A stretch of 64,000 bases of DNA, taken from an uncultured virus (IMG/VR IMGVR_UViG_3300028393_000063). Its lineage: Duplodnaviria > Heunggongvirae > Uroviricota > Caudoviricetes. The position numbers were made by a program, and so were the translations under genes. Positions 1-64,000 of the stretch are shown in pieces (the first letter of the stretch is position 1; every line of letters starts with the position of its first letter). Under the pieces are notes generated by a model. That model was not told the DNA's origin, did no database searches, and saw only the letters and a program-made list of their open reading frames with translations. The stretch lies in IMG/VR virus record IMGVR_UViG_3300028393_000063. The stretch is one strand, 5' to 3'.

Positions 1-862
1 CTAAAATGCGGAAACGGTTGTCGTTTATAGCTGAAAAACCCTGTTCTTCGGCTTTTCTCTTCTCTATATCGTCTAAAACAGCTAAAGGCTCCCCTAATTC
101 TATGTCTCTATAAAACCCAGCAACCATCAATTTCTTAACATCGTTTTTAGTTTTACGCATAATATGCGTCATACGCTCTGCGGTATCTAAGTTTGAAGCC
201 CCGTATGGTACAACAAAGTCTTCTGCTGGTATAAACATAGCTACTTGCCTATCCAAACTTGGGTCAAAATACACCTTTTTAAACGCTGAGCCGGCTAATG
301 GTAAATTCCACAATAACTTCTCGTGCTCAGGACGGTACTCCGTCATCTGGTCCATTAACTTATAGTTCATATCGTCTGAGACTCTAATTGATGATTCTTT
401 TTTAGCGTTTGTCTCTTTGCCGATAATCTGTGTCTTTACTGGTCCTGTGGCTGGGAATGTCTCCATAATAGCTTCTGACTGAAATCTAACTACTGCTTCA
501 GACAGCATCGGATGGTACACCCCACAAGCTCCCGCCCAAGGTTCAGTTGTCTCCTCGTACTTTAATCCTAGTAATCTTAACCCTTGCACATATGTATCAG
601 CCCAATCCTTCCGACCAGACTGGTCAGATTCAAACAAGGCAATTAACTCACTACCTATTGTTTGCAGGGCTGTCTCATCCATATCCTCGGCTAAGTTTTT
701 AGCAAACTCTTCTCCGTCTTCATCTTTTAAGATGTCAATATCTATATCACCCGCCGATATATGTACAGACTCTGGGTCCACAATCTCAATCTCAAGTGGC
801 TCCGCTTCTGGGGTTGCCGCTAAACCTTGAGGGGCTTCATATAACGCTTTATCTATTGCCAT
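1..862 (-). CDS. Portal protein, N-terminal part (runs off window start)
   Basis: Manual translation from ATG at 862: MAIDKALYEAPQG...LGLKYEETTEPWAGACGVYHPMLSEAVVRFQSEAIMETFPATGPVKTQIIG...LPLAGSAFKKVYFD. Lies downstream of the terminase and resembles podovirus-type portals. Confidence 0.8.
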   Translation of the reverse strand, partial: MAIDKALYEAPQGLAATPEAEPLEIEIVDPESVHISAGDIDIDILKDEDGEEFAKNLAEDMDETALQTIGSELIALFESDQSGRKDWADTYVQGLRLLGLKYEETTEPWAGACGVYHPMLSEAVVRFQSEAIMETFPATGPVKTQIIGKETNAKKESSIRVSDDMNYKLMDQMTEYRPEHEKLLWNLPLAGSAFKKVYFDPSLDRQVAMFIPAEDFVVPYGASNLDTAERMTHIMRKTKNDVKKLMVAGFYRDIELGEPLAVLDDIEKRKAEEQGFSAINDNRFRIL

Positions 863-864
863 GA

Positions 865-1119
865 CTATTTATCCTTTAATGTTGCTTTATTCGTTTTCTT
901 ACTATATTTGTAGTCTTCTGAACTACGTCCACTTGCTTTTGCAGCTCTATCTTTAGCCCTACCACTAGCGCCTAATGCCTGACGTTCTTTCCCTTTTTCA
1001 GTTAGTTTCCCGTCTTTTAATATGCCGTACTGAGTTAATCTACCCACAGCTACATCCTTGGCGTTATCCACACCTTTAGAACTTAGCTGGTTTGTTAATC
1101 TTTTAACTATGCTCGCCAT
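865..1119 (-). CDS. Small basic hypothetical protein between terminase and portal
   Basis: 84-aa Lys/Arg-rich ORF packed between terL and portal. Confidence 0.65.
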   Translation of the reverse strand: MASIVKRLTNQLSSKGVDNAKDVAVGRLTQYGILKDGKLTEKGKERQALGASGRAKDRAAKASGRSSEDYKYSKKTNKATLKDK

Positions 1120-1122
1120 ATA

Positions 1123-2670
1123 TCACCTTAAATTATAAAACCCAGCACTACGTTTGGATTTAAAATATCTAATATCTTCGGGCTCATCACTAGGCAGTAT
1201 AAGAAACCCTCCCTGCCTAAATCGCATTAATGCCAGCGTCATTGAGTCAGTTAAGTCATCATGTTCGCCCGAAGGAAAACTTGCAACCTCATCCACTAGC
1301 TCTTCCGCCCACCTTGTTTCAGGTGCCCATACTTTACCTGATGCAAATAAATCAGCTACGCTATTTAACCTTGAAATCTTATCCTGCCCTTTTCCCGGAC
1401 TATACTCCGCCACAGGTATACCCATCCTTCTTAACTCTTGTATCAGCGGCGCTCCTGCTGCTTTTTTTTCCACGAGGAAAGCATCTGGTTCATACTCTTT
1501 ATAGTGCTCAAATGCTTTTGCCTTAAGCTCAGGAAACTCCATGCGTTCCTTAAAGGCATCAAGCAAAATGATATTAGGCAACATATTGTCTTCTTCATTA
1601 TAAAATACTCCCCACGTAGTACAAGCTGAATAATCATTTACTGTACGAGTTTCGTGTGCAGTATCCCAAGACTGTATTATAAATTCACATTGAGGTGGTT
1701 CGTCATGTTGCCACACTTTCCACCATTCACGTTTAACGATTGCCGAATTATCTGAGGTCGGCTGTTGCATATATTGCGCTTGCCACTTACCGTTAGGCAA
1801 TTCGTTCCGTAGGGCTTCTAACTCTTTTAATGACCAGAACTCAGGCCACAGTGGATTACCACTTGGTAGTATCGCCGGGAACTCAATCACACGCCACTCG
1901 TCTCCTCCACGCTGGACGCTAGATTTTATTACTTGTGCAGCCAAATCTCTCAGGCTCCACCGTGTCATAACTATAACTATAGACCCACCCGGCTGAAGTC
2001 GTTGCCGTGGACCTGATGTATACCACTCATATGTCTTGTCGTATATCTCTGGGCTGAATGCTGCTAGGGCTGCTTCTTGTTCCGAGTGAGGGTCGTCAAT
2101 AATGAGGATGTCAGCCCCTTTACCCGTAACAGCGCCTCCCACCCCAATAGCAAAATAATCGCCCCCAAAATTTGTATTCCAACGACCAGCGGCTTTAGAG
2201 TCAGACTGGAGCTCAACTGTTGGAAAAATCCTCTTATAAGCATCTGAATCAACTAAGTTCCTCACTTTACGTCCAAAACCCACGGCAAGCTCAGCGGTGT
2301 GGGATGTTTGAATTACTTTCTTGTTGGGGTACTTGCCTAAAAACCACGCCGGTAGTAGATAACTCGCAAATTCACTTTTAGTGTGCCTTGGTGGCATGTT
2401 AATAATGAGTCTTTTACATTTTCCTGACGCTACATCTTCAAAAGCTTCTGCCATCCGAGCATGGTGCCTACCAGCAATGAAGTCGGGCCATACCTCGTTC
2501 ACAAAAGCTAGGAAATCTGCCGTACATTCTTCTCTTTTTTCTCTTAACTCTAGCTCTTCGACAATTGACAGCACATCTTTGGCATCTTCTATGGGTAAAG
2601 AGTGTAAAAACTCCTTCCTTTTCTGTGGTGATAACCTTTTTAGGGTCTCAAATATGTTAAGCGTGGTCAT
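1123..2670 (-). CDS. terL: Terminase large subunit
   Basis: Walker A variant MPPRHTKSE, Walker B IIDDP, coupling motif VMTRW, C-terminal RNase H-like nuclease (SWDTA...HDDLTDS). Confidence 0.95.
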   Translation of the reverse strand: MTTLNIFETLKRLSPQKRKEFLHSLPIEDAKDVLSIVEELELREKREECTADFLAFVNEVWPDFIAGRHHARMAEAFEDVASGKCKRLIINMPPRHTKSEFASYLLPAWFLGKYPNKKVIQTSHTAELAVGFGRKVRNLVDSDAYKRIFPTVELQSDSKAAGRWNTNFGGDYFAIGVGGAVTGKGADILIIDDPHSEQEAALAAFSPEIYDKTYEWYTSGPRQRLQPGGSIVIVMTRWSLRDLAAQVIKSSVQRGGDEWRVIEFPAILPSGNPLWPEFWSLKELEALRNELPNGKWQAQYMQQPTSDNSAIVKREWWKVWQHDEPPQCEFIIQSWDTAHETRTVNDYSACTTWGVFYNEEDNMLPNIILLDAFKERMEFPELKAKAFEHYKEYEPDAFLVEKKAAGAPLIQELRRMGIPVAEYSPGKGQDKISRLNSVADLFASGKVWAPETRWAEELVDEVASFPSGEHDDLTDSMTLALMRFRQGGFLILPSDEPEDIRYFKSKRSAGFYNLR

Positions 2671-3289
2671 TAGCTCTAGATTCTAGGGTTACTACACCCA
2701 ATTCTTTGTCTAAATCAAGAACCATAGACTGCCTTTGCTTTTTAGCAGGGGTTTCTACCCGCTCAACCTCGCCCATATACCTAGAAAGTTTTTTCTCTAG
2801 CTCTTCCTTGAGCTGGTCAGTAGTTCTATGCGTAACTGAAACCTCAATCTTGTCGGCGTACATACCCAAAGTGCTTAATCTTCCAAGACTTTCTAGGGCT
2901 CTTAGCCTATCAGCGGCTTTTTCCCCGTCCGATTCCTCAATAAGTCGAGTAGTTACATAGGTTTTTAGCTTAGCCGTGTCCTCAATAACCGTATTACTGT
3001 ACCGATACATTAAATCATTTAACCATTTAGCGGTTTCTGCGTTGAACGGTCTGCGATGTGCAATTGGTGAACCCGTAAACTGTGCCGCACTCTGCTGGGC
3101 AGCCTGCTCAATCAACTTCCTATCTTTAGGATTTTCTGGGTCTGGCTCTACTAGCCCATTTTGAATTAGAAATAATCTGGTATTAAACGCAGCTTTAGCA
3201 CGAGCGACTATATCCCCGTATTCATCGGGTTTAAAATCTGTCGGTATCGGTACCCCTAATTCAGGAGTAATCTTAATCGCATTAGTCAT
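2657..3289 (-). CDS. Putative terminase small subunit
   Basis: 210-aa helical protein immediately upstream of and overlapping terL; DRLRALESLGRL...MYADKIEV segment. Confidence 0.6.
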   Translation of the reverse strand: MTNAIKITPELGVPIPTDFKPDEYGDIVARAKAAFNTRLFLIQNGLVEPDPENPKDRKLIEQAAQQSAAQFTGSPIAHRRPFNAETAKWLNDLMYRYSNTVIEDTAKLKTYVTTRLIEESDGEKAADRLRALESLGRLSTLGMYADKIEVSVTHRTTDQLKEELEKKLSRYMGEVERVETPAKKQRQSMVLDLDKELGVVTLESRANDHA

Positions 3290-3330
3290 AGGAGGAAATT
3301 TATTAACACATTGGCACTCCGGTTAGACGA

Positions 3331-3359
3331 AGTATATAACACTTCTAAATTTTTTGCAA
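3331..3359 (-). promoter_or_regulatory. Sigma70-type promoter for the packaging/late arm
   Basis: Minus strand TTGCAA-N17-TATACT about 40 bp upstream of the terS start. Confidence 0.6.
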
Positions 3360-3630
3360 AATATTATATTGCCTAGGATTCTTTTAAAAAGATGACGGGG
3401 GTGTTTTGCATGAAATATTAAGTTAGTAGCGGCTAACAAATGCAAGGGGGTAGGGGGGTGCTCTGAAAATTATGAAGTCTAACGTGGAAATTCGAGTAAT
3501 AGTAGAAGCGTAGGAGTCCCACTTTTAAATTTGGGGGGTGCGGTGGGAACTATCCCGCCAAAAAATATGTAACACCGATGTTACTTGTTAAAACTATAAC
3601 TGTTTTAATTCTATAATGGTTTACTTATTA

Positions 3631-3747
3631 TAAGTTTACTAATGAGAATGATTATCGTTTATATGTTGCTAGGTTAACTAATGAGAATGATTATCGTTTA
3701 TATGTTGCTAAGTTTACTAATGAGAATGATTATCGTTTATATGTTGC
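3631..3747. repeat. 3 x 39-bp tandem repeat, each unit containing a Fur-box-like sequence
   Basis: Units 3631-3669, 3670-3708, 3709-3747 (TARGTTWACTAATGAGAATGATTATCGTTTATATGTTGC). Confidence 0.9.
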
Positions 3748-3829
3748 ATCGCATCATTCATTCATTACATACAAGTAACACTAGTGTTACTCATTCAATC
3801 TAATATGTTGTTTTAATGTTAGATATAAT

Positions 3830-3858
3830 TTGACATGTTATTTATATTCAGGCATAAT
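3830..3858 (+). promoter_or_regulatory. Sigma70-type early promoter
   Basis: TTGACA-N17-CATAAT. Confidence 0.75.
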
Positions 3859-3910
3859 AGATTCATGGTGTAGGAAACATCGTTTCCCCCATATTTTGAA
3901 AGGTTACAAA

Positions 3911-4537
3911 ATGACTACTACTACAAACCCTATTAGCAACATGGCATCAACCCTTGTAGGCAATAAGCCTGCTAACCCTAAAACACCAAGCAAAGGTATT
4001 ACAATGCTATCTCCTGAATTAACCCTTGCAAGTGTTACCAGTTACGCCAATGGTATTAAATTGGGTAATGATGCCGTAGCATTAATGAATGAAGCACTAA
4101 AACCTTTTCATGATGCTAAGGTTAAACTTGTTAAATCTTCCGAAACGAAAAGCCCGTTATTCGCTTATTCGAATCAGGTTAGAACTATGTTTATAGATGC
4201 TTTCAAAGGTGCAATTAATCCTAAGAGTAATAAGGGTTATTCTAAAGATTATATTGAGAAGCGTTTATATCCCGCATTTGTAACTGGTATTAACTCTGGT
4301 AAACCTATTAATAATATGCATGATAATGTTAATAAAAATAAATCAGGAAAAGCCAAAGGAGAGAAAACCGAAGCACAATACAAGGCGGATTTAATTAAAG
4401 CATTAACTACAATATATGAGTTATCAGATGCAGTTCCAAGTGTTATTGATTTTATGGATAATAGCATCGAATCAGGCAATAACTTTTTAGAGTCAGTAAT
4501 TGATTTTCTAAAATCAGAAGGCGTTGAAATTGCATAA
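3911..4537 (+). CDS. First early gene, hypothetical protein (monocistronic)
   Basis: ATG at 3911 preceded by GAAAGG, with its own promoter and terminator. The ORF-track start at 3830 is the -35 box. Confidence 0.75.
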   Translation: MTTTTNPISNMASTLVGNKPANPKTPSKGITMLSPELTLASVTSYANGIKLGNDAVALMNEALKPFHDAKVKLVKSSETKSPLFAYSNQVRTMFIDAFKGAINPKSNKGYSKDYIEKRLYPAFVTGINSGKPINNMHDNVNKNKSGKAKGEKTEAQYKADLIKALTTIYELSDAVPSVIDFMDNSIESGNNFLESVIDFLKSEGVEIA

Positions 4538-4553
4538 GTAACACCAATGTTAC

Positions 4554-4582
4554 AAACCCCTGAGAAATCGGGGGTTTTTTTT
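4554..4582 (+). terminator. Rho-independent terminator
   Basis: AAACCCCTGA-GAAA-TCGGGGGTTT followed by a T run. Confidence 0.85.
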
Positions 4583-4779
4583 CGCCCTAATTTTTAGGGC
4601 TATTTTTTTTTCTTGGAACTATCAAAACTATCATTTCGGTCTTGCCGAGTCTAAGCAGTAGCCGAGAAAACTATCAAGATTGTGCGTGCCAAGTTGCGTG
4701 CCAAGCGGATGCCGAGCAGTTGCCAAATATAAGTAACACCGATGTTACTCGTTGTAAGTTTAGTATAGTAATGACAATA

Positions 4780-5200
4780 TAAGATAATGCCCAAAACTTA
4801 AGATAATGCCCAAAAGTTAGTATAATGCCCAAAAAGCATTGGTTTACAATGAGTCAAATCGACCTATACTCAGCATGGTCTGCAGGTCTGTTTTCAAAAA
4901 AAGAGTGTCTTGGATATATATAAGGTTTTGTATAGAGAGAAATGTGTTACAAATAAAAAAAATGTGTTACGGCATTGGCAAATTGCGTTTAAAAGAGAAG
5001 CGTTCTTTTGCCGATTTTCAAAAAAACCTGCAGAAATAGATTCTATAAGGGTGTATTTTTTACGCAACACTTGACATTCAGGCAAATCGACCTATACCCA
5101 TCATGCCCTCCAAGCCAATTTCCTCAAAAACAATCACTTTTTTTTTACTTTTGGGCATTCGTTTAAGTTTTGGGCATTCGTTTAAGTTTTGGGCATTATA
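4780..5200. repeat. Two inverted clusters of 3 x 19-bp repeats (origin candidate)
   Basis: ATAATGCCCAAAA at 4784, 4803, 4822; TTTTGGGCATT at 5149, 5168, 5187. Confidence 0.85.
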
Positions 5201-5461
5201 TCTTCCATAGCCTTCTTTACACTTTCATGTAAACCTACAACAACTTACCCACACTTCTTCCATTTTTTACTCACAAAATCCTTCTCTCCTCCGCCCCATT
5301 TCCCAAAAGTGTGCAACAAAAAAACAAAATGTGCAACAAAAAATCATGCTATACTGTGCAACATGTCTCACACTTTGTGTTACACTAAACTGTCTCACAA
5401 ACCCTTATTTTGTCTCACAAACCATTTATTTGTCTCACACTTTTACAGGAACCCCTAAAAA

Positions 5462-5779
5462 ATGGCAAGAAAACTCACAAAAGGTCAATTCATAAATTTT
5501 CGTGTTTCAGACGAGATTCACACCTCTCTCATGCAATTAGCCAACCGAAAAATGATGCCCATATCAACCATCATGCGAGTCGCTTTGCACGAATACATAA
5601 CCAAGGTATCAATCGAGATGCTTGCCGAAACTCCCCCAACAAACGGCACTACTCTCACCGATATAGCCAACCCACACTATGCCCACATAGTAAACGCACC
5701 TGCATCACCAAAGAGCCAACTAAGTAACACGAGTGTTACTAACCCACTATACGAGGATATTGCAGATGAGTGGATATGA
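5462..5779 (+). CDS. Ribbon-helix-helix (Arc/CopG-like) DNA-binding protein
   Basis: FINFRVSDEIHTSLMQLANRKMMPISTIMRVALHEYI fits the beta-alpha-alpha RHH pattern. Confidence 0.7.
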   Translation: MARKLTKGQFINFRVSDEIHTSLMQLANRKMMPISTIMRVALHEYITKVSIEMLAETPPTNGTTLTDIANPHYAHIVNAPASPKSQLSNTSVTNPLYEDIADEWI

Positions 5780-6212
5780 TAATATAAAGAACGCTTATCT
5801 ATATCGAAAGAAAGATAATAGGTTTGGTTCAAAGAACAAGATAATATCTAGGATTAAAAACCTTAATAACCCTGATAATATTAATAATCCAAATAACCCA
5901 AAGATAACCAACGAAGTATTAATACTGCATATAGATAATGAGTATCTTTCCCTGCCCGAAGCATCTGCTAAATATAATATCTCGGAGACTATACTCAAGC
6001 GTAGGTATACCCGTGGTGCTAGAGACACAGAGTTATTAAATCCTGTGCAAGCAGACCATGCGTTAATCGTTGCTCTGGATGGAGAGACACGGACTCTTAA
6101 AGAACTGTCACAAATGTCGGGGATTAAAATTGGCACAATCCTCATGCGGTATCGGAGTGGTAAACGAGGGAGGGATTTGATAAAGCCTGTGAAGCATATA
6201 CTCAAGTTATAA
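5766..6212 (+). CDS. Protein with two tandem HTH-like repeats
   Basis: YLSLPEASAKYNISETILKRRYTRG and TRTLKELSQMSGIKIGTILMRYRSG; likely ATG at 5766. Confidence 0.6.
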   Translation: MSGYDNIKNAYLYRKKDNRFGSKNKIISRIKNLNNPDNINNPNNPKITNEVLILHIDNEYLSLPEASAKYNISETILKRRYTRGARDTELLNPVQADHALIVALDGETRTLKELSQMSGIKIGTILMRYRSGKRGRDLIKPVKHILKL

Positions 6213-6226
6213 CAAGTTATTCCAAC

Positions 6227-6255
6227 TTGACAAGAACGCATAATAGGAGTAAAAT
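6227..6255 (+). promoter_or_regulatory. Sigma70-type early promoter
   Basis: TTGACA-N17-TAAAAT. Confidence 0.8.
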
Positions 6256-6261
6256 AGTAGT

Positions 6262-6885
6262 TATAGTGGTCGAAGTATGGGAGTGCATAGGGTAAGTAAC
6301 ATTCGTGTTACTTATGATAACCGAAACTTCTAGACCACCCTCTTTAACAACTTAGTAAATATCCTAGTCATAACGCACTAGGTGTAGGGTAGGCATAGGT
6401 TGCAGATACATTGATTAATGGCGTGGGATTACAGACCACAACGAAAGCGTGAGTAATGGTAGAAGGGTTTTTAAAGTAAGGTTAATGACCGAGTAGCCCG
6501 ATATAACCGCAAACAAGTGAAACGAGAATCATGTAACAAGTAACACCGATGTTACATATGAGCCGTGAAGAACTATTAAAACAGCAAGCACGAACAAAAA
6601 CAAGAAAAGCCAAAGACAATGAGTCGCATCAAGTATTGAATACCGAACAGTATCCCTACGATTTATATATAGCAAGCAGACTTTATCTGTGAACATGATG
6701 TGCATACGCACCAAGTAACTCCGTATCTGATGCCACTTACTATATATAAGTCTTGCCCCTAACCTCTAACAAGAACTGCGAGAAAATAGCAGAGGGCGTA
6801 ATAATTTAACAACTAGCGTTGATATTAAAAGGTAAAAGATTTATAGAAGGGCTTGATTCGTCAGGCTCTTCACTTAAGTTTTTTA
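6262..6885 (+). ncRNA. Candidate ~600-nt structured RNA or leader with boxA-like element
   Basis: No + strand ORF of 60 aa or more; several inverted repeats; CTCTTTAACAA at 6340-6350; terminal hairpin at 6846-6871. Confidence 0.4.
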
Positions 6886-6904
6886 ACCATGAAAGGAAAA
6901 GCAA

Positions 6905-7120
6905 ATGAAAAAACCGAAGTTTAGACCACGATGCTTAGATTGTGGTGAGCCGTATGCTCGAAGCAGATGGAAGATAAGTATTATGTATTGCCTACCATGT
7001 GGAGATTTGCGTGCAAAGGATAGAAAGTTTACAATAGCAATCCCATATAACAAAGGTGCGTATCAGGTAATATATAATGCACAAGATTTAGCAACAACTA
7101 ACCCAAAGAGGACAACATGA
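6905..7120 (+). CDS. Small zinc-finger protein
   Basis: CLDC...CLPC; SD GAAAGG upstream. Confidence 0.7.
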   Translation: MKKPKFRPRCLDCGEPYARSRWKISIMYCLPCGDLRAKDRKFTIAIPYNKGAYQVIYNAQDLATTNPKRTT

Positions 7121-7726
7121 GTGAATTTTTTGAAGAGATTAGTGACGATGAGCCAACCCGTGCAGAATTAGAAATGATTAACCATTGGGGTGAGAAGTGT
7201 GAAGACTACCAAAAAGGGTGTGGTGTTTGCGATGCTTGGAAACATTTTGAAAAAACTAACGAGGTAATAAGATGAGTGACGAAGATAAAAAACCAGTAAC
7301 AGTAGTAACTAGCCGAATCATTAACAATATGATTGCACCAAGGAAGAATAAGCGTAGTATCAAAGTCCATGTGCCTACCTTACTAGATGTATTGCACAAG
7401 GATATATCTTTTGCAGAGAAGATAGAAGCAGTAAGGGCAGTCAATCCATATTTTTATTTATTAACACCTAAACCAAAGAAAGCGAAAGGACAGAAATGAA
7501 ACAACGAAAACTAGCAATACCCTACAAGGGCGATGACATTGCCACTTTCAACCACAACAATAAGTATCACCGAACATCAAGCGAAGCGTTTAGGGATGCG
7601 GAGTATGCCTGTGCCGTGTCTCATAACAAGAGTGTTAAGCGAGATATGATGGAGTTTGGGTTTATGGCAGTAGCCCTTATCAGTTTGTTTATAACGCTAA
7701 AGTATGTTATAATGTATTATAAGTAG
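7117..7726 (+). CDS. Three small hypothetical early genes (7117-7275, 7272-7499, 7496-7726)
   Basis: ATGA-coupled ORFs; the last has a C-terminal hydrophobic segment. Confidence 0.6.
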
Positions 7727-7797
7727 TAGATGTTTGTAGTAAGATGTTATAAGTAACACAGATGTTACATTCAATTTAAACTCAGAAAGGATTTATC

Positions 7798-8688
7798 ATG
7801 CAGACAGAATTAAACTTAGACTTACCCACAGACTATGCGTATGCAAAGATTTCGTCATCAGCCATGCTAGTCGATTTGTCTTTATCAGTATGGACGGCTC
7901 GTAAGTTAGACAAGAAGGTATCAGCCGAAGTAGACCAAGCCAAGTCCACAAAAACTAGGGCAGGTAACTACAACAAAAACTTGTTAGCAGGTTCATCGAA
8001 GTTAGATGAGATTGGTAAGATTGCGTCAGCCGTGCGTAATTGGCATTATCTACAGACAAGTCCGTGGTCAGATTCAGGCACAAGGTTATTGCCAGCAACA
8101 TTATTCATAGACTATAAATCCCAGTTAGGACAATGGGAAAAGATGTTTACAGATGCCGTTGATGCGTTTCTTGTTGAGTATGATGACATCGTTACCGCAT
8201 CAGCGTTTCAGTTAGCAGGATTGTTTAACCGTGATGACTACCCTCATGTAAATAAAGTGCGTGAGAAGTTTGGGTTTAACTTCTTCTTTAGCCCTGTGCC
8301 TGAGAGTGGTGACTTCCGTATAGATATAGGTGAGCAAGGTATGAGTGAGTTGAGAGACCGCTATGAATCAGCCTACAAAAGTCGTATTGAAACTTCCATG
8401 AAAGATGTTTGGGACAGGGTTTACACTACCCTCCGCCATATATCCTCTAAATTAGATTCAACGGAAGGTAAGCAGAGACTATACGATAGCATGGTGGATA
8501 ATGCCGTGGAACTATCAAAACTCCTCAAACATCTAAATGTTACGCAAGATTCAAGGCTTGAGCATTTACGCATGGACATGGAGAAAGCGTTGCATGGTGT
8601 AAGTTGTGAGGATTTAAGGGATAGCGAAGCGATGCGTGAAGATACCAAGCGTAAGGTAGATGCTATGTTAGATAAGTTTGCTTTTTAG
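7798..8688 (+). CDS. DUF3150-like helical protein associated with the AAA/vWA pair
   Basis: 296 aa with SD; context upstream of a MoxR-type AAA and vWA gene; family assignment from recalled similarity. Confidence 0.55.
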   Translation: MQTELNLDLPTDYAYAKISSSAMLVDLSLSVWTARKLDKKVSAEVDQAKSTKTRAGNYNKNLLAGSSKLDEIGKIASAVRNWHYLQTSPWSDSGTRLLPATLFIDYKSQLGQWEKMFTDAVDAFLVEYDDIVTASAFQLAGLFNRDDYPHVNKVREKFGFNFFFSPVPESGDFRIDIGEQGMSELRDRYESAYKSRIETSMKDVWDRVYTTLRHISSKLDSTEGKQRLYDSMVDNAVELSKLLKHLNVTQDSRLEHLRMDMEKALHGVSCEDLRDSEAMREDTKRKVDAMLDKFAF

Positions 8689-8690
8689 CC

Positions 8691-8900
8691 ATGAAAGTAG
8701 GTGACTATGTTTTATACGGCGACCATGCGTGGAAAGTATTTAAAAAACACAAGAAAGGAACATTTCAAATTAAAAGATTAAGTGGCAACCTTCTCATATA
8801 TTGGGGGGATATAGAAGTATCCGAAGATTTATGCGCAGTAATTACTAAAGAAGTAACAGATGTATTTATAGCAAGTAACACCGATGTTACAAACAATTAA
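8691..8900 (+). CDS. Hypothetical protein
   Basis: 69-aa ORF in operon (MKVGDYV, SH3/KOW-like start). Confidence 0.55.
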   Translation: MKVGDYVLYGDHAWKVFKKHKKGTFQIKRLSGNLLIYWGDIEVSEDLCAVITKEVTDVFIASNTDVTNN

Positions 8901-8917
8901 CCAAAAAGGAGAAGTAA

Positions 8918-10000
8918 ATGAGTGATATATACAAATCAATCAGTCTTAAACAAACTGCCGAGTTAATCTTAGCAGTAGGCGATAGCGTTACCGTGTTGGC
9001 TCAGGGTGAGATGGGCATAGGCAAGTCTAGTATTCTCAAAACCCTCAAGGAAAAGTTAGGTGATAAGTATCACTATTGCTATGGTGACATGACCACTAAA
9101 GATGTGGGTGACTTCCTTGTCCCTAAGATTCGAACTATTGATGGTGTTGAGGTATGTTCGTTTATACCTAACGAGGAGTTCGGGTTTCACTTTGATAAGC
9201 CGATTGTCTTGATGTTAGATGAGATAGGCAAAGCAAGTAAAGCAGTAATGAACGCTTGTCTACGCTTGATGCTAGAGAGACAACTAGGCACATACGAGTT
9301 ACCCAAAGGAAGTATTGTGTTCGCTACTACAAACCTAGCAACCGAGGGTATCGGTGACTTGTTGCCCCCTCATGCAAGGAATCGTATCACAGTAGTTAAG
9401 GTAGCAAAACCAAACGCAGAAGCATGGATTGAGGACTTTGCGTTAGGCAATGGCATCTTGCCCGAAGTTATTATGGGTGTAAAGCAATTCCCTCAAATGT
9501 TTCAATCATTCGAGGATTTGAAAGACCCGAAGGACAATGAGTATATCAATGACCCTCGTATGCCTAGACCTGCATTTGTTACACATAGAAGTATGGCAAA
9601 GGCTTCCGACATTATCAGTAAGACGAAGCATCTAGGCAATGACATTGTTAGTCATGCTCTTATTGGTACGATTGGGGCTAGGGCTACGCATGACATGATG
9701 GCTATGGTGATGTTGGCTAATGACTTACCGTCATGGGAAGAAGTTGTCAGTAGACCTGATACGGCTCGTATTCCTGATAGCCCAAGTGCAGTATGTATGC
9801 TTGTGTATTCAGCAGTTCAGCGTGTCGATAAGGAGAATGTCAATGCTTGGATTAAGTATGCGAATCGTCTAAGCAAGGAAGCCCAAGCGTTATTTGCAAC
9901 AAGTGTTATGCGTGTCGCAAGTAAGGCATCTTTAGTAGGCACAAGCCGTGGCTTTATTGATTGGGCTACGAAAAACAATTATCTATTTAATGGAGTTTAA
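8918..10000 (+). CDS. MoxR-like AAA+ ATPase
   Basis: Walker A GEMGIGKS, Walker B LMLDE, sensor ATTN, arginine-finger region ARNR; SD AGGAG. Confidence 0.85.
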   Translation: MSDIYKSISLKQTAELILAVGDSVTVLAQGEMGIGKSSILKTLKEKLGDKYHYCYGDMTTKDVGDFLVPKIRTIDGVEVCSFIPNEEFGFHFDKPIVLMLDEIGKASKAVMNACLRLMLERQLGTYELPKGSIVFATTNLATEGIGDLLPPHARNRITVVKVAKPNAEAWIEDFALGNGILPEVIMGVKQFPQMFQSFEDLKDPKDNEYINDPRMPRPAFVTHRSMAKASDIISKTKHLGNDIVSHALIGTIGARATHDMMAMVMLANDLPSWEEVVSRPDTARIPDSPSAVCMLVYSAVQRVDKENVNAWIKYANRLSKEAQALFATSVMRVASKASLVGTSRGFIDWATKNNYLFNGV

Positions 10001-10001
10001 T

Positions 10002-11207
10002 ATGAGCAAACTTACAGCAGAACAACGGATTGAGAGAAACCATGTAGGGCTTATGAAGCATAAGGATTTTGTAGCCTATAGTGGGCTACTCATGGTGGGT
10101 AAAGTAAGTGTTACTGATACCTGCCCTACGGCATACACCAATGGTAGAGATGTAACTTATGGGCGTGGCTTTGTAGATACCCTTGCGGATGATGCAGAGT
10201 TGCGTGGCGTTATCATACATGAGACTAAGCATAAGATGTATCGGCATCTAACTACATGGCGAGGGTTATGGAAACAGAATCCTCAAGTAGCAAACATGGC
10301 TTGCGACTATGTAATCAACATCGAGATTGTCGATGAGGGTAGTAAATCAAATGGGTATATTAAACTGCCCAAGTGTGGCTTATACGATGACAAGTATCGT
10401 GGTATGAGTTCTAAGGAAGTCTTTGACCAACTATTATTAAACCCCCCTCCTCCCCCTCCTAAAGGTAATAAAGGTGGCGATGGCGATGGTGGTAGTGGTA
10501 GCGATGGTGAGAGTATGGACGAGCATGGTTGGGAAGAAGCCCAAGAGATGAGTGCCAAGGAACAAGATGACTTAGCCAAGGAAGTAGATAATGCTATTCG
10601 TCAAGGTGCAATTTTAGCGGGCAAGGTTGGGGGCAATGTCAATAGATGTTTTGACGAACTAATGTCATCGAAGGTAGATTGGCGAGAAGCCTTGCGTGAG
10701 TTTGTATCAGCAGTATGTAGTGGCAAGGACGATTCAACATGGCGTAAGCCTAATCGTAGATGGTTGCAACATGACATCTATATGCCTAGCACTATATCCG
10801 AATCAATGGGTAGGTTATGTGTTGCCGTAGATACATCAGGCTCTATTAGAAATGAAGATGTTAATAAGTTTCTATCCGAGGTTGTAGCCATGATGGAGAA
10901 TGTTAATCCCGAACTAATAGACTTATTGTATTGGGATAGCGAAGTGGCAGGGCATGAGGTATATGGGCAAGGTGATTCAGGCAAATTACTATCATCTACA
11001 AAACCCAAGGGGGGTGGTGGCACAAGCCCAAGTTGTATATCTACATATTTAGCAAGTAACCATATCAAGCCTGAAGCGGTTGTAATTTTAACCGATGGGT
11101 ATGTAGGTAATGATTGGGGTGGTGATTGGGGTTGTCCTGTTCTATGGGCAATCGTTGGTGGGTGTAAGGCAGTCCCTGAGAAGGGTTCAGTAATTTATAT
11201 AGACTAG
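10002..11207 (+). CDS. DUF2201-type metallopeptidase-like + vWA protein
   Basis: HETKH (HExxH), NMACDYVIN, Pro/Gly linker, MIDAS DTSGS, GGGT, LTDGY; ATG at 10002. Confidence 0.85.
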   Translation: MSKLTAEQRIERNHVGLMKHKDFVAYSGLLMVGKVSVTDTCPTAYTNGRDVTYGRGFVDTLADDAELRGVIIHETKHKMYRHLTTWRGLWKQNPQVANMACDYVINIEIVDEGSKSNGYIKLPKCGLYDDKYRGMSSKEVFDQLLLNPPPPPPKGNKGGDGDGGSGSDGESMDEHGWEEAQEMSAKEQDDLAKEVDNAIRQGAILAGKVGGNVNRCFDELMSSKVDWREALREFVSAVCSGKDDSTWRKPNRRWLQHDIYMPSTISESMGRLCVAVDTSGSIRNEDVNKFLSEVVAMMENVNPELIDLLYWDSEVAGHEVYGQGDSGKLLSSTKPKGGGGTSPSCISTYLASNHIKPEAVVILTDGYVGNDWGGDWGCPVLWAIVGGCKAVPEKGSVIYID

Positions 11208-11216
11208 GAGAAAGGT

Positions 11217-11477
11217 ATGACAACTATAGTAAAAGAATTAGAGTTAGAGGAGGAAATAGATAGGTTGCAAATAAAAGTCGAAAGCCTTGAGGAAGAAGTG
11301 CAAGGCATGGATGAAGAGATTATGAATTTAAACGATAGAGAAAACGATTTAGAAATGCAAAGGGATAAGTTGCAAGTTGATTTAGATGAAGCACAGGAAA
11401 TTATTTATTGGATAAAAGAAGCATACCCACAAATAATGGTTGAATATAACGCAGTAATGGATATACAAGGGAGATAA
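11217..11477 (+). CDS. Acidic coiled-coil protein
   Basis: Heptad pattern, highly Glu/Asp-rich; SD AGGAG. Confidence 0.65.
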   Translation: MTTIVKELELEEEIDRLQIKVESLEEEVQGMDEEIMNLNDRENDLEMQRDKLQVDLDEAQEIIYWIKEAYPQIMVEYNAVMDIQGR

Positions 11478-11857
11478 CATGGAAGCAGTATGTATACAGC
11501 AAGATGATTTAAAGCAGAAAGTATTACACCGTGTAACAACAACGGTAGATGGTAAGAAGTATCAAATAACCTTTAGTGCAGAGTGTCCAATAACTGCAAT
11601 AAAGATTGCTCATGGAGTTCCATTAAATTATTGGGAGGAAATAGAATGAAAGATTATCCAGAGTTAGCGTATGAAGCAGACCATGCTTTCTATATATGGG
11701 AGACCACGATGTATGGTGAGAAGTCTCCTCTATCCGATGCAGATAGGGAGTTATGGATAGCAGGGTTTTTACGAGGGTATAGAGTTTTAGAAGCAGAAGT
11801 AAAACATAAGTAACACAGATGTTACATTCAATTTAATCAAACGAAAGGTGGTATATC

Positions 11858-12919
11858 ATGGGTTTTTATAACGGAACAAGAAGTCCTGAAGAAGTGCAGG
11901 CAAATAATGGTGACAGACTTGATTTTAACGGCATTAAAACTAAATGGGAAAATACTACACCCTTACGAGGTAAACGGTCTCATTTGGATATACGCCCTAT
12001 AGGAGATAGAAGTAGGTCGCATGAACGGATTGTTAAGGTTAGTGATTCTGAATTCTATTTAACTAATACGGCTTATGCGTATTCAGAACTGCGTAGAGAA
12101 GAACGAGAAGAACATCCTGAACATAATAGATGTATAACATTTAAGCAAGACGAGTATTGGGAAACTATCACGGTTCATGTACCACGGAGTTATTGGGGAG
12201 ATGGTCGCAAAAAGCCTTTCCTTGAAAGAGATATGTACCCCAGAGGTATATCCGCACCAAGCACTTACCATTTTTACGAGCATAACTTACCGATGGAATT
12301 AAGTTTACACAAGGTAGGAACTAAGCCATATGTAAAAGCTTGTTCCGAGCAGAGTAGTGTAGGTTCATTTCTATTGTGGAAAGGTGATATATCTTTTATC
12401 CGTAAGATAGGCGATAAGTGGTTTAGTCCGTTTAAAGTATATGCCGAGTCTAAATTAAGTTTAGACAGAGATAAGACTAAAGCAATCCGAAAAAGCTTAA
12501 CAAACTTTATAGGTTATGTGCAGACTATGTTGCCTATAATGGAGGGGGTTAAGGGGTATACAGGTTACTATAGTTACAGTCCGTTTTCGTTTGAGAAGAC
12601 AGCTGACCGTCAGGGTATGGGCGAGAAGATACTACCTTTGTGTAACAAATCATGGGAAGAACTTGTTGTCTTAAAGGACGAAGACGATGTGCCTGATACT
12701 TGGTTTACGATGGTTGAAATGTATAGGCAGAGGTTGGTTAAAAAATCGTATTCGAGAAATCGTGATACCAATGAATCCGTTGTGACAGAGCAGTTTCCTA
12801 GTAAGCAACGAATCAAAACCACAATCTGTGAAGATGTATACAAGCAAGCCCTACCGTTTCTAACGGAAAGAGTCCCACTAGGCGTGCCATTTATGAATAA
12901 CAAATACCAATCATGGTAA
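11858..12919 (+). CDS. Hypothetical protein (353 aa)
   Basis: Long ORF with SD AAAGGTGG, preceded by a palindrome copy. Confidence 0.75.
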   Translation: MGFYNGTRSPEEVQANNGDRLDFNGIKTKWENTTPLRGKRSHLDIRPIGDRSRSHERIVKVSDSEFYLTNTAYAYSELRREEREEHPEHNRCITFKQDEYWETITVHVPRSYWGDGRKKPFLERDMYPRGISAPSTYHFYEHNLPMELSLHKVGTKPYVKACSEQSSVGSFLLWKGDISFIRKIGDKWFSPFKVYAESKLSLDRDKTKAIRKSLTNFIGYVQTMLPIMEGVKGYTGYYSYSPFSFEKTADRQGMGEKILPLCNKSWEELVVLKDEDDVPDTWFTMVEMYRQRLVKKSYSRNRDTNESVVTEQFPSKQRIKTTICEDVYKQALPFLTERVPLGVPFMNNKYQSW

Positions 12920-12932
12920 GAAAGGTAATATT

Positions 12933-13763
12933 ATGAGTAACGAAACTGTAGTAGTAAAAGATATAAACGGTGAAGAAATAAATGTTTTAATTAAAACTAT
13001 GGAGTTATTTAACGCAGTAAAACTTAAAGACCCTATGCTCATTATCAAGGAGGGGTGTAGAAAAAAAAGCACCCTAACAAGAGGAGACGATGTGCCTGTA
13101 ACATTATACAGAGGGGTGGAGTTAATCCATGCAAGTAATCCTGAGTTTATTGTAGGCGGTCTTATGTATATAGACGATAAGTATGTGGTAGAGAGTCGGC
13201 TTATAGAAAATAATAAGTATGCCCACTACAATGGCGAACATCGTTGTAATGCGTCTCAGAACATGAAGAATATAGTTAAGATTGCTCTGAACAAGTTAAA
13301 ACCTTTACAAATAAACGAGGTAGCAAGAAAGTCTCAAGAGTCTTGCCGAATTCATGGTGACATAAGTGATATAAGGCATGAGATAGCTAGGTTAATAAGA
13401 GATGAAATTAGTGGGGTATCCCGTGCCGAAATCTTTGTAGAGTTACTACACATGAGAAACATGGGGTATAAACCCAAAGGCGAAGCAATGGGGAAGTTAA
13501 TGGCGTTTGCCAATAAGAACGAAGCACAATTTAGGGAAGACTATGAATTTAATCCTGAAGTAAGGTTTGTATACATAAACCCTAACAATACCCTAACTGT
13601 AACCAACCAAGAGGGAGAGAGTATAGGGGATTACCCTAATGTTAACTCATTACCAGAAGATATATTGAGTAAGTTAACGGTGTTGATGTTGAGTCCTGAT
13701 AACACCTTTATTAGGGGTATAGGTAAGAAAGATAAGGAGAATATGTTTTGGATAACTCTGTAA
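12933..13763 (+). CDS. Hypothetical protein (276 aa)
   Basis: Long ORF with SD, in operon. Confidence 0.75.
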   Translation: MSNETVVVKDINGEEINVLIKTMELFNAVKLKDPMLIIKEGCRKKSTLTRGDDVPVTLYRGVELIHASNPEFIVGGLMYIDDKYVVESRLIENNKYAHYNGEHRCNASQNMKNIVKIALNKLKPLQINEVARKSQESCRIHGDISDIRHEIARLIRDEISGVSRAEIFVELLHMRNMGYKPKGEAMGKLMAFANKNEAQFREDYEFNPEVRFVYINPNNTLTVTNQEGESIGDYPNVNSLPEDILSKLTVLMLSPDNTFIRGIGKKDKENMFWITL

Positions 13764-14140
13764 TACTCGGTAAGATAAAAGATGCCTACAACGGCATACT
13801 AGACCAAACAATATTAAAGTGTAGACGAGAGGGTAAAAGGGAAGAAGTGCATGAGCATTTAGCATCTATGTTAGACATGAAACAAGAGGACTTGTTGCTA
13901 AATAATGTGTGTCGCTTAGAGATATTAGAAGGCGGTTCTTTTTCTATAAAAGACTTTACAGTGCCAAGTAGGGATGTTATTATAAATAAAACTTACATTA
14001 AAAAAGACTTGCCCAAGTGGATGTTAGATGCCTTATCGGTCTTGCAAATACTAGATGATGGTGCAACAATTACTAATGTAGGTAAGAAAATAGACGGCAC
14101 AGTCTTTTATTTATTAGAACCTATAAGCGAGGAAAGTTAA
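13748..14140 (+). CDS. Hypothetical protein
   Basis: 130 aa; C-terminal LPKWMLDALSVLQI...VGKK resembles LPEDILSKLTVLML...IGKK of the upstream ORF. Confidence 0.65.
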   Translation: MDNSVILGKIKDAYNGILDQTILKCRREGKREEVHEHLASMLDMKQEDLLLNNVCRLEILEGGSFSIKDFTVPSRDVIINKTYIKKDLPKWMLDALSVLQILDDGATITNVGKKIDGTVFYLLEPISEES

Positions 14141-14490
14141 TGGCAAGCACGCCTGAGAAAAAAGTAAAAGATAAAGTAAAGAAAATCCTTAAGGACAATG
14201 GAGTTTATTTCTTTAGCCCTGTCACAGGGGGGTACGGTTCATCAGGTGTGCCTGACATAGTAGGTTGCTATAAGGGTAGGTTTATAGGCATAGAAACAAA
14301 AGCAGGTAGTGGTAAGCCGACTGCCTTACAAGATAAAAACTTAGCTGAAATAATGGAGAAAGGAGGAGTTGCAATACTAGTAAACGAAAATGGTATTATT
14401 TATTTAGAAGAGATGTTTAAAGTAGGTCTCCCCAATGCAGGGATTTTATACGATTTATTAAAAGGAAAAGCAAATGAGAAAGACGAATAG
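14140..14490 (+). CDS. VRR-NUC family PD-(D/E)XK nuclease (resolvase-like)
   Basis: PEKKVK...GVPDIV...GIETKA...PTALQ...GG motif set. Confidence 0.85.
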   Translation: MASTPEKKVKDKVKKILKDNGVYFFSPVTGGYGSSGVPDIVGCYKGRFIGIETKAGSGKPTALQDKNLAEIMEKGGVAILVNENGIIYLEEMFKVGLPNAGILYDLLKGKANEKDE

Positions 14491-14959
14491 CAGTACAATT
14501 AAAGCCCGTAAATTTTTACAAACAAACCCCGATATAAAAGGTGCGGACTTAGCAAGAAAGTTTAGCATAGCCATGCCTACAGCCTATAAACTAAAGAAGG
14601 AACGGACTGTATCAGATATTGTCCATGAGATAACATTAGGTATGGAAAAGAAAAGGTTAACTGAGCAAGATAAAATTGACATCGACCTAGAAATACATAA
14701 CGATGAAGAAATTAATGGTGTATCAGGTGCTAGATATACTTTCATGGATACCTCACCAAGAATAGCCGACTTAGTTAATAGCCCTCCGCATTACAGGGTA
14801 GGTGGTATTGAGACTATTGACTTTATTGAAGCCAAGCAATTAGGATACCATTTAGGTAATGTAGTTAAGTATGTAAGCAGAGCCGACCACAAGGGCAACA
14901 AGAAACAAGATTTGGAGAAAGCCAAGTGGTATCTAGAGAGGGCGATTGAAACTTTATGA
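14474..14959 (+). CDS. DUF3310 (SaV-like) protein with N-terminal HTH-like segment
   Basis: VNSPPHY...GIETID...GNVVKYVSRA..K...DLEKAKWYL. Confidence 0.85.
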   Translation: MRKTNSSTIKARKFLQTNPDIKGADLARKFSIAMPTAYKLKKERTVSDIVHEITLGMEKKRLTEQDKIDIDLEIHNDEEINGVSGARYTFMDTSPRIADLVNSPPHYRVGGIETIDFIEAKQLGYHLGNVVKYVSRADHKGNKKQDLEKAKWYLERAIETL

Positions 14960-15109
14960 ACGAGAACGACTTGAGGGATTGCTTTGCTATGTTCAAGGCT
15001 ATAACAGGTGCAGACGCAGAGGAGTGTTATAAGTTTGCAGATGAGATGCTTGAAGCACGCAAGCCACAACAAGAGTCAGGTATAACAGCCGCCAAGAGGA
15101 AAAAGAAGG

Positions 15110-15487
15110 ATGTTTGAGCAAGCGATGAACAATAAGTATGCTACTCACATAGACTTTGGTTTCCTCAAGGGGTTTATACCGTCTAACCCTAAAGTTATGC
15201 CGTCAAACATCGACATGGTGTTTGAACGGCGAGGGTACTTCTTGTTTGGTGAATGGAAACGCAAGAATGAAGCAATGAGTACAGGGCAGAAGATTGTCCT
15301 AGCAAACTTGGCAAAACTATCACGAGTAAAAGTCTTTGTAATCACGGGAGACACGGACAACAACACGGTAAATATAAGCGACATATCTATGATTACCAAG
15401 GAAGGTCTATACAAAAAAGTAGGTAGCTCGGTGGAGGACTTGCAAGCCATGCTAAACATGTGGTATGAGAAAGCTAATGGAGACTAG
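15110..15487 (+). CDS. Hypothetical, possibly PD-(D/E)XK-fold protein
   Basis: SNIDMVFER...FGEWK...GQ pattern. Confidence 0.5.
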   Translation: MFEQAMNNKYATHIDFGFLKGFIPSNPKVMPSNIDMVFERRGYFLFGEWKRKNEAMSTGQKIVLANLAKLSRVKVFVITGDTDNNTVNISDISMITKEGLYKKVGSSVEDLQAMLNMWYEKANGD

Positions 15488-15682
15488 ATGGGCGATATAG
15501 AAGATGAGGAAGATGAGGAAGAAGAGAAGCAACCTCAAAACAACGAGGCGTACATGAGTCAACAAGAGGTAGCAGATGTTCTAGGGCTATCTAGGAATAG
15601 GATTAGTGAGATTGAGAAGAAAGCCCTAGAAAAATTTAGATACCATTTATTTAGGAAGTATAAAAAGAAAGACATATTATGA
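15488..15682 (+). CDS. Sigma70 region-4-like HTH protein
   Basis: MSQQEVADVLGLSRNRISEIEKKALEKFR. Confidence 0.75.
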   Translation: MGDIEDEEDEEEEKQPQNNEAYMSQQEVADVLGLSRNRISEIEKKALEKFRYHLFRKYKKKDIL

Positions 15683-18393
15683 GCAAAGAATTCTTTTGGG
15701 CAATTTGCCTAGGTATTATGTTCTGTGGATTTATTATCTACCTCACCGAACTAAGTCGCAAAGAAGAGACGTACAAAATTAACTGCCAAACATTGATGGG
15801 GGGGTGGCATCCCGATGTACCAAAAAAGTTTGTAGAGTTGTGTGAACAAGCAAAGACAAGCAAAGAACGATAAATGACATTTAATATTTATACAAAGGAA
15901 GGGATACATTATACGCAATTCTTTGAAACAATAGATGAACTAATAGCACACATGATTAAAAACAATCAACATTCTTACCACAGGAGCGATAAATGAAACC
16001 AAGTGCATACATATCAGATGGCGGTATATTGTTTAAAGAATCACCACCTGATTCAATACTTAAATTGAGTCCGTTATATACGTCAGCAGAAATACAAGCG
16101 TTGCATAACTTAGTTAAAGAGCAACAGGCTGAGATAGAAGAGTTGAAACTATTTAAAAATCAAATGAAATCAAGAAAAGCTATGGTTAAATGGCTTTCAG
16201 AAGAAAGTGAGTGAGAAATGACTGCAAATGAACTAGCTGATAAATGTAATAGGTTACAAGGTGAAATAATACTTGGGTTTTTGGCTGATTGCGCCACCAT
16301 GCTACGCAAACAACAGGCTGAAATAGAAGCGTTGAAACAACATTGGAGCGAACCACAAACAGACTTAATAGTTTTGCTACGAGAAGAGGTAACGCTAATG
16401 CAAAAGTATTTACAGGAACAAAACTTGCGTGAGCATTTTGTAACGTGGAGGCAAGAGAAATGATTACCGCAACCATCGAAATTCAAGTGGACAGGACACA
16501 TACATTTGTACGAGTTTGGGGTGAAGGTATTGCTTTAGAGATTGCCGAAGAACTAATAGAAATAGCACGAAACATGGACACCGAAACTTTGATGGGTATT
16601 CAAGTAATCAAGAAACAATCTAACTAAGAAAGCGAGTGAAAAATGAAAGAAGTAACACGAGATGAAGTAACGCATCGTAAACAAAATGAAAAACTAATAG
16701 ACGAGTTAGTAAATTCAGTAATCATGCACCACGCAAGTAAAGTATTAAGGACTAGGATTGCCGAGATATTGTATAAGCATATCCCAACTCTTGACCAAGC
16801 GTGTTATGAGCGTGGTTGCCCTTGCATAGACCAATTTGAAGAGGAGGAGGAGGAAGAAATGACTGAATCAAGAGCATACATAACTGAAGATTTATGGTTT
16901 CCCTGTGACACTTGTGGTAAACAAATAACGCATCATACAATGCACGATTGTTTTGTAATGAACCCTGACATCTTGCCAACGCTTGAGGAGTGGAAATTAA
17001 TTTGTAAGATGGTTAAGCAACAACAGGCTGAAATAGAAAAGTTAAAAGTAATATTATTTGAATTAAAGAACGCTTCATTAGATTTATGTAAAATAGTTGA
17101 GAAGGCGAGTGAGAAATGATTAACTACATTTGCGTACACTGTAAATCAAAGATACTAACCATACTGGTTAAGTGTCCGTACTGCCGTAAATAAGGAGAAG
17201 AACCATGACTGAAGCAGAGGAATTAAAGGCGTTAGTAAAATCATTCTTTGAGGACTACTTAAATGTTACAGAAGCATCGGACAGCGGTAGGATATTTAAC
17301 CCAATCCATATTAGTTGTGTAAGGGCAATGAAAATAGAACCTTTAAGTAAACTCTTAGACCGTATGAAAGAATTATCGGGTGTAAAAACGGGGAGCAGGT
17401 ATGTCTAATGAATATACACCTGACAAGTGGGAACTTATAGAAATAGTTAGTGAGGAAGGTGAAACACTATACAAAATACTTTCTAGTTGGTATGGTGGGT
17501 ATGGTGGTTCAGATTCATGGCGATTTAGTTCGGGCATTATTAAAGTAGTTGAGCATAACAAACATTATGAGGTACACAATGATTCGGGTAGCGTCTACAT
17601 CTGCCATAAAGGTTCTAAGGGGATGAGTGCGTACACGGGGGTTGTATTTACCAATTTAAAGAAACAATTAGAAGCGAAGAAGTTAGGCACGTTGAAAATT
17701 GTAAACCGTAGTAAATTTAATCAATTTAAACAAGGAGAAGTAAATGAGTAGATTATGGGAAGTAGCAAACGCAGTAGAAGAAGTATCATATAAGTTAGAA
17801 AACTTAAGGCAAGTTGTTTCAATTATTGCAGAGCATAACGAAGAAGCTGGGGCTTTATGGTCGGTAACTGATTCTATGAAGACACTGGTTGAAACGCTTG
17901 AAAAAGAAGCAAACCTTATTTTAGCGCACCTACGAGAGGTTGCCATTGAAGCGAATACAAAACCAACGAAGAAAGGAAAGAAAGATGCCTGAGTTTACTT
18001 TGATATGTAAGTACGACAACATAGATGTAACTACAAAAACCTTTGAAGAAGTAGAGTTACATTATGTACTAAACAACATAGAGTTATTCTTAAAAGGTTG
18101 TGGATATATTTTTGAAGGAACTTTAGACATTATTAAACCTGAAGAGGAGGAATCAAATGTGGAATTATAGGGTAATTAAATTTGTAGAAGACAAAGAAGA
18201 ATGGTTTGAGATAAGCGAGGTATACTATAACGCCTTTGGTAAACCCGAAGCGTATTGCAGGGCTACCGTAGGGGAGGGAGACATGGATGCCCTAAAAGAA
18301 ACGCTTAATAGAATGATGGATTGTGCAAACAAACCTATTCTAAAAAGTACGGAGTTTGCAAAAAGAAAGACAAATGAAAATATTAACGATTGA
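15679..18393 (+). CDS. Cluster of small hypothetical genes (15679-15873, 15993-16214, 16218-16463, 16460-16627, 16643-17119, 17205-17408, 17401-17751, 17744-17992, 17985-18170, 18157-18393)
   Basis: Tightly packed or overlapping + strand ORFs with SD sequences. Confidence 0.6.
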
Positions 18394-20194
18394 TTTTGAA
18401 ACGTACTACAGTAAAACCCTTGGGTTTAAAACACAGACAACAGAGGAATACATCAGAGACGAAAGGTTTGAAGTTATTGGTGTAGCCGTAAAGGAAAATG
18501 AGAATGAAACTGTATGGTTTAGTGGCACGCATGATGAAATATCTGCTTTCTTGGGGTCTTTTGATTGGTGTAACTCCGCCTTACTTGCTCATAACTCTTT
18601 GTTTGATGCTTCCATCCTTAATTGGAAGTTTTGTTTTAAGCCCAAGGCAATTCTCGACACGCTTAGCATGGCTAGAGCTATACACGGTACTGAAGTTGGA
18701 GGTAGCTTGGCTAAGCTGGCTGATTTTTACGACCTTGGACAGAAGGGAACCGAAGTAGATGATGCCCTTGGTAAACAGCGTAAGGACTTTAGTAAAGCGG
18801 AACTGGATGCTTATGGTGGGTATTGTAAGAATGACGTTGAATTAACTTATGCGCTATTTAAAAAGCTAATACAACAGGTACACATAACAGAGCTAAAGCT
18901 TATAGACCTTACTGTAAGGATGTTTTCAGAACCAGTATTAACTTTAAATCGCCGTATGCTAGAGGCTCACTTATTAGAAGTGCAGTATCGCAAGGAGAAA
19001 TTGCTACAAGAAGCTGGGGTAGAAACTCGTGACGACCTGATGAGTAATCCTAAATTTGCGCAGATACTTAGGGACTTGGGAGTTGAGCCTCCGATGAAGA
19101 TTAGCCCTGCTACAGGCAAGGAAACATTGGCTTTGGCTAAATCAGATGAGGGGTTTAAAGCCCTAGCTGACCATCCGAACGACAAAATCCAAGCCCTAGT
19201 CGCAGCACGTCTCGGTAATAAGTCTACCCTAGAAGAAACTAGAACGCAACGATTTATTGAAATTTCTAAGAGGGGGGCGTTACCCATACCCTTGTCGTAT
19301 TATGCGGCTCATACAGGGCGTTGGGGCGGTGCAGACAAGGTTAATCTACAGAACTTACCTAGCCGTGGGGAGAACGCAAACAAGCTTAAACACGCTATAT
19401 GTGCGCCTGAAGGGTACGTTATTATTGATGCCGATTCTTCACAGATTGAGGCACGGGTACTGGCTTGGCTATCAGGACAGGATGATTTAGTTGAAGCATT
19501 TAGAAAGGGTGAAGATGTATACAAAATCATGGCATATGCTATATATTCAAAGGACATTGAAGAGATTACGAAAGAAGAAAGATTTGTTGGAAAGACAACA
19601 ATTTTGGGATGTGGGTATGGCATGGGGAGTGCGAAGTTTAAAACCCAACTCAAGACATTCTCAACGGAAATTACTGCTGAAGAAGCTGAACATATTATCA
19701 AGATATATAGAAGCACATACGCTAAAATACCAGCATTATGGACAGAGGGAAGAGACTCAATAACGGCTATGGCTAAAAACCAGTCTAGCGATTTTGGTAA
19801 TGGCTGTGTAGTTATTGAGGGAAGTAACGGGATTTTATTACCTAATGGGCTATACCAAAGATACCCTAACCTTAAGAAAATAAAAGTTGAAGGTAAAGAC
19901 CAATATGTGTATGATTCTCGCAAAGGCATTGTTAAGATATATGGCGGTAAATTAGTAGAGAACATTTGCCAAGCACTTGCTCGTTGCATTATCGGTGAGC
20001 AGATGATTAACATATCAAAAAAATACCGAGTAGTATTAACGGTGCATGATGCCGTGGCTTGTGTAGTACCTGAAGCAGAGGTAGAAGAAGCTATGCAGTA
20101 TGTAATGGAGTGTATGCGGTGGACACCTGAGTGGGCTAGTGGGTTGCCAGTTAATTGTGAAGCAGGATATGGAAAAAGCTACGGAGAGTGTTAA
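18374..20194 (+). CDS. polA: Family A DNA polymerase with 3'-5' exonuclease
   Basis: ExoI IDFETY, ExoII AHNSLFD, ExoIII YCKND, motif A DSSQIEAR, motif B RFVGKTTILGCGYG, motif C VHDA; ATG at 18374. Confidence 0.95.
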   Translation: MKILTIDFETYYSKTLGFKTQTTEEYIRDERFEVIGVAVKENENETVWFSGTHDEISAFLGSFDWCNSALLAHNSLFDASILNWKFCFKPKAILDTLSMARAIHGTEVGGSLAKLADFYDLGQKGTEVDDALGKQRKDFSKAELDAYGGYCKNDVELTYALFKKLIQQVHITELKLIDLTVRMFSEPVLTLNRRMLEAHLLEVQYRKEKLLQEAGVETRDDLMSNPKFAQILRDLGVEPPMKISPATGKETLALAKSDEGFKALADHPNDKIQALVAARLGNKSTLEETRTQRFIEISKRGALPIPLSYYAAHTGRWGGADKVNLQNLPSRGENANKLKHAICAPEGYVIIDADSSQIEARVLAWLSGQDDLVEAFRKGEDVYKIMAYAIYSKDIEEITKEERFVGKTTILGCGYGMGSAKFKTQLKTFSTEITAEEAEHIIKIYRSTYAKIPALWTEGRDSITAMAKNQSSDFGNGCVVIEGSNGILLPNGLYQRYPNLKKIKVEGKDQYVYDSRKGIVKIYGGKLVENICQALARCIIGEQMINISKKYRVVLTVHDAVACVVPEAEVEEAMQYVMECMRWTPEWASGLPVNCEAGYGKSYGEC

Positions 20195-20226
20195 AATAAG
20201 CAAGCAATAAAAATAAAAGGAAAAGT

Positions 20227-20898
20227 ATGACTACGTGGTCTTATAGTAGTATTACGCTGTTTGAGCAATGCCCTAAAAAGTATTTTCATTTGCGAGTGGA
20301 AAAGGATTTTAAAGAACCCGAATCCGAACAGATGAAGTATGGAACAATTGCGCATAAAGCCGCAGAAGATTACGTAAGGGAAGACATACCACTACCTCCG
20401 CAATTCTCCTACATGACTGAGATGCTAGACAAGCTAAAGAATGTAAAGGGCGAAAAGCTCTGTGAATATAAGTTAGGGGTACGATATAAAGATGGGAGGT
20501 TTACACCTTGTGAGTTCTTCTCTAAAGATGTTTGGTGGAGAGGTATAGCGGATTTAATTATACTAGACAGAGAGAAACAAGAAGCTAGGGTAATAGACTA
20601 TAAGACAGGCAAATCAGCCAAGTATGCGGATACTAAACAGTTAAAGTTAATTTCTGCCGCTATATTCCTGCATTTCCCTGAGATACGGACTATAAAGGCT
20701 GGGTTGTTATTTGTTGTTTCTAAAGAGTTTATTAAGGACGAGTTTAGTTCAGATTTTAAATTAGCCTATTTCGAACACTTTATGCCAGTTGTAAAACAGC
20801 TAGAATCGTGTCATACTAATGGGGTCTGGAACGCCAAGCGTAATTTTACTTGTAGTAAATGGTGTTCAATAACCACTTGCCCTCATAATGGAAGCTAA
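20227..20898 (+). CDS. Cas4/RecB-like PD-(D/E)XK exonuclease
   Basis: SYSS...CPKK, GTIAH, GIADL...IDYKTG, C-terminal CSKWC...C. Confidence 0.85.
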   Translation: MTTWSYSSITLFEQCPKKYFHLRVEKDFKEPESEQMKYGTIAHKAAEDYVREDIPLPPQFSYMTEMLDKLKNVKGEKLCEYKLGVRYKDGRFTPCEFFSKDVWWRGIADLIILDREKQEARVIDYKTGKSAKYADTKQLKLISAAIFLHFPEIRTIKAGLLFVVSKEFIKDEFSSDFKLAYFEHFMPVVKQLESCHTNGVWNAKRNFTCSKWCSITTCPHNGS

Positions 20899-20900
20899 TA

Positions 20901-21185
20901 ATGCCGTATGTAAATAAACCAAGACCTTATAAGCACGAATACGAAACTTATCAAGGTAAGCCTGAGCAGATTAAAAAACGAGGTGAACGCAATAAAGCCC
21001 GTGCTTTAATGGAGAAAGCTGGTAAGGTGCATAAGGGTGATGGCAATGATGTAGACCATGTTAAGCCTTTAAGCAAGGGTGGTACAGGGGCTAAGGGTAA
21101 TTTAAAAGTTAAGAGTAAGAGTAACAATCGTAGTTTTAGTCGGAACAGCGACCATACGGTTAAGAAAAACGTCTCTAAAAAGTAA
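20901..21185 (+). CDS. Small HNH endonuclease
   Basis: DVDHVKPLSKGG...NL......NR. Confidence 0.75.
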   Translation: MPYVNKPRPYKHEYETYQGKPEQIKKRGERNKARALMEKAGKVHKGDGNDVDHVKPLSKGGTGAKGNLKVKSKSNNRSFSRNSDHTVKKNVSKK

Positions 21186-21401
21186 TAGGTGAAGCAACTA
21201 CAGGATAAGATACGAGTGCCTAGCTAGTTCAGGATTAAAAACCCTTCATGTTGTAAACCGTATCAGTTAGCCATATTTCATCTTTCCTTCACGGAATACC
21301 TTTCTGGATAGGGGCTAACAGACAGTCGGGAAAGACCGGCAATAATACTAATGCTTGAAACGGACACCGTATTCAGGCTGTTTATCTATTGGGAGAAGTA
21401 A

Positions 21402-22952
21402 ATGGAAATTGTTAATGACAGGGCATTATTGCTGTTTGTACGCAACACAGAACGTATTACAAGCGTAATACCAAAAAGCAAGGTAATTAAATCACATGAA
21501 AACTATCACGAAATTCTAGTTAATTGGGGGCTTGAAGAAGCGCAGATTCTAAAAAATCTAAAAATAAAAGATGTGCCTTCCCCTATTCAAAGGAAGTATA
21601 AATGGACAGGTATGTACAAGCCGTTTGCTCACCAAAAAGATACCGCCTCTTTTTTAACCTTACACCGTAGAGCATTTTGTTTTAACGAACAGGGTACAGG
21701 TAAAACCGCTAGTGTAATATGGGCGGCAGACTATCTAATGAACTTAGGCTTGGTAAAACGTGTATTGGTAATCTGCCCACTATCTATTATGGATTCTGCA
21801 TGGCGTGCGGACTTGTTCACATTTGCTATTCACAGGACGGTAGACATTGCTTATGGTAACAAGGAAAAACGTGCCAAAATAATTAATGGGGGAGCCGAGT
21901 TTGTTATCATAAATTATGATGGTGTGGAAATTATTACAGATGTCATAGATAAAGCAGGATTTGATTTAATTGTTATTGATGAAGCAAACGCCTATAAGAA
22001 TCCTACAACTAAGCGTTGGAAAGTTTTAAACTCATTAATCAAACCGCATACTTGGTTATGGATGCTAACAGGCACACCAGCCGCTCAAAGTCCAGTAGAT
22101 GCGTATGGTATAGCTAAGCTAGTTAACCCTCAACAAACGCCTAAGTTCTTCTCTCACTTTAGAGATATGGTTATGCAGAAGATAACTACTTTTAAATGGA
22201 TACCAAAAAAAGATGCCGAAACAGTAGTGCATAACGTACTACAACCAGCTATACGATTTACTAAAGAACAATGTCTAGACCTTCCTGAAATTACGTATCA
22301 GACAAGACATGTACCGCTCACGCCGCAACAAGAAAAGTTTTATGAAAAGTTGCGTAAAGAGATGTTAATCAGGACGGCTGGAGAAGAAGTTACTACAATA
22401 AATGCGGCTGTAAACTTGAACAAATTACTACAACTTTCTAGTGGTGCAGTATATTCTGATACAGGAGAAGTGATTGAGTTCGATGCTAGTAATAGGCTAC
22501 GAGTTCTTAAAGAAGCTATAGATGAGTCAAGTCATAAGGTGTTAGTATTTGTACCGTTTAGGCACGCTATAGAGATTATTAATGACGAGCTTGTTAAGGA
22601 CGGCTATACGGTAGACCTCATACATGGTGGGGTTCCAGTAAACAGGCGCACGGAAATATTTAAGAGGTTTCAAGAAACGGCTAACCCTAGAGTGCTTATC
22701 ATACAACCCCAAGCAGCCTCACACGGTGTCACCTTGCATGCCGCAAATACTATTATATGGTGGGGTCCAATTACGTCTTATGAAACATACGCACAGGCTA
22801 ATGCTAGGGTGCATAGAAGTGGGCAGAAGAACCCATGCACAGTCATAAGATTAACAGGTTCTAAAGTAGAAAAAAAGCTGTATGAAGCACTAGCAAGTAA
22901 GCAGGACGTACAACATAACATAATGGCATTGTATGATGATTTAATTAGTTGA
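21402..22952 (+). CDS. SNF2-family (SF2) helicase
   Basis: EQGTGKT, IDEA, LTGTP, HGVTL, QANARVHRSGQ. Confidence 0.9.
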   Translation: MEIVNDRALLLFVRNTERITSVIPKSKVIKSHENYHEILVNWGLEEAQILKNLKIKDVPSPIQRKYKWTGMYKPFAHQKDTASFLTLHRRAFCFNEQGTGKTASVIWAADYLMNLGLVKRVLVICPLSIMDSAWRADLFTFAIHRTVDIAYGNKEKRAKIINGGAEFVIINYDGVEIITDVIDKAGFDLIVIDEANAYKNPTTKRWKVLNSLIKPHTWLWMLTGTPAAQSPVDAYGIAKLVNPQQTPKFFSHFRDMVMQKITTFKWIPKKDAETVVHNVLQPAIRFTKEQCLDLPEITYQTRHVPLTPQQEKFYEKLRKEMLIRTAGEEVTTINAAVNLNKLLQLSSGAVYSDTGEVIEFDASNRLRVLKEAIDESSHKVLVFVPFRHAIEIINDELVKDGYTVDLIHGGVPVNRRTEIFKRFQETANPRVLIIQPQAASHGVTLHAANTIIWWGPITSYETYAQANARVHRSGQKNPCTVIRLTGSKVEKKLYEALASKQDVQHNIMALYDDLIS

Positions 22953-22976
22953 CATTGTTAAGAAGTATGGTATATT
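22949..22976 (+). promoter_or_regulatory. Sigma70-type promoter
   Basis: TTGACA-N16-TATATT with TG just upstream of -10. Confidence 0.55.
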
Positions 22977-23008
22977 AATAAAAAGCAGGTAAAAAAAGGA
23001 AAAGTAAA

Positions 23009-23404
23009 ATGAATGAACAACCACAAGTTGACCGACTAGTTAAAGCGTATGTGGCTATGCGTGATAAACGGTCTGAGTTAGCAAGGGAGTATGAAAAAGC
23101 AGATGGAAAAATAGCCACACAGATGGACATGGTGGAATCTGAACTAATGAGGATGTGTAAAGATATTGGTGCTGATAGCATTAAGACTCAATACGGTACT
23201 GTATTTAGAACAGTTAAAACAAGATACGAAACTGCTGACTGGGAGAATATGTATAAGTTTGTAGTAGAAAACAATATCCCACAAGTTTTAGAACGCCGTA
23301 TAAGTTCATTAAATATGAAACAGTTTTTAGAAGAAAACCCAACGCTAATGCCTATTGGCATGAATGTTAATAATAAATATACCGTAACCGTAAGGAGAAA
23401 ATAA
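23009..23404 (+). CDS. Coiled-coil replication-module protein
   Basis: 131 aa, N-terminal coiled coil, located before the SSB-like gene. Confidence 0.65.
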   Translation: MNEQPQVDRLVKAYVAMRDKRSELAREYEKADGKIATQMDMVESELMRMCKDIGADSIKTQYGTVFRTVKTRYETADWENMYKFVVENNIPQVLERRISSLNMKQFLEENPTLMPIGMNVNNKYTVTVRRK

Positions 23405-23602
23405 GTGAATGATACGTCAATCCCTTTAACCGTAGTAGAAGTAGCGAAGATGCTCCGTGTATCTCGTCAAACAATTTATGTGCTATGCAAAGAAGGCAAA
23501 ATACCGCACTTCAAAATTGGCGCTAAATTGCGTTTTAAGCAGGAAGATATATCAGCTTTAACAAACACCGAAGTTAAACCACAAGGAGAAGTAACATTAT
23601 GA
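23405..23602 (+). CDS. Excisionase-like HTH_17 DNA-binding protein
   Basis: LTVVEVAKMLRVSRQTIY...GKIPHFKIGAKLRF. Confidence 0.8.
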   Translation: MNDTSIPLTVVEVAKMLRVSRQTIYVLCKEGKIPHFKIGAKLRFKQEDISALTNTEVKPQGEVTL

Positions 23603-24459
23603 GTAACGAATTATCCCTTTTAAACACAGCCCTACCTGCTCACTTACGTGGTGGGTTAGATGAGACAACCAAAGCCCTTATGGGTAGCGCCGCTAATACC
23701 ACAAGCGTAAAACGTATATCTATTAAAGGTAGCGTATTCCGTATGATGGTAGCTGGAAAAGAAGTAGCGCAGAATGAAGAGCGTGCTATGCCTGTAATAA
23801 TTGTAGCCGCCGCTCCTCACAATGCTCGTACATATTACGATGCAAGCTTTTCGGAAGACCAAGTTGTTAAAGCACCTACATGCTTTTCCGATGATGGTAT
23901 TGTTCCTAATGCTAAGTCATTAAATGTGCAGTCTAAGACTTGCGCTAATTGCCCTCAAAACATTGATGGCTCTAATCAAAACGGTAAGGGGCGTGCTTGT
24001 AGGTATAGTCGCCGTTTAGCAGTTGTATTAGAGAATGACCAACAGGGCGATATATTCCAACTAACTCTACCAGCGCAGTCTATTTTTGGTAAGGGCGAGA
24101 ATGGTAAGATGCCTTTAGAAGCCTATGTACGTTTGTTAGGTGCTAACAATGTATCAGTTACTAGCGTGGTTACTGAAATGCGCTTTGATACTGCTAGTGC
24201 AACACCTAAGCTAACATTCAAAGCTTTACGTTACTTGGAAGCAGATGAGTTTGCTAATTCGCAAGCCAAAGGAAAATCTCCTGAAGCTAAGATAGCTATT
24301 GGGTCTAATCCAGCAGAACTAGATGGGGCAAAACTTGCCGCACCTGCTCCTAAGCCAGTACCTAAAGCAGAACCTGAAGCTGAACCAGTAAAAAGAGCCT
24401 CTAAAAAAGTAGAAGAAGAGCCTAAAGATATTAATGCGGTATTAGACGACTGGGCTTAA
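23599..24459 (+). CDS. Putative ssDNA-binding/annealing protein
   Basis: Cys cluster (PTC, CANC, AC), flexible tail ending in acidic-aromatic LDDWA; replication context. Confidence 0.55.
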   Translation: MSNELSLLNTALPAHLRGGLDETTKALMGSAANTTSVKRISIKGSVFRMMVAGKEVAQNEERAMPVIIVAAAPHNARTYYDASFSEDQVVKAPTCFSDDGIVPNAKSLNVQSKTCANCPQNIDGSNQNGKGRACRYSRRLAVVLENDQQGDIFQLTLPAQSIFGKGENGKMPLEAYVRLLGANNVSVTSVVTEMRFDTASATPKLTFKALRYLEADEFANSQAKGKSPEAKIAIGSNPAELDGAKLAAPAPKPVPKAEPEAEPVKRASKKVEEEPKDINAVLDDWA

Positions 24460-24492
24460 GAAAGGCGGGGGGCTTGCCCCCCATACAAAACT

Positions 24493-24726
24493 ATGATTGG
24501 ATACTCACAAAAATTAGCCGAAATAAACAAAAAGGCAAATAGAAGGATGCTAGGCGTTCAATTAGGAAGCTGGTGCATAAAGCAAGGTATGCCAGTAATG
24601 GATATAGCTAATAATTTTAAAGTCTCTAGAACCACTGTATATAATTGGTTTACAGGAATAAATGATATTAGTATCAAGCATAGAGATGAAGCCGTAAAAA
24701 TTATTGAGTGGTTAAAGAAGGCTTAA
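24493..24726 (+). CDS. Cro/XRE-like HTH protein
   Basis: VMDIANNFKVSRTTVYNWFTG. Confidence 0.7.
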   Translation: MIGYSQKLAEINKKANRRMLGVQLGSWCIKQGMPVMDIANNFKVSRTTVYNWFTGINDISIKHRDEAVKIIEWLKKA

Positions 24727-24787
24727 AAGCCAGCTTATAAGCTAGGTGCCACTAGCTTGTAGGGATTATTGTCGGCGTTTATAGAGG

Positions 24788-27652
24788 ATGTATATGACCT
24801 CATGGGGGACTTTTCTCTCTACAGTATTGCCCGAAGAAGGTATAGGGTGGTATTGCATAGGGAGTTATAAAAAGAAAACCGAGCCGCTAACAGAGTTTGC
24901 AGATACAATTGAAGGTGCTGAAAAGATAATCCAAAAAATACTAGACATGGAACGAGATGTCTATTTTGGGGTCTCAAAGTTTATCACTAACGAAAATAGG
25001 CAAGCGATAAATGCGGGTTGGAATAAAGCGTTTTTTCTAGATATAGACTGCGGAGAAAAATATGTAGAGGCAAATAAAGGGTACTTAACACAGGCTGAGG
25101 CTAGTGAAGATTTAAGAAGGTTTTGTAGCGAACTTAATTTGCCTAGACCCAATATAGTTAGTTCAGGAAATGGTATACATGTTTCTTGGGTGTTAGAAGA
25201 ATCCATTATGAAAGACCAATGGAAAGCTACGGCTAATCTATTAAAGCAACAGGTAATACGTTTAGGGCTTAAGGTAGACCCATCTAAAGTTACTGATTTG
25301 GGTATGGTTCTTAGAGTTCCCGATACCTTTAATTTTAAATCTGACCCTCCTAAAAAAGTTGTGTGGCTAAAAGAAGCGATGCCTGTAAGATATAAATTGC
25401 TTAATGAATTACTAACTGTAGGTCTTGATAACTTAGGATTAGATTTAACAAATGCTCCTAACCGTCCTATGGACGAAACTACTCGTAACTTATTAGGCAA
25501 CTACGTTTCTAATTTTGCAGAAATAATGAAGTCTAGAAAGTGTGAGCAACTTCACTTTATTTATAAAAACCAAGCAACTATAGAAGAACCATTATGGCGT
25601 GCTGGCTTATCAGTAGCGCAATGTTGTGAAGATAGAAGCACGGCTATCCATAAGATGTCTGAGAAGCATACTGGATATACACCACAAGATACCGAAAAGA
25701 AAGCCAACGATACAAAAGGCCCCTATACATGCAAAACTATAGACAGTATAAACCCCGGAATTTGTGGTAAGTGTAAGCTGTTTAACACGATTACATCGCC
25801 TATTCAAATACACAAGAGAGTAGCCGAAGCACCAAAGGAAGGGGCTACTGTAGTACTGCCTAATGCAGAAACAGGTAAAGAGGTAACTTATAAAATACCT
25901 GAGCTTCCTTACGGATACTTTAGAGGTAAGAATGGGGGCGTGTATAAACGAGGCTATACCAACGAAGAAGGCGAAGAAGTAGAAAAAGACAAACTTATTT
26001 TTAGGCATGACTTCTATGTTGTAAAGCGTATGGAAGACTCAGATATGGGCAGCATGGTGTGGTTACGATTGCACTTACCTAAAGATGGGGTGCGTGAGTT
26101 TGCTTGTCCAGCCACTAGCCTTATGTCACTAGAGAAATTTAAAGAAGTAGTAAGTAAAAAAGGAGTTATAGGCAGTTTGAAAGAAATGGGAGCAATAATG
26201 GATTACATAACGGCATACACAAAAGAACTACAAGACAGAGATAAAGCTGAACTAATGCGCATCCAATTTGGATGGTGCGATGACGATACTAAATTTATTG
26301 TAGGGGATAGGGAAATATCTGCTGAAGGGATTTATTACTCTCCACCGTCTAGTAAGACTATGATGTTTGCGCCTTGGATGAAACCTAAAGGTACACTACC
26401 TGAGTGGAAACGAGTGGTAAATAACTACGGTAAAACAGGGCAGGAGGCAAGAGCCTTTTTATTCTTTGCTGGATTAGGCACGCCCTTTATGAAGTTTACA
26501 GGACAAAAAGGTTTGGTTTATTCAATTACAGAAAACGAATCGGGTACTGGAAAAACAACTATACAAAGAGTTATAAATAGCATATACGGGCATCCTGATG
26601 ATTTGATGCTTATTAAGGGAGATACTGTTAAGTCTCAGTTTCATCAAATGGGCGTGTATAACAATATCCCTATATGCGTAGATGAAGTTACCGACATGAC
26701 TAAAGAAGCCGCTAGTGCTATTGCCTATGGTATTTCTCAAGGTAGGTCTAATAATCGTATGAAAGCAAGCTCAAATGAGATGCGTGATAACAACACAAGA
26801 TGGGCTTTATCATCGTTCTTCTCAGGTAACTCTAGTATGCACGATAAAATATCGGCGCTAAAGGCTACTCCTGAAGCTGAGCAGTTACGTATTGTAGAGG
26901 TAGAAATATCTGCGGATACTAGTATGACTAAGGAAGATGCAGATGCGTTGTTTGAAGAAACCTTGGTAAATAACTATGGTATGGCTGTAGATATTATTAT
27001 GGAATATTCAGTAACTAATTTGGATAGAATTAAACAACTACTCAAGGACACAAAAGTAAAGTTTGATACCGAGGCTAATCTATCTTCTAAGCAACGGTTC
27101 TATTCTTCAGGAGCAGCTACGGCGTTTGTTGGCGCTATTATCGGTAAGGAACTTGGACTACACGATATTGACGTTATACCTGTATGGGCATGGGCAGTTA
27201 AATACTTTAGTGATTTGAAAGATAGCGTTAAGTCCGCTAAGCGTGACCCATTGCTTACATTAGGTATGTTCTTAAATAGCCACAACCGCAACTTGTTAGT
27301 AGTTGATGACGCTTCAGATAAACGCACAGGGCTTACAAGAGCGCCTATCCTAGAACCATACGGAGATTTACGCACTAGGTTTGAGCCTGATACAAATACT
27401 CTGTATATAGATGCTGACTATTTCCAAGCATGGTGTACGGAGAAACAGATTGCCTATAAGAGTACGTTGGCTGAGCTACGCAAAATAGGGGCTGGTGGCA
27501 CCCTAGGTAAAAAAGCTATGGCAAAAGGTACGGCATTAAACAGTCCTTCAATTAATGCAATTAGGATAGACAACAAGGTTTTGAAACTAGTAGACGACAA
27601 CGCTATAGCGGCGTTAACGGTAGTGAAAGAAGAGCCAAAAGGTGATTCTTAA
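24788..27652 (+). CDS. Primase-helicase (AEP-like N-terminus, DUF927-like region, P-loop helicase)
   Basis: LDID, SGNGIH, LRVP AEP-type motifs; Cys cluster; ESGTGKT and CVDE Walker motifs. Confidence 0.85.
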   Translation: MYMTSWGTFLSTVLPEEGIGWYCIGSYKKKTEPLTEFADTIEGAEKIIQKILDMERDVYFGVSKFITNENRQAINAGWNKAFFLDIDCGEKYVEANKGYLTQAEASEDLRRFCSELNLPRPNIVSSGNGIHVSWVLEESIMKDQWKATANLLKQQVIRLGLKVDPSKVTDLGMVLRVPDTFNFKSDPPKKVVWLKEAMPVRYKLLNELLTVGLDNLGLDLTNAPNRPMDETTRNLLGNYVSNFAEIMKSRKCEQLHFIYKNQATIEEPLWRAGLSVAQCCEDRSTAIHKMSEKHTGYTPQDTEKKANDTKGPYTCKTIDSINPGICGKCKLFNTITSPIQIHKRVAEAPKEGATVVLPNAETGKEVTYKIPELPYGYFRGKNGGVYKRGYTNEEGEEVEKDKLIFRHDFYVVKRMEDSDMGSMVWLRLHLPKDGVREFACPATSLMSLEKFKEVVSKKGVIGSLKEMGAIMDYITAYTKELQDRDKAELMRIQFGWCDDDTKFIVGDREISAEGIYYSPPSSKTMMFAPWMKPKGTLPEWKRVVNNYGKTGQEARAFLFFAGLGTPFMKFTGQKGLVYSITENESGTGKTTIQRVINSIYGHPDDLMLIKGDTVKSQFHQMGVYNNIPICVDEVTDMTKEAASAIAYGISQGRSNNRMKASSNEMRDNNTRWALSSFFSGNSSMHDKISALKATPEAEQLRIVEVEISADTSMTKEDADALFEETLVNNYGMAVDIIMEYSVTNLDRIKQLLKDTKVKFDTEANLSSKQRFYSSGAATAFVGAIIGKELGLHDIDVIPVWAWAVKYFSDLKDSVKSAKRDPLLTLGMFLNSHNRNLLVVDDASDKRTGLTRAPILEPYGDLRTRFEPDTNTLYIDADYFQAWCTEKQIAYKSTLAELRKIGAGGTLGKKAMAKGTALNSPSINAIRIDNKVLKLVDDNAIAALTVVKEEPKGDS

Positions 27653-27842
27653 CGAAGGAATCCCAGTCATCATTGAATGGCACAAAATGGTGCTGGGGTC
27701 TTCCTTTTTTATACCTGCTTTAGACACGATGCCTTTAATTAAAGAAACTTTAATAGAATCTAGGAAACACCATATAAGATTAAGGTATAAAGAAACGCTA
27801 GAAAATAATTTAATTGGTATAAGGTTCTGGCGTATTAAATAA
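27642..27842 (+). CDS. Small hypothetical protein ending the replication arm
   Basis: 66 aa, GSSFFIP...GIRFWRI, overlaps the primase stop. Confidence 0.6.
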   Translation: MILNEGIPVIIEWHKMVLGSSFFIPALDTMPLIKETLIESRKHHIRLRYKETLENNLIGIRFWRIK

Positions 27843-27907
27843 AAATAGGGTATATTCACAGGTGTAAACTTCTAGTTTACTTTTCCTTATCCTAATTTAT
27901 TAGGTTT

Positions 27908-27933
27908 GCCCCGACAAGTTCGGGGCTTTTTTT
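27908..27933 (+). terminator. Rho-independent terminator at convergence of the two arms
   Basis: GCCCCGA-CAAGT-TCGGGGC followed by T7. Confidence 0.8.
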
Positions 27934-30900
27934 ACTTCTCAAAAACTTTTTTACGGGCTTCCATTACTTTTGGCATTAGTGATTCACGTTCTAAATTAAT
28001 CTTATCAATTAATTCTTTTTTAACTTCACGAGTAGCTAAACGCCCATCTTTCAATCTATCAGTAGATTTCATTTCCCTAATAATAGATTCCTGCCTATTC
28101 AGCGCTGCAAATGTTTTTTCTAAAGCAGCTGTTCCAGCGCCAATTCTAATATCATTCCGCTTTTCTTCTAGAAGTCGTCTAGCTTCTTCTTTATCAGTTC
28201 TAGCTAAACTCTTAACAGTAGGTAGAATATTATCTACTTCATGGGCAGCTCTGTATAAATCTGGCACTACGTTAGGCGTACCTTGCTTACTAATAAACGA
28301 TGAGAACCCTAATGCACTAGCAGTTATATTTTCATTTTCCTCGGCTGGGCGTGGCTTGTTTCTTATATCAGCAATTGCCGAGTTAGTTATTGTAGCCATT
28401 GTACCCATATAACCGCCAAAGAAAGTCTTTAAAAAGTAGTCAATCTTTAGTGGGGAATACCCAGTTTCTTTACCAATTACTTTAGATATTTCAGAAGTGC
28501 CTTTATTAAACTGGTATTCAGGCAGTATCTTCTCTTGCGCTTTATTAACTATATCTCTGTTAGCGTATATATCTTTATTTAGAGCAACCCCTATAGGAGC
28601 TGTAAATACTCCCCCTATGGGTGGGGTTATCTGTTGTATAGCAGCTTTTTTCATAGCATCTTTAAACATCTGCTTATCAGTAATAGCCGAGTTTTCTGCT
28701 AAGTTATATGCGTACTCCGCCGCTAATTTATCCATTATGAACCAGCCTTCACGCAATGGAATAGACAAACCAGTTCCGGGGATTACGTATGACTTATCCC
28801 TTCTAAAACGATTCATCCGCTTATACTCGTCCTCGTCTCCTACGAGGTTCATATATATAAGATTACCTACCCCAATTAATATTGTAGCGCCTGCTAATGT
28901 AGATAACCCGTCAGCTCTAGTTTGAGCAGATATGCCTTTGCCCGATACTGTGCGCATAGCCACCCTTGTAGAGACTGTAAAGGCATTCATAAAAGGCACG
29001 TAGTTATTTACAAACTGCAATGTGGTGCTACCACTTGCTCTACGATAGTTAAATATTTCTGTAGCCCTATCTGCAGCTTCATCTTTACCAACACCCTCAT
29101 TTATTAACTGCTGGTATACCGCTTGACGCAACAAATTATCAGATAAAGCGGAAAATTTACCTAATATACCAATAACTTTACGGTGTACGGCGGCTTCTTT
29201 TACTTCCAATTTAGTTGCTATATCCGCATCATGGGCAGCTGCCATAGCGTGTTCACGGGTAGTTAATTGCCCACGAGAGATTAACTCTTTTCTAGCTTCA
29301 CTTGTATTGAGGGCCGTCTTAGCCATTTCTGTAAAGATGTTTAAGATAATACCGTAAGGGTTTTTAACCCCCGATGTGTGCATTGCCTCATAAGTATCTT
29401 TTAGGATTAACTGAGTGGCAGAGAACCCCGGAGTTAATGTAATACCTTTGGTAAATAAGTTAGCGTACTGAGAAGCTACTGATTTAGTTCCAAACACCAT
29501 GTTGCCAACACCTTGAAAGTATTGCGCTATAAGTGGGTTTGCTATGCTATATTCACGCCTTGTACCATCTTTATAAATAACAATCGTGTTGCCTTTAGGG
29601 TGCTTACCATCTTTAACCATATCAGGGAATACCGCACGCATCTGGTCAAGCGCAACTTGCTGATGTTGGTTGCTAATAGCTCTAGCATAAGACCACTGCA
29701 TCCATTGGTACATGTTCCCAATTGTATTTTCTACAGGTAACATCGAGCCTTCAAATGCGTATTCCTTCATGGATTCGCCAAGACCCTTTTTCATTATACG
29801 GGTACCAGAAACTTTTTGTTCTTCTATAGTCCTGAAGAATGGCACATACGCCATCTCGTCAAGCCATCCCTCGGCTTTTTCTTCTGACGTAACCCCACTT
29901 CTTACTAATTCAGCAACAACTCGTTCACGCATTACTTGCCATATGCGAGCAATCTCTTTAACTTCAGGAGTACCATTATAGATAGCCATACCTTCTTGGG
30001 CTTCCTTACGGCTCATGTGTTGAGACTGCCCCTCATACATTTTTACTTTGCCTTTAAGATTTTCTAACAAAGCTTTTTTAGTATTAAGGTCTTTTTGTTC
30101 TGCTTTAGTGCGTTGTTTTATACGCTGCAAGTCTTCAATCTTTTTTTCTGTACGAGTAATTTCGCCTTTGCCTTTATTCATTTTGTCGTATACATCTTGT
30201 ATACGGTTGGCTTCAAACCCTTTACTTGCTATCTCAAGAGCTTTATCTGCAGTTACACCTACACGACTAGAAAGCTTTTGCAGTTCATCTCTAATAGCAT
30301 TCATGTTATCAGGGTCGTCTTCTACGTGGTAACGATTGGAGTCAGCTTCATAGACTAACTTACCTTTATTAATAGCCTCGGTAGCCAACTGCCCACGATA
30401 CAGCACTTGCGTAATTTCTAAACGGCGCAACGCATCAACTGCATCCTTCATTACAATCTTACCTTGCGCTCCAAGCTCTAGTAACCCATCACGCATCTTG
30501 TTCATAAAACTATCATCAAAAGATAATATGTTAGATAACCCTGTGTAATTTTTAATTTTGTCACCCATAGTATTACCTAAGAACGCTTTATCAGCCTCTT
30601 CAATTTCCTCGGTAAACCATCCAGACGGCGACTTAGAAGGCTTAGCCCCACCAGCAGCAGTTAAATTTGCAAGTAAAGATTTACCTTCAGAGGTAGGTGT
30701 AACAGGCGCTTTTATACCTAGGGCTTTCATTACATCATCAAGAGTAAGCCCACTTCTTAAAAGAGCAATACTTTTAGTAGCATCTTCCCCAAACAATTCT
30801 TTAAGTTCAGCTATTTCCAATGGTGTAAGGGTTTTAAACCCGTCCGGCTTTTTAAGCTTTTTAATCATTGAAGTCTTACTATCTTCTCTACGTATAGCTA

Positions 30901-33900
30901 ATTGGTCTGTTGAAGAAACTGGAACAGTACCCCGACCCGGCACATTAGTAGTTTTTGTAACAGGAGTAGTAGCTTGACGAGAAATATCTTCAGTACCTAT
31001 TTTTGCACTAATTACATCTTCTACTGTAGCTTGATTATCAGGAACAATAAATATTTTTGAACCATCCATTTGCTGCAAATGATTATCTACTAAGTACTTA
31101 TAGGTTTCTTTATCTACATTAATGCACCCAAAAGAATATCTAGAATCTTCTGCGCCTTCTTTTTGTAATGCCTTTGTACGCATTTGCGCATCGGTTTCGT
31201 GTTCCCATACAGAGTGCATAATTGTTATAGAGTATTTGCCGTCAATAGCTTTATCTAATACAAATATTTTTCCGGTATCATATTCTCCAGAACCACTTTC
31301 CCCATACTGTCTTAAACCTAAATCAAATAAACCTGCCGGAGTAATTTTATTAGAATCTACTTTGTTGTTACCTTTATAGATGTCCCCAAAGCCTTTTCCT
31401 ACAAGCACTTTTTTGCTTAGTAATAAACTACCATCTGGGTTAAAAATAAAAGTAGTTGCGGTAGGCTTATCGGTAATAATAAAAAATTTATTTTTGTCTT
31501 GTAATTCTTTTTGTATAGCAGGTAGTACCGTTGCATACACTTGTTGCCCAGCTTCGGACATATTAGTAACCTCTGCGGGTAAATTAGCTTTTACTTCAGT
31601 AGTAATAGTTTGAGTAGGTATACCAAATTGTACTGGAGGGCTAACATTAATTGGGTTCATAACAATAGCCGCAGCCAGTATAGCGGCTTGAATACGTTTA
31701 ATTATTTTAGCAACTTCTTTAGATACAGTATTGTACCCTTGAGTAATTGCTTTAATAAAATCTTCTACAAATCTATTTTTGGCAACTTCGTTGTATTCAT
31801 CTTGCCCATATTCTTTGGCAAGAGTTTGTTTTTCGTCAGTAGATAAATTGTTATGAACAACATCATTTTGTAGTTGCAATTGCGCAGGAGCTACAAACGG
31901 TGGTAAAGATAATTGCGCTTGTAGAGCATAAATTTGTTGTTTAACTTCAGGCGTTTGTTTTTGTTGCTGTAATGCGGCTACATCTTGTTGAATTTTAGTT
32001 GCGTTAAGTACCAATGTGCCAAAACTTACAGGCGGTTGCTGAAGAACTTCAGTTGTATTAGGGTTTATTGCTCTTCCGTAGTTATAATTTGGCTCTTCTA
32101 CTGCGCCTTGTTGTTGCTGTTGTTGCTGTTGTTGCTGTTTTGCAGATTCTAATTGTGTTTGCAATACTTCAACTTGTTGTGCAACTTCTGGCGTTTGTTC
32201 TTGTTGCCCCAAAGCGTATATATTACGTTCAAGTCTTTCTATATTACTTGGTAAATCTCCAAAACTTACAGGCGGTTGTTGAAGAACTTCAAGCGTATTA
32301 GGGTTTATTGCTCTTCCGTAATCTGGTGTTAATGCACCTTGTTTAGGCGTTGAAGCAGGTGCTTCTCCTCCTGCAATTCCCACAGTAGCTCCGATATCAC
32401 TCTCCACTCCTCCTGCGATAGGTGCTGTAATTCCTTGGGCGGTCTCCATCCGTTGTGCAGGCACAGGAACGCTTGGCTCAACTGCTCCGGGGATATTTGT
32501 AGTTGGCTCACTTGGTGTCTCCTCAAAATAACTTAAATAGTTTTCTACAGCCTTCATGTCAATTTTAGCTTTTTTAATCACATGCTTATTTACTTCATCT
32601 ATAAATGTAGCCCTATCTTCAGGGTCAGTCATATCTAGATTTTTAATTGCATTTCTTATAGGTGCTTTAGGCGCTAACCCAAACTTGCTAATTACACTAC
32701 CAACAATAGGAGATACAGGTTTTAATTCTCGTTGCCCAGTTTTTTCTATGGGTTCTAGTTGAGTACCTAATTTGCTTGCTTCTTTTAATATCTCTTCATT
32801 ACGGGCAATAGCACTTTGTTGTTGGGCTTCTACGGCTTTTATTTGCGCAGTAATTGGTAACTTATCGTCAAGTTTAGGAATAGCGTCTCTTTGACTTTTT
32901 AACTCCGCTATTTGTGTATCTAAAGCTTCACGCTTACGATTAAGAGTTTCGTACTCTACCTTTAGTGCATCAAGGGTAACGCCGGGCCCTTTAGGTAACT
33001 GTTCCTGTAAACTTGCAATCTGTTGTACAACTTCGGGTGTTTGTTCCTGTTGTTGCAAAGCAAATATGTTACGCTCAACTTCAGATTCTGCTCGTTGTTT
33101 TTCAGTTAAAGCGCTTTGGTCTACTTGGGTTGGCAATTCTTCGGGAGCAAATAAACCAAGCTGTTGTTGTGGTGGCTCTAAAGTTACGGTGCCTTCAGGG
33201 ACTTCGGGAGTTTCAGGAGTAACAGGCTTTCTTACTAAATTACCCTTTTCGTCTTTAATCCATTCAGGCGCTAACTGAGCAGTTGTTAAAGGAGCGGCTT
33301 CCATGCGTTCTTTTGCGTAGGTAGTAGCCGCACCAGCTGGAGCACCAGCTATTTCTCCTAAAGCTTCTTCTCCCATTGCTCTTGGGTCTAGCGGTTGTCC
33401 TATTGTGTAAGCGCCTAGTCCTTCTCCAGCAGCGCCATATCCAGCTTGTTTACCTGTTTCTTTTCCTAAAGCTTTAGCTGTTTCAATTGCAGGAGTTTTT
33501 TTAGCGGTAGTATTTAAAAGAGACTCTGCGGCTTTTCCTGCGGATTTAAATGAAACAGCATCAAATAAACCAATTACCCCAGATTTAGCGGCAGCTTTTT
33601 GCCAAGCCTCTTCATGCTCCATACCTTGTGTGCGTAACTCAGCGTACTGTCCACCAAATTCATTAAACGCAGAAACTCCTCCAGCGGCGGCAGCTCTACC
33701 TCCCGGAGAAATACCTCCTAATTTAGAAGCGTATGCGGCAGCAACTATAGTTGCTGTTTGTGGCAAACTTTCAAGACCAATATTAGCAATATAAGATGGT
33801 ATTTCGCTTGGGTTTTTTATTACTTCACCAAGGTATAAACCTGTTTTAGCAGCAAAACTTGCATCTTTATATTCGGGCTTAGACGTTATTTCATCTAAAC

Positions 33901-34444
33901 GCTTTGATATTTCTGGCTTACCATACTTAGCTTCTATTTCTTTATTTTGCATACCATAATTAGCTAAGTCCTGCATGTAGCCTTGTATGGCTGATTCTCT
34001 TTCTTGTATTCTAGATAACTTATCTTCAGGCGCTCTTTCAAAATTTGAACCGTAATCTCGTATATCTGCTTCACGGTTTGCCATTAAAATAGCAAGTTTA
34101 TTTTGAATCAGCCCAGTCTTAGCCCCAACTACGCCTTTAGCTAATGAACCAACAGCAGGGGTTTCTAAAGCTTTTGAGTAATCTTCACCAGTTAAAAAAC
34201 TTAGAGGAGAAGAAATAGCTTTAGATACAGTATCCGCAATGCCTACACCCTTACCCTTTTCCGTTGTCTCAGGAGGTATATTTGAAATTTCTTTGTATAG
34301 GTTTGGTTGCCCTAATGTTACTGAGCCTTCAGGTTCTGCAGGTGGTGCGCTTTTAGAAAGATAAGTTAATATCTTTTGTTTAGCCTCTGCTCGGTCTGTA
34401 GTAGATATATCGTACTCTTGACCTTGATATTCGTATATAGGCAT
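27932..34444 (-). CDS. Giant internal virion/DNA-ejection (polyvalent) protein with L,D-transpeptidase-like domain and LPD38-like C-terminus
   Basis: 2170 aa, last late gene; TPAGLF...MH...SFGCINV; C-terminal ...SPLKIDYFLKTFFGG. Confidence 0.75.
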   Translation of the reverse strand: MPIYEYQGQEYDISTTDRAEAKQKILTYLSKSAPPAEPEGSVTLGQPNLYKEISNIPPETTEKGKGVGIADTVSKAISSPLSFLTGEDYSKALETPAVGSLAKGVVGAKTGLIQNKLAILMANREADIRDYGSNFERAPEDKLSRIQERESAIQGYMQDLANYGMQNKEIEAKYGKPEISKRLDEITSKPEYKDASFAAKTGLYLGEVIKNPSEIPSYIANIGLESLPQTATIVAAAYASKLGGISPGGRAAAAGGVSAFNEFGGQYAELRTQGMEHEEAWQKAAAKSGVIGLFDAVSFKSAGKAAESLLNTTAKKTPAIETAKALGKETGKQAGYGAAGEGLGAYTIGQPLDPRAMGEEALGEIAGAPAGAATTYAKERMEAAPLTTAQLAPEWIKDEKGNLVRKPVTPETPEVPEGTVTLEPPQQQLGLFAPEELPTQVDQSALTEKQRAESEVERNIFALQQQEQTPEVVQQIASLQEQLPKGPGVTLDALKVEYETLNRKREALDTQIAELKSQRDAIPKLDDKLPITAQIKAVEAQQQSAIARNEEILKEASKLGTQLEPIEKTGQRELKPVSPIVGSVISKFGLAPKAPIRNAIKNLDMTDPEDRATFIDEVNKHVIKKAKIDMKAVENYLSYFEETPSEPTTNIPGAVEPSVPVPAQRMETAQGITAPIAGGVESDIGATVGIAGGEAPASTPKQGALTPDYGRAINPNTLEVLQQPPVSFGDLPSNIERLERNIYALGQQEQTPEVAQQVEVLQTQLESAKQQQQQQQQQQGAVEEPNYNYGRAINPNTTEVLQQPPVSFGTLVLNATKIQQDVAALQQQKQTPEVKQQIYALQAQLSLPPFVAPAQLQLQNDVVHNNLSTDEKQTLAKEYGQDEYNEVAKNRFVEDFIKAITQGYNTVSKEVAKIIKRIQAAILAAAIVMNPINVSPPVQFGIPTQTITTEVKANLPAEVTNMSEAGQQVYATVLPAIQKELQDKNKFFIITDKPTATTFIFNPDGSLLLSKKVLVGKGFGDIYKGNNKVDSNKITPAGLFDLGLRQYGESGSGEYDTGKIFVLDKAIDGKYSITIMHSVWEHETDAQMRTKALQKEGAEDSRYSFGCINVDKETYKYLVDNHLQQMDGSKIFIVPDNQATVEDVISAKIGTEDISRQATTPVTKTTNVPGRGTVPVSSTDQLAIRREDSKTSMIKKLKKPDGFKTLTPLEIAELKELFGEDATKSIALLRSGLTLDDVMKALGIKAPVTPTSEGKSLLANLTAAGGAKPSKSPSGWFTEEIEEADKAFLGNTMGDKIKNYTGLSNILSFDDSFMNKMRDGLLELGAQGKIVMKDAVDALRRLEITQVLYRGQLATEAINKGKLVYEADSNRYHVEDDPDNMNAIRDELQKLSSRVGVTADKALEIASKGFEANRIQDVYDKMNKGKGEITRTEKKIEDLQRIKQRTKAEQKDLNTKKALLENLKGKVKMYEGQSQHMSRKEAQEGMAIYNGTPEVKEIARIWQVMRERVVAELVRSGVTSEEKAEGWLDEMAYVPFFRTIEEQKVSGTRIMKKGLGESMKEYAFEGSMLPVENTIGNMYQWMQWSYARAISNQHQQVALDQMRAVFPDMVKDGKHPKGNTIVIYKDGTRREYSIANPLIAQYFQGVGNMVFGTKSVASQYANLFTKGITLTPGFSATQLILKDTYEAMHTSGVKNPYGIILNIFTEMAKTALNTSEARKELISRGQLTTREHAMAAAHDADIATKLEVKEAAVHRKVIGILGKFSALSDNLLRQAVYQQLINEGVGKDEAADRATEIFNYRRASGSTTLQFVNNYVPFMNAFTVSTRVAMRTVSGKGISAQTRADGLSTLAGATILIGVGNLIYMNLVGDEDEYKRMNRFRRDKSYVIPGTGLSIPLREGWFIMDKLAAEYAYNLAENSAITDKQMFKDAMKKAAIQQITPPIGGVFTAPIGVALNKDIYANRDIVNKAQEKILPEYQFNKGTSEISKVIGKETGYSPLKIDYFLKTFFGGYMGTMATITNSAIADIRNKPRPAEENENITASALGFSSFISKQGTPNVVPDLYRAAHEVDNILPTVKSLARTDKEEARRLLEEKRNDIRIGAGTAALEKTFAALNRQESIIREMKSTDRLKDGRLATREVKKELIDKINLERESLMPKVMEARKKVFEK
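32329..32511 (-). CDS. Putative overprinted 60-aa gene in an alternate frame of the giant gene
   Basis: GAGGAG 7 nt upstream of GTG at 32511; product looks like amphipathic helices. Confidence 0.5.
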   Translation of the reverse strand: MSQLQISPEQLSQAFLCLHNGWRPPKELQHLSQEEWRVISELLWELQEEKHLLQRLNKVH

Positions 34445-34454
34445 TGTTTAGCCT

Positions 34455-37400
34455 TTAATCTAACTTTATTGGTTTGGATTTTCCATCTTTACTATTTCCG
34501 TCTTTAGTACTGGCTCCTATAAATGTAGTTGCCGCTCTCATAGCTATATTTTCAGCATCTGTATAATCAGCCGGAGTCATTTTGTCTATACCTATCTTAT
34601 CTATTTTACTCTTAACTATCGTATTGTAAGCGTTTTTAAATGCATCAAGTTTAGCACTAAACATTTTAGTGTCTTGCGCTATTCCAGCCGCAGACAACCT
34701 ATCCGCCGCCGCAGATTCCGCTCTAATTCTTGCAGCTTCTACAGTAGCGTTAGCAGAAGTCTGTGAAGTTTTTATAGCGGTTTCATCACGAGCAATAGCA
34801 ATTGCCAAATCATTTTTTAGTCTAGCCGCACTTATACCTTGTTCAGCTGCAATCTTATCAAAAGCATTTTTATCTGTCTGAGCCAATGTGAGCAACTTAA
34901 CTTTATCTGCATACTCCACATTAGAAATATCAAAGGCTGCTTTAGCTTGTTCAATTTCGCCTTTTCTACGGTCTTTAATATCTTCCATAAATCCGGGAAC
35001 AGTTTTAGCAGCGCCTTGAGCTAAATTAGTAAAGGGATTAGCGGAAGTACCAGCAGCTGTGTTAGCCCCTAATTCCATTAACCTACCCCACATTTGCTGC
35101 TTAGCGTCAGGTTGAGCGGCTTTTAAAGCAGCTAAATAATTAGCCCCTACATCTTTTCTATCACCAGTTAACGCCGCATAGTCTGCATAGTAAGGAGACA
35201 GTTTGTTAGTATCAGCTTTAGGACCAGCTAATGCTGGAGCTGCTATTGGATTACCTTCACTATCTGTAGCCCCTGCGTAAAACTGGTTTAATTCAGCTTG
35301 GTTAGGATTAGACCCTGCTCTCATTTCTTCTTCACTAAGCCCACCATCTACAAACGCTACAATCCCACCACCAGCCATGTTAGCCATACTGCTTGAACCT
35401 GCGCCTGTAATACCAGCACTACCAAGTTGTTTAGACACGGCAGTGCCTGCGTTACGTTCAGCTAAAATTTCACTTGCTTTCTCACGAATAAACGGACTCT
35501 CGCTACTACGAGCAATCTCAGCCAGTTTATCGTTAGGCATATCACTTAACGAGGACTCTACGCTACCACCCACATCATATTTTGCAATGCCACCTTTAGC
35601 CATTTTCTTTTCTTTAATGACTCCACCTTTGGCTTTAAATCCACCTGACGCACCATAAGCACCAAGAGCCGTAGCACCAAGACCACCAATTTGACTTATT
35701 GCACTTGGAGCTGCTTGATATGTAGTTTGTTGTGATGTTGTAGGTGTAGCACGCAACAAGTTCATAATATTTGTAGCTTGAGTTGTACCGTACTGTTGTT
35801 GATTACCGTAATTCTGAATAGCCTGATTAATGAGGTTCTGTTGATTCTGTTGTTGCTGAGTACCAAGAGTATTCTGAGTATTAATAATCCCTTGCTGAGC
35901 GCCGAGTTGTTGAGTGCCAAGACCACCTAAAGTTTGAGCGGCTTGGTTAGCTTGCTGTAAACCTTGTAGACGGTAATTAGCGCCAAATTGTTGCTGTCCA
36001 ATGTTCTGTTGTTGAGCTTGTAACTGTGCTTGTTGGTTAGCAAGATTTGCTTGATTTCTAGATTGTTGGTTAGCTAAATTAGCGGCTTGGTTAAACTGCC
36101 CCTGTTGCATCCCATACTGACCTAATATTCCTTGATTAGCTAAATTGCTTTGTTGCTGGTTACTTAGATTAGCCATGCCAAATTGGTTTTGAGCGGCTTG
36201 ATTAGCTTGGTTAGCCTGTTGTTGGTTAGCTAAATTAGCCATACCAAATTGATTTTGAGCTTGTTGGTTAGCCGCATTAGCTGCCTGCCCAAATTGCCCT
36301 TGTTGTAAACCATACTGCCCCATTAAGGCTTGGTTAGCTAAGTTAGCTTGTTGTTGATTACCAGCATTAAACTGATTAGCCGCTTGTCCAAACTGCCCTT
36401 GCTGCATACCATATTGACCAGCTAATGCCTGATTTGCAAGGTTAGTTTGTTGTTGTGTCTGTTGGTTTGCTTGATTAGCAGCTTGCCCAAACTGACCTTG
36501 TTGTAGTCCATACTGCCCTGCCAACGATTGATTTGCAAGGTTAGCTTGCATTTGCGCTTGTTGGTTTGCTTGGTTTGCGGATTGACCAAACTGACCTTGT
36601 TGTAAACCGTATTGCCCCATTAACCCTTGATTTGCAAGGTTAGACTGTTGTTGCAACTGCGCATTTTGTAACCCTGTGTTATAGCCCATATTTTGGTTAG
36701 CAAGACCTGCTTGTAAATTAGCGCCTTGGTTAGCCTGTTGGGCTTGTAAACTAGCTTGTTGTTGTGCATTAAACTGTTGTTGAGCATTCTGAAATGCTTG
36801 GTTATACCCTTGACCAATTATTTGATTTTTAGCTATACCGGCATTACGTTGATTCTCAGCAGACATTAATGCTTCACGACTTCCACCAAATGCACCAGAC
36901 TTAGCTGCACCGCTTCTTTGTTGTGTGCCAGTAATATCATACTGTCTTTGTACTTCGGCAAGTTGTGGGTCTAACGCACCTTGTAAATACGGATTCATGT
37001 AACTAGATACATTTTGCCCTGTGTAATCCTGTGTACCTACATTCTGTGCGCCTACATCTCGTGGTCCACTAAATTGAGCTGCTTGATTAACTGGAGCGTT
37101 ATTTAGTTGAGCAGCTTGCATTGCGGCTGCTTGTGCTTGTGGCGAGTTACCTAATTGAGCCGCTTGCATTGCTGCTGCCTGCGCTTGCGGTGAATTTCCC
37201 ATTTGAGCAGCTTGCATTGCGGCTGCTTGTGCTTGTGGCGAGTTACCTAATTGAGCCGCTTGCATGTTTTGCCCAGACCCCATAGCCGCTTGCATGTTTT
37301 GTCCGTAACCCATAGCCGCTTGACTCATCGGCGCATATCCCATCTGAGCAGCTTGTGTTTGAGCTCCACGAATTTGGTTATACCCTGCACTCATTGGGTT

Positions 37401-37859
37401 ATACTGCGCATTTAAACCGCCAAGACCAGCTTGTTGAGCCATATTAGACGCATCGCCAAATTGACCCGGCATTTGTAAATTCTGTCCAGCCTGATAAGAC
37501 TGTTGTTGTAGCCCACTTGGACCAGCTACACCTAAACCAGCTACGCCTAACTGTTGATTATATTGGTCTTGGCTTATAGGAGCGCCAGTAAAATTACCTT
37601 GCGCATTAGTTGCGCCACCAAAAGGAGTAAATCCTTTAGAACCAAGAACTTCTCCACCCGGACCAATGTTATACGCATTGCTCATTTGTGAGCCAATTAA
37701 AGCGGAAGCGGTAGGTAAAGCCCAATCCGCAACTGGATTAACTGTAGTTTGTTGAGAAGTTGGAGCGGATTGTTGTTGTCCCCCACCACCGCCACCACCA
37801 AAACTGAACGTAAATAAATTAACTAAACTTATTGGGTTAAGGTATTTAAACAACATCAT
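34455..37859 (-). CDS. Gln/Asn/Ala/Gly-rich putative DNA-ejection (pilot) protein
   Basis: 1134 aa; YMNPY...GAFGGSR motif, long Q/N repeats, located between GNAT and giant protein. Confidence 0.7.
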   Translation of the reverse strand: MMLFKYLNPISLVNLFTFSFGGGGGGGQQQSAPTSQQTTVNPVADWALPTASALIGSQMSNAYNIGPGGEVLGSKGFTPFGGATNAQGNFTGAPISQDQYNQQLGVAGLGVAGPSGLQQQSYQAGQNLQMPGQFGDASNMAQQAGLGGLNAQYNPMSAGYNQIRGAQTQAAQMGYAPMSQAAMGYGQNMQAAMGSGQNMQAAQLGNSPQAQAAAMQAAQMGNSPQAQAAAMQAAQLGNSPQAQAAAMQAAQLNNAPVNQAAQFSGPRDVGAQNVGTQDYTGQNVSSYMNPYLQGALDPQLAEVQRQYDITGTQQRSGAAKSGAFGGSREALMSAENQRNAGIAKNQIIGQGYNQAFQNAQQQFNAQQQASLQAQQANQGANLQAGLANQNMGYNTGLQNAQLQQQSNLANQGLMGQYGLQQGQFGQSANQANQQAQMQANLANQSLAGQYGLQQGQFGQAANQANQQTQQQTNLANQALAGQYGMQQGQFGQAANQFNAGNQQQANLANQALMGQYGLQQGQFGQAANAANQQAQNQFGMANLANQQQANQANQAAQNQFGMANLSNQQQSNLANQGILGQYGMQQGQFNQAANLANQQSRNQANLANQQAQLQAQQQNIGQQQFGANYRLQGLQQANQAAQTLGGLGTQQLGAQQGIINTQNTLGTQQQQNQQNLINQAIQNYGNQQQYGTTQATNIMNLLRATPTTSQQTTYQAAPSAISQIGGLGATALGAYGASGGFKAKGGVIKEKKMAKGGIAKYDVGGSVESSLSDMPNDKLAEIARSSESPFIREKASEILAERNAGTAVSKQLGSAGITGAGSSSMANMAGGGIVAFVDGGLSEEEMRAGSNPNQAELNQFYAGATDSEGNPIAAPALAGPKADTNKLSPYYADYAALTGDRKDVGANYLAALKAAQPDAKQQMWGRLMELGANTAAGTSANPFTNLAQGAAKTVPGFMEDIKDRRKGEIEQAKAAFDISNVEYADKVKLLTLAQTDKNAFDKIAAEQGISAARLKNDLAIAIARDETAIKTSQTSANATVEAARIRAESAAADRLSAAGIAQDTKMFSAKLDAFKNAYNTIVKSKIDKIGIDKMTPADYTDAENIAMRAATTFIGASTKDGNSKDGKSKPIKLD

Positions 37860-38266
37860 AATTTTATCTCCATTAATGTGGCTTTTTTGCTAAGCCCAAT
37901 CTTTTCATACAATCTAGCTGCAGAATCTTTTGCATATGCTTGAATCCTAGTAGCCCCAGCCGACTTTAAAATTTGTTGTACTTCACTAAATAACTCGTCA
38001 TTAACAATGTTTTTGCCACCTATAGCCGTAATAAACGCCGTTCTATAATTAGCTTCATTATTAAAAGTTAATGTAATCGCCCCATGTGTTTGATTATACT
38101 CGTCAACTATAACTAATAAAAGCCAATTACCTGTAGTTAAATAAACTTTAATTTGTTCCGCACTATAATCATCCGAACATTTTGCCGCCTCAACCATAAA
38201 TTGCTCAACCATAGGCCAAATTTGTGTAATATATTGCACATTTACGGTTTGAACTTTTAAAGTCAT
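37856..38266 (-). CDS. Putative GNAT-fold protein next to ejection genes
   Basis: AFITAIGG...GATRIQAY....ARLYEKIGL resembles the GNAT C-terminal motif. Confidence 0.55.
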   Translation of the reverse strand: MTLKVQTVNVQYITQIWPMVEQFMVEAAKCSDDYSAEQIKVYLTTGNWLLLVIVDEYNQTHGAITLTFNNEANYRTAFITAIGGKNIVNDELFSEVQQILKSAGATRIQAYAKDSAARLYEKIGLSKKATLMEIKL

Positions 38267-40344
38267 GCTGGCATAAATTTGTTTGGATTAATTTTTTTAC
38301 CTTGTTTTTTAGTACCAGTACGAGCCTTCCGTACATTATCCATCATAGAATAAAGTTTCTTAGCACCGGCATCGCTAGACCCATTACCTAAATGACTAAC
38401 TACATCTGCAGGTATTACAAACTCAGAATCCGCTAAACGGGCTGGCTGTTTATGTCCTATTGTAGCTGGGATATCATCACTCATGCCATCGCCGGGACCC
38501 TTAAGCATACGTCCACCGTCTGAGTAACCACCTAAATCCCCACGCATAATACCGCCTTTTGCCATCTGAACGTCTGGGCTTTTTAAACTATTTAAAGCGT
38601 AGTTAGCATTATAGTCTCCAGCAGTTGCCGCATTAGTAACGCTAGTTAAACCTTCAGGACTAGTTTTAGCCAAAGTTATGTACTGATTAATAGCGTTTAC
38701 ATTATGAGCGCTACCAGTTTTAGCCGTAGGAGCAGTTCTAACAGTTGGCGCAGTTCTAGCCGTAGGGGCTGCTTTAGTTACCCCACCTACAGCATACCCT
38801 TCTAGTTTAGCGCCTACTGGGTACTGTTGTTGTTGCTCTGCTTGCATAGGCTCTCCAAGCATTCCTTGGTTTTGGAGTTGGTAGTCTTGCGCCGAAGCTT
38901 GTATTGGTGGAGGAAACCGCATCTGTGGCATACATCCGACTGGTTGTTGCATTGGTTGTTGTGCAACTTGTACTTGCGGGAATTGTTGTTGCCCAATTTG
39001 GAATCCGGGTGGGCGTTCTGGCATAGGTCCAATTAACGCTTGATTACGTTCTAGTGGATGTCCAGCTGGAAATGGTTGTGGTTGTTGAGTTGTGTTTCCG
39101 CCAGTAGTATTAAATCGGTCTGGCATACCGCCACCATAACCACCCTGTTGCCCACCGCCACTACCAGCAGCACTATAGCCGTTGTCATTACCTTGCCCAG
39201 ATATATCGGCTGTGCCATGCAATTCAATAGGTACGCCACCGCCAGCAAAACTAGCAATACCGCCTTTAGCCATATTACGTTGAGCAATGTTCCCATTTGT
39301 TGGGTCTGTAGCCATAGAATACTGTGAAGTTCCCATCATGGACTGTGCAGGATTAGCAAAGTTTATATTAGGAGCTGGACCCCCTAAAGCCATATCATAT
39401 GGCGCTGCATTAGTAATTCCCCCCGCCGCATATCCTACAAGTCTTTTAGCTTCTGAACCGCTAGACTGCGATGTTTCATGGTAAGGACTAACCGCTGGTT
39501 GATATGTATTTCTATCAAACGAATAACGTAACCCTTCTGGTACTGGGTTTGGAGTTGCTTTACCTAATAATTCTTCAATTAAAGATACACTACCACCTTC
39601 TTCGTACCCAATAAGTCTTTTAGCTTCTGGACTATTAGGGTAATTAGGTTGTGGAGTTCCATAATAAGGAGCATTTGCTGGCTGATATGTGTTTCTATTA
39701 AACGAGTAACGTAGTGCCTCTGGTACCTCTTGAGCAGCTTGAGGATTAATAGTATTTTGTTTACCTAAATTTTTAGCAAGATATGAAGCGCCTAAACCTA
39801 AACCAGCTTGTTTTGCACTCGGTAAATAATCCAAAAGCGATTTAGTTGCGCCCAATTGATTTAGTCCAGTACCTGTTAGTCCAGTTCCGGGCCCTGCAAC
39901 GTAACCTGAACCTACGCCAACTCCTGCCTCACCAGTACCTAAAGCACCAATAGCCGAGGGGGCAACATAATTTGAGCCTAAAGTACCGGCAGCAGCAGTT
40001 TCAGTTGCGCCTAACCCAGCGCCTGTTAACCCAGTTCCAGTTCCCGTAACATAACCTGAACCTAGAGTACCAACAGGAGCGCTAACAGCAGCGGGAGCAA
40101 CCACTCCGGGAGCAGCGCCAGCAGCAACTTCAGGGGCAAAAGCCATACCAAGACCTGCGCCGCCAGCACCTAAAGCAGCGCCACCTAACATACCTTGACC
40201 AATGTTCCCACCAGTTAAACCTGAGTATATTCCACCAGCGCCAGCGCCTATAGCAGCTCCGCCTATCATAGTGGCTGCAGTAGCCCCAAGAGCGTCAGCT
40301 CCAATATATGTACCGACTGCCAAAGCTACGTCAACAAAAGCCAT
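38263..40344 (-). CDS. Gly/Ala-rich putative internal virion protein
   Basis: ATG at 40344 after GAGGAG; N-terminal glycine-zipper; C-terminal GPGDGMSDDIPA...ARLADSEFVIPADVVS domain. Confidence 0.7.
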   Translation of the reverse strand: MAFVDVALAVGTYIGADALGATAATMIGGAAIGAGAGGIYSGLTGGNIGQGMLGGAALGAGGAGLGMAFAPEVAAGAAPGVVAPAAVSAPVGTLGSGYVTGTGTGLTGAGLGATETAAAGTLGSNYVAPSAIGALGTGEAGVGVGSGYVAGPGTGLTGTGLNQLGATKSLLDYLPSAKQAGLGLGASYLAKNLGKQNTINPQAAQEVPEALRYSFNRNTYQPANAPYYGTPQPNYPNSPEAKRLIGYEEGGSVSLIEELLGKATPNPVPEGLRYSFDRNTYQPAVSPYHETSQSSGSEAKRLVGYAAGGITNAAPYDMALGGPAPNINFANPAQSMMGTSQYSMATDPTNGNIAQRNMAKGGIASFAGGGVPIELHGTADISGQGNDNGYSAAGSGGGQQGGYGGGMPDRFNTTGGNTTQQPQPFPAGHPLERNQALIGPMPERPPGFQIGQQQFPQVQVAQQPMQQPVGCMPQMRFPPPIQASAQDYQLQNQGMLGEPMQAEQQQQYPVGAKLEGYAVGGVTKAAPTARTAPTVRTAPTAKTGSAHNVNAINQYITLAKTSPEGLTSVTNAATAGDYNANYALNSLKSPDVQMAKGGIMRGDLGGYSDGGRMLKGPGDGMSDDIPATIGHKQPARLADSEFVIPADVVSHLGNGSSDAGAKKLYSMMDNVRKARTGTKKQGKKINPNKFMPA

Positions 40345-40345
40345 A

Positions 40346-40750
40346 TTATTTCTCCTCTTCCAGCAATGGCTGGGTGTTTTCAACGCACATATTTTCTAAC
40401 TTTTCTATATCGGTTTCTTCAGTTGCGTAAATGTTTTGAAATACAACCGTTTCTATAATATAAGCTATCTTTCTGCCCTTACTTCCCATAAATGTCATTG
40501 GCGCTACTAGTTCAATTCTTTCACCATCTTCTTTGACTATAATCATACGCCCTTGCAACATAACGCACATATGGTCTAATTTATGGGGCTTACCAATAAT
40601 AATTGCCCCAGCAGGCATTATTACTTCTTTAATATATAAACTTGGTCCAAAGTAATGATTTTCTTTACACTTAACCTGTGGAGCCGCCCTAAACTTACCC
40701 ATTAAAGCTTCTACTTTTTGAGTCGTAGTTTGTTGTATTGATTGGTTCAT
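40346..40750 (-). CDS. Cupin-like protein
   Basis: HYFGPSLYIKE...PAG...GKPHKLDH...G.M beta-rich pattern. Confidence 0.55.
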   Translation of the reverse strand: MNQSIQQTTTQKVEALMGKFRAAPQVKCKENHYFGPSLYIKEVIMPAGAIIIGKPHKLDHMCVMLQGRMIIVKEDGERIELVAPMTFMGSKGRKIAYIIETVVFQNIYATEETDIEKLENMCVENTQPLLEEEK

Positions 40751-41244
40751 AGATAACCCATTAGTTTATATTTAGGGTTATCGGGTTGTTGTAGGCGCAC
40801 TCCAGCTTCTTGAAGGGCTTTAATTATATGGGGGTCTGCTACGCTATCATAAATTACTTTACCGCCAGCCTGTTTTAATTTATCTATCCAAAACTTAACT
40901 AAATGTTTAAATGTAGCTTCATCATCTAAAGTAAAAAAATGTACTTGCGCTATTGTGGGACTAAGCTTTTTAATAGCAAGAATAGTTTTAGATTGGCAAT
41001 ACATTCTTAATCCCTGCTTTAATTCTTGGGCTACTCCAGCCATGCCGTCTTTAATTGGCATACCTCTTAATTGAAAATCGTGCATTAATATACGAGCTTC
41101 AGGAGTTATTTTATTTTCTGGAGTTCCCCTAGCCCCAGCAATGCCCGTACTCATAGGAGGAACTTCACCGCCCCTTGCAACAATATGTGCAATATCTAGG
41201 CTCTTCCCTAAAAGCTCGTCATTACCTCCTAGAATTCCAGCCAT
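40747..41244 (-). CDS. Hypothetical protein
   Basis: 165-aa ORF in operon. Confidence 0.65.
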   Translation of the reverse strand: MAGILGGNDELLGKSLDIAHIVARGGEVPPMSTGIAGARGTPENKITPEARILMHDFQLRGMPIKDGMAGVAQELKQGLRMYCQSKTILAIKKLSPTIAQVHFFTLDDEATFKHLVKFWIDKLKQAGGKVIYDSVADPHIIKALQEAGVRLQQPDNPKYKLMGYL

Positions 41245-41282
41245 ATACTGTCCCTATACATAATTATGTTGATTTTATCATA

Positions 41283-41576
41283 TTAAACCGTTGTTCCAGC
41301 AGAATCTTTCCATACGGTTCCGTTCCAATAAATTGGTTTTACAAGCGTTGTGTCATAGTAAAACTGTCCTACAGAAAGATACTCAGTCGGTCTACCTGCT
41401 GTTGTTCCAGAATTAGGCGTAGCCGTAGATAAAGAGAAGTTATCTACCTGAGTAAAGTAAAGTCGTAGTACATTCAATAACTGATTGATATAGTCTTGAG
41501 CGTAATTGACCGGACCAATAGGCAGGTTTGGTGCTTTAGGAGGAAGCGGACGTATGGTTTTATTAGGAGTAACCAT
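41283..41576 (-). CDS. Small tail-associated protein
   Basis: GTTAGRP...GQFYYDTTLVKPIYWNGTVW motif; coupled to the upstream gene. Confidence 0.6.
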   Translation of the reverse strand: MVTPNKTIRPLPPKAPNLPIGPVNYAQDYINQLLNVLRLYFTQVDNFSLSTATPNSGTTAGRPTEYLSVGQFYYDTTLVKPIYWNGTVWKDSAGTTV

Positions 41577-43672
41577 TACCTTCTGCCGTCAGGTCTAATA
41601 TCAATACGAGGTGCGCCTAGTTGCCAAGCTACTCCAACGGTGTTTGATTCAATTCTAAACGCCATCTGTCTACCACGAATCCTTGTGTAAACCTGTCCTG
41701 TAAACTCTTGAACATTATAGAAGTTTTGCGTGTTACTGTAGACATTAGAACTTTGTACTACAGGATTATCAGCTTGACCATAAGCCGTACCAGAGTTTTG
41801 GCGAGGTAATACAGTCATTGTTACAGACGGAGCGTTAGCATTAGAACCATTAAAATTAACGTCAGGCAAAATCCGCCATACAAAACCAAAGTTGTGACCA
41901 TCTCCAATATCAAAGTCAGAAGATTGTACATAGGCATCTATTGGTAAAGTTGCAGTTGTTGAGTTGTCATTTACGCCATTTTCATGGTAAAGAAGTCTAC
42001 TGTTATAGTCAGCTGCTAAAGGATAAGGCTGTAAACTAGAATCTAACCAAGCAGTTCTACCCATAGAGCCATAGTACCAAACTTGGTCTAAGTAATTAAA
42101 AATGACATACTTATCTATAATTGTGTTTCCCGCAGTATCGTTACTTACATAGAACCACCAAACCTCATTATAGCCCTCGTTAGAACCAGCAAATATCTGA
42201 TAGTTTTGGTCTAAGTTAATATCTTGAAAAATGTACTGTCGAATAGTACAAGGCAATGTTTCTACCCGACCAGAATACATGTAAAACTTATCACGCCCCA
42301 TCCAGTAGGTTACGTTATTAACTGTAATCATGGCGTTAGGAGACATAATAGACAAGTTGTCCATTAAAATTTGGAATCCCCAAACATATGGTGCGCCTAG
42401 ATATTGCATGGAATATAATGCGGTATCTGTCCAAATAAGAATTTCTTGACGGGTTGTTCTAGCGCCAATAATCTCTGAGCCATTAGATAACGCAAACTCA
42501 CCTGACTGATTAGTTACAGATGGTACCCACTCATATTCATCGGCTTGGTCAGACCAGCGTACAAGTAACGGATTAAATGTTGAATTAGGACTTCCAGAAA
42601 TATAGGGGTTTGACCCCATGCAAATAACAAACTGTTGAATAGGCGCAGTTATAACCTGTAAAACATTGTTAGGAACATAAGCGCCATCTTTTCCAGCCGC
42701 AGTAGCAAGAGTATCTAAAGGTTGTGCCCGTGTAGCTACCCCACTGGAAGCAAGCCAATAATAAACAGCGCCAGCACGGGGAGCAATAAATAAGTTTTGT
42801 CCGTAGTTATCGTTAGACCAAAGACGTAATTGAGTGCGTAGTATTGATGTATACCCAGAGCCCCATGCGCCTCGACTCCAAGGACCTGTACCCCAACCTG
42901 TACCAAACACAGCTACGTTTGTACCTACAGGAATTTGATAAGCAACAACAATAGTACCGCCAGTAGCACTTACTAAAGAAGTAGCAAAGGTAGCCGCAGT
43001 GATTGTATAAGTAGAGGCAGACGGAACTTCAGTAACTACATACTCACCTGATAACGTAATACCACCAAAAGGTGTTCCACCTGTAATAGTTAAATAATCT
43101 CCAGCAAACGGGTTATAACTTACATCCGTTATGGTTACGGTATACCCACCTACGTTAGCAGCTGTGTTATGAACGGCAGCAGTTGTGCTGTTTAAACCAC
43201 GAATTAATCCAGTTAAGGTATTAGAAGCTTTGCTTGTGTAAGAAATATCTTCAGAGTCAATCCGTATAATGCCACCTGTTAACGGAAAACTTGCCGCAGA
43301 AGTAAGAGTTAAAGTTGTAGCAGTTGCTGTAATACCACCATTAAGCGTAGAGAAAGCAGTGGAACATTTATTAACTAAAGTGCTTGTTGTAATGATGGGC
43401 GTTACATCGTAGTAATCAGCGCCCTTTTCAATATAATATTTAAGGTTAGTGCCAATGCCTAAGAAGTTATTACCTGACAGGTCAACCCATCCCCACAAAG
43501 CACGAGCTACACCTATATATTGGTTAGGCGATTGTTGTGCCCAGCCACCTATTTTTTCAGGATTACCAGAACGAAAGCGCACTTTATCGCAGTCATACCA
43601 GCCACCCTCGTTAGAGTAGTTAGTACCCTCTCGATTAATTCCGGGTTTAAACTGTAGTTTCTGTAATGGCAT
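41576..43672 (-). CDS. Tail nozzle/stabilization protein (P22 gp10 / tubular B-like)
   Basis: 698 aa, beta-propeller-like (VRWSDQ, VTYWMG, NEVWWFY), podovirus tail position. Confidence 0.65.
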   Translation of the reverse strand: MPLQKLQFKPGINREGTNYSNEGGWYDCDKVRFRSGNPEKIGGWAQQSPNQYIGVARALWGWVDLSGNNFLGIGTNLKYYIEKGADYYDVTPIITTSTLVNKCSTAFSTLNGGITATATTLTLTSAASFPLTGGIIRIDSEDISYTSKASNTLTGLIRGLNSTTAAVHNTAANVGGYTVTITDVSYNPFAGDYLTITGGTPFGGITLSGEYVVTEVPSASTYTITAATFATSLVSATGGTIVVAYQIPVGTNVAVFGTGWGTGPWSRGAWGSGYTSILRTQLRLWSNDNYGQNLFIAPRAGAVYYWLASSGVATRAQPLDTLATAAGKDGAYVPNNVLQVITAPIQQFVICMGSNPYISGSPNSTFNPLLVRWSDQADEYEWVPSVTNQSGEFALSNGSEIIGARTTRQEILIWTDTALYSMQYLGAPYVWGFQILMDNLSIMSPNAMITVNNVTYWMGRDKFYMYSGRVETLPCTIRQYIFQDINLDQNYQIFAGSNEGYNEVWWFYVSNDTAGNTIIDKYVIFNYLDQVWYYGSMGRTAWLDSSLQPYPLAADYNSRLLYHENGVNDNSTTATLPIDAYVQSSDFDIGDGHNFGFVWRILPDVNFNGSNANAPSVTMTVLPRQNSGTAYGQADNPVVQSSNVYSNTQNFYNVQEFTGQVYTRIRGRQMAFRIESNTVGVAWQLGAPRIDIRPDGRR

Positions 43673-43673
43673 A

Positions 43674-44210
43674 TCAACCTATCATAGTCGAGGCAGATGT
43701 TTGTACATCGGCTACCCGCTTGAGCCAGCCTTTGCCATAGGTTGGGAAGGTTGGTAGTGATTTATAAAACGCTTCTTTACTGTGGCTAAACTTTTCAAGC
43801 AGGTCTTTACCTTCAGCGTCTTGGATTGCTTTTAATGTTGCCGGACCAATTGAGCCATCAGCAGTTACACCTAGCGCTTTTTGTATCATCTTACGAGCAG
43901 CGGCTGGTCCAGCATTAATAGCAAAGTCGAAAACAGCGTAGTCCACCCCAGCAGGTAAATCATCACCCCTAACTGCATCCCAATAATCTCTTTTATATAA
44001 CGGTTTAACATCTTCTTTCTTTAGCGCCTTCATATCGTCTTGAGTTACTTCATGTCCTATGTACTTCTCCCAGTTGGCTTGAGTACAGCCCCACATTGTA
44101 GAACCTTTGCGCCCGTCTGGTAACTTATTGCCGGGGTCACGCTCATCATTAGTAAAACCGCCCTCATGGGCTATGACCATATTAAACGACTTATCCCAGT
44201 TTGAAATCAT
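43674..44210 (-). CDS. Endolysin, glycoside hydrolase family 108 with PG-binding domain
   Basis: HEGG..ND..DPG, YWD, FDFAINAGP, DGSIGPAT, GKGWLKR. Confidence 0.9.
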   Translation of the reverse strand: MISNWDKSFNMVIAHEGGFTNDERDPGNKLPDGRKGSTMWGCTQANWEKYIGHEVTQDDMKALKKEDVKPLYKRDYWDAVRGDDLPAGVDYAVFDFAINAGPAAARKMIQKALGVTADGSIGPATLKAIQDAEGKDLLEKFSHSKEAFYKSLPTFPTYGKGWLKRVADVQTSASTMIG

Positions 44211-44605
44211 TTTTTACCCTTCATATCCATGATTTTTTCAAGTGTCCTGCCGCCAAAGTAAAAACTCATAATTAACATACCCCACTGCCCAAGCAACTCT
44301 ACATAGTTGTTATTTACCTCAACATCCCATGCGCTCATCATAGCAAAGGTGGTATAGGTCATTAAGATAAATACAAGCGTCATTGGACGAATATTTTTAG
44401 ATAGCCAAGAGTCCGACATCATGTCAGCTTGTAAGCGTTTGGTCAGTTCTTGTTGCTCGCTTACATCTGCTTGTAATTGAGCCAACTCGCCATTTTGGGC
44501 TAGGGTTGCTAACTCCAACTGTGCCTTAGCCTTAGCCTCTGGGTCAGGGATTAGTTTATCAATTAACTTACCACCGATGTTTAGTATTGCATCAAGTCCT
44601 AACAT
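44207..44605 (-). CDS. Holin (3TM GTA-type-like)
   Basis: SDSWLSKNIRP, hydrophobic helices, FYFGGRTLEK; adjacent to endolysin. Confidence 0.75.
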   Translation of the reverse strand: MLGLDAILNIGGKLIDKLIPDPEAKAKAQLELATLAQNGELAQLQADVSEQQELTKRLQADMMSDSWLSKNIRPMTLVFILMTYTTFAMMSAWDVEVNNNYVELLGQWGMLIMSFYFGGRTLEKIMDMKGKK

Positions 44606-44868
44606 TATTTCCTCTTTTCTCGTTCTTCAAGTAATTGCACCTTGACTTGCAGTTGATGGATGTCTTTATAAACTTCTTCTTTAAGTCTATGCCTTGCCTC
44701 GGCAGACAAAGGTGAGTCAGTTGGCACATTTTCTTTAGTAATTAGCGCTGGCATCTGCCCTTCAATCTTAGTTAGCCGTGTAGAGAAGTCCGACACTTGT
44801 CCAAGAAGCCACGCAAGACACGCTACAACAATTGGCAGTACCGCTTTTAGAACGTCTTGTATATTCAT
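44605..44868 (-). CDS. Membrane-anchored coiled-coil lysis-module protein
   Basis: N-terminal TM segment plus coiled coil. Confidence 0.55.
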   Translation of the reverse strand: MNIQDVLKAVLPIVVACLAWLLGQVSDFSTRLTKIEGQMPALITKENVPTDSPLSAEARHRLKEEVYKDIHQLQVKVQLLEEREKRK

Positions 44869-45011
44869 TTTTTATTTACCAAGTCAAATAAAGCTTTTAC
44901 TTTTTCTTCAAGGACAGCAATCTGATTGTGCATCTTTGCCAATACAATAACCAGCGTAACAAACGCTATTAACAGGCTAGACATTTTTGATATGGTGTCT
45001 AGTAAATCCAT
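44865..45011 (-). CDS. Small single-TM protein (48 aa)
   Basis: Manual translation MDLLDTISKMSSLLIAFVTLVIVLAKMHNQIAVLEEKVKSLFDLVNKK; coupled to both neighbours. Confidence 0.6.
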   Translation of the reverse strand: MDLLDTISKMSSLLIAFVTLVIVLAKMHNQIAVLEEKVKALFDLVNKK

Positions 45012-47126
45012 TTATGCAGTCCTTTTCCACATATAAACTACTTGATATGGTTGCATGTTTGCGTTTGTTGCGCTTCCGCCCTCTGCCGTTATTCCGTGTT
45101 GATGGTTTGCACTTGTGCCGCTTGTAGTTCCAGAAAAAGCATGAATATGTGTTACATTTGGAGTGCCCATATCCCCATAAGAGACGTTTGGTTGACCTGC
45201 GCCTTCTTCTAAATCTGGGGCTGGACCTCCATATGGACCAACTACCCCACTTCCACCTGTTGTAGCATTTTGGTGAATGTGACCTTGATTTTCTACATCT
45301 GTATTGCCACTAAAATTATGTGTATGGTCTTGGCTTTGTGTGCCTGTTAACCCACCGTGGCTATGGCTTACTAAAGTTGCGTCAGCAGAACCGCCTGTAC
45401 CACTAAATATACCACCGGCACCGACTAATACTCTACCAGCAGCATACGTTATCCATGTACCAAACCCAAACACACTTCCCGGATTGGTATCAACTGTGGT
45501 AGTGTAAATACACCCAACAGGATATACAAATGATAAAGCTGCTTGTACAAATGCTGTAGTTGCTATGGTTGTATTAATTGTTCCATAAGCTTGAGTTGTT
45601 CCTACTGCGCCAGAGGCTACTGTAGTTGAGACTGTTGCAGCGGTTGTTGCGTTTGTTGCATTAGTTGCGTTTGTTGCATTAGTTGCGTTTGTGGCATTTG
45701 TAGCGTTTGTAGCGTTTGTAGCGTTGCCTACAGTTAAGCTTGCATTTGTCCCACTTACGCCATTTATAGTTCCACCAGTAATAGCTACATTATTAGCATT
45801 TTGGGTAGACATAGTCCCTAACGAACCTGTAGCATTAGTTACAGCCGTAGCTACATAAGCTGTTGTTGCAATTTTTGTTGAATTATCTCCGGGAGATTGA
45901 GTTGTACCTACCGCAGCGCTTGCTACTGTGGTTGAGACTGTTGCGGCTGTTGTGGCATTTGTAGCGTTTGTAGCTAGTGTTGCTGTTGCAGCATTGCCTG
46001 TTGTATTTTGATTTAATGTTGGGAACGTACAGTTAGCTAAGTTGCCGGAAGTTGGAGTTCCTAAAAGTGGAGTTACTAGAGTAGGTGAAGTGCTTAAAAC
46101 TACACTCCCCGAACCGGTAGAAGTAACCACACCTGTACCACCATTTGTTACAGCCAAAGTTCCAATAACTCCAGTAGTTAAGGGCAAACCCGTACAGTTA
46201 GTTAAAACTCCAGAAGTAGGCGTTCCAAGAAGAGGTGTAACTAAAGCGGGTGCATTACTAAGAACATTATTTCCAGAACCTGTGGATGTAGTTACGCCTG
46301 TACCACCGTTGGTTACTGCTAAAGTGCCTGTAACTTGAGTCGCTAAATTAATATTACCTGATATTGAGCCAGACGGATATCCAGTACAGTTAGCCAAGTT
46401 TCCAGATTGGGGTGTTCCAAGAAGAGGGGTTACTAAAGTAGGGGATGTACTTAATACGTTATTTCCTGTTCCTGTAGATGTAGTAACGCCTGAACCACCA
46501 TTAACAACAGCAACTATACCAGTCACATTTAGCGAAGTACCACCAACACTTAACCCAGCGGCTGAACCAGTAATGCCTGTACCCGGACCTGAAAATTGAG
46601 TACCAGCTGTTATTGTTGTACTACCAGCTATTGCGCCTGTGCTTGTAAGTGAAGTACAGTTAATAGCGCCTGTAGTGATAGTTCCACCAGTAACAAGATT
46701 CTGAGCATTCTGCACATAATTTAAAACACCCCATGATGCCCCTACTATTCCAGTACAGTACAAATACATAGTCTGTCCGTTAGGGACTTGAGTTGTAGTA
46801 CCGCCTGACATTTTTATATATGCAACTTGCGGGGAAGTTAAGCTGTTAGTAACCATGTAAAGTTTTGGAACAGCTGGCACTATTACACTATATGTAGCAT
46901 TTTGAGTACCTGTAACTATAATTACCGCACTTCTTGCTTCATCTAAAGCACCGTTTAAGTTTGTTAGGGTATAGTCGGCATTAGCCATTGTGATGGTAGT
47001 TTGTCCAACAATAGCCTGTTCAAGGAGAGTGCCAAAGTTTGCATTGGTGGTTTGACCCCAAGTACCTGTCTGGTCGCCATCTCCTATGAGGGTTAATTTT
47101 AATGAGGTTGAATAGGTACTTGCCAT
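45012..47126 (-). CDS. Tail fibre with T4 gp10/gp12-like C-terminal region
   Basis: Thr/Gly-rich repeats, (NAT)n, YPVGCIY...GTW...GRVLVG, HxH repeats, NMQPY..VYMWKRTA. Confidence 0.8.
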   Translation of the reverse strand: MASTYSTSLKLTLIGDGDQTGTWGQTTNANFGTLLEQAIVGQTTITMANADYTLTNLNGALDEARSAVIIVTGTQNATYSVIVPAVPKLYMVTNSLTSPQVAYIKMSGGTTTQVPNGQTMYLYCTGIVGASWGVLNYVQNAQNLVTGGTITTGAINCTSLTSTGAIAGSTTITAGTQFSGPGTGITGSAAGLSVGGTSLNVTGIVAVVNGGSGVTTSTGTGNNVLSTSPTLVTPLLGTPQSGNLANCTGYPSGSISGNINLATQVTGTLAVTNGGTGVTTSTGSGNNVLSNAPALVTPLLGTPTSGVLTNCTGLPLTTGVIGTLAVTNGGTGVVTSTGSGSVVLSTSPTLVTPLLGTPTSGNLANCTFPTLNQNTTGNAATATLATNATNATTAATVSTTVASAAVGTTQSPGDNSTKIATTAYVATAVTNATGSLGTMSTQNANNVAITGGTINGVSGTNASLTVGNATNATNATNATNATNATNATNATNATTAATVSTTVASGAVGTTQAYGTINTTIATTAFVQAALSFVYPVGCIYTTTVDTNPGSVFGFGTWITYAAGRVLVGAGGIFSGTGGSADATLVSHSHGGLTGTQSQDHTHNFSGNTDVENQGHIHQNATTGGSGVVGPYGGPAPDLEEGAGQPNVSYGDMGTPNVTHIHAFSGTTSGTSANHQHGITAEGGSATNANMQPYQVVYMWKRTA

Positions 47127-47135
47127 AATTTATCC

Positions 47136-48134
47136 TTATTGACTATTGTTTATTTCTACCCAGCCTTGCGTTTGGCTGTTATTAATCTGTACCCAGTTAG
47201 CGTTTGTGTCAGGAATAATTGGGTCTGGTACATTACCTGAAACAACTGCGTATCCAGCAAATGATAATGAAGCAAACGGAGTTCCCCCAAAATTAGCTAT
47301 GTCAGTAAACGTCTGTTGTTTATAACCCCAGTTAGCATCTTGATTATCATTAATTGTATACCAACCACGAGGAAATTGGGAATCTAAAAGTGATATGGCT
47401 TCGGTAATAGTTTGTAAGAAATTAGACTGCTGGGTGCTTGAGTCGGCTAAAGTGACCGCCTCGGTAATAGAGTTCTGAAATTGCGCAAGAATTGACTCTG
47501 TTTCTGCGGAAGTTACGTTCTCAGTAATAGCAAGCGCATATATTGCAATAATCTGAATAACATCAGCGGCTGTAGTGTTCTCGGTTACAACCGCATTAAA
47601 CTGAGCAAGAATAGACTGAGCATTATCTAAGGTAGTACTCTCGGATACGCTTGCGGCAAACTGGGCTAAGATAGTAGGTGCGTCAGCTAAAGTGCTGTTT
47701 TCTACAATACTGGCTAAGTATTGAGCGGTAATTGACGGAGTATCCGCAAGGGTTGAGTTTTCGGTAATGCTTGTTACAAACTGAGAAATTATTGTCTGTA
47801 CGGTATCAAGTACGGAATTTTCAGCCCTACTTACATTAAACTGCGCCAAGATAGACTGTGCATTGTCTATGGTAGTCGGCTCTGTAATGCTTGTTAAGAA
47901 TGAAATACCACCAACAACAACGTCTGCTATATTTACGTTTTCTGTTTGAGAAGCAGCAAACTGCGCCAGAATAGACTGGGTATTGTCTGAGGTTATGTTG
48001 TCGGTAAAGCTGGCTAAGAACTGCGCAGTGATTGTTTGCGCATTGTCTACTGTTACATTTTCGGATAACGCTAGGTCATAACCCACCCCTAATGCAGCAA
48101 ATGGTGCCTGAGCAAAAGAGGTGAATCCAAACAT
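47136..48134 (-). CDS. Tail-associated 19-aa repeat protein
   Basis: About 12 repeats of approx. SILAQFxxSITENxTLxDx. Confidence 0.65.
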   Translation of the reverse strand: MFGFTSFAQAPFAALGVGYDLALSENVTVDNAQTITAQFLASFTDNITSDNTQSILAQFAASQTENVNIADVVVGGISFLTSITEPTTIDNAQSILAQFNVSRAENSVLDTVQTIISQFVTSITENSTLADTPSITAQYLASIVENSTLADAPTILAQFAASVSESTTLDNAQSILAQFNAVVTENTTAADVIQIIAIYALAITENVTSAETESILAQFQNSITEAVTLADSSTQQSNFLQTITEAISLLDSQFPRGWYTINDNQDANWGYKQQTFTDIANFGGTPFASLSFAGYAVVSGNVPDPIIPDTNANWVQINNSQTQGWVEINNSQ

Positions 48135-48135
48135 A

Positions 48136-48354
48136 TTAGTTTGTTACTTCAGGGATTACCTCTAAAGACTGTTTTAACATGGTAAAAAAGGCGTTCTTAC
48201 CCACGCTTAACTGGTCAAGGTTAAACTGAGCTGAAGCAATTTTACGGTCAAGGTCTATGCAATGTTGAAACAATTTTTGCTGTTCCTCGGTTAAGTCTTC
48301 AAGGGTGTAATCTACATCATCAATAGTTACTGGGGTTGTTTTTTTCTCGCCCAT
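48136..48354 (-). CDS. Small coiled-coil protein (possible fibre chaperone)
   Basis: 72 aa, SD AGGAG, downstream of the fibre gene. Confidence 0.55.
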   Translation of the reverse strand: MGEKKTTPVTIDDVDYTLEDLTEEQQKLFQHCIDLDRKIASAQFNLDQLSVGKNAFFTMLKQSLEVIPEVTN

Positions 48355-48387
48355 TCTATTCTCCTAGTTGTACTACGGTTTAAAAAT

Positions 48388-48708
48388 TTATACGGTTGCC
48401 CAAGGCAATGCTGTGTTTTGTGGGCTAACAGGTGGTGTAATTAGGCTATCAATCTGCCCTTGTACACAAGCCTGTGCGCTGTCTATTTGGTTCTTAGGAA
48501 TCCAACTAATAACTAACGCCTCTGTTAAGTTTGCGTAAGGCACAAATGTAGTCTGGTCTGTAGAGTCAAACTGTGTGTTTCCTTGGATAGAGGCAGTATA
48601 AGTGCCGTCTACTCCTGTTACTTCCCATAGTGCATTAATCACATAGTTTGGGTCAGGTTGTTGTACTGTGTACATTGCTGTAATGCGTGTTGTAAAGACT
48701 GTTGCCAT
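48388..48708 (-). CDS. Tail fibre-associated protein
   Basis: FVPYANLTE...W...LPW; SD AGGAG. Confidence 0.6.
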   Translation of the reverse strand: MATVFTTRITAMYTVQQPDPNYVINALWEVTGVDGTYTASIQGNTQFDSTDQTTFVPYANLTEALVISWIPKNQIDSAQACVQGQIDSLITPPVSPQNTALPWATV

Positions 48709-48719
48709 TTTAATTCTCC

Positions 48720-51700
48720 TTAAGGATGGGTTGCTTTGTATGCGTCAAATTCTGCTTTTAACTGCTTTATTGCGTTTATCATGTACCAAGTTAGGTTGTC
48801 CGAGTCTACAGACATAACACCGGTGCTTTCAGTCTTAATACACTCAGGCAATATCTGTTGAAGTTCTTGGGCAATAACACCAAGTTGAACGCCTTCTTTT
48901 TTAATTGCTTGACTTTGCGGTAAGTCGGTAACTTCTTCAGGTAAACGGTATTCAAAGTTACGCACTTGAATTTGTGTAATCTTATCTAGACCTGTGTTGT
49001 TGTCTACAATGTTCTTTTTAAGTCTTGCGTCAGAAGTAATAGACCACGATAAAGAATTGTTACCTTGATATACGCCACCAGCACCGGGATTAATAAATCC
49101 TGTGGTAGTACCTTTACCAGCGGAGTTATACCCAATAACGATTTCATTTGTTGGGCTTGCGCCTGACGGATAAGCATATGAGCCAACATAAACATTGGAG
49201 TTGCCAGTTGTTAAATTTGAACCCCCTACTGGAGAACCATATCCAGAACTAGTACCAAAACACGAATTATTAGAACCGCTTGTAATAGCATAACCAGATT
49301 GATAACCAAAAAGGTTATTTCCAGCACCATCAAGGCTATAGCCAGCCTGATAACCTACTGCGGTGCTACTAGAGGCGGTGTTGTTATTGATAAGCGATTG
49401 CTGACCAAAAGCCGTATTGTACGAACCTGTAGTGTTGCTTAATAAAGAATAAAAACCAAAAGCGTTATTAGATACACCAGTTGTATTTGCAGTAAGTGCT
49501 TGAAAACCAAACGCATCTGAACCTCCAGTAGTGTTTGCTCTTAGTGCTTGATAACCTACGGCTGTAGAATTTCCGGCTGTGTTTGCGTACAGTGCTTGAT
49601 AACCAACTGCTGTGTTGTTTGAGCCAGAAGCACCGCCATTTGCTACGCTTAATGCACCTGAACCTAATGCAGTATTGTAAGAACCTGTTGCTCTATATCC
49701 TGCATAACCACCTACATAAGTATTATCAATTCCTGCTGTATTAAAGTATCCTGCGCTTGCGCCAATATATACCTGACCTTGATTAGAGCCACCGCCAGTA
49801 TATGAATATGCCGCTTGCGAACCTACTGCAACTAGAGTTGGCGCTACAGTACTGCTATACAAGGCTTGATAACCTACGGCTACAATATTAGAGGCGGTGG
49901 TGTTTGAACGCAAAGCGCCAGAGCCTAAAGCCACATTATAACTACCAGTTGTATTTAACTCTAATGTCCCACTTGAAATACCGGGAACACTACCTCCAAC
50001 TGCAACGTTTTGTGTACCTGTGGTATTTGAGGTTAAAGACATGGCACCAAATGCAGCATTGTAAGCGCCACTGGTGTTACTGCTCAATGCTTCTGCTCCA
50101 AATGCTGCATTCCAGCGACCGACAGCGCCACTTGAGCCTTTTAGTGCATTTCCACCCATTGCTGTATTGCCATCACCTGCATTCCAGTATGTTGCTTGAT
50201 AGCCCACTGCGGTGTTGTTATTACTGCTTACATTCTTGTCTAGTGCGCCCGACCCAATGGCAACATTGTTACTACCAGTGGTTGTGCTTTCTAAAGCATA
50301 ATCACCGATTGCTATGTTGTAGTTAGCAGTAGTATTGCCTAGTGCTGCTCTGTAACCAATAGCAACTAAGTTTATACCTGTAGTGTTTGCATATCCTGCT
50401 TGATAACCTACGGCTGTGTTTTGAGAGGCGGTGGTGTTTGCTCTTAATGCTTCTACGCCTAATGCAGTATTGTAAGAACCACTTGTGTTTTGTAATAGAG
50501 CCTGTTGTCCTATAGCAGTTAGATAAGAACCAGCACCTGTAGATGCTACTGCCGCATCTCCAACAATAGTGTTATATGAACCTGTATTTAAGTATCCAGA
50601 AAAAGAACCAGCAAATAAATTATTACTGCCAGTATTTGATTTTCCAGCAAAATAACCTATACCAGTTTGCCTATCTGTTGTAGTTGTTGTATATAAAGAC
50701 TGATAACCTACTGCTGTGTTATTAGAGGCGGTGGTGTTGGAGCCTAATGCACCAGTACCAACTGCAATATTGTATGAACCCGTACTGTTGCCACTCAGCG
50801 CAGAAACAGAATTAGCAACATACTCCCCCCCAACTGCTACGTTGGCAACACCCGTTGTGTTGCTATATAGGGCATTACGTCCGAATGCGTGTAAAGCCGT
50901 TCCCGTGGTATTGCTATACCCTGCTTGATAGCCTACTGCTGTATTGTTAGAGGCGGTGGTGTTTTTCTCTAGCGCTGACCTACCAAGGGCAGTATTAAAG
51001 GAGCCAGTGGTATTTTGTTGTAAAGCCCAGTAGCCTAAAGCCGCATTAGAGCCTCCACTACTATTTGTTGATAGCGCCCCAGAACCAACAGCAGTGTTAA
51101 AAGATGTTGTATTGCCGTAAAGTGTTTGATAACCTACTGCTACGTTGTCTGTGCCAGTAAGGTTTGAGTTCATGGCTGAGTAACCGAGAACTGTATTATA
51201 TGCACCTGATGTGTTTTGATTTAAAGCATACCCACCAACAACAGTATTTGCATCCCCTGTAGTATTTGATGCTAAAGCCTCTCGACCAACTGCTACAGAA
51301 CCTCCACCTGTAGTATTAGCCCTTAAAGCATTCATTCCAACTGCTGTTAGACTACCACCTGTACTGTTTGTGTATAAAGACTGATAGCCTACTGCTGTGT
51401 TGTTAGAGGCGGTGGTGTTTTGTGCTAATGCCGCAGTTCCTATAGCAGTATTGTAACTACCTGAACTATTGCTAAACAACGCACCATATGTTCCAGCATC
51501 TTGTGAGCCAACAGCAGTATTGTAAGAGCCTGATGTAGTTAAATACATAGCGTAATTACCAAGAGCCAAGTTGTTATTTCCACTTGTAATACTTGCCAAT
51601 CCACTAGCACCAACTACGGTGTTATTAGTAGCCCCAGCGTTTCCACGCCCCACTCTTACACCATAAACAGTTAAGTCAGTACCTGAGTATAAAAGGTTGG

Positions 51701-52073
51701 CTGAGTCTGTTAGTAGACCGTCCGTAGTAGCATAAGCAACACGACCACTTGTTAATGCGGCTGAACTTAAATTGACAGACCGCTCACTAGGATAAGTTAG
51801 GAATACGTTCTGTGTACCAGTACTAAAGTTAGTTAAAGAGCCAGCATTAGATGAGGAGAGCACCGTGGTACGGGCTAATGTTCCAGACGAGTAAGTACCA
51901 ATACCTACTTCCCAATTAGCTCCATTCTGGTCAGCTATAGCGTAGTAACAAGTATTACCGTTGCCTACCGTGCTAAATGCTTGGTAGCCTGTAACTGCGC
52001 CTAATAACGTAATCGTACCTGTACCGGGAGAAGTACAGGTCTCTAGTACTCTGTCCTTTAATACTAATGCCAT
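48720..52073 (-). CDS. Tail fibre/spike with NTAVG repeats and C-terminal S74 intramolecular chaperone
   Basis: Many NxAxGxxAL repeats; SDARLKKNI...GVIAQE...AIKQL. Confidence 0.9.
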   Translation of the reverse strand: MALVLKDRVLETCTSPGTGTITLLGAVTGYQAFSTVGNGNTCYYAIADQNGANWEVGIGTYSSGTLARTTVLSSSNAGSLTNFSTGTQNVFLTYPSERSVNLSSAALTSGRVAYATTDGLLTDSANLLYSGTDLTVYGVRVGRGNAGATNNTVVGASGLASITSGNNNLALGNYAMYLTTSGSYNTAVGSQDAGTYGALFSNSSGSYNTAIGTAALAQNTTASNNTAVGYQSLYTNSTGGSLTAVGMNALRANTTGGGSVAVGREALASNTTGDANTVVGGYALNQNTSGAYNTVLGYSAMNSNLTGTDNVAVGYQTLYGNTTSFNTAVGSGALSTNSSGGSNAALGYWALQQNTTGSFNTALGRSALEKNTTASNNTAVGYQAGYSNTTGTALHAFGRNALYSNTTGVANVAVGGEYVANSVSALSGNSTGSYNIAVGTGALGSNTTASNNTAVGYQSLYTTTTTDRQTGIGYFAGKSNTGSNNLFAGSFSGYLNTGSYNTIVGDAAVASTGAGSYLTAIGQQALLQNTSGSYNTALGVEALRANTTASQNTAVGYQAGYANTTGINLVAIGYRAALGNTTANYNIAIGDYALESTTTGSNNVAIGSGALDKNVSSNNNTAVGYQATYWNAGDGNTAMGGNALKGSSGAVGRWNAAFGAEALSSNTSGAYNAAFGAMSLTSNTTGTQNVAVGGSVPGISSGTLELNTTGSYNVALGSGALRSNTTASNIVAVGYQALYSSTVAPTLVAVGSQAAYSYTGGGSNQGQVYIGASAGYFNTAGIDNTYVGGYAGYRATGSYNTALGSGALSVANGGASGSNNTAVGYQALYANTAGNSTAVGYQALRANTTGGSDAFGFQALTANTTGVSNNAFGFYSLLSNTTGSYNTAFGQQSLINNNTASSSTAVGYQAGYSLDGAGNNLFGYQSGYAITSGSNNSCFGTSSGYGSPVGGSNLTTGNSNVYVGSYAYPSGASPTNEIVIGYNSAGKGTTTGFINPGAGGVYQGNNSLSWSITSDARLKKNIVDNNTGLDKITQIQVRNFEYRLPEEVTDLPQSQAIKKEGVQLGVIAQELQQILPECIKTESTGVMSVDSDNLTWYMINAIKQLKAEFDAYKATHP

Positions 52074-52086
52074 GATTGGCTCCTAA

Positions 52087-52695
52087 TTACGAAGTTGCGG
52101 TTGTACTATAAGTTACAGATACTGTATCGCCAGCCGTTACTATTTTAGATGTAGTAAAGTTACCTTCGGAATAAAGCGTACCAGCTGTTGAGCTTTGCGT
52201 ATTAACAGCACCTGTACCGGTTACCAAGAAGCATCCGTAAACTGTTCCGCCAGCGCCCGTGATTGTATAAGTAATTGAGGCTGCAGCAGAGGTTGTGACG
52301 TTACTTGGGGTTGTGCCTGTAGAAGTAGAAGCTGTAAACACCGCTGTGCCACGAACCGCTGAACTACTTACTGTGTAGTTAATGAACTCACCAGCATTTG
52401 TAGTCACTAAGGTAGTCATCGTATCTGTAGCTGCTGGAGTTAAAGACACTTTAGTTAAGCCTAGGAACGGTCCAACAACAGTATAAGAAGAGCCTCTTAA
52501 CAAGGTATCTAACATCAGCTGTTTACCTACAGCTACGACTAAGTTAGGAAACTCATCTTCCCACTTTAATTTGCCCTCGGCATCACGGCACACTACTTTA
52601 TAAAAACCTTCTATACCCATTCCTTCGGGAATAGTTACGTTTGCTTGTAATGAGGCTACAGCGTTATCACCGCAGCTTGCTTTTTCGTTTGTCAT
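52087..52695 (-). CDS. Virion structural protein (tail-associated)
   Basis: KWEDEFPNLVVAVG...GTLYS...AGDTVSVTY, beta-rich. Confidence 0.6.
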   Translation of the reverse strand: MTNEKASCGDNAVASLQANVTIPEGMGIEGFYKVVCRDAEGKLKWEDEFPNLVVAVGKQLMLDTLLRGSSYTVVGPFLGLTKVSLTPAATDTMTTLVTTNAGEFINYTVSSSAVRGTAVFTASTSTGTTPSNVTTSAAASITYTITGAGGTVYGCFLVTGTGAVNTQSSTAGTLYSEGNFTTSKIVTAGDTVSVTYSTTATS

Positions 52696-52703
52696 AATTA
52701 CTC

Positions 52704-53132
52704 CTAATTAAGAAGAATAACAGCGGTTGTTGAAGTCGCTGAAGGGAAAGTTATAGTAAATGTTTCTGATGCTGTTTTATTTGAACCAAAATCTAACACA
52801 CAAATAGCCGCAGACGTTGTGCTATTATAAATCAAAGCCCCTCGTGTAGTAAAGGATGCTCCTGTCCAAACTACATTATCAAATGAAATATATGCGGTAT
52901 TGTTTATAAAATCAACTGCTGGCACTATTGGAGTTAAGGTTTTTCCTCCGGCGGTGTATCCCCCGCCAACAATCTCATTGCTAGTAGTATAAGCAAGAGT
53001 TGAGCTGTCCAGAGTAGCCAGAGATGTATAAAGTGCAATTTTATAAACATAAGTAGTTCCTACGGCAAAATTTTCTAAGCCACTTAAAAGATTCTTTTTA
53101 AATATTGTAGTTTGGCCTTGGGTAAAAGACAT
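52704..53132 (-). CDS. Virion structural protein (tail-associated)
   Basis: FK..LL.G...KIALY...GYTAGG...RGALIYN...VLDFG. Confidence 0.6.
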   Translation of the reverse strand: MSFTQGQTTIFKKNLLSGLENFAVGTTYVYKIALYTSLATLDSSTLAYTTSNEIVGGGYTAGGKTLTPIVPAVDFINNTAYISFDNVVWTGASFTTRGALIYNSTTSAAICVLDFGSNKTASETFTITFPSATSTTAVILLN

Positions 53133-54046
53133 TAACTAACCCCTATCTTAACTTGACCATCTCTATAAGCATCGCCACGCTCCAGACCATCACCAAGGCG
53201 TTTAGCTAGGGCTACGGCTTCAGTAAACTTCTGTTCGTAATAAGTGACCATATCCTGCTCACCCTTCATAAATATCATGGCTTCCCGCATTGCACCATAC
53301 AGGAGAACAGGGTCAAAGTTATCACCAAGCCAAGAAGTCCCAGTTGTATTATTAACCGCAGTCACGGGTATAGAGAACCCAGAACCAGAACCGACACCGA
53401 TATTAGCTGCATTAAAGCTTAGGGTATCCCCTACTATGTAAAATTGTCCACCATTAGTTAGAGTTACGCCTGTAACAATACCAGCAACAATAGTTAATGT
53501 AGCTACAGCCCCCATACCAGAACCACCTGTTAACGGTATGTTTGTGTACGTTCCGCTAGTGTATAAAGTTCCGCCAGTAATAGTGCCTAATAAGGTAACA
53601 ATACCCTGCACAATAGAGGCTGGGTAAAAGAAATAGTGCAACTCTACAGGATAACTAGAGTTTGGTGTAGGCCCCATAATGACTGATAATTCAGTGTTTA
53701 AGGTGTATTGTGGGCCAAATAAGGCGTAATACTTAGGTGTTCCTGTATCAGTTGCTTTAGGATAAGCCTGTCTAATATAATTAACATCTTTATTAAGTAA
53801 GTACTCGTAGCCATCTGCCGTTACTACAGCCAGTGAGTAAGTAGCTAAAAAGTCGTTTGGCAAAGAGAGGTATTGATTACCTGAAGTTAGAGTCCCCGTT
53901 ACATTTTTGCGTAGCGAAGGAAACTGTATTGTATTAAAGATACGCTCTTCAGCCTGTTGTACAAACGTAGGAATGCTCGATATAAAGAGCGATTCCGTAT
54001 TCTCAGCGTAGTTCTGAATTGTTTGGTACAACGTAACGTAATTCAT
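53132..54046 (-). CDS. Head-tail adaptor-like protein with inserted beta-rich domain
   Basis: FVQQAEERI...GTPKYY...GPTP...LLYGAM; Gly/Thr-rich insertion. Confidence 0.6.
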   Translation of the reverse strand: MNYVTLYQTIQNYAENTESLFISSIPTFVQQAEERIFNTIQFPSLRKNVTGTLTSGNQYLSLPNDFLATYSLAVVTADGYEYLLNKDVNYIRQAYPKATDTGTPKYYALFGPQYTLNTELSVIMGPTPNSSYPVELHYFFYPASIVQGIVTLLGTITGGTLYTSGTYTNIPLTGGSGMGAVATLTIVAGIVTGVTLTNGGQFYIVGDTLSFNAANIGVGSGSGFSIPVTAVNNTTGTSWLGDNFDPVLLYGAMREAMIFMKGEQDMVTYYEQKFTEAVALAKRLGDGLERGDAYRDGQVKIGVS

Positions 54047-54336
54047 TATGCCATCGGCCCTCTAGACATTAAGCCTTTAGTAGCAGCGCCTGTACCACGC
54101 ATCTTAATACCAGAAGTCTTAACATCATCTCTTCCGGGGTCTCCTGCGCTTACACGCATAGCTTGTGAGGAAGGTCTTGTTTGTTTAGCACTTAATGTAT
54201 TTGGGTCTACAGCACCAGATACGGCTTTCATAGCGTCTTTAGGACCTAATGAAGTACCTGCCATTGTATGTGGAGTAGCGTATACGGAAGCTTGTCCAAC
54301 TTCCTTACCCATTACTTTGTTAGAAAATTTAGCCAT
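54046..54336 (-). CDS. Small basic late protein
   Basis: GIKMRGTGAATKG motif. Confidence 0.65.
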   Translation of the reverse strand: MAKFSNKVMGKEVGQASVYATPHTMAGTSLGPKDAMKAVSGAVDPNTLSAKQTRPSSQAMRVSAGDPGRDDVKTSGIKMRGTGAATKGLMSRGPMA

Positions 54337-54338
54337 GA

Positions 54339-54509
54339 TTATTTCCCAAATTGGTTTTTAAGTTTAGCCATATTACGCCCCACAGCTTTCATAGCATCTT
54401 GCGTTTTACCACCTTTAGCCATTTTAGTTGGTTTAGAACCCTTGTGCATACTTTTTTCATGCTTACGCACTTCAGTATCTGCAATTGATTTTACTTCTTT
54501 TTTGTCCAT
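54339..54509 (-). CDS. Small basic late protein (56 aa) with MAKGG motif
   Basis: Manual translation MDKKEVKSIADTEVRKHEKSMHKGSKPTKMAKGGKTQDAMKAVGRNMAKLKNQFGK; SD AGGAG. Confidence 0.7.
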   Translation of the reverse strand: MDKKEVKSIADTEVRKHEKSMHKGSKPTKMAKGGKTQDAMKAVGRNMAKLKNQFGK

Positions 54510-54519
54510 TTTATGCTCC

Positions 54520-54936
54520 TTAACTTACGGTTACGCTATTTGTTACACCTATAGATTGTAAACTATTCGGTGTTTCCCCAAAATCATATTTAAACCCTAC
54601 CGGGTTCCAACTCCATTGAATCTGTCTACTACCCCCACTAGGAGTTCCATAACCATCTAAAGTATCCCCAGCGGATTCATTTATAATAATACCAGTATTC
54701 CCAGATTGATAATAGCTATTATCTCTACGTGGTTCTCTTACAGCCTGCGGGTCATTGACCGGATACATACCTAATTGCAATTGTGGCTGGTCAGGTTCCC
54801 AACACTCAGGACATACTTTAATGCTAACTTGCTTAGTCTTAATTGTTAGTTTTTTTAAGTCCGTGAGTTTAAATCTAAAGCCACATCTATCGCACTCAGC
54901 AATTGAAAATCTGCCAGAGGTAAACATCGTAGTCAT
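54520..54936 (-). CDS. Zn-ribbon-containing late protein
   Basis: CDRC...CPEC, DPQAVREPR. Confidence 0.7.
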   Translation of the reverse strand: MTTMFTSGRFSIAECDRCGFRFKLTDLKKLTIKTKQVSIKVCPECWEPDQPQLQLGMYPVNDPQAVREPRRDNSYYQSGNTGIIINESAGDTLDGYGTPSGGSRQIQWSWNPVGFKYDFGETPNSLQSIGVTNSVTVS

Positions 54937-54940
54937 TGCA

Positions 54941-55672
54941 TTACCTTAAAAACGTAACACGAGGTATATATCTATCGGGCGCTTTTTCTCTATCTTCCGC
55001 TGCGGCTAAAGCAAATTGCTCTTCGTAATCTTGTTTAAGACTTATAATCCGTTGTGGGTCTACCCCTTTTAATTTAATAGACAAGTAATAAGCTAATCCT
55101 GCTACCACAGCAGGTATAAATCTAAATGGAATATCTTGTGTATTAACAGCTGTACCTGCATCTTGAATGCGCCTTAAACGCCAGTATACAAACGTATAAT
55201 ACGGGCTTGCTATCGTTCCTTGGTCAGGGGTAGGCCACACTACTATCTTGGGGTTATTTACGCCTGTAGGGTACGTTGCGCCGCTTTGACGGTTAATCCA
55301 AACTTGGATTGGTCGCCCTTGCGCTAATTTATTAGGAATTGTAGAGTAGGTAGATACACTGATGCGGCTGATGGTGATATCGGTCTGATTATTCTGTTGA
55401 CCCGCATTAGTACGGATTTGATGTTCGAGTAAATCAATTGTATCAACTGGTAAGTCATATGTGTTTATCCCCTGCCCCATTGGTATGGTGCCTTGTTCAA
55501 TAGTCCAAAGGTTAATACCACGATTAGCCCACTCAATAGTAAGTATGTTTAATGAACGTCTTGCTGTCTTAAAGTCATAACCCGTGCGTATTTCAAGACC
55601 GCATCTTTCAAATGACTCTTCAATAAGTTCACTTAAATCAAGGTTAAATGCGGAGGTACCTGTTGTAGTCAT
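54941..55672 (-). CDS. Head-tail connector/tubular A-like protein
   Basis: ARRSLN...WAN.GINLW...GRP...WPTPD...GLAYYL. Confidence 0.65.
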   Translation of the reverse strand: MTTTGTSAFNLDLSELIEESFERCGLEIRTGYDFKTARRSLNILTIEWANRGINLWTIEQGTIPMGQGINTYDLPVDTIDLLEHQIRTNAGQQNNQTDITISRISVSTYSTIPNKLAQGRPIQVWINRQSGATYPTGVNNPKIVVWPTPDQGTIASPYYTFVYWRLRRIQDAGTAVNTQDIPFRFIPAVVAGLAYYLSIKLKGVDPQRIISLKQDYEEQFALAAAEDREKAPDRYIPRVTFLR

Positions 55673-56003
55673 TTACTAGCTTTCTTTGCTTTACTAGCGG
55701 CTTTTTGAGCAGTTATATTAACAAGCGCTTTTTTAGCTACAGTTGTTGTTTTTTTAACAACTTGCTTTTTAACGGGTGCTACTACTCCCACAACATCTTG
55801 TGGTTTTGGCATATACCAATTAGTTAGCCACAGTAGTATTTTATTTAGCATATTATACCCTAACGTATAAACATTATTCTAAGTATAAACAAGTCTAATA
55901 CAAAATAACTAAAGTCTTCGTCTGTAACTAATTCAAACCCAAACATCACACCTTTAATAAAGTGTAAATCAATACTAAATAACGGTTCGGTGTCTTCGTT
56001 CAT
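55669..56003 (-). CDS. Two small ORFs (55669-55851 Lys-rich; 55860-56003 hydrophobic, 47 aa)
   Basis: They fill the operon without gaps; the second was translated manually (MNEDTEPLFSIDLHFIKGVMFGFELV...). Confidence 0.5.
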
Positions 56004-56236
56004 TATCTGTACCCTGCGGTTTTCTTTGCTATGTTTTTCGGTTGTGCTACAAACTGTTTACCTTTTGCTTTACCCGCCCGCTTTGCCCGTGTAGTTGCGG
56101 CATACTCTTGCGGACTTAACGCATCAATAGCCTTCTTTGGTAAATACCGCTCACCCGTTACAGATGATTTCTTACCTGACTTGGTTGTCCATTTCTGGTC
56201 CCCCCAAGCTTTTAAAGACTGTTGTGGCGCTTTCAA
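56003..56236 (-). CDS. Small basic late protein
   Basis: QQSLKAW..QKWTT...GERYLPK. Confidence 0.7.
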   Translation of the reverse strand: MKAPQQSLKAWGDQKWTTKSGKKSSVTGERYLPKKAIDALSPQEYAATTRAKRAGKAKGKQFVAQPKNIAKKTAGYR

Positions 56237-56487
56237 TCTTTATACCCCCCACCGGCGGCTTTGTATTTCTTTGCTACCAATTGAGCCTTACGAGCTGACC
56301 ATTTCCCTGCGCCTGTGCCTTGTGTTGCTGCGGATTTAACCTGAGAAACAATACGCTTTCTAAGACTAGGTTTAGTGTAATTACCAGCTGCGTTTACTTT
56401 ACCGCCTTTTTTTAATAAGACGGCGGACTTGGAACTATCAGGTTGTTTTGCTGGGCTAATTGCTCCCATGCCCCGACTAGCTTTCAT
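56233..56487 (-). CDS. Small basic late protein
   Basis: LKKGG, NYTKPSLR, WSARKAQ...YK..GGGY. Confidence 0.7.
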   Translation of the reverse strand: MKASRGMGAISPAKQPDSSKSAVLLKKGGKVNAAGNYTKPSLRKRIVSQVKSAATQGTGAGKWSARKAQLVAKKYKAAGGGYKD

Positions 56488-56756
56488 TTTGTCTTGCCGC
56501 CTCTACACATACCATAACCACGAGTAGCTAATTGACCAGCAACTTTACCGCCCTTAGCCATTTTTTTAGTGGCTGTAGGAGGAGTGTCTGAAGTCATAGA
56601 TTTATACTTTTCTACGACATAATCTTTAGCTTTACGTAAAGGAGCCATCATAGCTTCACGGTCTTGCTTGTTTTCTTCCGTTGCTATTTTATCGGTTATT
56701 TCTTTAGCCGTAGGCTTGCCCTTATACTCGTCTGGGTCGTATTTTTGCTCAGCCAT
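56484..56756 (-). CDS. Small late protein with MAKGG motif
   Basis: KKMAKGGKV...TRGYG. Confidence 0.7.
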   Translation of the reverse strand: MAEQKYDPDEYKGKPTAKEITDKIATEENKQDREAMMAPLRKAKDYVVEKYKSMTSDTPPTATKKMAKGGKVAGQLATRGYGMCRGGKTK

Positions 56757-56758
56757 GA

Positions 56759-57184
56759 TTAGCAGACCTTGCCTTTAGTTTTGCCCTTAGACTCAATCCC
56801 ACCACCTTTAGACATTTTTTTAACCTTGCCGCCTTTTTTCATCATACCCATTTCAGCGGTTTCGTGTTTTACCATAGAAGCCGGAGCTCCCTTTTTCTTC
56901 ATAAATGCAACTTCTTTTCCTACCATTTTTTTAGACTCTGCCATACCGCCTCCTTTTAGACCTACATGTTTACTAAGACTATAATTGGGAACCCCACCTT
57001 CTGTATGATGGGCTTTTGGTTTGTTAATACTTGCGGGCATACCGCCCTTTTTAAATGTTTTACCTTTATCTGCTTCTGCAAAATCTTTACCTACCGATTG
57101 AGGTACGCCTAATCTTTTTGCTGCTTTAGGATTGTGCGCAACCAACTCCATAAACCGATGCTGTTTTGCTGTTTTACTTGGCAT
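56759..57184 (-). CDS. Basic late protein with four xxxGG motifs
   Basis: Start MPSKTAKQHRFM at 57184; FKKGG, LKGGG, MKKGG, MSKGG. Confidence 0.7.
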   Translation of the reverse strand: MPSKTAKQHRFMELVAHNPKAAKRLGVPQSVGKDFAEADKGKTFKKGGMPASINKPKAHHTEGGVPNYSLSKHVGLKGGGMAESKKMVGKEVAFMKKKGAPASMVKHETAEMGMMKKGGKVKKMSKGGGIESKGKTKGKVC

Positions 57185-57185
57185 A

Positions 57186-57434
57186 TTATTTCCAATGATT
57201 TGAAACAAAATCAACTAACCATGCGCCTGCGCCCGCTAACATCATCCAAACTAAACCGGCTAAAGACTTATGGATTATTGCTTTACGTAACTCTGCTCGT
57301 TCTGCTTCTGCTTTTATTGCCATTCTAACCCATTGTAACTCATCTGGATTTAATGGATGTGAATCTATAGTTTGCTGTACTGCCTCTTTAATTAGCTGCA
57401 CTAGTTCTAATTTTGTGGAGTCGTCTAGTGCCAT
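57186..57434 (-). CDS. Small membrane protein
   Basis: C-terminal TM segment; probable ATG at 57434. Confidence 0.55.
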   Translation of the reverse strand: MALDDSTKLELVQLIKEAVQQTIDSHPLNPDELQWVRMAIKAEAERAELRKAIIHKSLAGLVWMMLAGAGAWLVDFVSNHWK

Positions 57435-57691
57435 TAACATTTCCATCTCTTTAGACTTGCAGCCTTTCTAGTAGGTTTGCCGTTCTCGTCTTTCATTGGT
57501 CCGGGCATTCCTGACATCCTAGCGCAAAACGACTTCTTCCTTGCGCCCCCTTGTGGTTGCGGAGCCTTTAAGTTAGACCCTGTAGCCGCATTGTACTTAG
57601 CTCTGCCTTTGGCGGTAAGTCCAGCCCCTTTAGATACGGGTAACTTCTCACCCCTACCAATAGCCAGAGACGGACCTTTTTTCTTAGCCAT
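57434..57691 (-). CDS. Small basic late protein
   Basis: GLTAKGRAKYN...SFCARM...LKRWKC. Confidence 0.7.
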   Translation of the reverse strand: MAKKKGPSLAIGRGEKLPVSKGAGLTAKGRAKYNAATGSNLKAPQPQGGARKKSFCARMSGMPGPMKDENGKPTRKAASLKRWKC

Positions 57692-58196
57692 AATAAATAT
57701 TAACTGCCGTTAGGTTAACCATATACGCATACACGCCAGTAATAGCTCTTACGCCTTCTCCCGGAATAAATGGTGCGTTATTATAAGAATCTCCAGCCGC
57801 TATATCATATGACATTAGCCACTTACCTGTAGAATAAACAAGTGTTGGTGAGGCACTAATAGTCCCGCTGTTAATGTCTGTAACTGTAAATGTACTAGAG
57901 TTTGTAACAGTAACTGCGTAAGTACCATTAGTAGCCGTTCCGCCCGTGCCCGCCGCAAAGTCAATACCAATGGTTTGTCCTGTTGCTAAACCATGAGCCG
58001 ATTGCGTAATAGTAACAGTTGTCCCAGAACGACCATAAGTAGCCGTAGTTACAGGAGCGGTTGTGGTATCAAAAATAGTTAATTGCCCAGCAGAGGCAGT
58101 ACCAGTTAATGATATACCCTTAATACGGGTGCCAAAAGGCACCATAATACCGCTGCCGTTTAAATGCGCTTGTTTTACATCATATTGCATACCCAT
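57684..58196 (-). CDS. Virion structural protein with small beta-domain insert
   Basis: TITQSAHGLATGQTI...NGTYAVTV insert; SD AGGAG. Confidence 0.65.
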   Translation of the reverse strand: MGMQYDVKQAHLNGSGIMVPFGTRIKGISLTGTASAGQLTIFDTTTAPVTTATYGRSGTTVTITQSAHGLATGQTIGIDFAAGTGGTATNGTYAVTVTNSSTFTVTDINSGTISASPTLVYSTGKWLMSYDIAAGDSYNNAPFIPGEGVRAITGVYAYMVNLTAVNIYYG

Positions 58197-58215
58197 AATT
58201 AATCTCCTAAGTTGT

Positions 58216-58240
58216 AAAAAGGGGTCCGTAGACCCCCCGG
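58216..58240 (-). terminator. Rho-independent terminator
   Basis: Minus strand GGGGTC-TACG-GACCCC followed by TTTTT. Confidence 0.7.
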
Positions 58241-58245
58241 ATTAA

Positions 58246-58929
58246 TTAATCAAAGTTACCGTATGGGTAGGCTGTAGCTGTACCAATGTTTCCATCAGCT
58301 TGTGTATACTGAACTGTAAATATGTACTGACCCGCTGTAACTGCGGAAAGAGTAGTACCTACAATTGCAATAGTGAATACAACCTGAGAAATATTTGGTT
58401 GTCCGCTCTGAAGAATATCAGTAGACGTAGCTTGCATATTAGCTAGTTGAGTAGCTGTAAATGTAGCTAGTGCTTGGCGACCAACAGCGCTAATTGCACC
58501 TGTAGCAGCATAAGTAGGTGTACCAGCGGCAGCTGTATAGTTATTTGAAATGTAAACAGTTTGTGATGTTAGTGTACCTGTAACAGTAACTAAAGCTTGA
58601 ACATCAACAAGCATATTAATAATGCGGCTATTTGTTGGTAGATATGCAACAAACCCACGATATATGTTAGTGGCTGTATCAGCTGGAATAGTTTGTACAA
58701 CTGATGGGAATGTAGAAGAAGACGGTACATAAACAACGCCAGAGGTATTTGGAATAGCGTTTGAATCAACAAATTGACCAGAAATTCCGCCGTAGTTAGC
58801 AGTATTTGCCGTTACGTTTGTCAATAATAAATTACCTGATTGGTTTAACCCAGCGTATCCTACGTTACGTAGGGCGCCAAATCTAGTATCACCTGATAGA
58901 ATTGGACCTTCAAAAGTTGCTCGTGCCAT
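58246..58929 (-). CDS. Virion structural protein (possible head decoration)
   Basis: 227 aa, beta-rich, starts MARATFEGP; first late gene after the capsid locus. Confidence 0.6.
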   Translation of the reverse strand: MARATFEGPILSGDTRFGALRNVGYAGLNQSGNLLLTNVTANTANYGGISGQFVDSNAIPNTSGVVYVPSSSTFPSVVQTIPADTATNIYRGFVAYLPTNSRIINMLVDVQALVTVTGTLTSQTVYISNNYTAAAGTPTYAATGAISAVGRQALATFTATQLANMQATSTDILQSGQPNISQVVFTIAIVGTTLSAVTAGQYIFTVQYTQADGNIGTATAYPYGNFD

Positions 58930-59015
58930 TATAAAACCCCTTATGCAAAAGTTTGCTTATACCAATCGTTGCATCGTCTGCTGGGGCAGTCCGGTATAAG
59001 AAATCACCCAGTTAC
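58930..59015 (-). ncRNA. Candidate pseudoknotted 5' leader RNA
   Basis: Four complementary pairings (see findings); upstream TTACAC-N17-TAAACT promoter at 59048-59020. Confidence 0.45.
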
Positions 59016-59094
59016 CAGTAGTTTATACTATTTTTTATTTTTGTGTAATGTTTTTTAATGTTTTTTAGCTAAAATGTATAAAAAGGAGATTTTT

Positions 59095-59241
59095 ATGAGT
59101 TCTTGGCTTATTATTGTGACTGGATTAATCTACGCTTATATTGCACTAGAGCAAGGAATAAAAGGAAACATGTCTATGGCAGTCGTATATAGCGGGTATT
59201 CTTTTTCGAATTTAGGGCTTTACTTACTGGCAACTAAATAA
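59095..59241 (+). CDS. Small two-TM membrane protein (48 aa)
   Basis: Manual translation MSSWLIIVTGLIYAYIALEQGIKGNMSMAVVYSGYSFSNLGLYLLATK; SD AAGGAG. Confidence 0.7.
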   Translation: MSSWLIIVTGLIYAYIALEQGIKGNMSMAVVYSGYSFSNLGLYLLATK

Positions 59242-59242
59242 C

Positions 59243-59662
59243 ATGACTACTATTCTTGGTGATTGGAAACAAAAAGTTTTAGTGGCAGATAGTCAATTTT
59301 CAGATACCGACACTGGCATTAAATACTTTGAAGATAAGGTCTTTGCAATAGATGGTGGGTGGGTTGGCGTTGCGGGTAATTACGTAGACGCAGAAAAAGT
59401 TATAGAGTTTTTAAATAAAAAAAGTAAAGTAAAACCAAAATTAAAATCAGATAGCTCTTTCTTAAAACTTACAAACGAAGGTTTATTTGCTTGTGGGGAT
59501 GACCTTGAGTGGGAAAGAGTTAGAACTTTTATGGCTATTGGCAGTGGGGCAATGGCGGCAGAGGTATGTATGCGCATGGGTCTAACACCTGAAGACTCTG
59601 TAAAGTGGGCTTGTAATGTGGATTTAATGAGCCACGAGCCTGTTAAAACTTACCCCCTGTAA
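59243..59662 (+). CDS. Ntn-hydrolase, HslV/proteasome beta-subunit-like protease
   Basis: N-terminal M-TTI, ADSQ, conserved K (EDKV), GVAGN, AIGSG. Confidence 0.75.
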   Translation: MTTILGDWKQKVLVADSQFSDTDTGIKYFEDKVFAIDGGWVGVAGNYVDAEKVIEFLNKKSKVKPKLKSDSSFLKLTNEGLFACGDDLEWERVRTFMAIGSGAMAAEVCMRMGLTPEDSVKWACNVDLMSHEPVKTYPL

Positions 59663-59664
59663 AA

Positions 59665-60027
59665 ATGCCATATAAAGACCCTGCAGTTAGAAAGTTAAAA
59701 CATGCGGAGTATTCAAAAAAACATTACGAAGAAAATAAAGTATCAGAAAAAATAAGATTAGCCAAAACAAAAAAAGAAAAAAGAGCCGAATGGGCTGCTT
59801 TTAAAGCCACTCTTAGGTGTGAAAGATGTGGAGAAGACCACCCAGCAACTTTTGACTTTCACCATGTAAATCCCAAAGAAAAAGAAGGTGACCTTAGTTC
59901 ATTAATAACCGGCGGTCAATTTTCTAAAGCGTACAAAGAATTAAAAAAATGTATTGTGCTGTGCTCAAACTGCCATCGTATACATCACTACGAAGAAAAT
60001 TTAAAATTAAAAAACCCCGCCTTGTGA
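59665..60027 (+). CDS. HNH endonuclease
   Basis: CERC...DFHH...CIVLCSNCHRIHH. Confidence 0.85.
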   Translation: MPYKDPAVRKLKHAEYSKKHYEENKVSEKIRLAKTKKEKRAEWAAFKATLRCERCGEDHPATFDFHHVNPKEKEGDLSSLITGGQFSKAYKELKKCIVLCSNCHRIHHYEENLKLKNPAL

Positions 60028-60035
60028 GCGGGGTT
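60009..60035 (-). terminator. Terminator after major capsid gene
   Basis: Minus strand AACCCCGC-TCACAAG-GCGGGGTTTTTT. Confidence 0.8.
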
Positions 60036-60056
60036 CTATTGGGTAGGAGCATTCGA

Positions 60057-60974
60057 TTAGAATGAACCAGAACTTCCCCAGACACCTAGTGGGTCCGACC
60101 AGCCAAATGAATAACGCTCACGAGACTTGTAACGTACGTTACCAGTGTCAAAGTCGCCGTCCATAGAATTCTGGAGAGGAGTACGGATAAAGTGCTTCAA
60201 TCCGTTAGGAACGTCAGTCAACATAAACCAAGCATTAGTATCGGTCAAGAAGTGGTTAACTGTGTAACCTTCAGGAACAGTACCGTTGTTGTTAATTGCA
60301 CTGATGTCATTGTTGTTTGTACCAACACGTAACTTAGTTTCAAGTAGGCGAGTAGCTACGAACTGCAATGCAGGAGGAACAACTAACTTCTTAGGTTTAG
60401 CAGCAATTAAGAGGCTACGCTCATCAGTCCAAGCAGCGATTTGAATAACAGCAGCTTCTAAAGAAGTTTCATTCAAGTCAACTTGGGTTGAAGGAGTATT
60501 AGCATTAGTGCCACCAGATACTAGTGGATGCACTGTAGAGAACAGAGGAACGCCATCTCCGCCGTAATACTGGCTTGAGTTAGTGAAACCATTGTTTAAT
60601 ACAGAAGCAGCTTTTACTTGCTTAGTGTAAGACATACCACGAGCTAGAGCCTTAGTATAACGAGCAGACAATGAGTCATACAAGTTATCTTCAATCGCTT
60701 CTTCAGTGATTGAGAAACCTAAAGCAATGGTTTCGTGTGAGTAACGAGTTGTCCATGCCTCTTGCGCATTGTCATAAGCAATGGCAGCGCCTTCAGATTT
60801 AACTGGGGCAGCAGAGAATCCAGACAATTTTGTCTCTTCTTCAAACGAACGCTCAGAAGATTCAGTCTCATATAACTCTTTGTGCTCTTCGCCGTAGCGA
60901 GCATACTCAAGACCAAACAGGGCATTGAGGCCGGGTAATAGCTCTTTAAGGAGCTGTGAACGTGAAATAGCCAT
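60057..60974 (-). CDS. Major capsid protein (Mu gpT-like)
   Basis: MAISRSQLLKELLPGLNALFG...DGVPLFS..HP...LVVPPAL...RERYSFGWSD; strong codon bias; followed by terminator. Confidence 0.85.
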   Translation of the reverse strand: MAISRSQLLKELLPGLNALFGLEYARYGEEHKELYETESSERSFEEETKLSGFSAAPVKSEGAAIAYDNAQEAWTTRYSHETIALGFSITEEAIEDNLYDSLSARYTKALARGMSYTKQVKAASVLNNGFTNSSQYYGGDGVPLFSTVHPLVSGGTNANTPSTQVDLNETSLEAAVIQIAAWTDERSLLIAAKPKKLVVPPALQFVATRLLETKLRVGTNNNDISAINNNGTVPEGYTVNHFLTDTNAWFMLTDVPNGLKHFIRTPLQNSMDGDFDTGNVRYKSRERYSFGWSDPLGVWGSSGSF

Positions 60975-60985
60975 TTTTTAGCTCC

Positions 60986-61642
60986 TTAGTTAGATGTACC
61001 GGCGGATTGATAATATGAATGCACGCCAAAGTTTATTTTGACAATACAATCCGTATAAGCATCACCGGGGTTAGATGGGAAATTGCCGCCAAATGAAGAG
61101 TTAGCGTTAACTAAATCAACAATTTTGCAAGCAAGAGCGCTTGTGTTAGCTACAGTAGCCGATAAAGCAATAACTGAGTTACCAGTAGTTGTATTAACGG
61201 TTGTGCTTCCAGTACCGCCTGTAAAGTTAGCCAATGCGATTGTCTTACCGATAGAAGCAACGGTAATTGAACCTAAAGACTGAGCTTGGAATAAACAATC
61301 TGGGTCATCCATTACACGAATATAAATATTTGTGTAGCCAGCAGTCACAGCGTTAGCTGGTAAATACTGAGCATATAAAGGATAGCCTAATTGTTGTCCA
61401 GCCAATTGATAACGTACGCCTACGCAAACACCAACTAGACCAACTGAAGATGTTGTAGGTGTAGCAGTTACAACTGTTGGTTGTCCAGCTGTTGATGCTC
61501 CAATTTGAACCAAATCTCCATTACCAATAGGGGCACTATTATTGCTGGTAAGTAGAATCTCACGAATCACCCCACCATTAAATGCCTGACCACCGATAAG
61601 GTTAAGTGGCTTTAGTCCATAAGGACCTGAGAATGTCGCCAT
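60986..61642 (-). CDS. Capsid decoration/cement-like protein
   Basis: YGLKP...GDLV...GVCVG...DDP; directly upstream of MCP. Confidence 0.6.
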   Translation of the reverse strand: MATFSGPYGLKPLNLIGGQAFNGGVIREILLTSNNSAPIGNGDLVQIGASTAGQPTVVTATPTTSSVGLVGVCVGVRYQLAGQQLGYPLYAQYLPANAVTAGYTNIYIRVMDDPDCLFQAQSLGSITVASIGKTIALANFTGGTGSTTVNTTTGNSVIALSATVANTSALACKIVDLVNANSSFGGNFPSNPGDAYTDCIVKINFGVHSYYQSAGTSN

Positions 61643-61672
61643 TTTAAACCTCCAAAATTAAATTAATTAAAA

Positions 61673-62140
61673 TCACTTACCACCAAAAGTAACCTTTGTA
61701 GACCTATCTTTAAACATAGGCATACGGGGGTCGTTTTCACGCATGTAAGTATTATCTACCGATTCCATCTGAGAATTAGCTAAACGCTCATAATGTTTAG
61801 CACGCTGCTCCATCATCTCTTTTGGGGCACGGCATAAAACTAAACCACCAATCTCAATTGAGCCTTTATATTGTCCATCAATGGACGCATGGCTCATAGC
61901 TTCAGGATAATCCTCTGCCTTCACAGGTTCGAATCCTTCCCTACGGCTTTTGGAGATATTCATTGGGTCAGAGGCTCCCATTAAGGAAGTTCTGCACCAT
62001 CTATGAGTCCAACCTTCTCGTGGGTCAATTTTTGGCAGTGTTTCAGGCGGTGTCCATACGTTAATAGGGCGCACCTCATTATCACGGGATTCTTGCTCAC
62101 GACTAGTTTTGTTTGCAACAGTTATTGTTCCTGTACTCAT
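61673..62140 (-). CDS. Head-module protein
   Basis: W.PP..LP...GWTHRW.R...EG.EPV...GGLVLC. Confidence 0.65.
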   Translation of the reverse strand: MSTGTITVANKTSREQESRDNEVRPINVWTPPETLPKIDPREGWTHRWCRTSLMGASDPMNISKSRREGFEPVKAEDYPEAMSHASIDGQYKGSIEIGGLVLCRAPKEMMEQRAKHYERLANSQMESVDNTYMRENDPRMPMFKDRSTKVTFGGK

Positions 62141-63168
62141 TATCTATCTCCATTCATTTGTTCGGCAACCTTCTTGGCGTATAACTCTAAGGGTACTCCT
62201 AAGCGTTTCGCAATTGAAATTTGCGTTGGCGTTAGTTGTATCTTTTTTGGTGCGGCAGAACGAGTAGCCGGAGCCACTACATTTGCTGCTGGTTTGGCAC
62301 GGCGTGGACTATCTGTCTTTGCCGGTTCTACTTCAGTTTTTTCTTCGCTCCCGAAATAATCGGGGAATCTTTTACGGATTGTATCACTAATCTTAGCATA
62401 ATAGTCGTCCGTTCCAACATATTTTTCACCAAACTCACGAGCAAGCTGGTTATGTTTAGTTAAAGCGAGACCAGTCATCTCATCTTCTTCTGAACTTTCA
62501 CCACCGTACCAAGGGTTATTTTCTAGCCAATTGTCTAGTTTTGAGTCTTGAGGCTGCTGCTGTTGTTGTTGAGGAATATTATATTGCTGCTCTTGTATTG
62601 CAATAGGGCGCAAGTTCTGAGCCTTATCCATTTTAAGAGTAGCTTCTGCCATTCTCTGCTGTGCTTCTGCTAGTGCGTCACCATCCCCGGCTTCATAAGC
62701 TTCTTTAAAAGCCTTTTTAGCCATACCAAGTTCGGTTTCAGCGCTATTTTTGCCTTGCTCAATATAAACTTTGCTACCTTCATGTAAAGATGCTTGCAAT
62801 CTCCTGTTTTCATCTACAAGAACTTGGGCAACTCGAAGGGCTTCTTCCCGCATACGAAAAGCTTCTTCTTTAGCACGGCGTTCATCGTGGTATCCACGAC
62901 CTAGCTTTTTAATACGCTTTTGAACTTTTTCATCATAAGAGGCCAGTTCATCCTCCGTTATATCTTCCGGAGGTTGTTCCATTGGCTTACGATTACGGTC
63001 TTCTGGGGGCGTATCTTCTACAATTTCAATATCCAGTTCGGGCTCTTCTTTAGCCTTTTTAGTGACTTTAGTTTCTGCTTCATCTGGGAATACAAACTCT
63101 GTATCCTCATTAACTGGGACCATTTTTCCGTCTTTAAAGACGGATGTTCCAAATTCTTCCATTGCCAT
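62140..63168 (-). CDS. Putative scaffolding protein
   Basis: Acidic coiled coil; C-terminal LTPTQISIAKRLGVPLELYAK; between portal and MCP. Confidence 0.7.
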   Translation of the reverse strand: MAMEEFGTSVFKDGKMVPVNEDTEFVFPDEAETKVTKKAKEEPELDIEIVEDTPPEDRNRKPMEQPPEDITEDELASYDEKVQKRIKKLGRGYHDERRAKEEAFRMREEALRVAQVLVDENRRLQASLHEGSKVYIEQGKNSAETELGMAKKAFKEAYEAGDGDALAEAQQRMAEATLKMDKAQNLRPIAIQEQQYNIPQQQQQQPQDSKLDNWLENNPWYGGESSEEDEMTGLALTKHNQLAREFGEKYVGTDDYYAKISDTIRKRFPDYFGSEEKTEVEPAKTDSPRRAKPAANVVAPATRSAAPKKIQLTPTQISIAKRLGVPLELYAKKVAEQMNGDR

Positions 63169-63178
63169 TTATATCTCC

Positions 63179-63586
63179 TTATGCTCGTGTAATCCCACGG
63201 GGGTCTTGAACAACAGCTTCTACGCTATCGTCATTTATGATTCTGAACTCTTGACCATGAATCTTTACTCGTGAACCTGAGTTTGGTCTAATAAGAACAA
63301 AATCTCCTACTTTACACAGTGGTCCGCTTGGAAAACGCTCTTTATCTGCATAAGCGTCAGGTCCTAAATCCATCACAAACAACACCGGAGTTAATACTTC
63401 CTCGTAGTGCATAGTCTGGTCTGACTTTAAAATACCCCCTTCAAACTCTTCGTCAGCTGCTGGAACCATACATAAAATATGGTAGCCTGCTGGCTTTGGA
63501 AGCTGTGTTGCCTTTTGCTCTGCTTTCGCAGGGATTTGTGATATGTTACCTACTGCATCACTTATTAATAAATCACTCATCATCAT
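63179..63586 (-). CDS. groES: GroES-like co-chaperonin
   Basis: P.GYHIL...GGIL...LGP...KVGDFVL...G.EFRIINDDSVEAVV. Confidence 0.8.
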   Translation of the reverse strand: MMMSDLLISDAVGNISQIPAKAEQKATQLPKPAGYHILCMVPAADEEFEGGILKSDQTMHYEEVLTPVLFVMDLGPDAYADKERFPSGPLCKVGDFVLIRPNSGSRVKIHGQEFRIINDDSVEAVVQDPRGITRA

Positions 63587-63764
63587 CCTTATTTAGTTTC
63601 TGCTCACGGTCTTTGATTAACTCAATAGCAAGGGCAAGACCACGGATAACCCCAACTACATGCTTATACTCTTCAAAATCTTTGCAATTGCCTGCGGCAA
63701 TAAATTCTGATTTTCCATCAATCTGCTTCTGTAATTCCTTACAGAGATAGTCATACTCGTTCAT
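63573..63764 (-). CDS. Small head-module protein
   Basis: DFEEYKHVVGVIRGL; coupled to the upstream stop. Confidence 0.7.
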   Translation of the reverse strand: MNEYDYLCKELQKQIDGKSEFIAAGNCKDFEEYKHVVGVIRGLALAIELIKDREQKLNKDDDE

Positions 63765-64000
63765 TACTTAGTTTCCTTTTTAAAGGATTGCTGCGCTGGA
63801 GTTAATTCTCTTTTAGATGCGTGGTCATAGGATTTAGCGGTCATAGCATGGTTATGCTGACGTTCCCGATTTATTGCATCTATTGCTAACTTTGCTCCGG
63901 ATTCTAGTTGCTGAGCTTTTATTTTCTGTGCATTACTTGCTGTTGTTGCAGAAAGTTGAGCCTGTGCGGTAGCTGCTTGGCTCTGAATACGCTGAGCCTC
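63764..64000 (-). CDS. C-terminus of a gene entering from beyond the window, probably the portal
   Basis: Open frame EAQRIQSQAATAQAQ...KKETK* ending at 63764; Gln/Ala-rich coiled coil. Confidence 0.6.
   Translation of the reverse strand, partial: EAQRIQSQAATAQAQLSATTASNAQKIKAQQLESGAKLAIDAINRERQHNHAMTAKSYDHASKRELTPAQQSFKKETK

Follow-up and report, generated by a model that had tools for sequence, protein, structure and literature searches.

A lineage-specific void of short palindromes over the early genes of an uncultured freshwater phage

Short palindromes have been purged from the early genes of an uncultured freshwater phage (genome of ~65.4 kb, analysed here over a window of 64 kb, the whole stretch of DNA under study), and the purge is specific for position, for palindrome and for lineage. 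On balance, we lean towards the view that the purged segment is the leading end of the genome and meets host restriction before protection has been set up. Restriction acting as a selective force on the DNA exposed first would result in the loss of target sites, and predicts a depletion that is palindrome-specific, independent of codon usage and found at the same place in related genomes; the depletion documented here thus supports this reading.

Results

Extent of the palindrome void

The innermost and strictest tier of the void is the AGCT-free interval at 3195..12336 (no strand assigned): AGCT, with 275 sites in the window, occurs at 3191 and then at 12337, as given in a preliminary description of this DNA. 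About 100 AGC triplets never followed by T had been noted in the segment, and we count 128 between 3290 and 12336, with T following none; the loss of CCGG and GGCC, placed past about 3325, agrees with a last CCGG at 3319 (the next at 21336) and a last GGCC at 2486 (the next at 25718). With expected counts from a maximal-order Markov model, the interval is free or nearly free of eight 4-mers, the observed and expected numbers being 0 and 18.8 for AGCT, 3 and 27.5 for GTAC, 1 and 22.8 for ACGT, 1 and 9.0 for GCGC, 1 and 8.7 for CCGG, 0 and 17.4 for GGCC, 0 and 27.5 for GATC, and 0 and 6.1 for CGCG. By observed/expected ratio (O/E), they take the bottom eight places among 136 reverse-complement classes; the ratio is below 0.2 for 8 of the 16 palindromic 4-mers. 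The 5-mers GCWGC, GGWCC, CCSGG and CASTG are likewise purged from the AGCT-free interval. Five further 4-mers, the 5-mers and the motif-dependent right-hand edges (see below) thus go beyond what had been described.

The depletion persists when palindrome counts are corrected for codon usage. Shuffling synonymous codons within the 17 ORFs of the segment (n = 500) gave 20.5 ± 3.9 AGCT sites, with a minimum of 11, against none observed, and for each of the eight motifs the observed count was reached by 0 of the 500 shuffles. Two palindromes follow the opposite trend, which argues against the leading-end reading: the O/E of TCGA is 0.75 in the early arm and 0.51 in the rest of the window, and that of CATG is 1.14 and 0.69, respectively.

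Nested right-hand edges and three tiers

To the right, the edge of the void depends on the motif (12.2, 12.3, 15.8, 16.3, 21.3 and 25.7 kb): GTAC first returns at 12179, AGCT at 12337, ACGT at 15769, GCGC at 16291, CCGG at 21336 and GGCC at 25718. The middle tier (12337..27652, plus strand) carries genes for replication and recombination, co-oriented with the early genes. AGCT, GTAC, ACGT and GCGC reappear stepwise in it, AGCT recovering only in part at first (12 sites in the 5.7 kb from 12.3 to 18 kb; the late arm has 5.5 per kb), and it keeps few sites of CCGG (2), GCWGC (4), CCSGG (1) and GGWCC (1) until the strand switch at 27,652; CCGG, GCWGC and CCSGG come back at 21–28 kb, near the switch. 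The late arm, with the structural and lysis genes (minus strand; 27932..64000, and on through the start of the window to 3289), strongly avoids only GATC (no site), CGCG (no site) and GGCC (13 sites observed, 83.5 expected), the sole motifs avoided in all tiers, and its densities per kb are 5.5 for AGCT, 4.2 for GTAC, 3.2 for GCGC and 2.5 for GCWGC. In the first 8 kb of the late arm, the motifs depleted in the middle tier, taken together, gave 168 sites with 177.3 expected (P = 0.26; ratio of 1.05 for control motifs). Since this pooled test detects no depletion, the long-range voids stop at the strand switch, and a smooth fall-off with distance is unsupported. A stop at this place fits the boundary of a gene block as well as a boundary of entry. 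Three voids extend 7–11 kb past the switch: GGWCC in the window (22764, then 35221), and CCGG (first at 35010) and GATC (27017, then 39020) in the related genome G002.

Left edge and predicted genome end

On the left the void begins abruptly: motifs of the depleted set, densely spaced until 3482, then cease, the edge falling between 3483 and 3568, ~50–90 nt ahead of the first early operator and beside the divergent junction with the terminase gene. A cluster of four runs of five to six G (GGGGGTG-type; 3396..3541, plus strand), a predicted packaging/terminus region, sits between a 210-aa ORF on the minus strand (2657–3289) and the first operator, and the final sites of the depleted set (CCGG at 3319, ACGT at 3482) lie near it. 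This layout of G-runs and edge is common to all four complete relatives, and a separate contig (L001), 100% identical, stops at 3568. From these sequence features, a physical genome end is predicted at ~3.5 kb. The 24 runs found are all stored as assembled contigs; those of runs X1 and X3 are unbroken across 2068–3660 and span the predicted end, which shows the junction to be real DNA, be it part of a concatemer, a collapsed terminal repeat or a circle. Contig depth, a poor measure, gives a ratio of 1.0–1.6 between the early side and the TerL side, where a long terminal repeat predicts 2-fold.

Elements and genes of the early arm

All ten exact GTAACA-N4-TGTTAC palindromes of the window lie at 3569..11825 (plus strand), within the AGCT-free interval, as had been claimed. 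Allowing up to two mismatches raises the number of matches to 14; shuffles give 4.7 ± 2.1, and 0 of 100 reach 14. Most of the palindromes come directly after a stop codon, 15–35 nt upstream of the next ribosome-binding site and ATG, and they look like operators marking early transcription units; each of the four complete relatives carries a palindrome of its own at equivalent places. Immediately to the right of the first operator, and directed into the early arm, is a sigma-70-like promoter (TTAAAA-18-TATAAT; 3588..3617, plus strand; a consensus match only), followed by three copies of a 39-bp tandem repeat (3631..3747, plus strand; single-copy in a 96%-similar strain, run X7) and, upstream of the first gene, by the best sigma-70-like promoter of the region (TTGACA-17-CATAAT, 11/12; 3830..3858, plus strand). 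A non-coding leader of 0.7 kb bears, at 6227..6350 and all on the plus strand, a promoter-like site (TTGACA-17-TAAAAT; 6227–6255), an operator (6296–6311) and a boxA-like 11-mer (CTCTTTAACAA; 6340–6350), the latter also present in early leaders of G002 and G005 (three of five genomes). The promoter scan found no overall excess (44 matches vs 46.1 ± 5.8 in shuffles); both 11/12 matches and three of the four 10/12 matches are rightward and lie within 3588–6255.

Every gene from 3.9 to 27.65 kb is oriented along the proposed direction of entry. An operator and two hairpins resembling terminators (4554–4600) come after the first early gene (3911..4537, plus strand; 208 aa, pI 9.0). This gene is fast-evolving and shares 26% identity with the G002 first gene, vs 63–83% for a conserved early trio. 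Its product is basic (D+E, 10%), i.e. not Ocr-like acidic, and its model (helical, pLDDT 69) gave no PDB fold match at E ≤ 0.001. The trio (7798..11207, plus strand), which codes for a DUF3150-like protein (296 aa), a MoxR-type AAA ATPase (360 aa) and a DUF2201 metallopeptidase with VWA (419 aa), is present in all relatives; the first ~4 kb (3.6–7.8 kb) have few or no homologues in them. Genes of the middle block include a PD-(D/E)XK exonuclease (20227–20898) and a resolvase-like nuclease (14140–14490), together with a Mu Gam-like match (23009–23404) that is weak, below the Pfam cut-off. Scans of 87 ORFs (PHROGs, Pfam) returned no anti-restriction family, methyltransferase, base-modification enzyme or phage RNA polymerase, and the matches of the early ORFs in this sequence-level search included no homologue of the T5 A1/A2-type DNA-transfer proteins.

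Lineage-specific purges in relatives

The comparison covered four complete relatives (G002, G003, G004 and G005) and 21 partial ones. The TerL of the phage is 52–54% identical to those of HTVC023P and HTVC027P over 87–89% of its length; this similarity, a PolA-type (family A) DNA polymerase and a genome size (~65.4 kb) near the ~60 kb of that type speak for a relationship to the HTVC023P-type podoviruses, and gene order differs from that of HTVC027P. In all five genomes the void begins at the same place, but with differing palindromes. The palindromes strongly depleted (O/E < 0.25 with at least 5 expected) in the early, middle and late tiers number 8, 4 and 3 in the window, 8, 4 and 0 in G002, 4, 1 and 1 in G003, 2, 1 and 1 in G004, and 0, 0 and 0 in G005, which nonetheless has voids for GCWGC and CCSGG at the putative leading end. 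The three orthologous early genes, at 36–83% amino-acid identity, are purged differently in each lineage: they hold no AGCT and 8 TCGA sites in the window, 15 AGCT, no GTAC and no TCGA sites in G002, 16 GTAC and 16 GATC sites in G004, and 22 ACGT sites in G005. The TerL gene retains these palindromes in every genome. At least one palindrome is depleted on the early side only in 12 of the 21 partial relatives, with totals of 19 early-only vs 1 late-only palindromes; the 120 non-palindromic classes gave 1 and 0. Elsewhere in the window, a second AGCT-free stretch (48229–51918) spans a tail-fibre gene, the 5′ end of which is nearly identical to that of G003.

Discussion

We propose that the phage, an HTVC023P-type relative, has a linear podovirus genome of ~65 kb whose early segment would enter the cell first, unprotected, and that selection would strip from it the target sites of the Type II-like enzymes met by each lineage. 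Removal would be strictest in the early genes (~3.5–12.3 kb) and less strict across the co-directional middle genes (up to 27.65 kb), and the oppositely oriented late arm would escape it, except for GATC, CGCG and GGCC. Internalisation would be slow and polar rather than a single two-step transfer, most likely driven, as in T7 and N4, by rightward transcription by the host RNA polymerase from the left-end sigma-70-like promoters, and protection would grow as early and middle products accumulate. What we infer from these patterns is the polarity of entry, its staging, its motor and that a protecting function exists. Sites of the same kinds run to hundreds in the late arm, so that a purge of the early arm pays only if the same enzymes cannot reach the late arm at the same time. 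Against the leading-end reading, the late genes are oppositely oriented, so that transcription would be unable to pull in the last ~40 kb; moreover, T5 and T7, in which staged entry is established, are without a comparable 4-mer void, so that void and entry are linked by analogy with sites of 6 bp and of Type I systems. The nested edges accord better with gradual entry than with a single step like that of T5. That they form a timetable of infection encoded in the sequence, each edge marking how far entry has proceeded when the matching enzyme ceases to threaten, is a tentative extension that may well be wrong; if true, the sequence of an uncultured phage could by itself reveal the polarity and order of entry and which restriction enzymes its unknown host possesses, and the phage family would encode a novel, broad protection against many Type II enzymes, for which the fast-evolving first genes or the DUF3150-like/MoxR ATPase/VWA-metallopeptidase trio would be candidates.

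The preliminary description had interpreted the segment as the first-injected DNA of a staged entry, one gene of which would protect the rest of the genome. The depletion on which it drew is real, palindrome-specific, codon-independent and recurrent; the single first-step segment of 9 kb does not hold, the edges being nested from 12.2 to 28 kb. A T5-like transfer in two steps, in which a discrete ~9 kb enters and halts at a signal and a product of the segment then admits and protects the remainder, is in our view unlikely. AGCT (12337) and GTAC (12179) do return within 160 nt, ~400–500 nt past the last operator (11810), the palindrome array spans the same stretch as this tier, and T5 provides a published precedent (PMC12455610). 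However, other motifs are missing well past 12.3 kb (ACGT to 15769, GCGC to 16291, CCGG to 21336), GCWGC has only 4 sites up to 27652, and AGCT itself recovers only in part; nor is the depth ratio, poor measure as it is, that of a long terminal repeat, and the PHROGs and Pfam scans found no A1/A2-type homologue.

Quite unlikely, too, is that the whole genome enters at once and that the tiers reflect when genes are needed, early and middle genes having to escape cutting until the phage has made its functions for end-protection, recombination and host shut-off, with cuts in the late arm then repaired or tolerated. The long-range voids stop at the boundary between the early–middle and late blocks and not at a fixed distance, as this would have it, and the middle block carries the exonuclease, the resolvase-like nuclease and the weak Gam-like match. 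Yet with hundreds of sites of the purged kinds in the late arm, a lone incoming copy would be cut without a template for repair, and the three voids running beyond the strand switch do not respect the block boundary.

A mosaic origin, the early arm having been taken from a lineage that avoids these sites genome-wide, is highly improbable: the scarcity of homologues at 3.6–7.8 kb would suit it, and the AGCT-free tail-fibre gene points to exchange, but all five genomes share the starting point of the void, and for 7.8–11.2 kb such an origin is contradicted by the trio, vertically conserved in four relatives and yet purged in a lineage-specific manner. An artefact of composition or codon usage, for which GCT (6.2 per kb in the segment vs 17.5 elsewhere) and CT are indeed scarcer, deserves virtually no credence, being refuted by the Markov ranking, by the shuffles that keep the segment's own codon usage and by the confinement of the effect to palindromes, 19 vs 1 in the partial relatives.

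Restriction-site avoidance is customarily scored genome-wide. Surveys of it have not taken the location of sites into account, according to PMC12455610, a study that does test position. The present phage family offers an unusually clean natural case, with the same genes, different palindromes purged by lineage, a sharp start and three tiers. If the leading-end reading is true, genome end and entry polarity become predictable without culturing, the purged motifs amount to a list of the restriction specificities that the phage meets, and the hunt for a broad counter-restriction function narrows to ~9 kb, mostly of genes without known function.

Comparison with known entry systems

That sites in the first-injected region set restriction sensitivity is known already: according to PMC12455610, T5 becomes sensitive when an EcoRI site is gained in its first-entering region, sites elsewhere not being decisive, and in Murciavirus (Autographiviridae) sensitivity was found experimentally to be set by sites of one Type I motif in the early-injected region. 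Positions 1–10219 are annotated in the T5 record as first-step-transfer DNA; a terminal early-gene block of ~9–10 kb enters first in T5, and an early block of similar size would do so here. The T5 block belongs to a terminal repeat of 10 kb and has an injection-stop signal in its annotation. In the present phage no long repeat and no homologue of A1/A2 is evident, the purge takes in at least 12 short motifs, and its edges are nested. Scored identically, T5 has no 4-mer void, its lowest palindrome being GGCC (12 observed, 26 expected), and only some 6-mers are absent from its block (e.g. AGATCT, 0 against 21).

With T7 and Murciavirus the phage shares early and middle genes lying along the direction of entry, here a proposed one, and its candidate sigma-70-like promoters at the putative leading end would correspond to the host-type promoters of those phages. 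It differs from T7 in that a phage RNA polymerase and an Ocr-like acidic first gene were not found and in that its late genes face the opposite way, and from Murciavirus in the many palindromes of 4–5 bp, deduced from sequence, as against one experimental Type I motif. T7, scored identically, avoids GATC genome-wide (6 sites), with no positional gradient. N4 enters in stages, its early and middle arms running rightward from the left end and its late arm leftward, and short palindromes are repeated in its early region, clustered at the left end. The present phage has the same genome layout and repeated short early palindromes; here they are spread over 8 kb before genes, and a virion RNA polymerase, present in N4, was not detected among the 2170-, 1134- and 706-aa proteins of the virion arm (Pfam, PHROGs). 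In oriT-based transfer, the first-entering DNA is likewise depleted of restriction targets and bears anti-defence genes (PMC12455610); transfer is single-stranded there, and the vehicle and the mechanism of entry are unlike those of a phage. The void is far stronger in the present phage than in T5 or T7.

A palindrome void in the early arm

Of the 275 AGCT sites in the window, none falls between those at 3191 and 12337, and all 128 AGC triplets in this gap lack a following T, in agreement with the preliminary description. Its further observations, that CCGG and GGCC are missing and that an array of GTAACA-N4-TGTTAC palindromes shares the interval, also hold: CCGG is absent from 3320-21335 and GGCC from 2487-25717, and all ten exact copies of the array palindrome (3569-11825) lie within the AGCT-free stretch. 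The void extends beyond AGCT to further palindromes. Against the expectation of a Markov model for 3290-12336, we count 0 AGCT (18.8 expected), 3 GTAC (27.5), 1 ACGT (22.8), 1 GCGC (9.0), 1 CCGG (8.7), 0 GGCC (17.4), 0 GATC (27.5) and 0 CGCG (6.1), and these are the bottom eight of the 136 reverse-complement 4-mer classes. The 5-mers follow suit, with early/middle/late counts of 0/4/101 for GCWGC, 0/1/31 for GGWCC, 0/1/32 for CCSGG and 0/4/25 for CASTG, where the middle zone is 12337-27652 (+) and the late arm the remainder, on the opposite strand. Avoidance is genome-wide for GATC and CGCG, both absent from the whole 64 kb (about 127 and 84 expected), and for GGCC (14 observed, 133 expected). 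The opposite trend is seen for TCGA, less under-represented in the segment (18 observed, 24.3 expected) than in the rest (22 against 43.5), and for CATG, which is under-represented in the rest (121 against 176.6) but not in the segment (55 against 48.3).

Codon usage, in particular that of Ala and Ser, could in principle produce such a void. However, in 500 synonymous shuffles among the 17 ORFs of the segment, which keep the proteins and the codon usage of the segment, AGCT occurred 20.5 ± 3.9 times, with a minimum of 11, and for each of the eight motifs not one shuffle reached the observed count; the void is thus not due to codon usage. CATG exceeds its count in all shuffles, in part because it arises at start codons.

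The left edge of the void is sharp. Up to 3482 the depleted motifs are densely represented, and past that point they cease; beyond lie the last of four GGGGGTG-type runs (3533) and the first array palindrome (3569). The right edges share no single boundary and are instead nested, motif by motif: GTAC returns at 12179, AGCT at 12337, ACGT at 15769, GCGC at 16291, CCGG at 21336 and GGCC at 25718. Beyond 12337, AGCT has just 12 sites across the following 5.7 kb. From 3600 to 27652, GCWGC has 4 sites and CCGG 2, followed by 10 and 6, respectively, within the next 4 kb. With strong depletion defined as an observed/expected ratio below 0.25 at an expectation of at least 5, eight palindromes are strongly depleted in the early arm, four in the middle zone and three (GATC, CGCG and GGCC) in the late arm. 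The array is co-extensive with the strictest of these tiers, as proposed earlier, its last site (11810) lying about 400-500 nt before the return of GTAC and AGCT.

Genome layout and a predicted end near 3.5 kb

The window represents most of a genome of about 65.4 kb, since a separate 5.7-kb contig, L001, which is 100% identical, links its end to its start and bridges 1,436 missing bases. TerL (1123-2670, -) is 50-60% identical to that of phage 023Pt_psg01, phage DSL-LC04 and the Pelagibacter phages HTVC023P and HTVC027P. Against the phage collection, the segment gave no match by megablast, and 20001-28000 a single match of 158 nt by blastn. The 24 sequencing runs found to contain the sequence are mostly freshwater metagenomes.

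The genes form two arms that point away from each other, with the junction at about 3.3-3.8 kb. The rightward arm opens at 3.9 kb with small early genes and continues on the same strand, up to 27652, with replication and recombination genes coding for a resolvase-like nuclease, PolA (18356-20194), a PD-(D/E)XK exonuclease, a helicase and a primase; the structural and lysis genes occupy the opposite strand, covering 27932 to the window end and, past it, on to 3289. The late arm includes a 2170-aa protein (27932-34444, -) that carries the 'polyvalent protein' domain LPD38, matches YkuD L,D-transpeptidase weakly and is likely to be an injected virion protein; its neighbours of 1134 and 706 aa belong to no family. 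An HslV-like peptidase and an HNH endonuclease (59243-60027, +) stand within the minus-strand structural arm and look like an inserted cassette. AGCT is also missing from another stretch, 3.7 kb long (48229-51918), which together with an ACGT gap (47935-50005) lies over the tail-fibre ORF (48720-52073, -), the 5' end of which is nearly identical to its counterpart in the relative G003; this near-identity points to a recent exchange of the tail-fibre module.

In the window and in all four complete relatives, three to six GGGGGTG-type runs lie in the interval from the terminase-side ORF to the first array palindrome. This cluster (3396-3541 in the window) is a candidate for the site of terminase recognition or for the genome end. 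The left edge of the void falls within it and L001 ends at 3568, and together the three features give indirect support to a genome end near 3.5 kb. Contigs from 4 of the 24 runs, all of them assembled sequence, show no position at which molecules start or stop, and some span 2068-3660, across the predicted end. The only breaks, in Logan contigs, fall inside a 39-bp tandem repeat (3631-3747), present in three copies in the window and in one copy in a strain of about 96% similarity (run X7).

Purging in related genomes

A TerL scan yielded 80 loci. Four complete relatives, G002, G003, G004 and G005, were rotated to the frame of the window; their TerL and PolA are 71-82% and 62-70% identical to those of the window. 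Each shares the layout of the window and has a void that sets in at about 3.4-3.8 kb, with differing sets of motifs. In G002 the void reaches 15.7 kb for GTAC, 19.0 kb for GCGC, 18.4 kb for GGCC and 35.0 kb for CCGG, and AGCT is retained (428 sites); G003 has purged AGCT, GTAC, GATC and CCGG, G004 AGCT and CCGG, and G005 only GCWGC and CCSGG.

Could the stretch be a mosaic, acquired with its composition from elsewhere? Three early genes (7798-11207), encoding a DUF3150-like protein, a MoxR-type ATPase and a DUF2201 peptidase and VWA protein, are orthologous across the five genomes (36-83% identity), and over their roughly 3.2 kb the purges are specific to the lineage. The window has no AGCT, ACGT, GCGC or GATC there, 1 GTAC and 8 TCGA; G002 has 15 AGCT but no GTAC or TCGA, G004 has 16 GTAC and 16 GATC, and G005 has 22 ACGT and 19 GATC. 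Because orthologous genes carry these lineage-specific purges, and because the TerL gene retains the purged motifs in all five genomes, a mosaic origin is ruled out for this stretch.

Partial loci show the same asymmetry. We picked by eye 25 of the 80 loci in which TerL is flanked to the left and right by several kb (others of the 80 may qualify) and left out four with less than 3 kb on the late side. At least one palindrome is strongly depleted on the early side only in 12 of the remaining 21 loci. Early-only depletions outnumber late-only ones by 19 to 1 among the 16 palindromes, against 1 to 0 among the 120 other classes, although the 21 loci are not independent cases, since they include near-duplicates (L007/L008) or parts of the complete genomes.

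A smooth gradient with distance, reaching into the late arm, is not supported. Pooled over the five genomes, the long-range voids do not continue there (168 sites observed, 177.3 expected, P = 0.26; control motifs at a ratio of 1.05), and therefore stop at the strand switch, with three single exceptions (GGWCC in the window, and CCGG and GATC in G002).

The putative operator array and the early genes

Interrupted palindromes also occur in the relatives, complete and partial, in 3-11 copies, only in the early arm and before early genes; among the 25 partial loci, 20 carry one in at least three copies. Their placement is alike, directly past a stop codon and 15-35 nt upstream of the next start, and their sequence differs: TCCCTA-N3-TAGGGA in G002, GCGACA-N3-TGTCGC in G003, TTAACA-N2-TGTTAA in G004 and TTCATA-N3-TATGAA in G005, each confined to the early arm. 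An inner ACA...TGT core is common to many of them. They are probably not restriction sites but operators, bound by a phage regulator with co-changing specificity; candidates for this regulator would be the first-gene product and a 159-aa HTH-like ORF (5733-6212). The family of the first gene (3911-4537, +; 208 aa) co-occurs with differing palindromes, for example CTAGAC-N2-GTCTAG in locus L003 and CCCTAT-N1-ATAGGG in L009. Its product is fast-evolving and basic, with an all-helical AlphaFold model (pLDDT 69) for which Foldseek found no fold at E ≤ 0.001; it has no Pfam or PHROGs family, no PDB sequence match and 13 homologues, all without a name, and the Atlas gave only leads below 0.9 (DUF3102 and a Streptomyces phage repressor). 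The DUF3150-like protein and a 353-aa ORF also lack a meaningful PDB sequence match.

Rightward σ70-like promoters are found at 3588, 3830, 4798, 4843 and 6227, in a scan that was overall no richer than shuffles. A boxA-like 11-mer, CTCTTTAACAA, lies downstream of a strong promoter-like site in the non-coding early leader of three of the five genomes (window 6340-6350, +; G002 and G005 at rotated positions 5764 and 5050). A paper containing an extended form of the string gives its enhancer as the rrnB boxA sequence. The motif suggests that, in early transcription, the host polymerase is subject to antitermination by Nus factors. A 0.7-kb non-coding stretch (6212-6905) is partly conserved with G002, in both genomes right after the boxA-like motif, and may be a leader or a small RNA gene; a search of 3000-18000 against Rfam gave no match at threshold and one below it.

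Discussion

Purging that is specific both to the palindrome and to the lineage is what marks selection by Type II-like restriction enzymes, and the reading of the void as restriction avoidance is strongly supported. Only one arm is purged in this way; the late arm retains hundreds of sites of the purged types (per kb, 5.5 AGCT, 4.2 GTAC and 3.2 GCGC), and the two arms therefore cannot be equally exposed. If the late arm lay in the cytoplasm beside active enzymes, there would be no benefit in purging the early one. The simplest account would be that the early arm is a first-injected region that alone decides restriction sensitivity, as published for T5 and Murciavirus. By this analogy, the segment is likely to enter first.

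Staged entry had been proposed with the AGCT-free segment as the first step and with one of its genes protecting the rest of the genome. First entry stands as likely; graded entry in three tiers is more probable than a single 9-kb step. The nested edges speak against one discrete step at 12.3 kb and in favour of progressive entry. The 24 kb of co-directional early and middle genes, with their rightward σ70-like promoters, and the boxA-like motif in three of the five early leaders argue in the same direction. As for the protecting gene, family scans of the ORFs of the window found no candidate, methyltransferase or base-modification enzyme. Host polymerase transcribing from promoters at the left end, as in T7, would be a plausible motor of entry, and we found no phage polymerase that could pull in the late arm, which is oriented the other way. 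A resemblance to N4, with hairpin promoters and an RNA polymerase in the virion, was also considered and rejected, as family scans of the large proteins of the virion arm found no RNA polymerase.

In the library searched, no paper dealt with palindrome avoidance in the early region of a phage. In the transcriptome of the cultured relative HTVC027P (PMC12753301; four of the six rows marked 'Early' in Table S3), the early genes gp34-gp37 adjoin TerL; the gene order is unlike that of the window, and this is thus a loose parallel only. That the first-injected region alone sets restriction sensitivity in T5 and Murciavirus is described in PMC12455610. However, the annotated first-step-transfer DNA of T5 (1-10219) has no 4-mer void, unlike the window; its lowest palindrome is GGCC (12 observed, 26 expected), and absences are limited to some 6-mers, such as AGATCT (0, against 21 in 10-50 kb). 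T7 avoids only GATC, genome-wide (6 sites) and with no gradient, in contrast to the positional voids of the window. Since T5 and T7 have no comparable void, to deduce entry from a void is to argue by analogy. The void signature of the window is much stronger than in these two phages, in which staged entry was established; the kind of phenomenon is already known, and its extreme, multi-motif and nested form in this phage family is new.

What the first reader, a model, noticed from the sequence alone, without database searches (positions are those of the whole stretch)
35330..57184. A recurring [MFYL]xxGG peptide tag shared by ejection proteins and small basic late proteins
About 20 copies occur in six otherwise unrelated late proteins. 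ORF 34455-37859 has MAKGG, YDVGG, MAGGG, FVDGG. ORF 38263-40344 has YEEGG, YAAGG, MALGG, MAKGG twice, FAGGG, YAVGG, YSDGG. ORF 54339 has MAKGG, 56233 has LKKGG, 56484 has MAKGG and MCRGG, and 56759 has FKKGG, LKGGG, MKKGG, MSKGG. The motif is often followed by a hydrophobic residue within two positions and sits in disordered regions. A duplicated unit in 38263-40344 ends in the motif both times. Di-Gly sites are established maturation cleavage signals in adenovirus and ASFV. Inference: a capsid-targeting signal or polyprotein cleavage code for internal head cargo. No classical prohead protease was recognised, so the reader of the tag is unknown.
Basis: partly seen in the sequence, partly recalled or inferred. 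Interest (0 to 1): 0.85.

Follow-up and report, generated by a model that had tools for sequence, protein, structure and literature searches.

The report
Gly-Gly joint motif in phage virion proteins
A short peptide (bulky residue, Ala or Lys, any residue, Gly, Gly) really does recur in the proteins this aquatic short-tailed phage probably carries in its particle, it is kept in thousands of relatives, and it matches the spot where phage T5 cuts its tail ruler protein, but whether it is cut or serves as a docking tag here is still open.

Summary
Observation confirmed. All 20 listed words are at the stated places. In the six proteins [MFYL]xxGG occurs 23 times against 6.1 expected from within-protein shuffles (0 of 2000 shuffles reach it). 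Inside the window alone an unbiased scan is only modest (M..GG 10 vs 3.1, rank 22 of 8000 patterns). The decisive support comes from relatives. All 120 best homologues of the small protein g56759 carry at least 2 copies (mean 4.8 vs 0.47). Homologues of ejection protein g38263 keep 214 copies vs 63 expected in sequence that otherwise does not align. A 13-residue tandem form (two copies 8-9 residues apart, Met first, Tyr/Phe second) is shared by three unrelated families.

The motif lies in predicted disorder, at module borders. Its context in g38263 resembles tape measure proteins. T5 pb2 is cut exactly at R|AEGG, and lambda gpH has FATGG where its unmapped cut should lie.

Best reading (0.4): a processing joint, cut before Ala rather than after Gly-Gly. 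A docking tag (0.3) is not excluded. No protease was found, and the Ntn (HslV-like) gene is absent from 5 of 5 relatives. The adenovirus/ASFV analogy is not supported.

The parts
38263..40344 (-). g38263, 693-aa putative ejection protein with tape-measure-like features. It has a Gly-rich hydrophobic N-terminus, a variable middle with 8 motif copies and a conserved C-terminal module.
   Evidence: 65 related loci match mainly residues ~590-693. Homologues keep 2-7 [MFY]xxGG copies each, except a truncated 81-aa ORF at a contig end with none.
38266..38565 (-). Conserved C-terminal module of g38263 (residues 594-693). It starts at MAKGG and YSDGG, then runs GPGDGMSDDIPA...SEFVIPADVVSHLGNGS...KKLYSMMD and ends in a basic tail.
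   Evidence: Alignment A1: 23 sequences, 69% mean column identity. Profile hit to the Douge tape measure protein 8zdo_S, E = 9.6e-4, two copies. hhalign to the lambda gpH C-terminus: probability 20%, E = 1.1e-3. AF2 pLDDT 60, with only the helix at residues 75-93 of the 110-residue model confident.
39592..39606 (-). YEEGG, end of the first duplicated unit of g38263
39418..39432 (-). YAAGG, end of the second duplicated unit of g38263
39379..39393 (-). MALGG in g38263
39235..39273 (-). Tandem pair MAKGG-IAS-FAGGG in g38263 (spacing 8)
38782..38796 (-). YAVGG in g38263
38512..38565 (-). MAKGG ... YSDGG at the start of the conserved C-terminal module. YSDGG is the commonest word among homologues.
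   Evidence: (YSDGG seen 31 times)
34455..37859 (-). g34455, 1134-aa putative ejection protein. It has an N-terminal Gly run, Gln/Asn-rich repeats and two tandem motif pairs between the repeat region and the helical C-terminus.
   Evidence: Family of 29 distinct homologues: 64 copies vs 33.7 expected. Tandem spacing 8 or 9 in 5+6 of 63 pairs.
35565..35603 (-). Tandem pair MAKGG-IAK-YDVGG in g34455 (spacing 8), preceded by KAKGG
35340..35378 (-). Tandem pair MAGGG-IVA-FVDGG in g34455 (spacing 8)
56759..57184 (-). g56759, 141-aa small basic protein: a folded N-terminal three-helix domain (residues 1-42), then a disordered Lys/Gly/Met-rich tail with 4 motif copies, ending in Cys
   Evidence: 7306 homologues at E <= 1e-3. 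PHROG 16759 covers residues 1-46 only.
57041..57055 (-). FKKGG, first residues after the folded N-domain of g56759
   Evidence: Stand-alone N-domains in KTN4 and BUCT555 stop just before this point.
56945..56959 (-). LKGGG in g56759
   Evidence: The module between this copy and FKKGG is deleted cleanly in 4 of 15 aligned homologues.
56801..56842 (-). Tandem pair MKKGG-KVKK-MSKGG in g56759 (spacing 9), followed by GIESKGKTKGKVC
56484..56756 (-). g56484, 90-aa small protein with MAKGG (56547-56561) and MCRGG (56496-56510). The last copy lies 3 residues from the C-terminus.
   Evidence: No tblastn match in 5 relatives, but similar small proteins sit at the same place.
56233..56487 (-). g56233, 84-aa small basic protein with LKKGG (56401-56415)
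   Evidence: The same position holds YAEGG, LKKGG and YAEGG in the G002, G003 and G006 homologues. PHROG 17747.
54339..54509 (-). g54339, 56-aa small basic protein with MAKGG (54408-54422). This is the weakest member.
   Evidence: Of the four counterparts at the same place in relatives, only G005 (MMHGG) has a copy.

Best explanation
SHOWN. The window is most of the genome of an uncultured aquatic short-tailed phage near the HTVC023P-type pelagiphages. Three unrelated protein families in its virion module share one short linear motif, K/G-[M/Y/F]-[A/K]-x-G-G-x-[hydrophobic]. The families are the tape-measure-like ejection protein g38263, the ejection protein g34455 and the g56759 family of small basic proteins. 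The motif often occurs as a 13-residue tandem (Met first, Tyr/Phe second, 8-9 residues apart). It lies in predicted disorder. It marks the points where conserved modules begin, end, are inserted or are lost. It is kept by selection on the peptide, not by DNA repeats.

INFERRED. The motif is a processing joint of proteins that leave the particle with the DNA, inherited from the tape-measure and ejection-protein world. At such a joint phage T5 cuts its tape measure protein pb2 between the bulky residue and Ala (R1127|AEGG). Lambda gpH has FATGG where its unmapped cut should lie. Here a cut at M594|AKGG or Y607|SDGG would free the 86-99-residue conserved C-terminal module of g38263, which compares with the 92-residue pb2C. 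In the small basic proteins, cuts would free short basic peptides. The enzyme is not a recognisable phage gene, so it is probably a host activity or one coupled to assembly.
For: - Motif enrichment: 23 vs 6.1 in the six proteins, 0 of 2000 shuffles.
- g38263 family: 214 vs 63.4.
- g56759 family: 120 of 120 best homologues have >= 2 copies and 119 have >= 3, mean 4.78 vs 0.47.
- 120 longer forms: mean 7.62 vs 0.78, minimum 4.
- Tandem spacing of 8 in all three families (41, 12 and 5 pairs, against about 0.15 in shuffles).
- Position kept while the word changes (LKKGG to YAEGG in g56233 homologues).
- Codons differ between copies.
- Disorder: pLDDT about 90 for residues 1-40, then 42-69. Two segments with pLDDT below 50, residues 70-79 and 117-129, overlap the last three of the four copies.
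- Module borders: stand-alone N-domains end just before the first copy, and indels are bounded by copies.
- Appended domains in L004 and L061 follow a tandem copy.
- T5: the paper passage states the cut is after R1127. The sequence there is ...SFVPR|AEGGMMY...GEHGTEVVTPM, and pb2 has only 2 A.GG words in 1219 residues.
- Lambda: FATGG at 733 and YATGG at 778 flank GEFVF. A cut after F733 gives 79.8 + 12.5 kDa, against the ~14 kDa said to be removed from the Gly-rich region, with site and catalyst unknown.
- Douge tape measure protein carries two GYAxGG...GTGRSDS...GEFI copies.
Against: - No cut has been shown in this phage or in any relative.
- No protease was found.
- Only one mapped site (T5) supports the link, and its position 0 is Arg, not Met/Tyr/Phe.
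- hhalign of the g38263 module against T5 found nothing, and against lambda only 20% probability.
- Copies 8-9 residues apart, and a last copy 2-3 residues from the C-terminus in 55 of 120 proteins, make little sense as cut sites and fit a binding tag better.
- The small proteins lack the GE-hydrophobic element that follows the motif in tape measure proteins.
- The giant LPD38 protein has none.
Confidence: 0.4

Rival explanations
1. Docking tag. The motif is an uncleaved, multivalent binding peptide. It recruits these proteins into the prohead (to the capsid inner face, scaffold or portal) or holds them in the exit channel, much as cargo-loading peptides do in encapsulins or the N-terminal signals of T4 internal proteins and P1 DarB.
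For: - Many copies per protein, and tandem pairs at a fixed spacing of 8-9.
- 55 of 120 small-family proteins end 2-3 residues after a last copy.
- The motif lies in disorder, as binding motifs typically do.
- The major capsid protein is unusually conserved among relatives (82-90% identity, against 38-70% for portal, terminase and scaffold), as expected if many partners bind it.
- P1 DarB has a capsid localisation signal (abstract and introduction passages).
Against: - The same motif occurs in tape measure proteins of long-tailed phages, which are not head cargo.
- The giant LPD38 protein has no copy.
- No partner has been identified.
Confidence: 0.3
2. Passive hinge. The motif is only a flexible, recombination-tolerant linker (a Gly-Gly hinge with a hydrophobic anchor). 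It lets modules be swapped and lets long proteins thread through the narrow channel, with no specific reader.
For: - Indels and module swaps are bounded by copies.
- The motif lies in disorder.
- No reader was found.
Against: - A plain hinge would not need Met/Tyr/Phe at position 0, Ala/Lys at +1 and a hydrophobic residue at +6 in three unrelated families.
- It would not need the ordered Met-then-Tyr/Phe tandem.
- It would not need a copy at the very C-terminus.
Confidence: 0.15
3. Chaperonin handle. The motif imitates the co-chaperonin mobile loop (Gly-Gly followed by hydrophobic residues; loop pattern recalled). It lets GroEL hold these long disordered proteins during assembly.
For: - The phage and 5 of 5 relatives encode a GroES-like protein whose loop reads EEFEGGILKS.
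- The T5 study of tail-protein cleavage with host involvement is cited among the papers showing that phage assembly depends on host chaperonins (passage).
- In T5 the Gly-Gly is followed by MMY.
Against: - After Gly-Gly the small proteins mostly have one hydrophobic residue among lysines, not a hydrophobic triplet.
- The hydrophobic residue before Gly-Gly is in a different register in the phage GroES-like loop.
- No test was possible.
Confidence: 0.05
4. Chance. The words follow from Gly-rich, low-complexity composition and local duplications.
For: - Within the window alone the unbiased scan is weak (M..GG rank 22 of 8000; Y, F and L..GG not enriched).
- Two copies sit in an obvious internal duplication.
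- The g54339 copy is kept in only 1 of 4 counterparts.
Against: - Shuffles that keep composition never reach the counts.
- The motif persists in relatives where the surrounding sequence no longer aligns.
- Other Gly-rich late proteins are depleted, for example the g41576 family at 2 vs 36.7.
Confidence: 0.03

Closest known systems
Maturation cut of the phage T5 tape measure protein pb2 into pb2* and pb2C (Linares et al. 2023, PMC10038345; passages read)
   Same: The cut after R1127 falls on R|AEGG, that is on x-A-x-G-G followed by hydrophobic residues and then a GE...V..P element. It frees a 92-residue C-terminal piece, similar in size to the 86-99-residue conserved module of g38263. The protein leaves the particle ahead of the DNA.
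   Different: Position 0 is Arg in T5 and Met/Tyr/Phe here. T5 is a long-tailed phage and pb2C carries a peptidase motif. hhalign finds no similarity between the two modules. No cut has been shown here. The small basic proteins have no T5 counterpart.
Lambda gpH cleaved to gpH* and gpHC (Ur-lambda paper, PMC12617516; passages read)
   Same: gpH carries FATGG (733) and YATGG (778) around GEFVF...LYRLM, in the same order as MAKGG/YSDGG...SEFVI...LYSMM in g38263. About 14 kDa is removed from the Gly-rich C-terminal region. A cut after F733 would remove 12.5 kDa.
   Different: The lambda site and its catalyst are unknown, so this is a prediction and not a match. Similarity is weak (hhalign probability 20%).
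T4 capsid targeting sequence of internal proteins, removed by the prohead protease gp21 (recalled, no call); P1 DarB N-terminal capsid localisation signal (PMC9024508, passages)
   Same: Short peptide signals on proteins packed in the head and ejected with the DNA.
   Different: Those signals are single and N-terminal. In T4 they are cut by a phage-encoded prohead protease at a different consensus. Here the motif is internal or C-terminal, present in many copies, with no prohead protease found.
Adenovirus adenain and ASFV pS273R Gly-Gly-X maturation sites (recalled, no call)
   Same: Gly-Gly in the site; small basic core proteins among the substrates.
   Different: The hydrophobic residue is one position closer to Gly-Gly in the adenain consensus. 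The cut there follows Gly-Gly, whereas the T5 cut precedes Ala. No clan-CE peptidase is present.
Polyvalent proteins of phages and conjugative elements (Iyer et al. 2017, recalled; Pfam LPD38)
   Same: Modular, head-packed, ejected proteins with swappable modules. The neighbouring giant g27932 has LPD38 (E = 8.8e-14) and a weak YkuD match (E = 2.4e-4, 22.1 bits, under Pfam's 23.4-bit cut-off).
   Different: The LPD38 protein itself has no motif copy. The motif carriers have no LPD domain.

Membership tests
Tape-measure-type maturation joint (T5 pb2, lambda gpH) | x-A-x-G-G word directly at the cut, followed by hydrophobic residues | tested here: met
   T5 reads R|AEGGMMY. The window has 6 [MYF]AxGG words in g38263 and 2 in g34455. 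Position 0 differs (Arg against Met/Tyr/Phe).
Tape-measure-type maturation joint (T5 pb2, lambda gpH) | Downstream GE-hydrophobic element and homology of the C-terminal module | tested here: inconclusive
   g38263 has SEFVIPADVV. hhalign against lambda gpH gives probability 20%, E = 1.1e-3, and against T5 nothing. The Douge tape measure protein matches at E = 9.6e-4. The small proteins lack the element.
Tape-measure-type maturation joint (T5 pb2, lambda gpH) | The protein is actually cleaved in the virion | not testable with these tools
   Needs virion mass spectrometry or Edman sequencing.
T4-type capsid targeting sequence with prohead protease | Single N-terminal signal | tested here: not met
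   Copies are internal or C-terminal, 1-8 per protein.
T4-type capsid targeting sequence with prohead protease | Phage-encoded prohead protease | tested here: not met
   None found in Pfam, PHROGs or NCBIfam scans of 68 window ORFs. The PHROG 133 and 4523 hits lie in the capsid part of fused families.
Adenain / pS273R Gly-Gly-X sites | Clan-CE cysteine peptidase encoded by the virus | tested here: not met
   No such family hit.
Adenain / pS273R Gly-Gly-X sites | Hydrophobic residue two positions before Gly-Gly (consensus recalled) | tested here: not met
   Here it is three positions before Gly-Gly in both logos.
KGG stress-protein repeat (Pfam PF10685; YciG, YmdF) | Match to the KGG profile | tested here: not met
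   No KGG hit for 11 small proteins even at E <= 10.
Encapsulin-type cargo-loading peptide | Peptide binds the inner face of an HK97-fold shell protein | not testable with these tools
   Needs a binding or packaging assay.
Polyvalent proteins (LPD domains) | LPD domain in the carrier | tested here: not met
   LPD38 occurs only in g27932, which has 0 copies. The six carriers have no Pfam domain.

The most novel reading that the evidence does not exclude
One conserved joint, bulky-Ala-x-Gly-Gly, is the recognition site of a so far unidentified endoproteolytic step that is host-provided or coupled to assembly. Tape measure proteins of long-tailed phages (T5, lambda) and the ejection and internal proteins of abundant aquatic short-tailed phages share this step. 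In the small Lys-rich proteins it turns a polyprotein into a set of short basic peptides packed with the DNA, the bacteriophage counterpart of the adenovirus core peptides. It also predicts the unmapped lambda gpH cut at F733|A734.
Probability: 0.25. Interest if true: 0.85.

Novelty: new variant of a known kind. Interest (0 to 1): 0.66.

Why it matters
The carriers belong to a very large, unnamed protein family: 7306 hits in the near-length search and 437 longer forms, none with a Pfam domain or a source name among the 240 listed. They come from a phage group related to the HTVC023P-type pelagiphages, described as widespread in the ocean (abstract).

If the motif is a cut site, it gives the first sequence rule for the maturation of tape measure and ejection proteins. 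According to the 2025 lambda paper, the site in gpH and the catalyst of that step are still unknown. The rule makes a direct prediction for lambda: a cut after F733, giving fragments of 79.8 and 12.5 kDa.

If it is a docking tag, it is a portable 13-residue handle for loading proteins into phage particles. Either way it lets module borders in these otherwise unalignable proteins be read from sequence.

Tried and rejected
- Complex prediction, capsid protein (A2) with residues 95-141 of g56759 (A3): no verdict, score 0.00 against a mark of 0.32, controls not run. Not used either way.
- AF2 of the g38263 C-terminal module: mean pLDDT 60.4, too poor for a fold search. No fold search was run.
- Search for a reader. 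The atlas search of g62140 gave only unnamed viral clusters plus a 0.86 lead to Phage-scaffold. PDB sequence search gave 0 hits. Its sequence reads like a scaffold. NCBIfam and relaxed Pfam scans gave nothing above threshold.
- HslV-like gene as reader: rejected, absent from 5 of 5 relatives.
- DNA-level repeat or recombination hot spot: rejected, codons and flanks differ.
- Internal start codons at the Met: rejected, because Tyr/Phe alternate at that position and there is no common upstream signal.
- 'Bracket' idea, that tandem pairs flank long inserts: rejected. 51 and 42 of 138 flanks are tandem, against 404 of 914 motifs overall.
- KGG stress repeat: no profile match.
- hhalign against T5 pb2: nothing.
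- Literature. 'MAKGG' anywhere in full text returned 0 papers. The HTVC023P genome paper has 0 occurrences of internal, ejection, protease, glycine, proteom or scaffold. The P1 paper does not bear on a tape-measure cut. In Douge only residues 1658-1699 of the tape measure protein are modelled, so the matched stretches are not resolved. I found no paper describing this motif with these searches. Subscription journals and bioRxiv supplements were not seen.
- The own assembly is not held. Earlier notes by place and by sequence gave nothing.

Full report
WHAT THE WINDOW IS

The window holds most of a phage genome of about 64 kb. Early and replication genes run on the plus strand from 3.8 to 27.6 kb (DNA polymerase, helicase, primase).

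The late genes run on the minus strand from 64 kb down to 27.9 kb. In that order they are:
- portal (2-862, running off the window) and large terminase;
- a GroES-like protein (63179-63586);
- a scaffold-like protein (62140-63168);
- the HK97-fold major capsid protein (60057-60974);
- a run of small basic proteins (54.3-57.7 kb);
- two SU10-type adaptor proteins;
- tail fibres, holin and endolysin;
- a nozzle-like structural protein;
- three large terminal genes typical of the ejection proteins of short-tailed phages: 38263-40344 (693 aa), 34455-37859 (1134 aa) and 27932-34444 (2170 aa, with LPD38 and a weak, sub-threshold YkuD match).

The capsid protein is 62-69% identical to those of Pelagibacter phages HTVC023P and HTVC027P and of phage MinM2. 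Five near-complete uncultured relatives (G002-G006, 60.7-65.2 kb) were fetched whole.

CHECK OF THE OBSERVATION

The duplicated unit in 38263-40344 does end in the motif both times.

In the six proteins [MFYL]xxGG occurs 23 times against 6.11 expected from shuffles that keep each protein's composition. None of 2000 shuffles reaches 23. Met stands three residues before a Gly-Gly 9 times in the six proteins and never in the other 32 late proteins.

Choosing the six proteins was post hoc. An unbiased scan of all 8000 patterns of this shape over the 40 late proteins puts M..GG only at rank 22 (10 vs 3.09). It shows no proteome-wide excess for Tyr, Phe or Leu. The window alone is therefore suggestive, not decisive.

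EVIDENCE FROM RELATIVES

This is what settles the observation.

A scan of IMG/VR found 65 loci encoding relatives of 38263-40344. Nearly all align only over the last ~100 residues. Yet of the 36 homologous ORFs found with the conserved C-terminal core, 35 carry 2-7 [MFY]xxGG words in the parts that do not align. The exception is a truncated 81-aa ORF at a contig end.

Counts by family, over distinct sequences:
- 38263 family: 214 vs 63.4 expected (55 sequences);
- 34455 family: 64 vs 33.7 (29 sequences);
- other Gly-rich structural families are depleted, for example the 41576 family at 2 vs 36.7 (50 sequences). One, the holin family of 44207 (18 sequences), reads 17 vs 1.6, which is the single word FYFGG recurring at one position.

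The small protein 56759-57184 has 7306 database relatives at E <= 1e-3, none named or carrying a Pfam domain among the 120 listed. All 120 have at least two copies and 119 have at least three (mean 4.78 vs 0.47 shuffled).

The 120 best of 437 longer forms (mean 368 aa) have 4-13 copies (mean 7.62 vs 0.78).

In homologues of 56233-56487 the copy stays at the same place while the word changes (LKKGG, YAEGG, LKKGG, YAEGG in the window, G002, G003 and G006). The copy in 54339-54509 is the weak one, because only 1 of its 4 counterparts has it.

ANATOMY OF THE MOTIF

The logos of the small family (383 distinct contexts) and of the 38263 family (135 contexts) agree:
- Lys or Gly before the motif;
- Met/Phe/Tyr at position 0;
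- Ala (40% and 57%), or Lys in the small family, at +1;
- Gly-Gly at +3 and +4;
- a hydrophobic residue at +6.

Two copies 8 or 9 residues apart are common in all three families: 41+55 of 453 neighbour pairs, 12+3 of 129, and 5+6 of 63. Shuffles give about 0.15 for a spacing of 8. The order is usually Met first, then Tyr or Phe. This 13-residue tandem (for example MAKGGIAKYDVGG, MAKGGIASFAGGG, MKKGGMAKYARGG) is a more specific shared feature than the five-residue word. It ties the small proteins to the ejection proteins.

The copies are not DNA repeats, because their codons and flanks differ.

AlphaFold2 with 66 sequences folds residues 1-42 of the small protein with confidence (pLDDT about 90, three helices) and leaves everything from the first copy onward at 42-69. 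Of the four copies, the last three overlap the two segments with pLDDT below 50 (residues 70-79 and 117-129); the first lies where confidence falls after the folded domain.

Stand-alone versions of that N-terminal domain in KTN4 and BUCT555 end just before the place of the first copy. In the alignment, whole modules come and go between two copies, leaving one copy behind. In two long homologues of 38263-40344 an extra domain is appended after a tandem copy.

92 of 120 small-family proteins end in Cys, and 55 of 120 end 2-3 residues after a last copy.

LINK TO TAPE MEASURE PROTEINS

A profile of the conserved C-terminal module of 38263-40344 (MAKGG, YSDGG, then GPGDGMSDDIPA...SEFVIPADVVSHLGNGS...KKLYSMMD) finds two copies of GYAxGG...GTGRSDS...GEFI in the tape measure protein of mycobacteriophage Douge (E = 9.6e-4). 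Those stretches are not resolved in the structure.

Earlier notes of this scan on other phages pointed to the T5 tape measure protein, and I checked this. Linares et al. 2023 state that pb2 is cut after R1127, between its hydrophobic stretch and its peptidase motif (passage). The T5 sequence there reads ...SFVPR|AEGGMMYPGVSYQMGEHGTEVVTPM.

The only mapped cut of a tape measure protein therefore falls on x-A-x-G-G, between position 0 and Ala. pb2 has just two A.GG words in 1219 residues, so a chance coincidence is about 2 in 1200.

Lambda gpH has FATGG at 733 and YATGG at 778 around GEFVF...LYRLM. This aligns weakly with the g38263 module (hhalign probability 20%, E = 1.1e-3). The T5 module does not align.

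[quoted passage not shown] A cut after F733 would give 79.8 and 12.5 kDa.

HOW IT MOST LIKELY WORKS

Shown: this is a selected short linear motif in disordered segments, at module borders, shared by three unrelated virion-module families and by tape measure proteins.

Inferred, with confidence about 0.4: it is a processing joint, cut between the bulky residue and Ala. In 38263-40344 the cut would free the 86-99-residue conserved C-terminal module, as in T5, where pb2C has 92 residues. In the small basic proteins it would free short basic peptides.

No phage protease is recognisable. The HslV-like gene 59243-59662 has the MTTIL start expected of an Ntn threonine peptidase. However, it sits with an HNH endonuclease on the opposite strand and is absent from 5 of 5 relatives. 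The enzyme would therefore be a host activity or one coupled to assembly. The classic T5 study of this cleavage is cited among the papers showing that phage assembly depends on host chaperonins.

Against the cut model:
- copies lie only 8-9 residues apart;
- there are copies at the extreme C-terminus;
- T5 has Arg at position 0;
- the 2170-aa giant protein has no copy.

These points favour the main rival, an uncleaved multivalent docking tag (0.3). A passive hinge (0.15), a chaperonin handle (0.05) and chance (0.03) follow.

COMPARISON WITH WHAT IS KNOWN, AND NOVELTY

The adenovirus and ASFV analogy fails on three counts: the register of the hydrophobic residue, the side of the cut, and the lack of a clan-CE peptidase. 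The T4 capsid targeting sequence differs in position, number and protease. The KGG stress repeat does not match.

The closest known case is the T5/lambda tape measure cut, but membership is not established. The word and its neighbourhood match. Homology of the module is inconclusive. Cleavage cannot be tested here.

With my searches I found no paper that describes the motif. Several earlier notes of this scan describe the same motif in other uncultured short-tailed phages and reach the same open question. Those are not independent evidence.

I rate it a new variant of a known kind: a virion-protein maturation or loading signal with a new consensus, new carriers and an unknown reader.

Noticed in passing
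window 63179-63586 (-): A GroES-like co-chaperonin gene (PHROG 3188, E = 2.3e-7; Pfam Cpn10, E = 4.7e-4, just under the cut-off) lies in the head module. It is conserved in 5 of 5 relatives at 58-63% identity, with a loop reading EEFEGGILKS.
   Followed up: partly
window 59074-60027 (+): A three-ORF insert sits on the opposite strand between head genes: a 55-aa ORF, an HslV-like Ntn peptidase (PHROG 1040, E = 1.6e-22, starts MTTIL) and an HNH endonuclease. The peptidase is absent from 5 of 5 relatives, and the HNH gene matches elsewhere in 2 of them. It looks like a mobile insertion.
   Followed up: partly
window 27932-34444 (-): A 2170-aa giant protein has LPD38 (E = 8.8e-14) and a weak YkuD L,D-transpeptidase match (E = 2.4e-4, 22.1 bits against a cut-off of 23.4). 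It is a polyvalent-type ejected protein that carries no copy of the motif.
   Followed up: no
window 60057-60974 (-): The major capsid protein is 82-90% identical to those of G002-G004, while portal, terminase and scaffold are 38-70% identical. It is unusually constrained.
   Followed up: no
window 57434-57691 (-): An 85-aa DUF6321 protein ends in Cys. It is 90-94% identical in three relatives and matches 164 phage records, including cyanophages and pelagiphages. In PHROGs the domain also forms the C-terminus of 370-930-aa proteins.
   Followed up: partly
window 56801-56842 and small-family homologues: The unit after many copies reads G-I-E-S-K-G-K-T or G-I-A-Q-R-G-K-T. This fits the letter pattern of a Walker A loop (GxxxxGKT) inside a disordered, repeated, Lys-rich segment. 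It is probably not a nucleotide-binding fold.
   Followed up: no
window 34455-37859 (-), residues ~190-700: Long Gln/Asn-rich tandem repeats (NLANQ...GQYGLQQGQFGQAANQANQQ) fill the middle of the 1134-aa ejection protein. They cause the top-ranked patterns in the unbiased scan.
   Followed up: no
window 37856-38266 (-): A 136-aa ORF lies between the two ejection protein genes and has a weak GNAT acetyltransferase match (Pfam E = 0.09, below cut-off). It is conserved in G002 and G003 (45% identity).
   Followed up: no
loci L002, L003, L006, L018, L023, L026, L028, L032, L035 (N-termini of g38263 homologues): Many homologues, but not the window's protein, begin with a conserved segment HM..E.KGLQ.LAMAxGGSL.INP.TGL.EA. 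This segment itself contains a copy of the motif.
   Followed up: no
L095 (phage lambda gene H), residues 733-782: FATGG and YATGG flank GEFVF in lambda gpH. A cut after F733 would give 79.8 + 12.5 kDa, close to the ~14 kDa reported as removed. The lambda cut site is stated to be unknown.
   Followed up: partly
phage records OQ594354.1, OL906435.1, PP438419.1: Three records named for different cyanobacterial hosts have the same length (65,014 bases) and give identical match statistics. They may be one phage, perhaps of a co-cultured bacterium.
   Followed up: no
window 48720-52073 (-): A 1117-aa tail fibre or spike has a C-terminal Peptidase_S74 intramolecular chaperone domain (E = 3.7e-12). 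This is a self-cleaving element unrelated to the motif.
   Followed up: no
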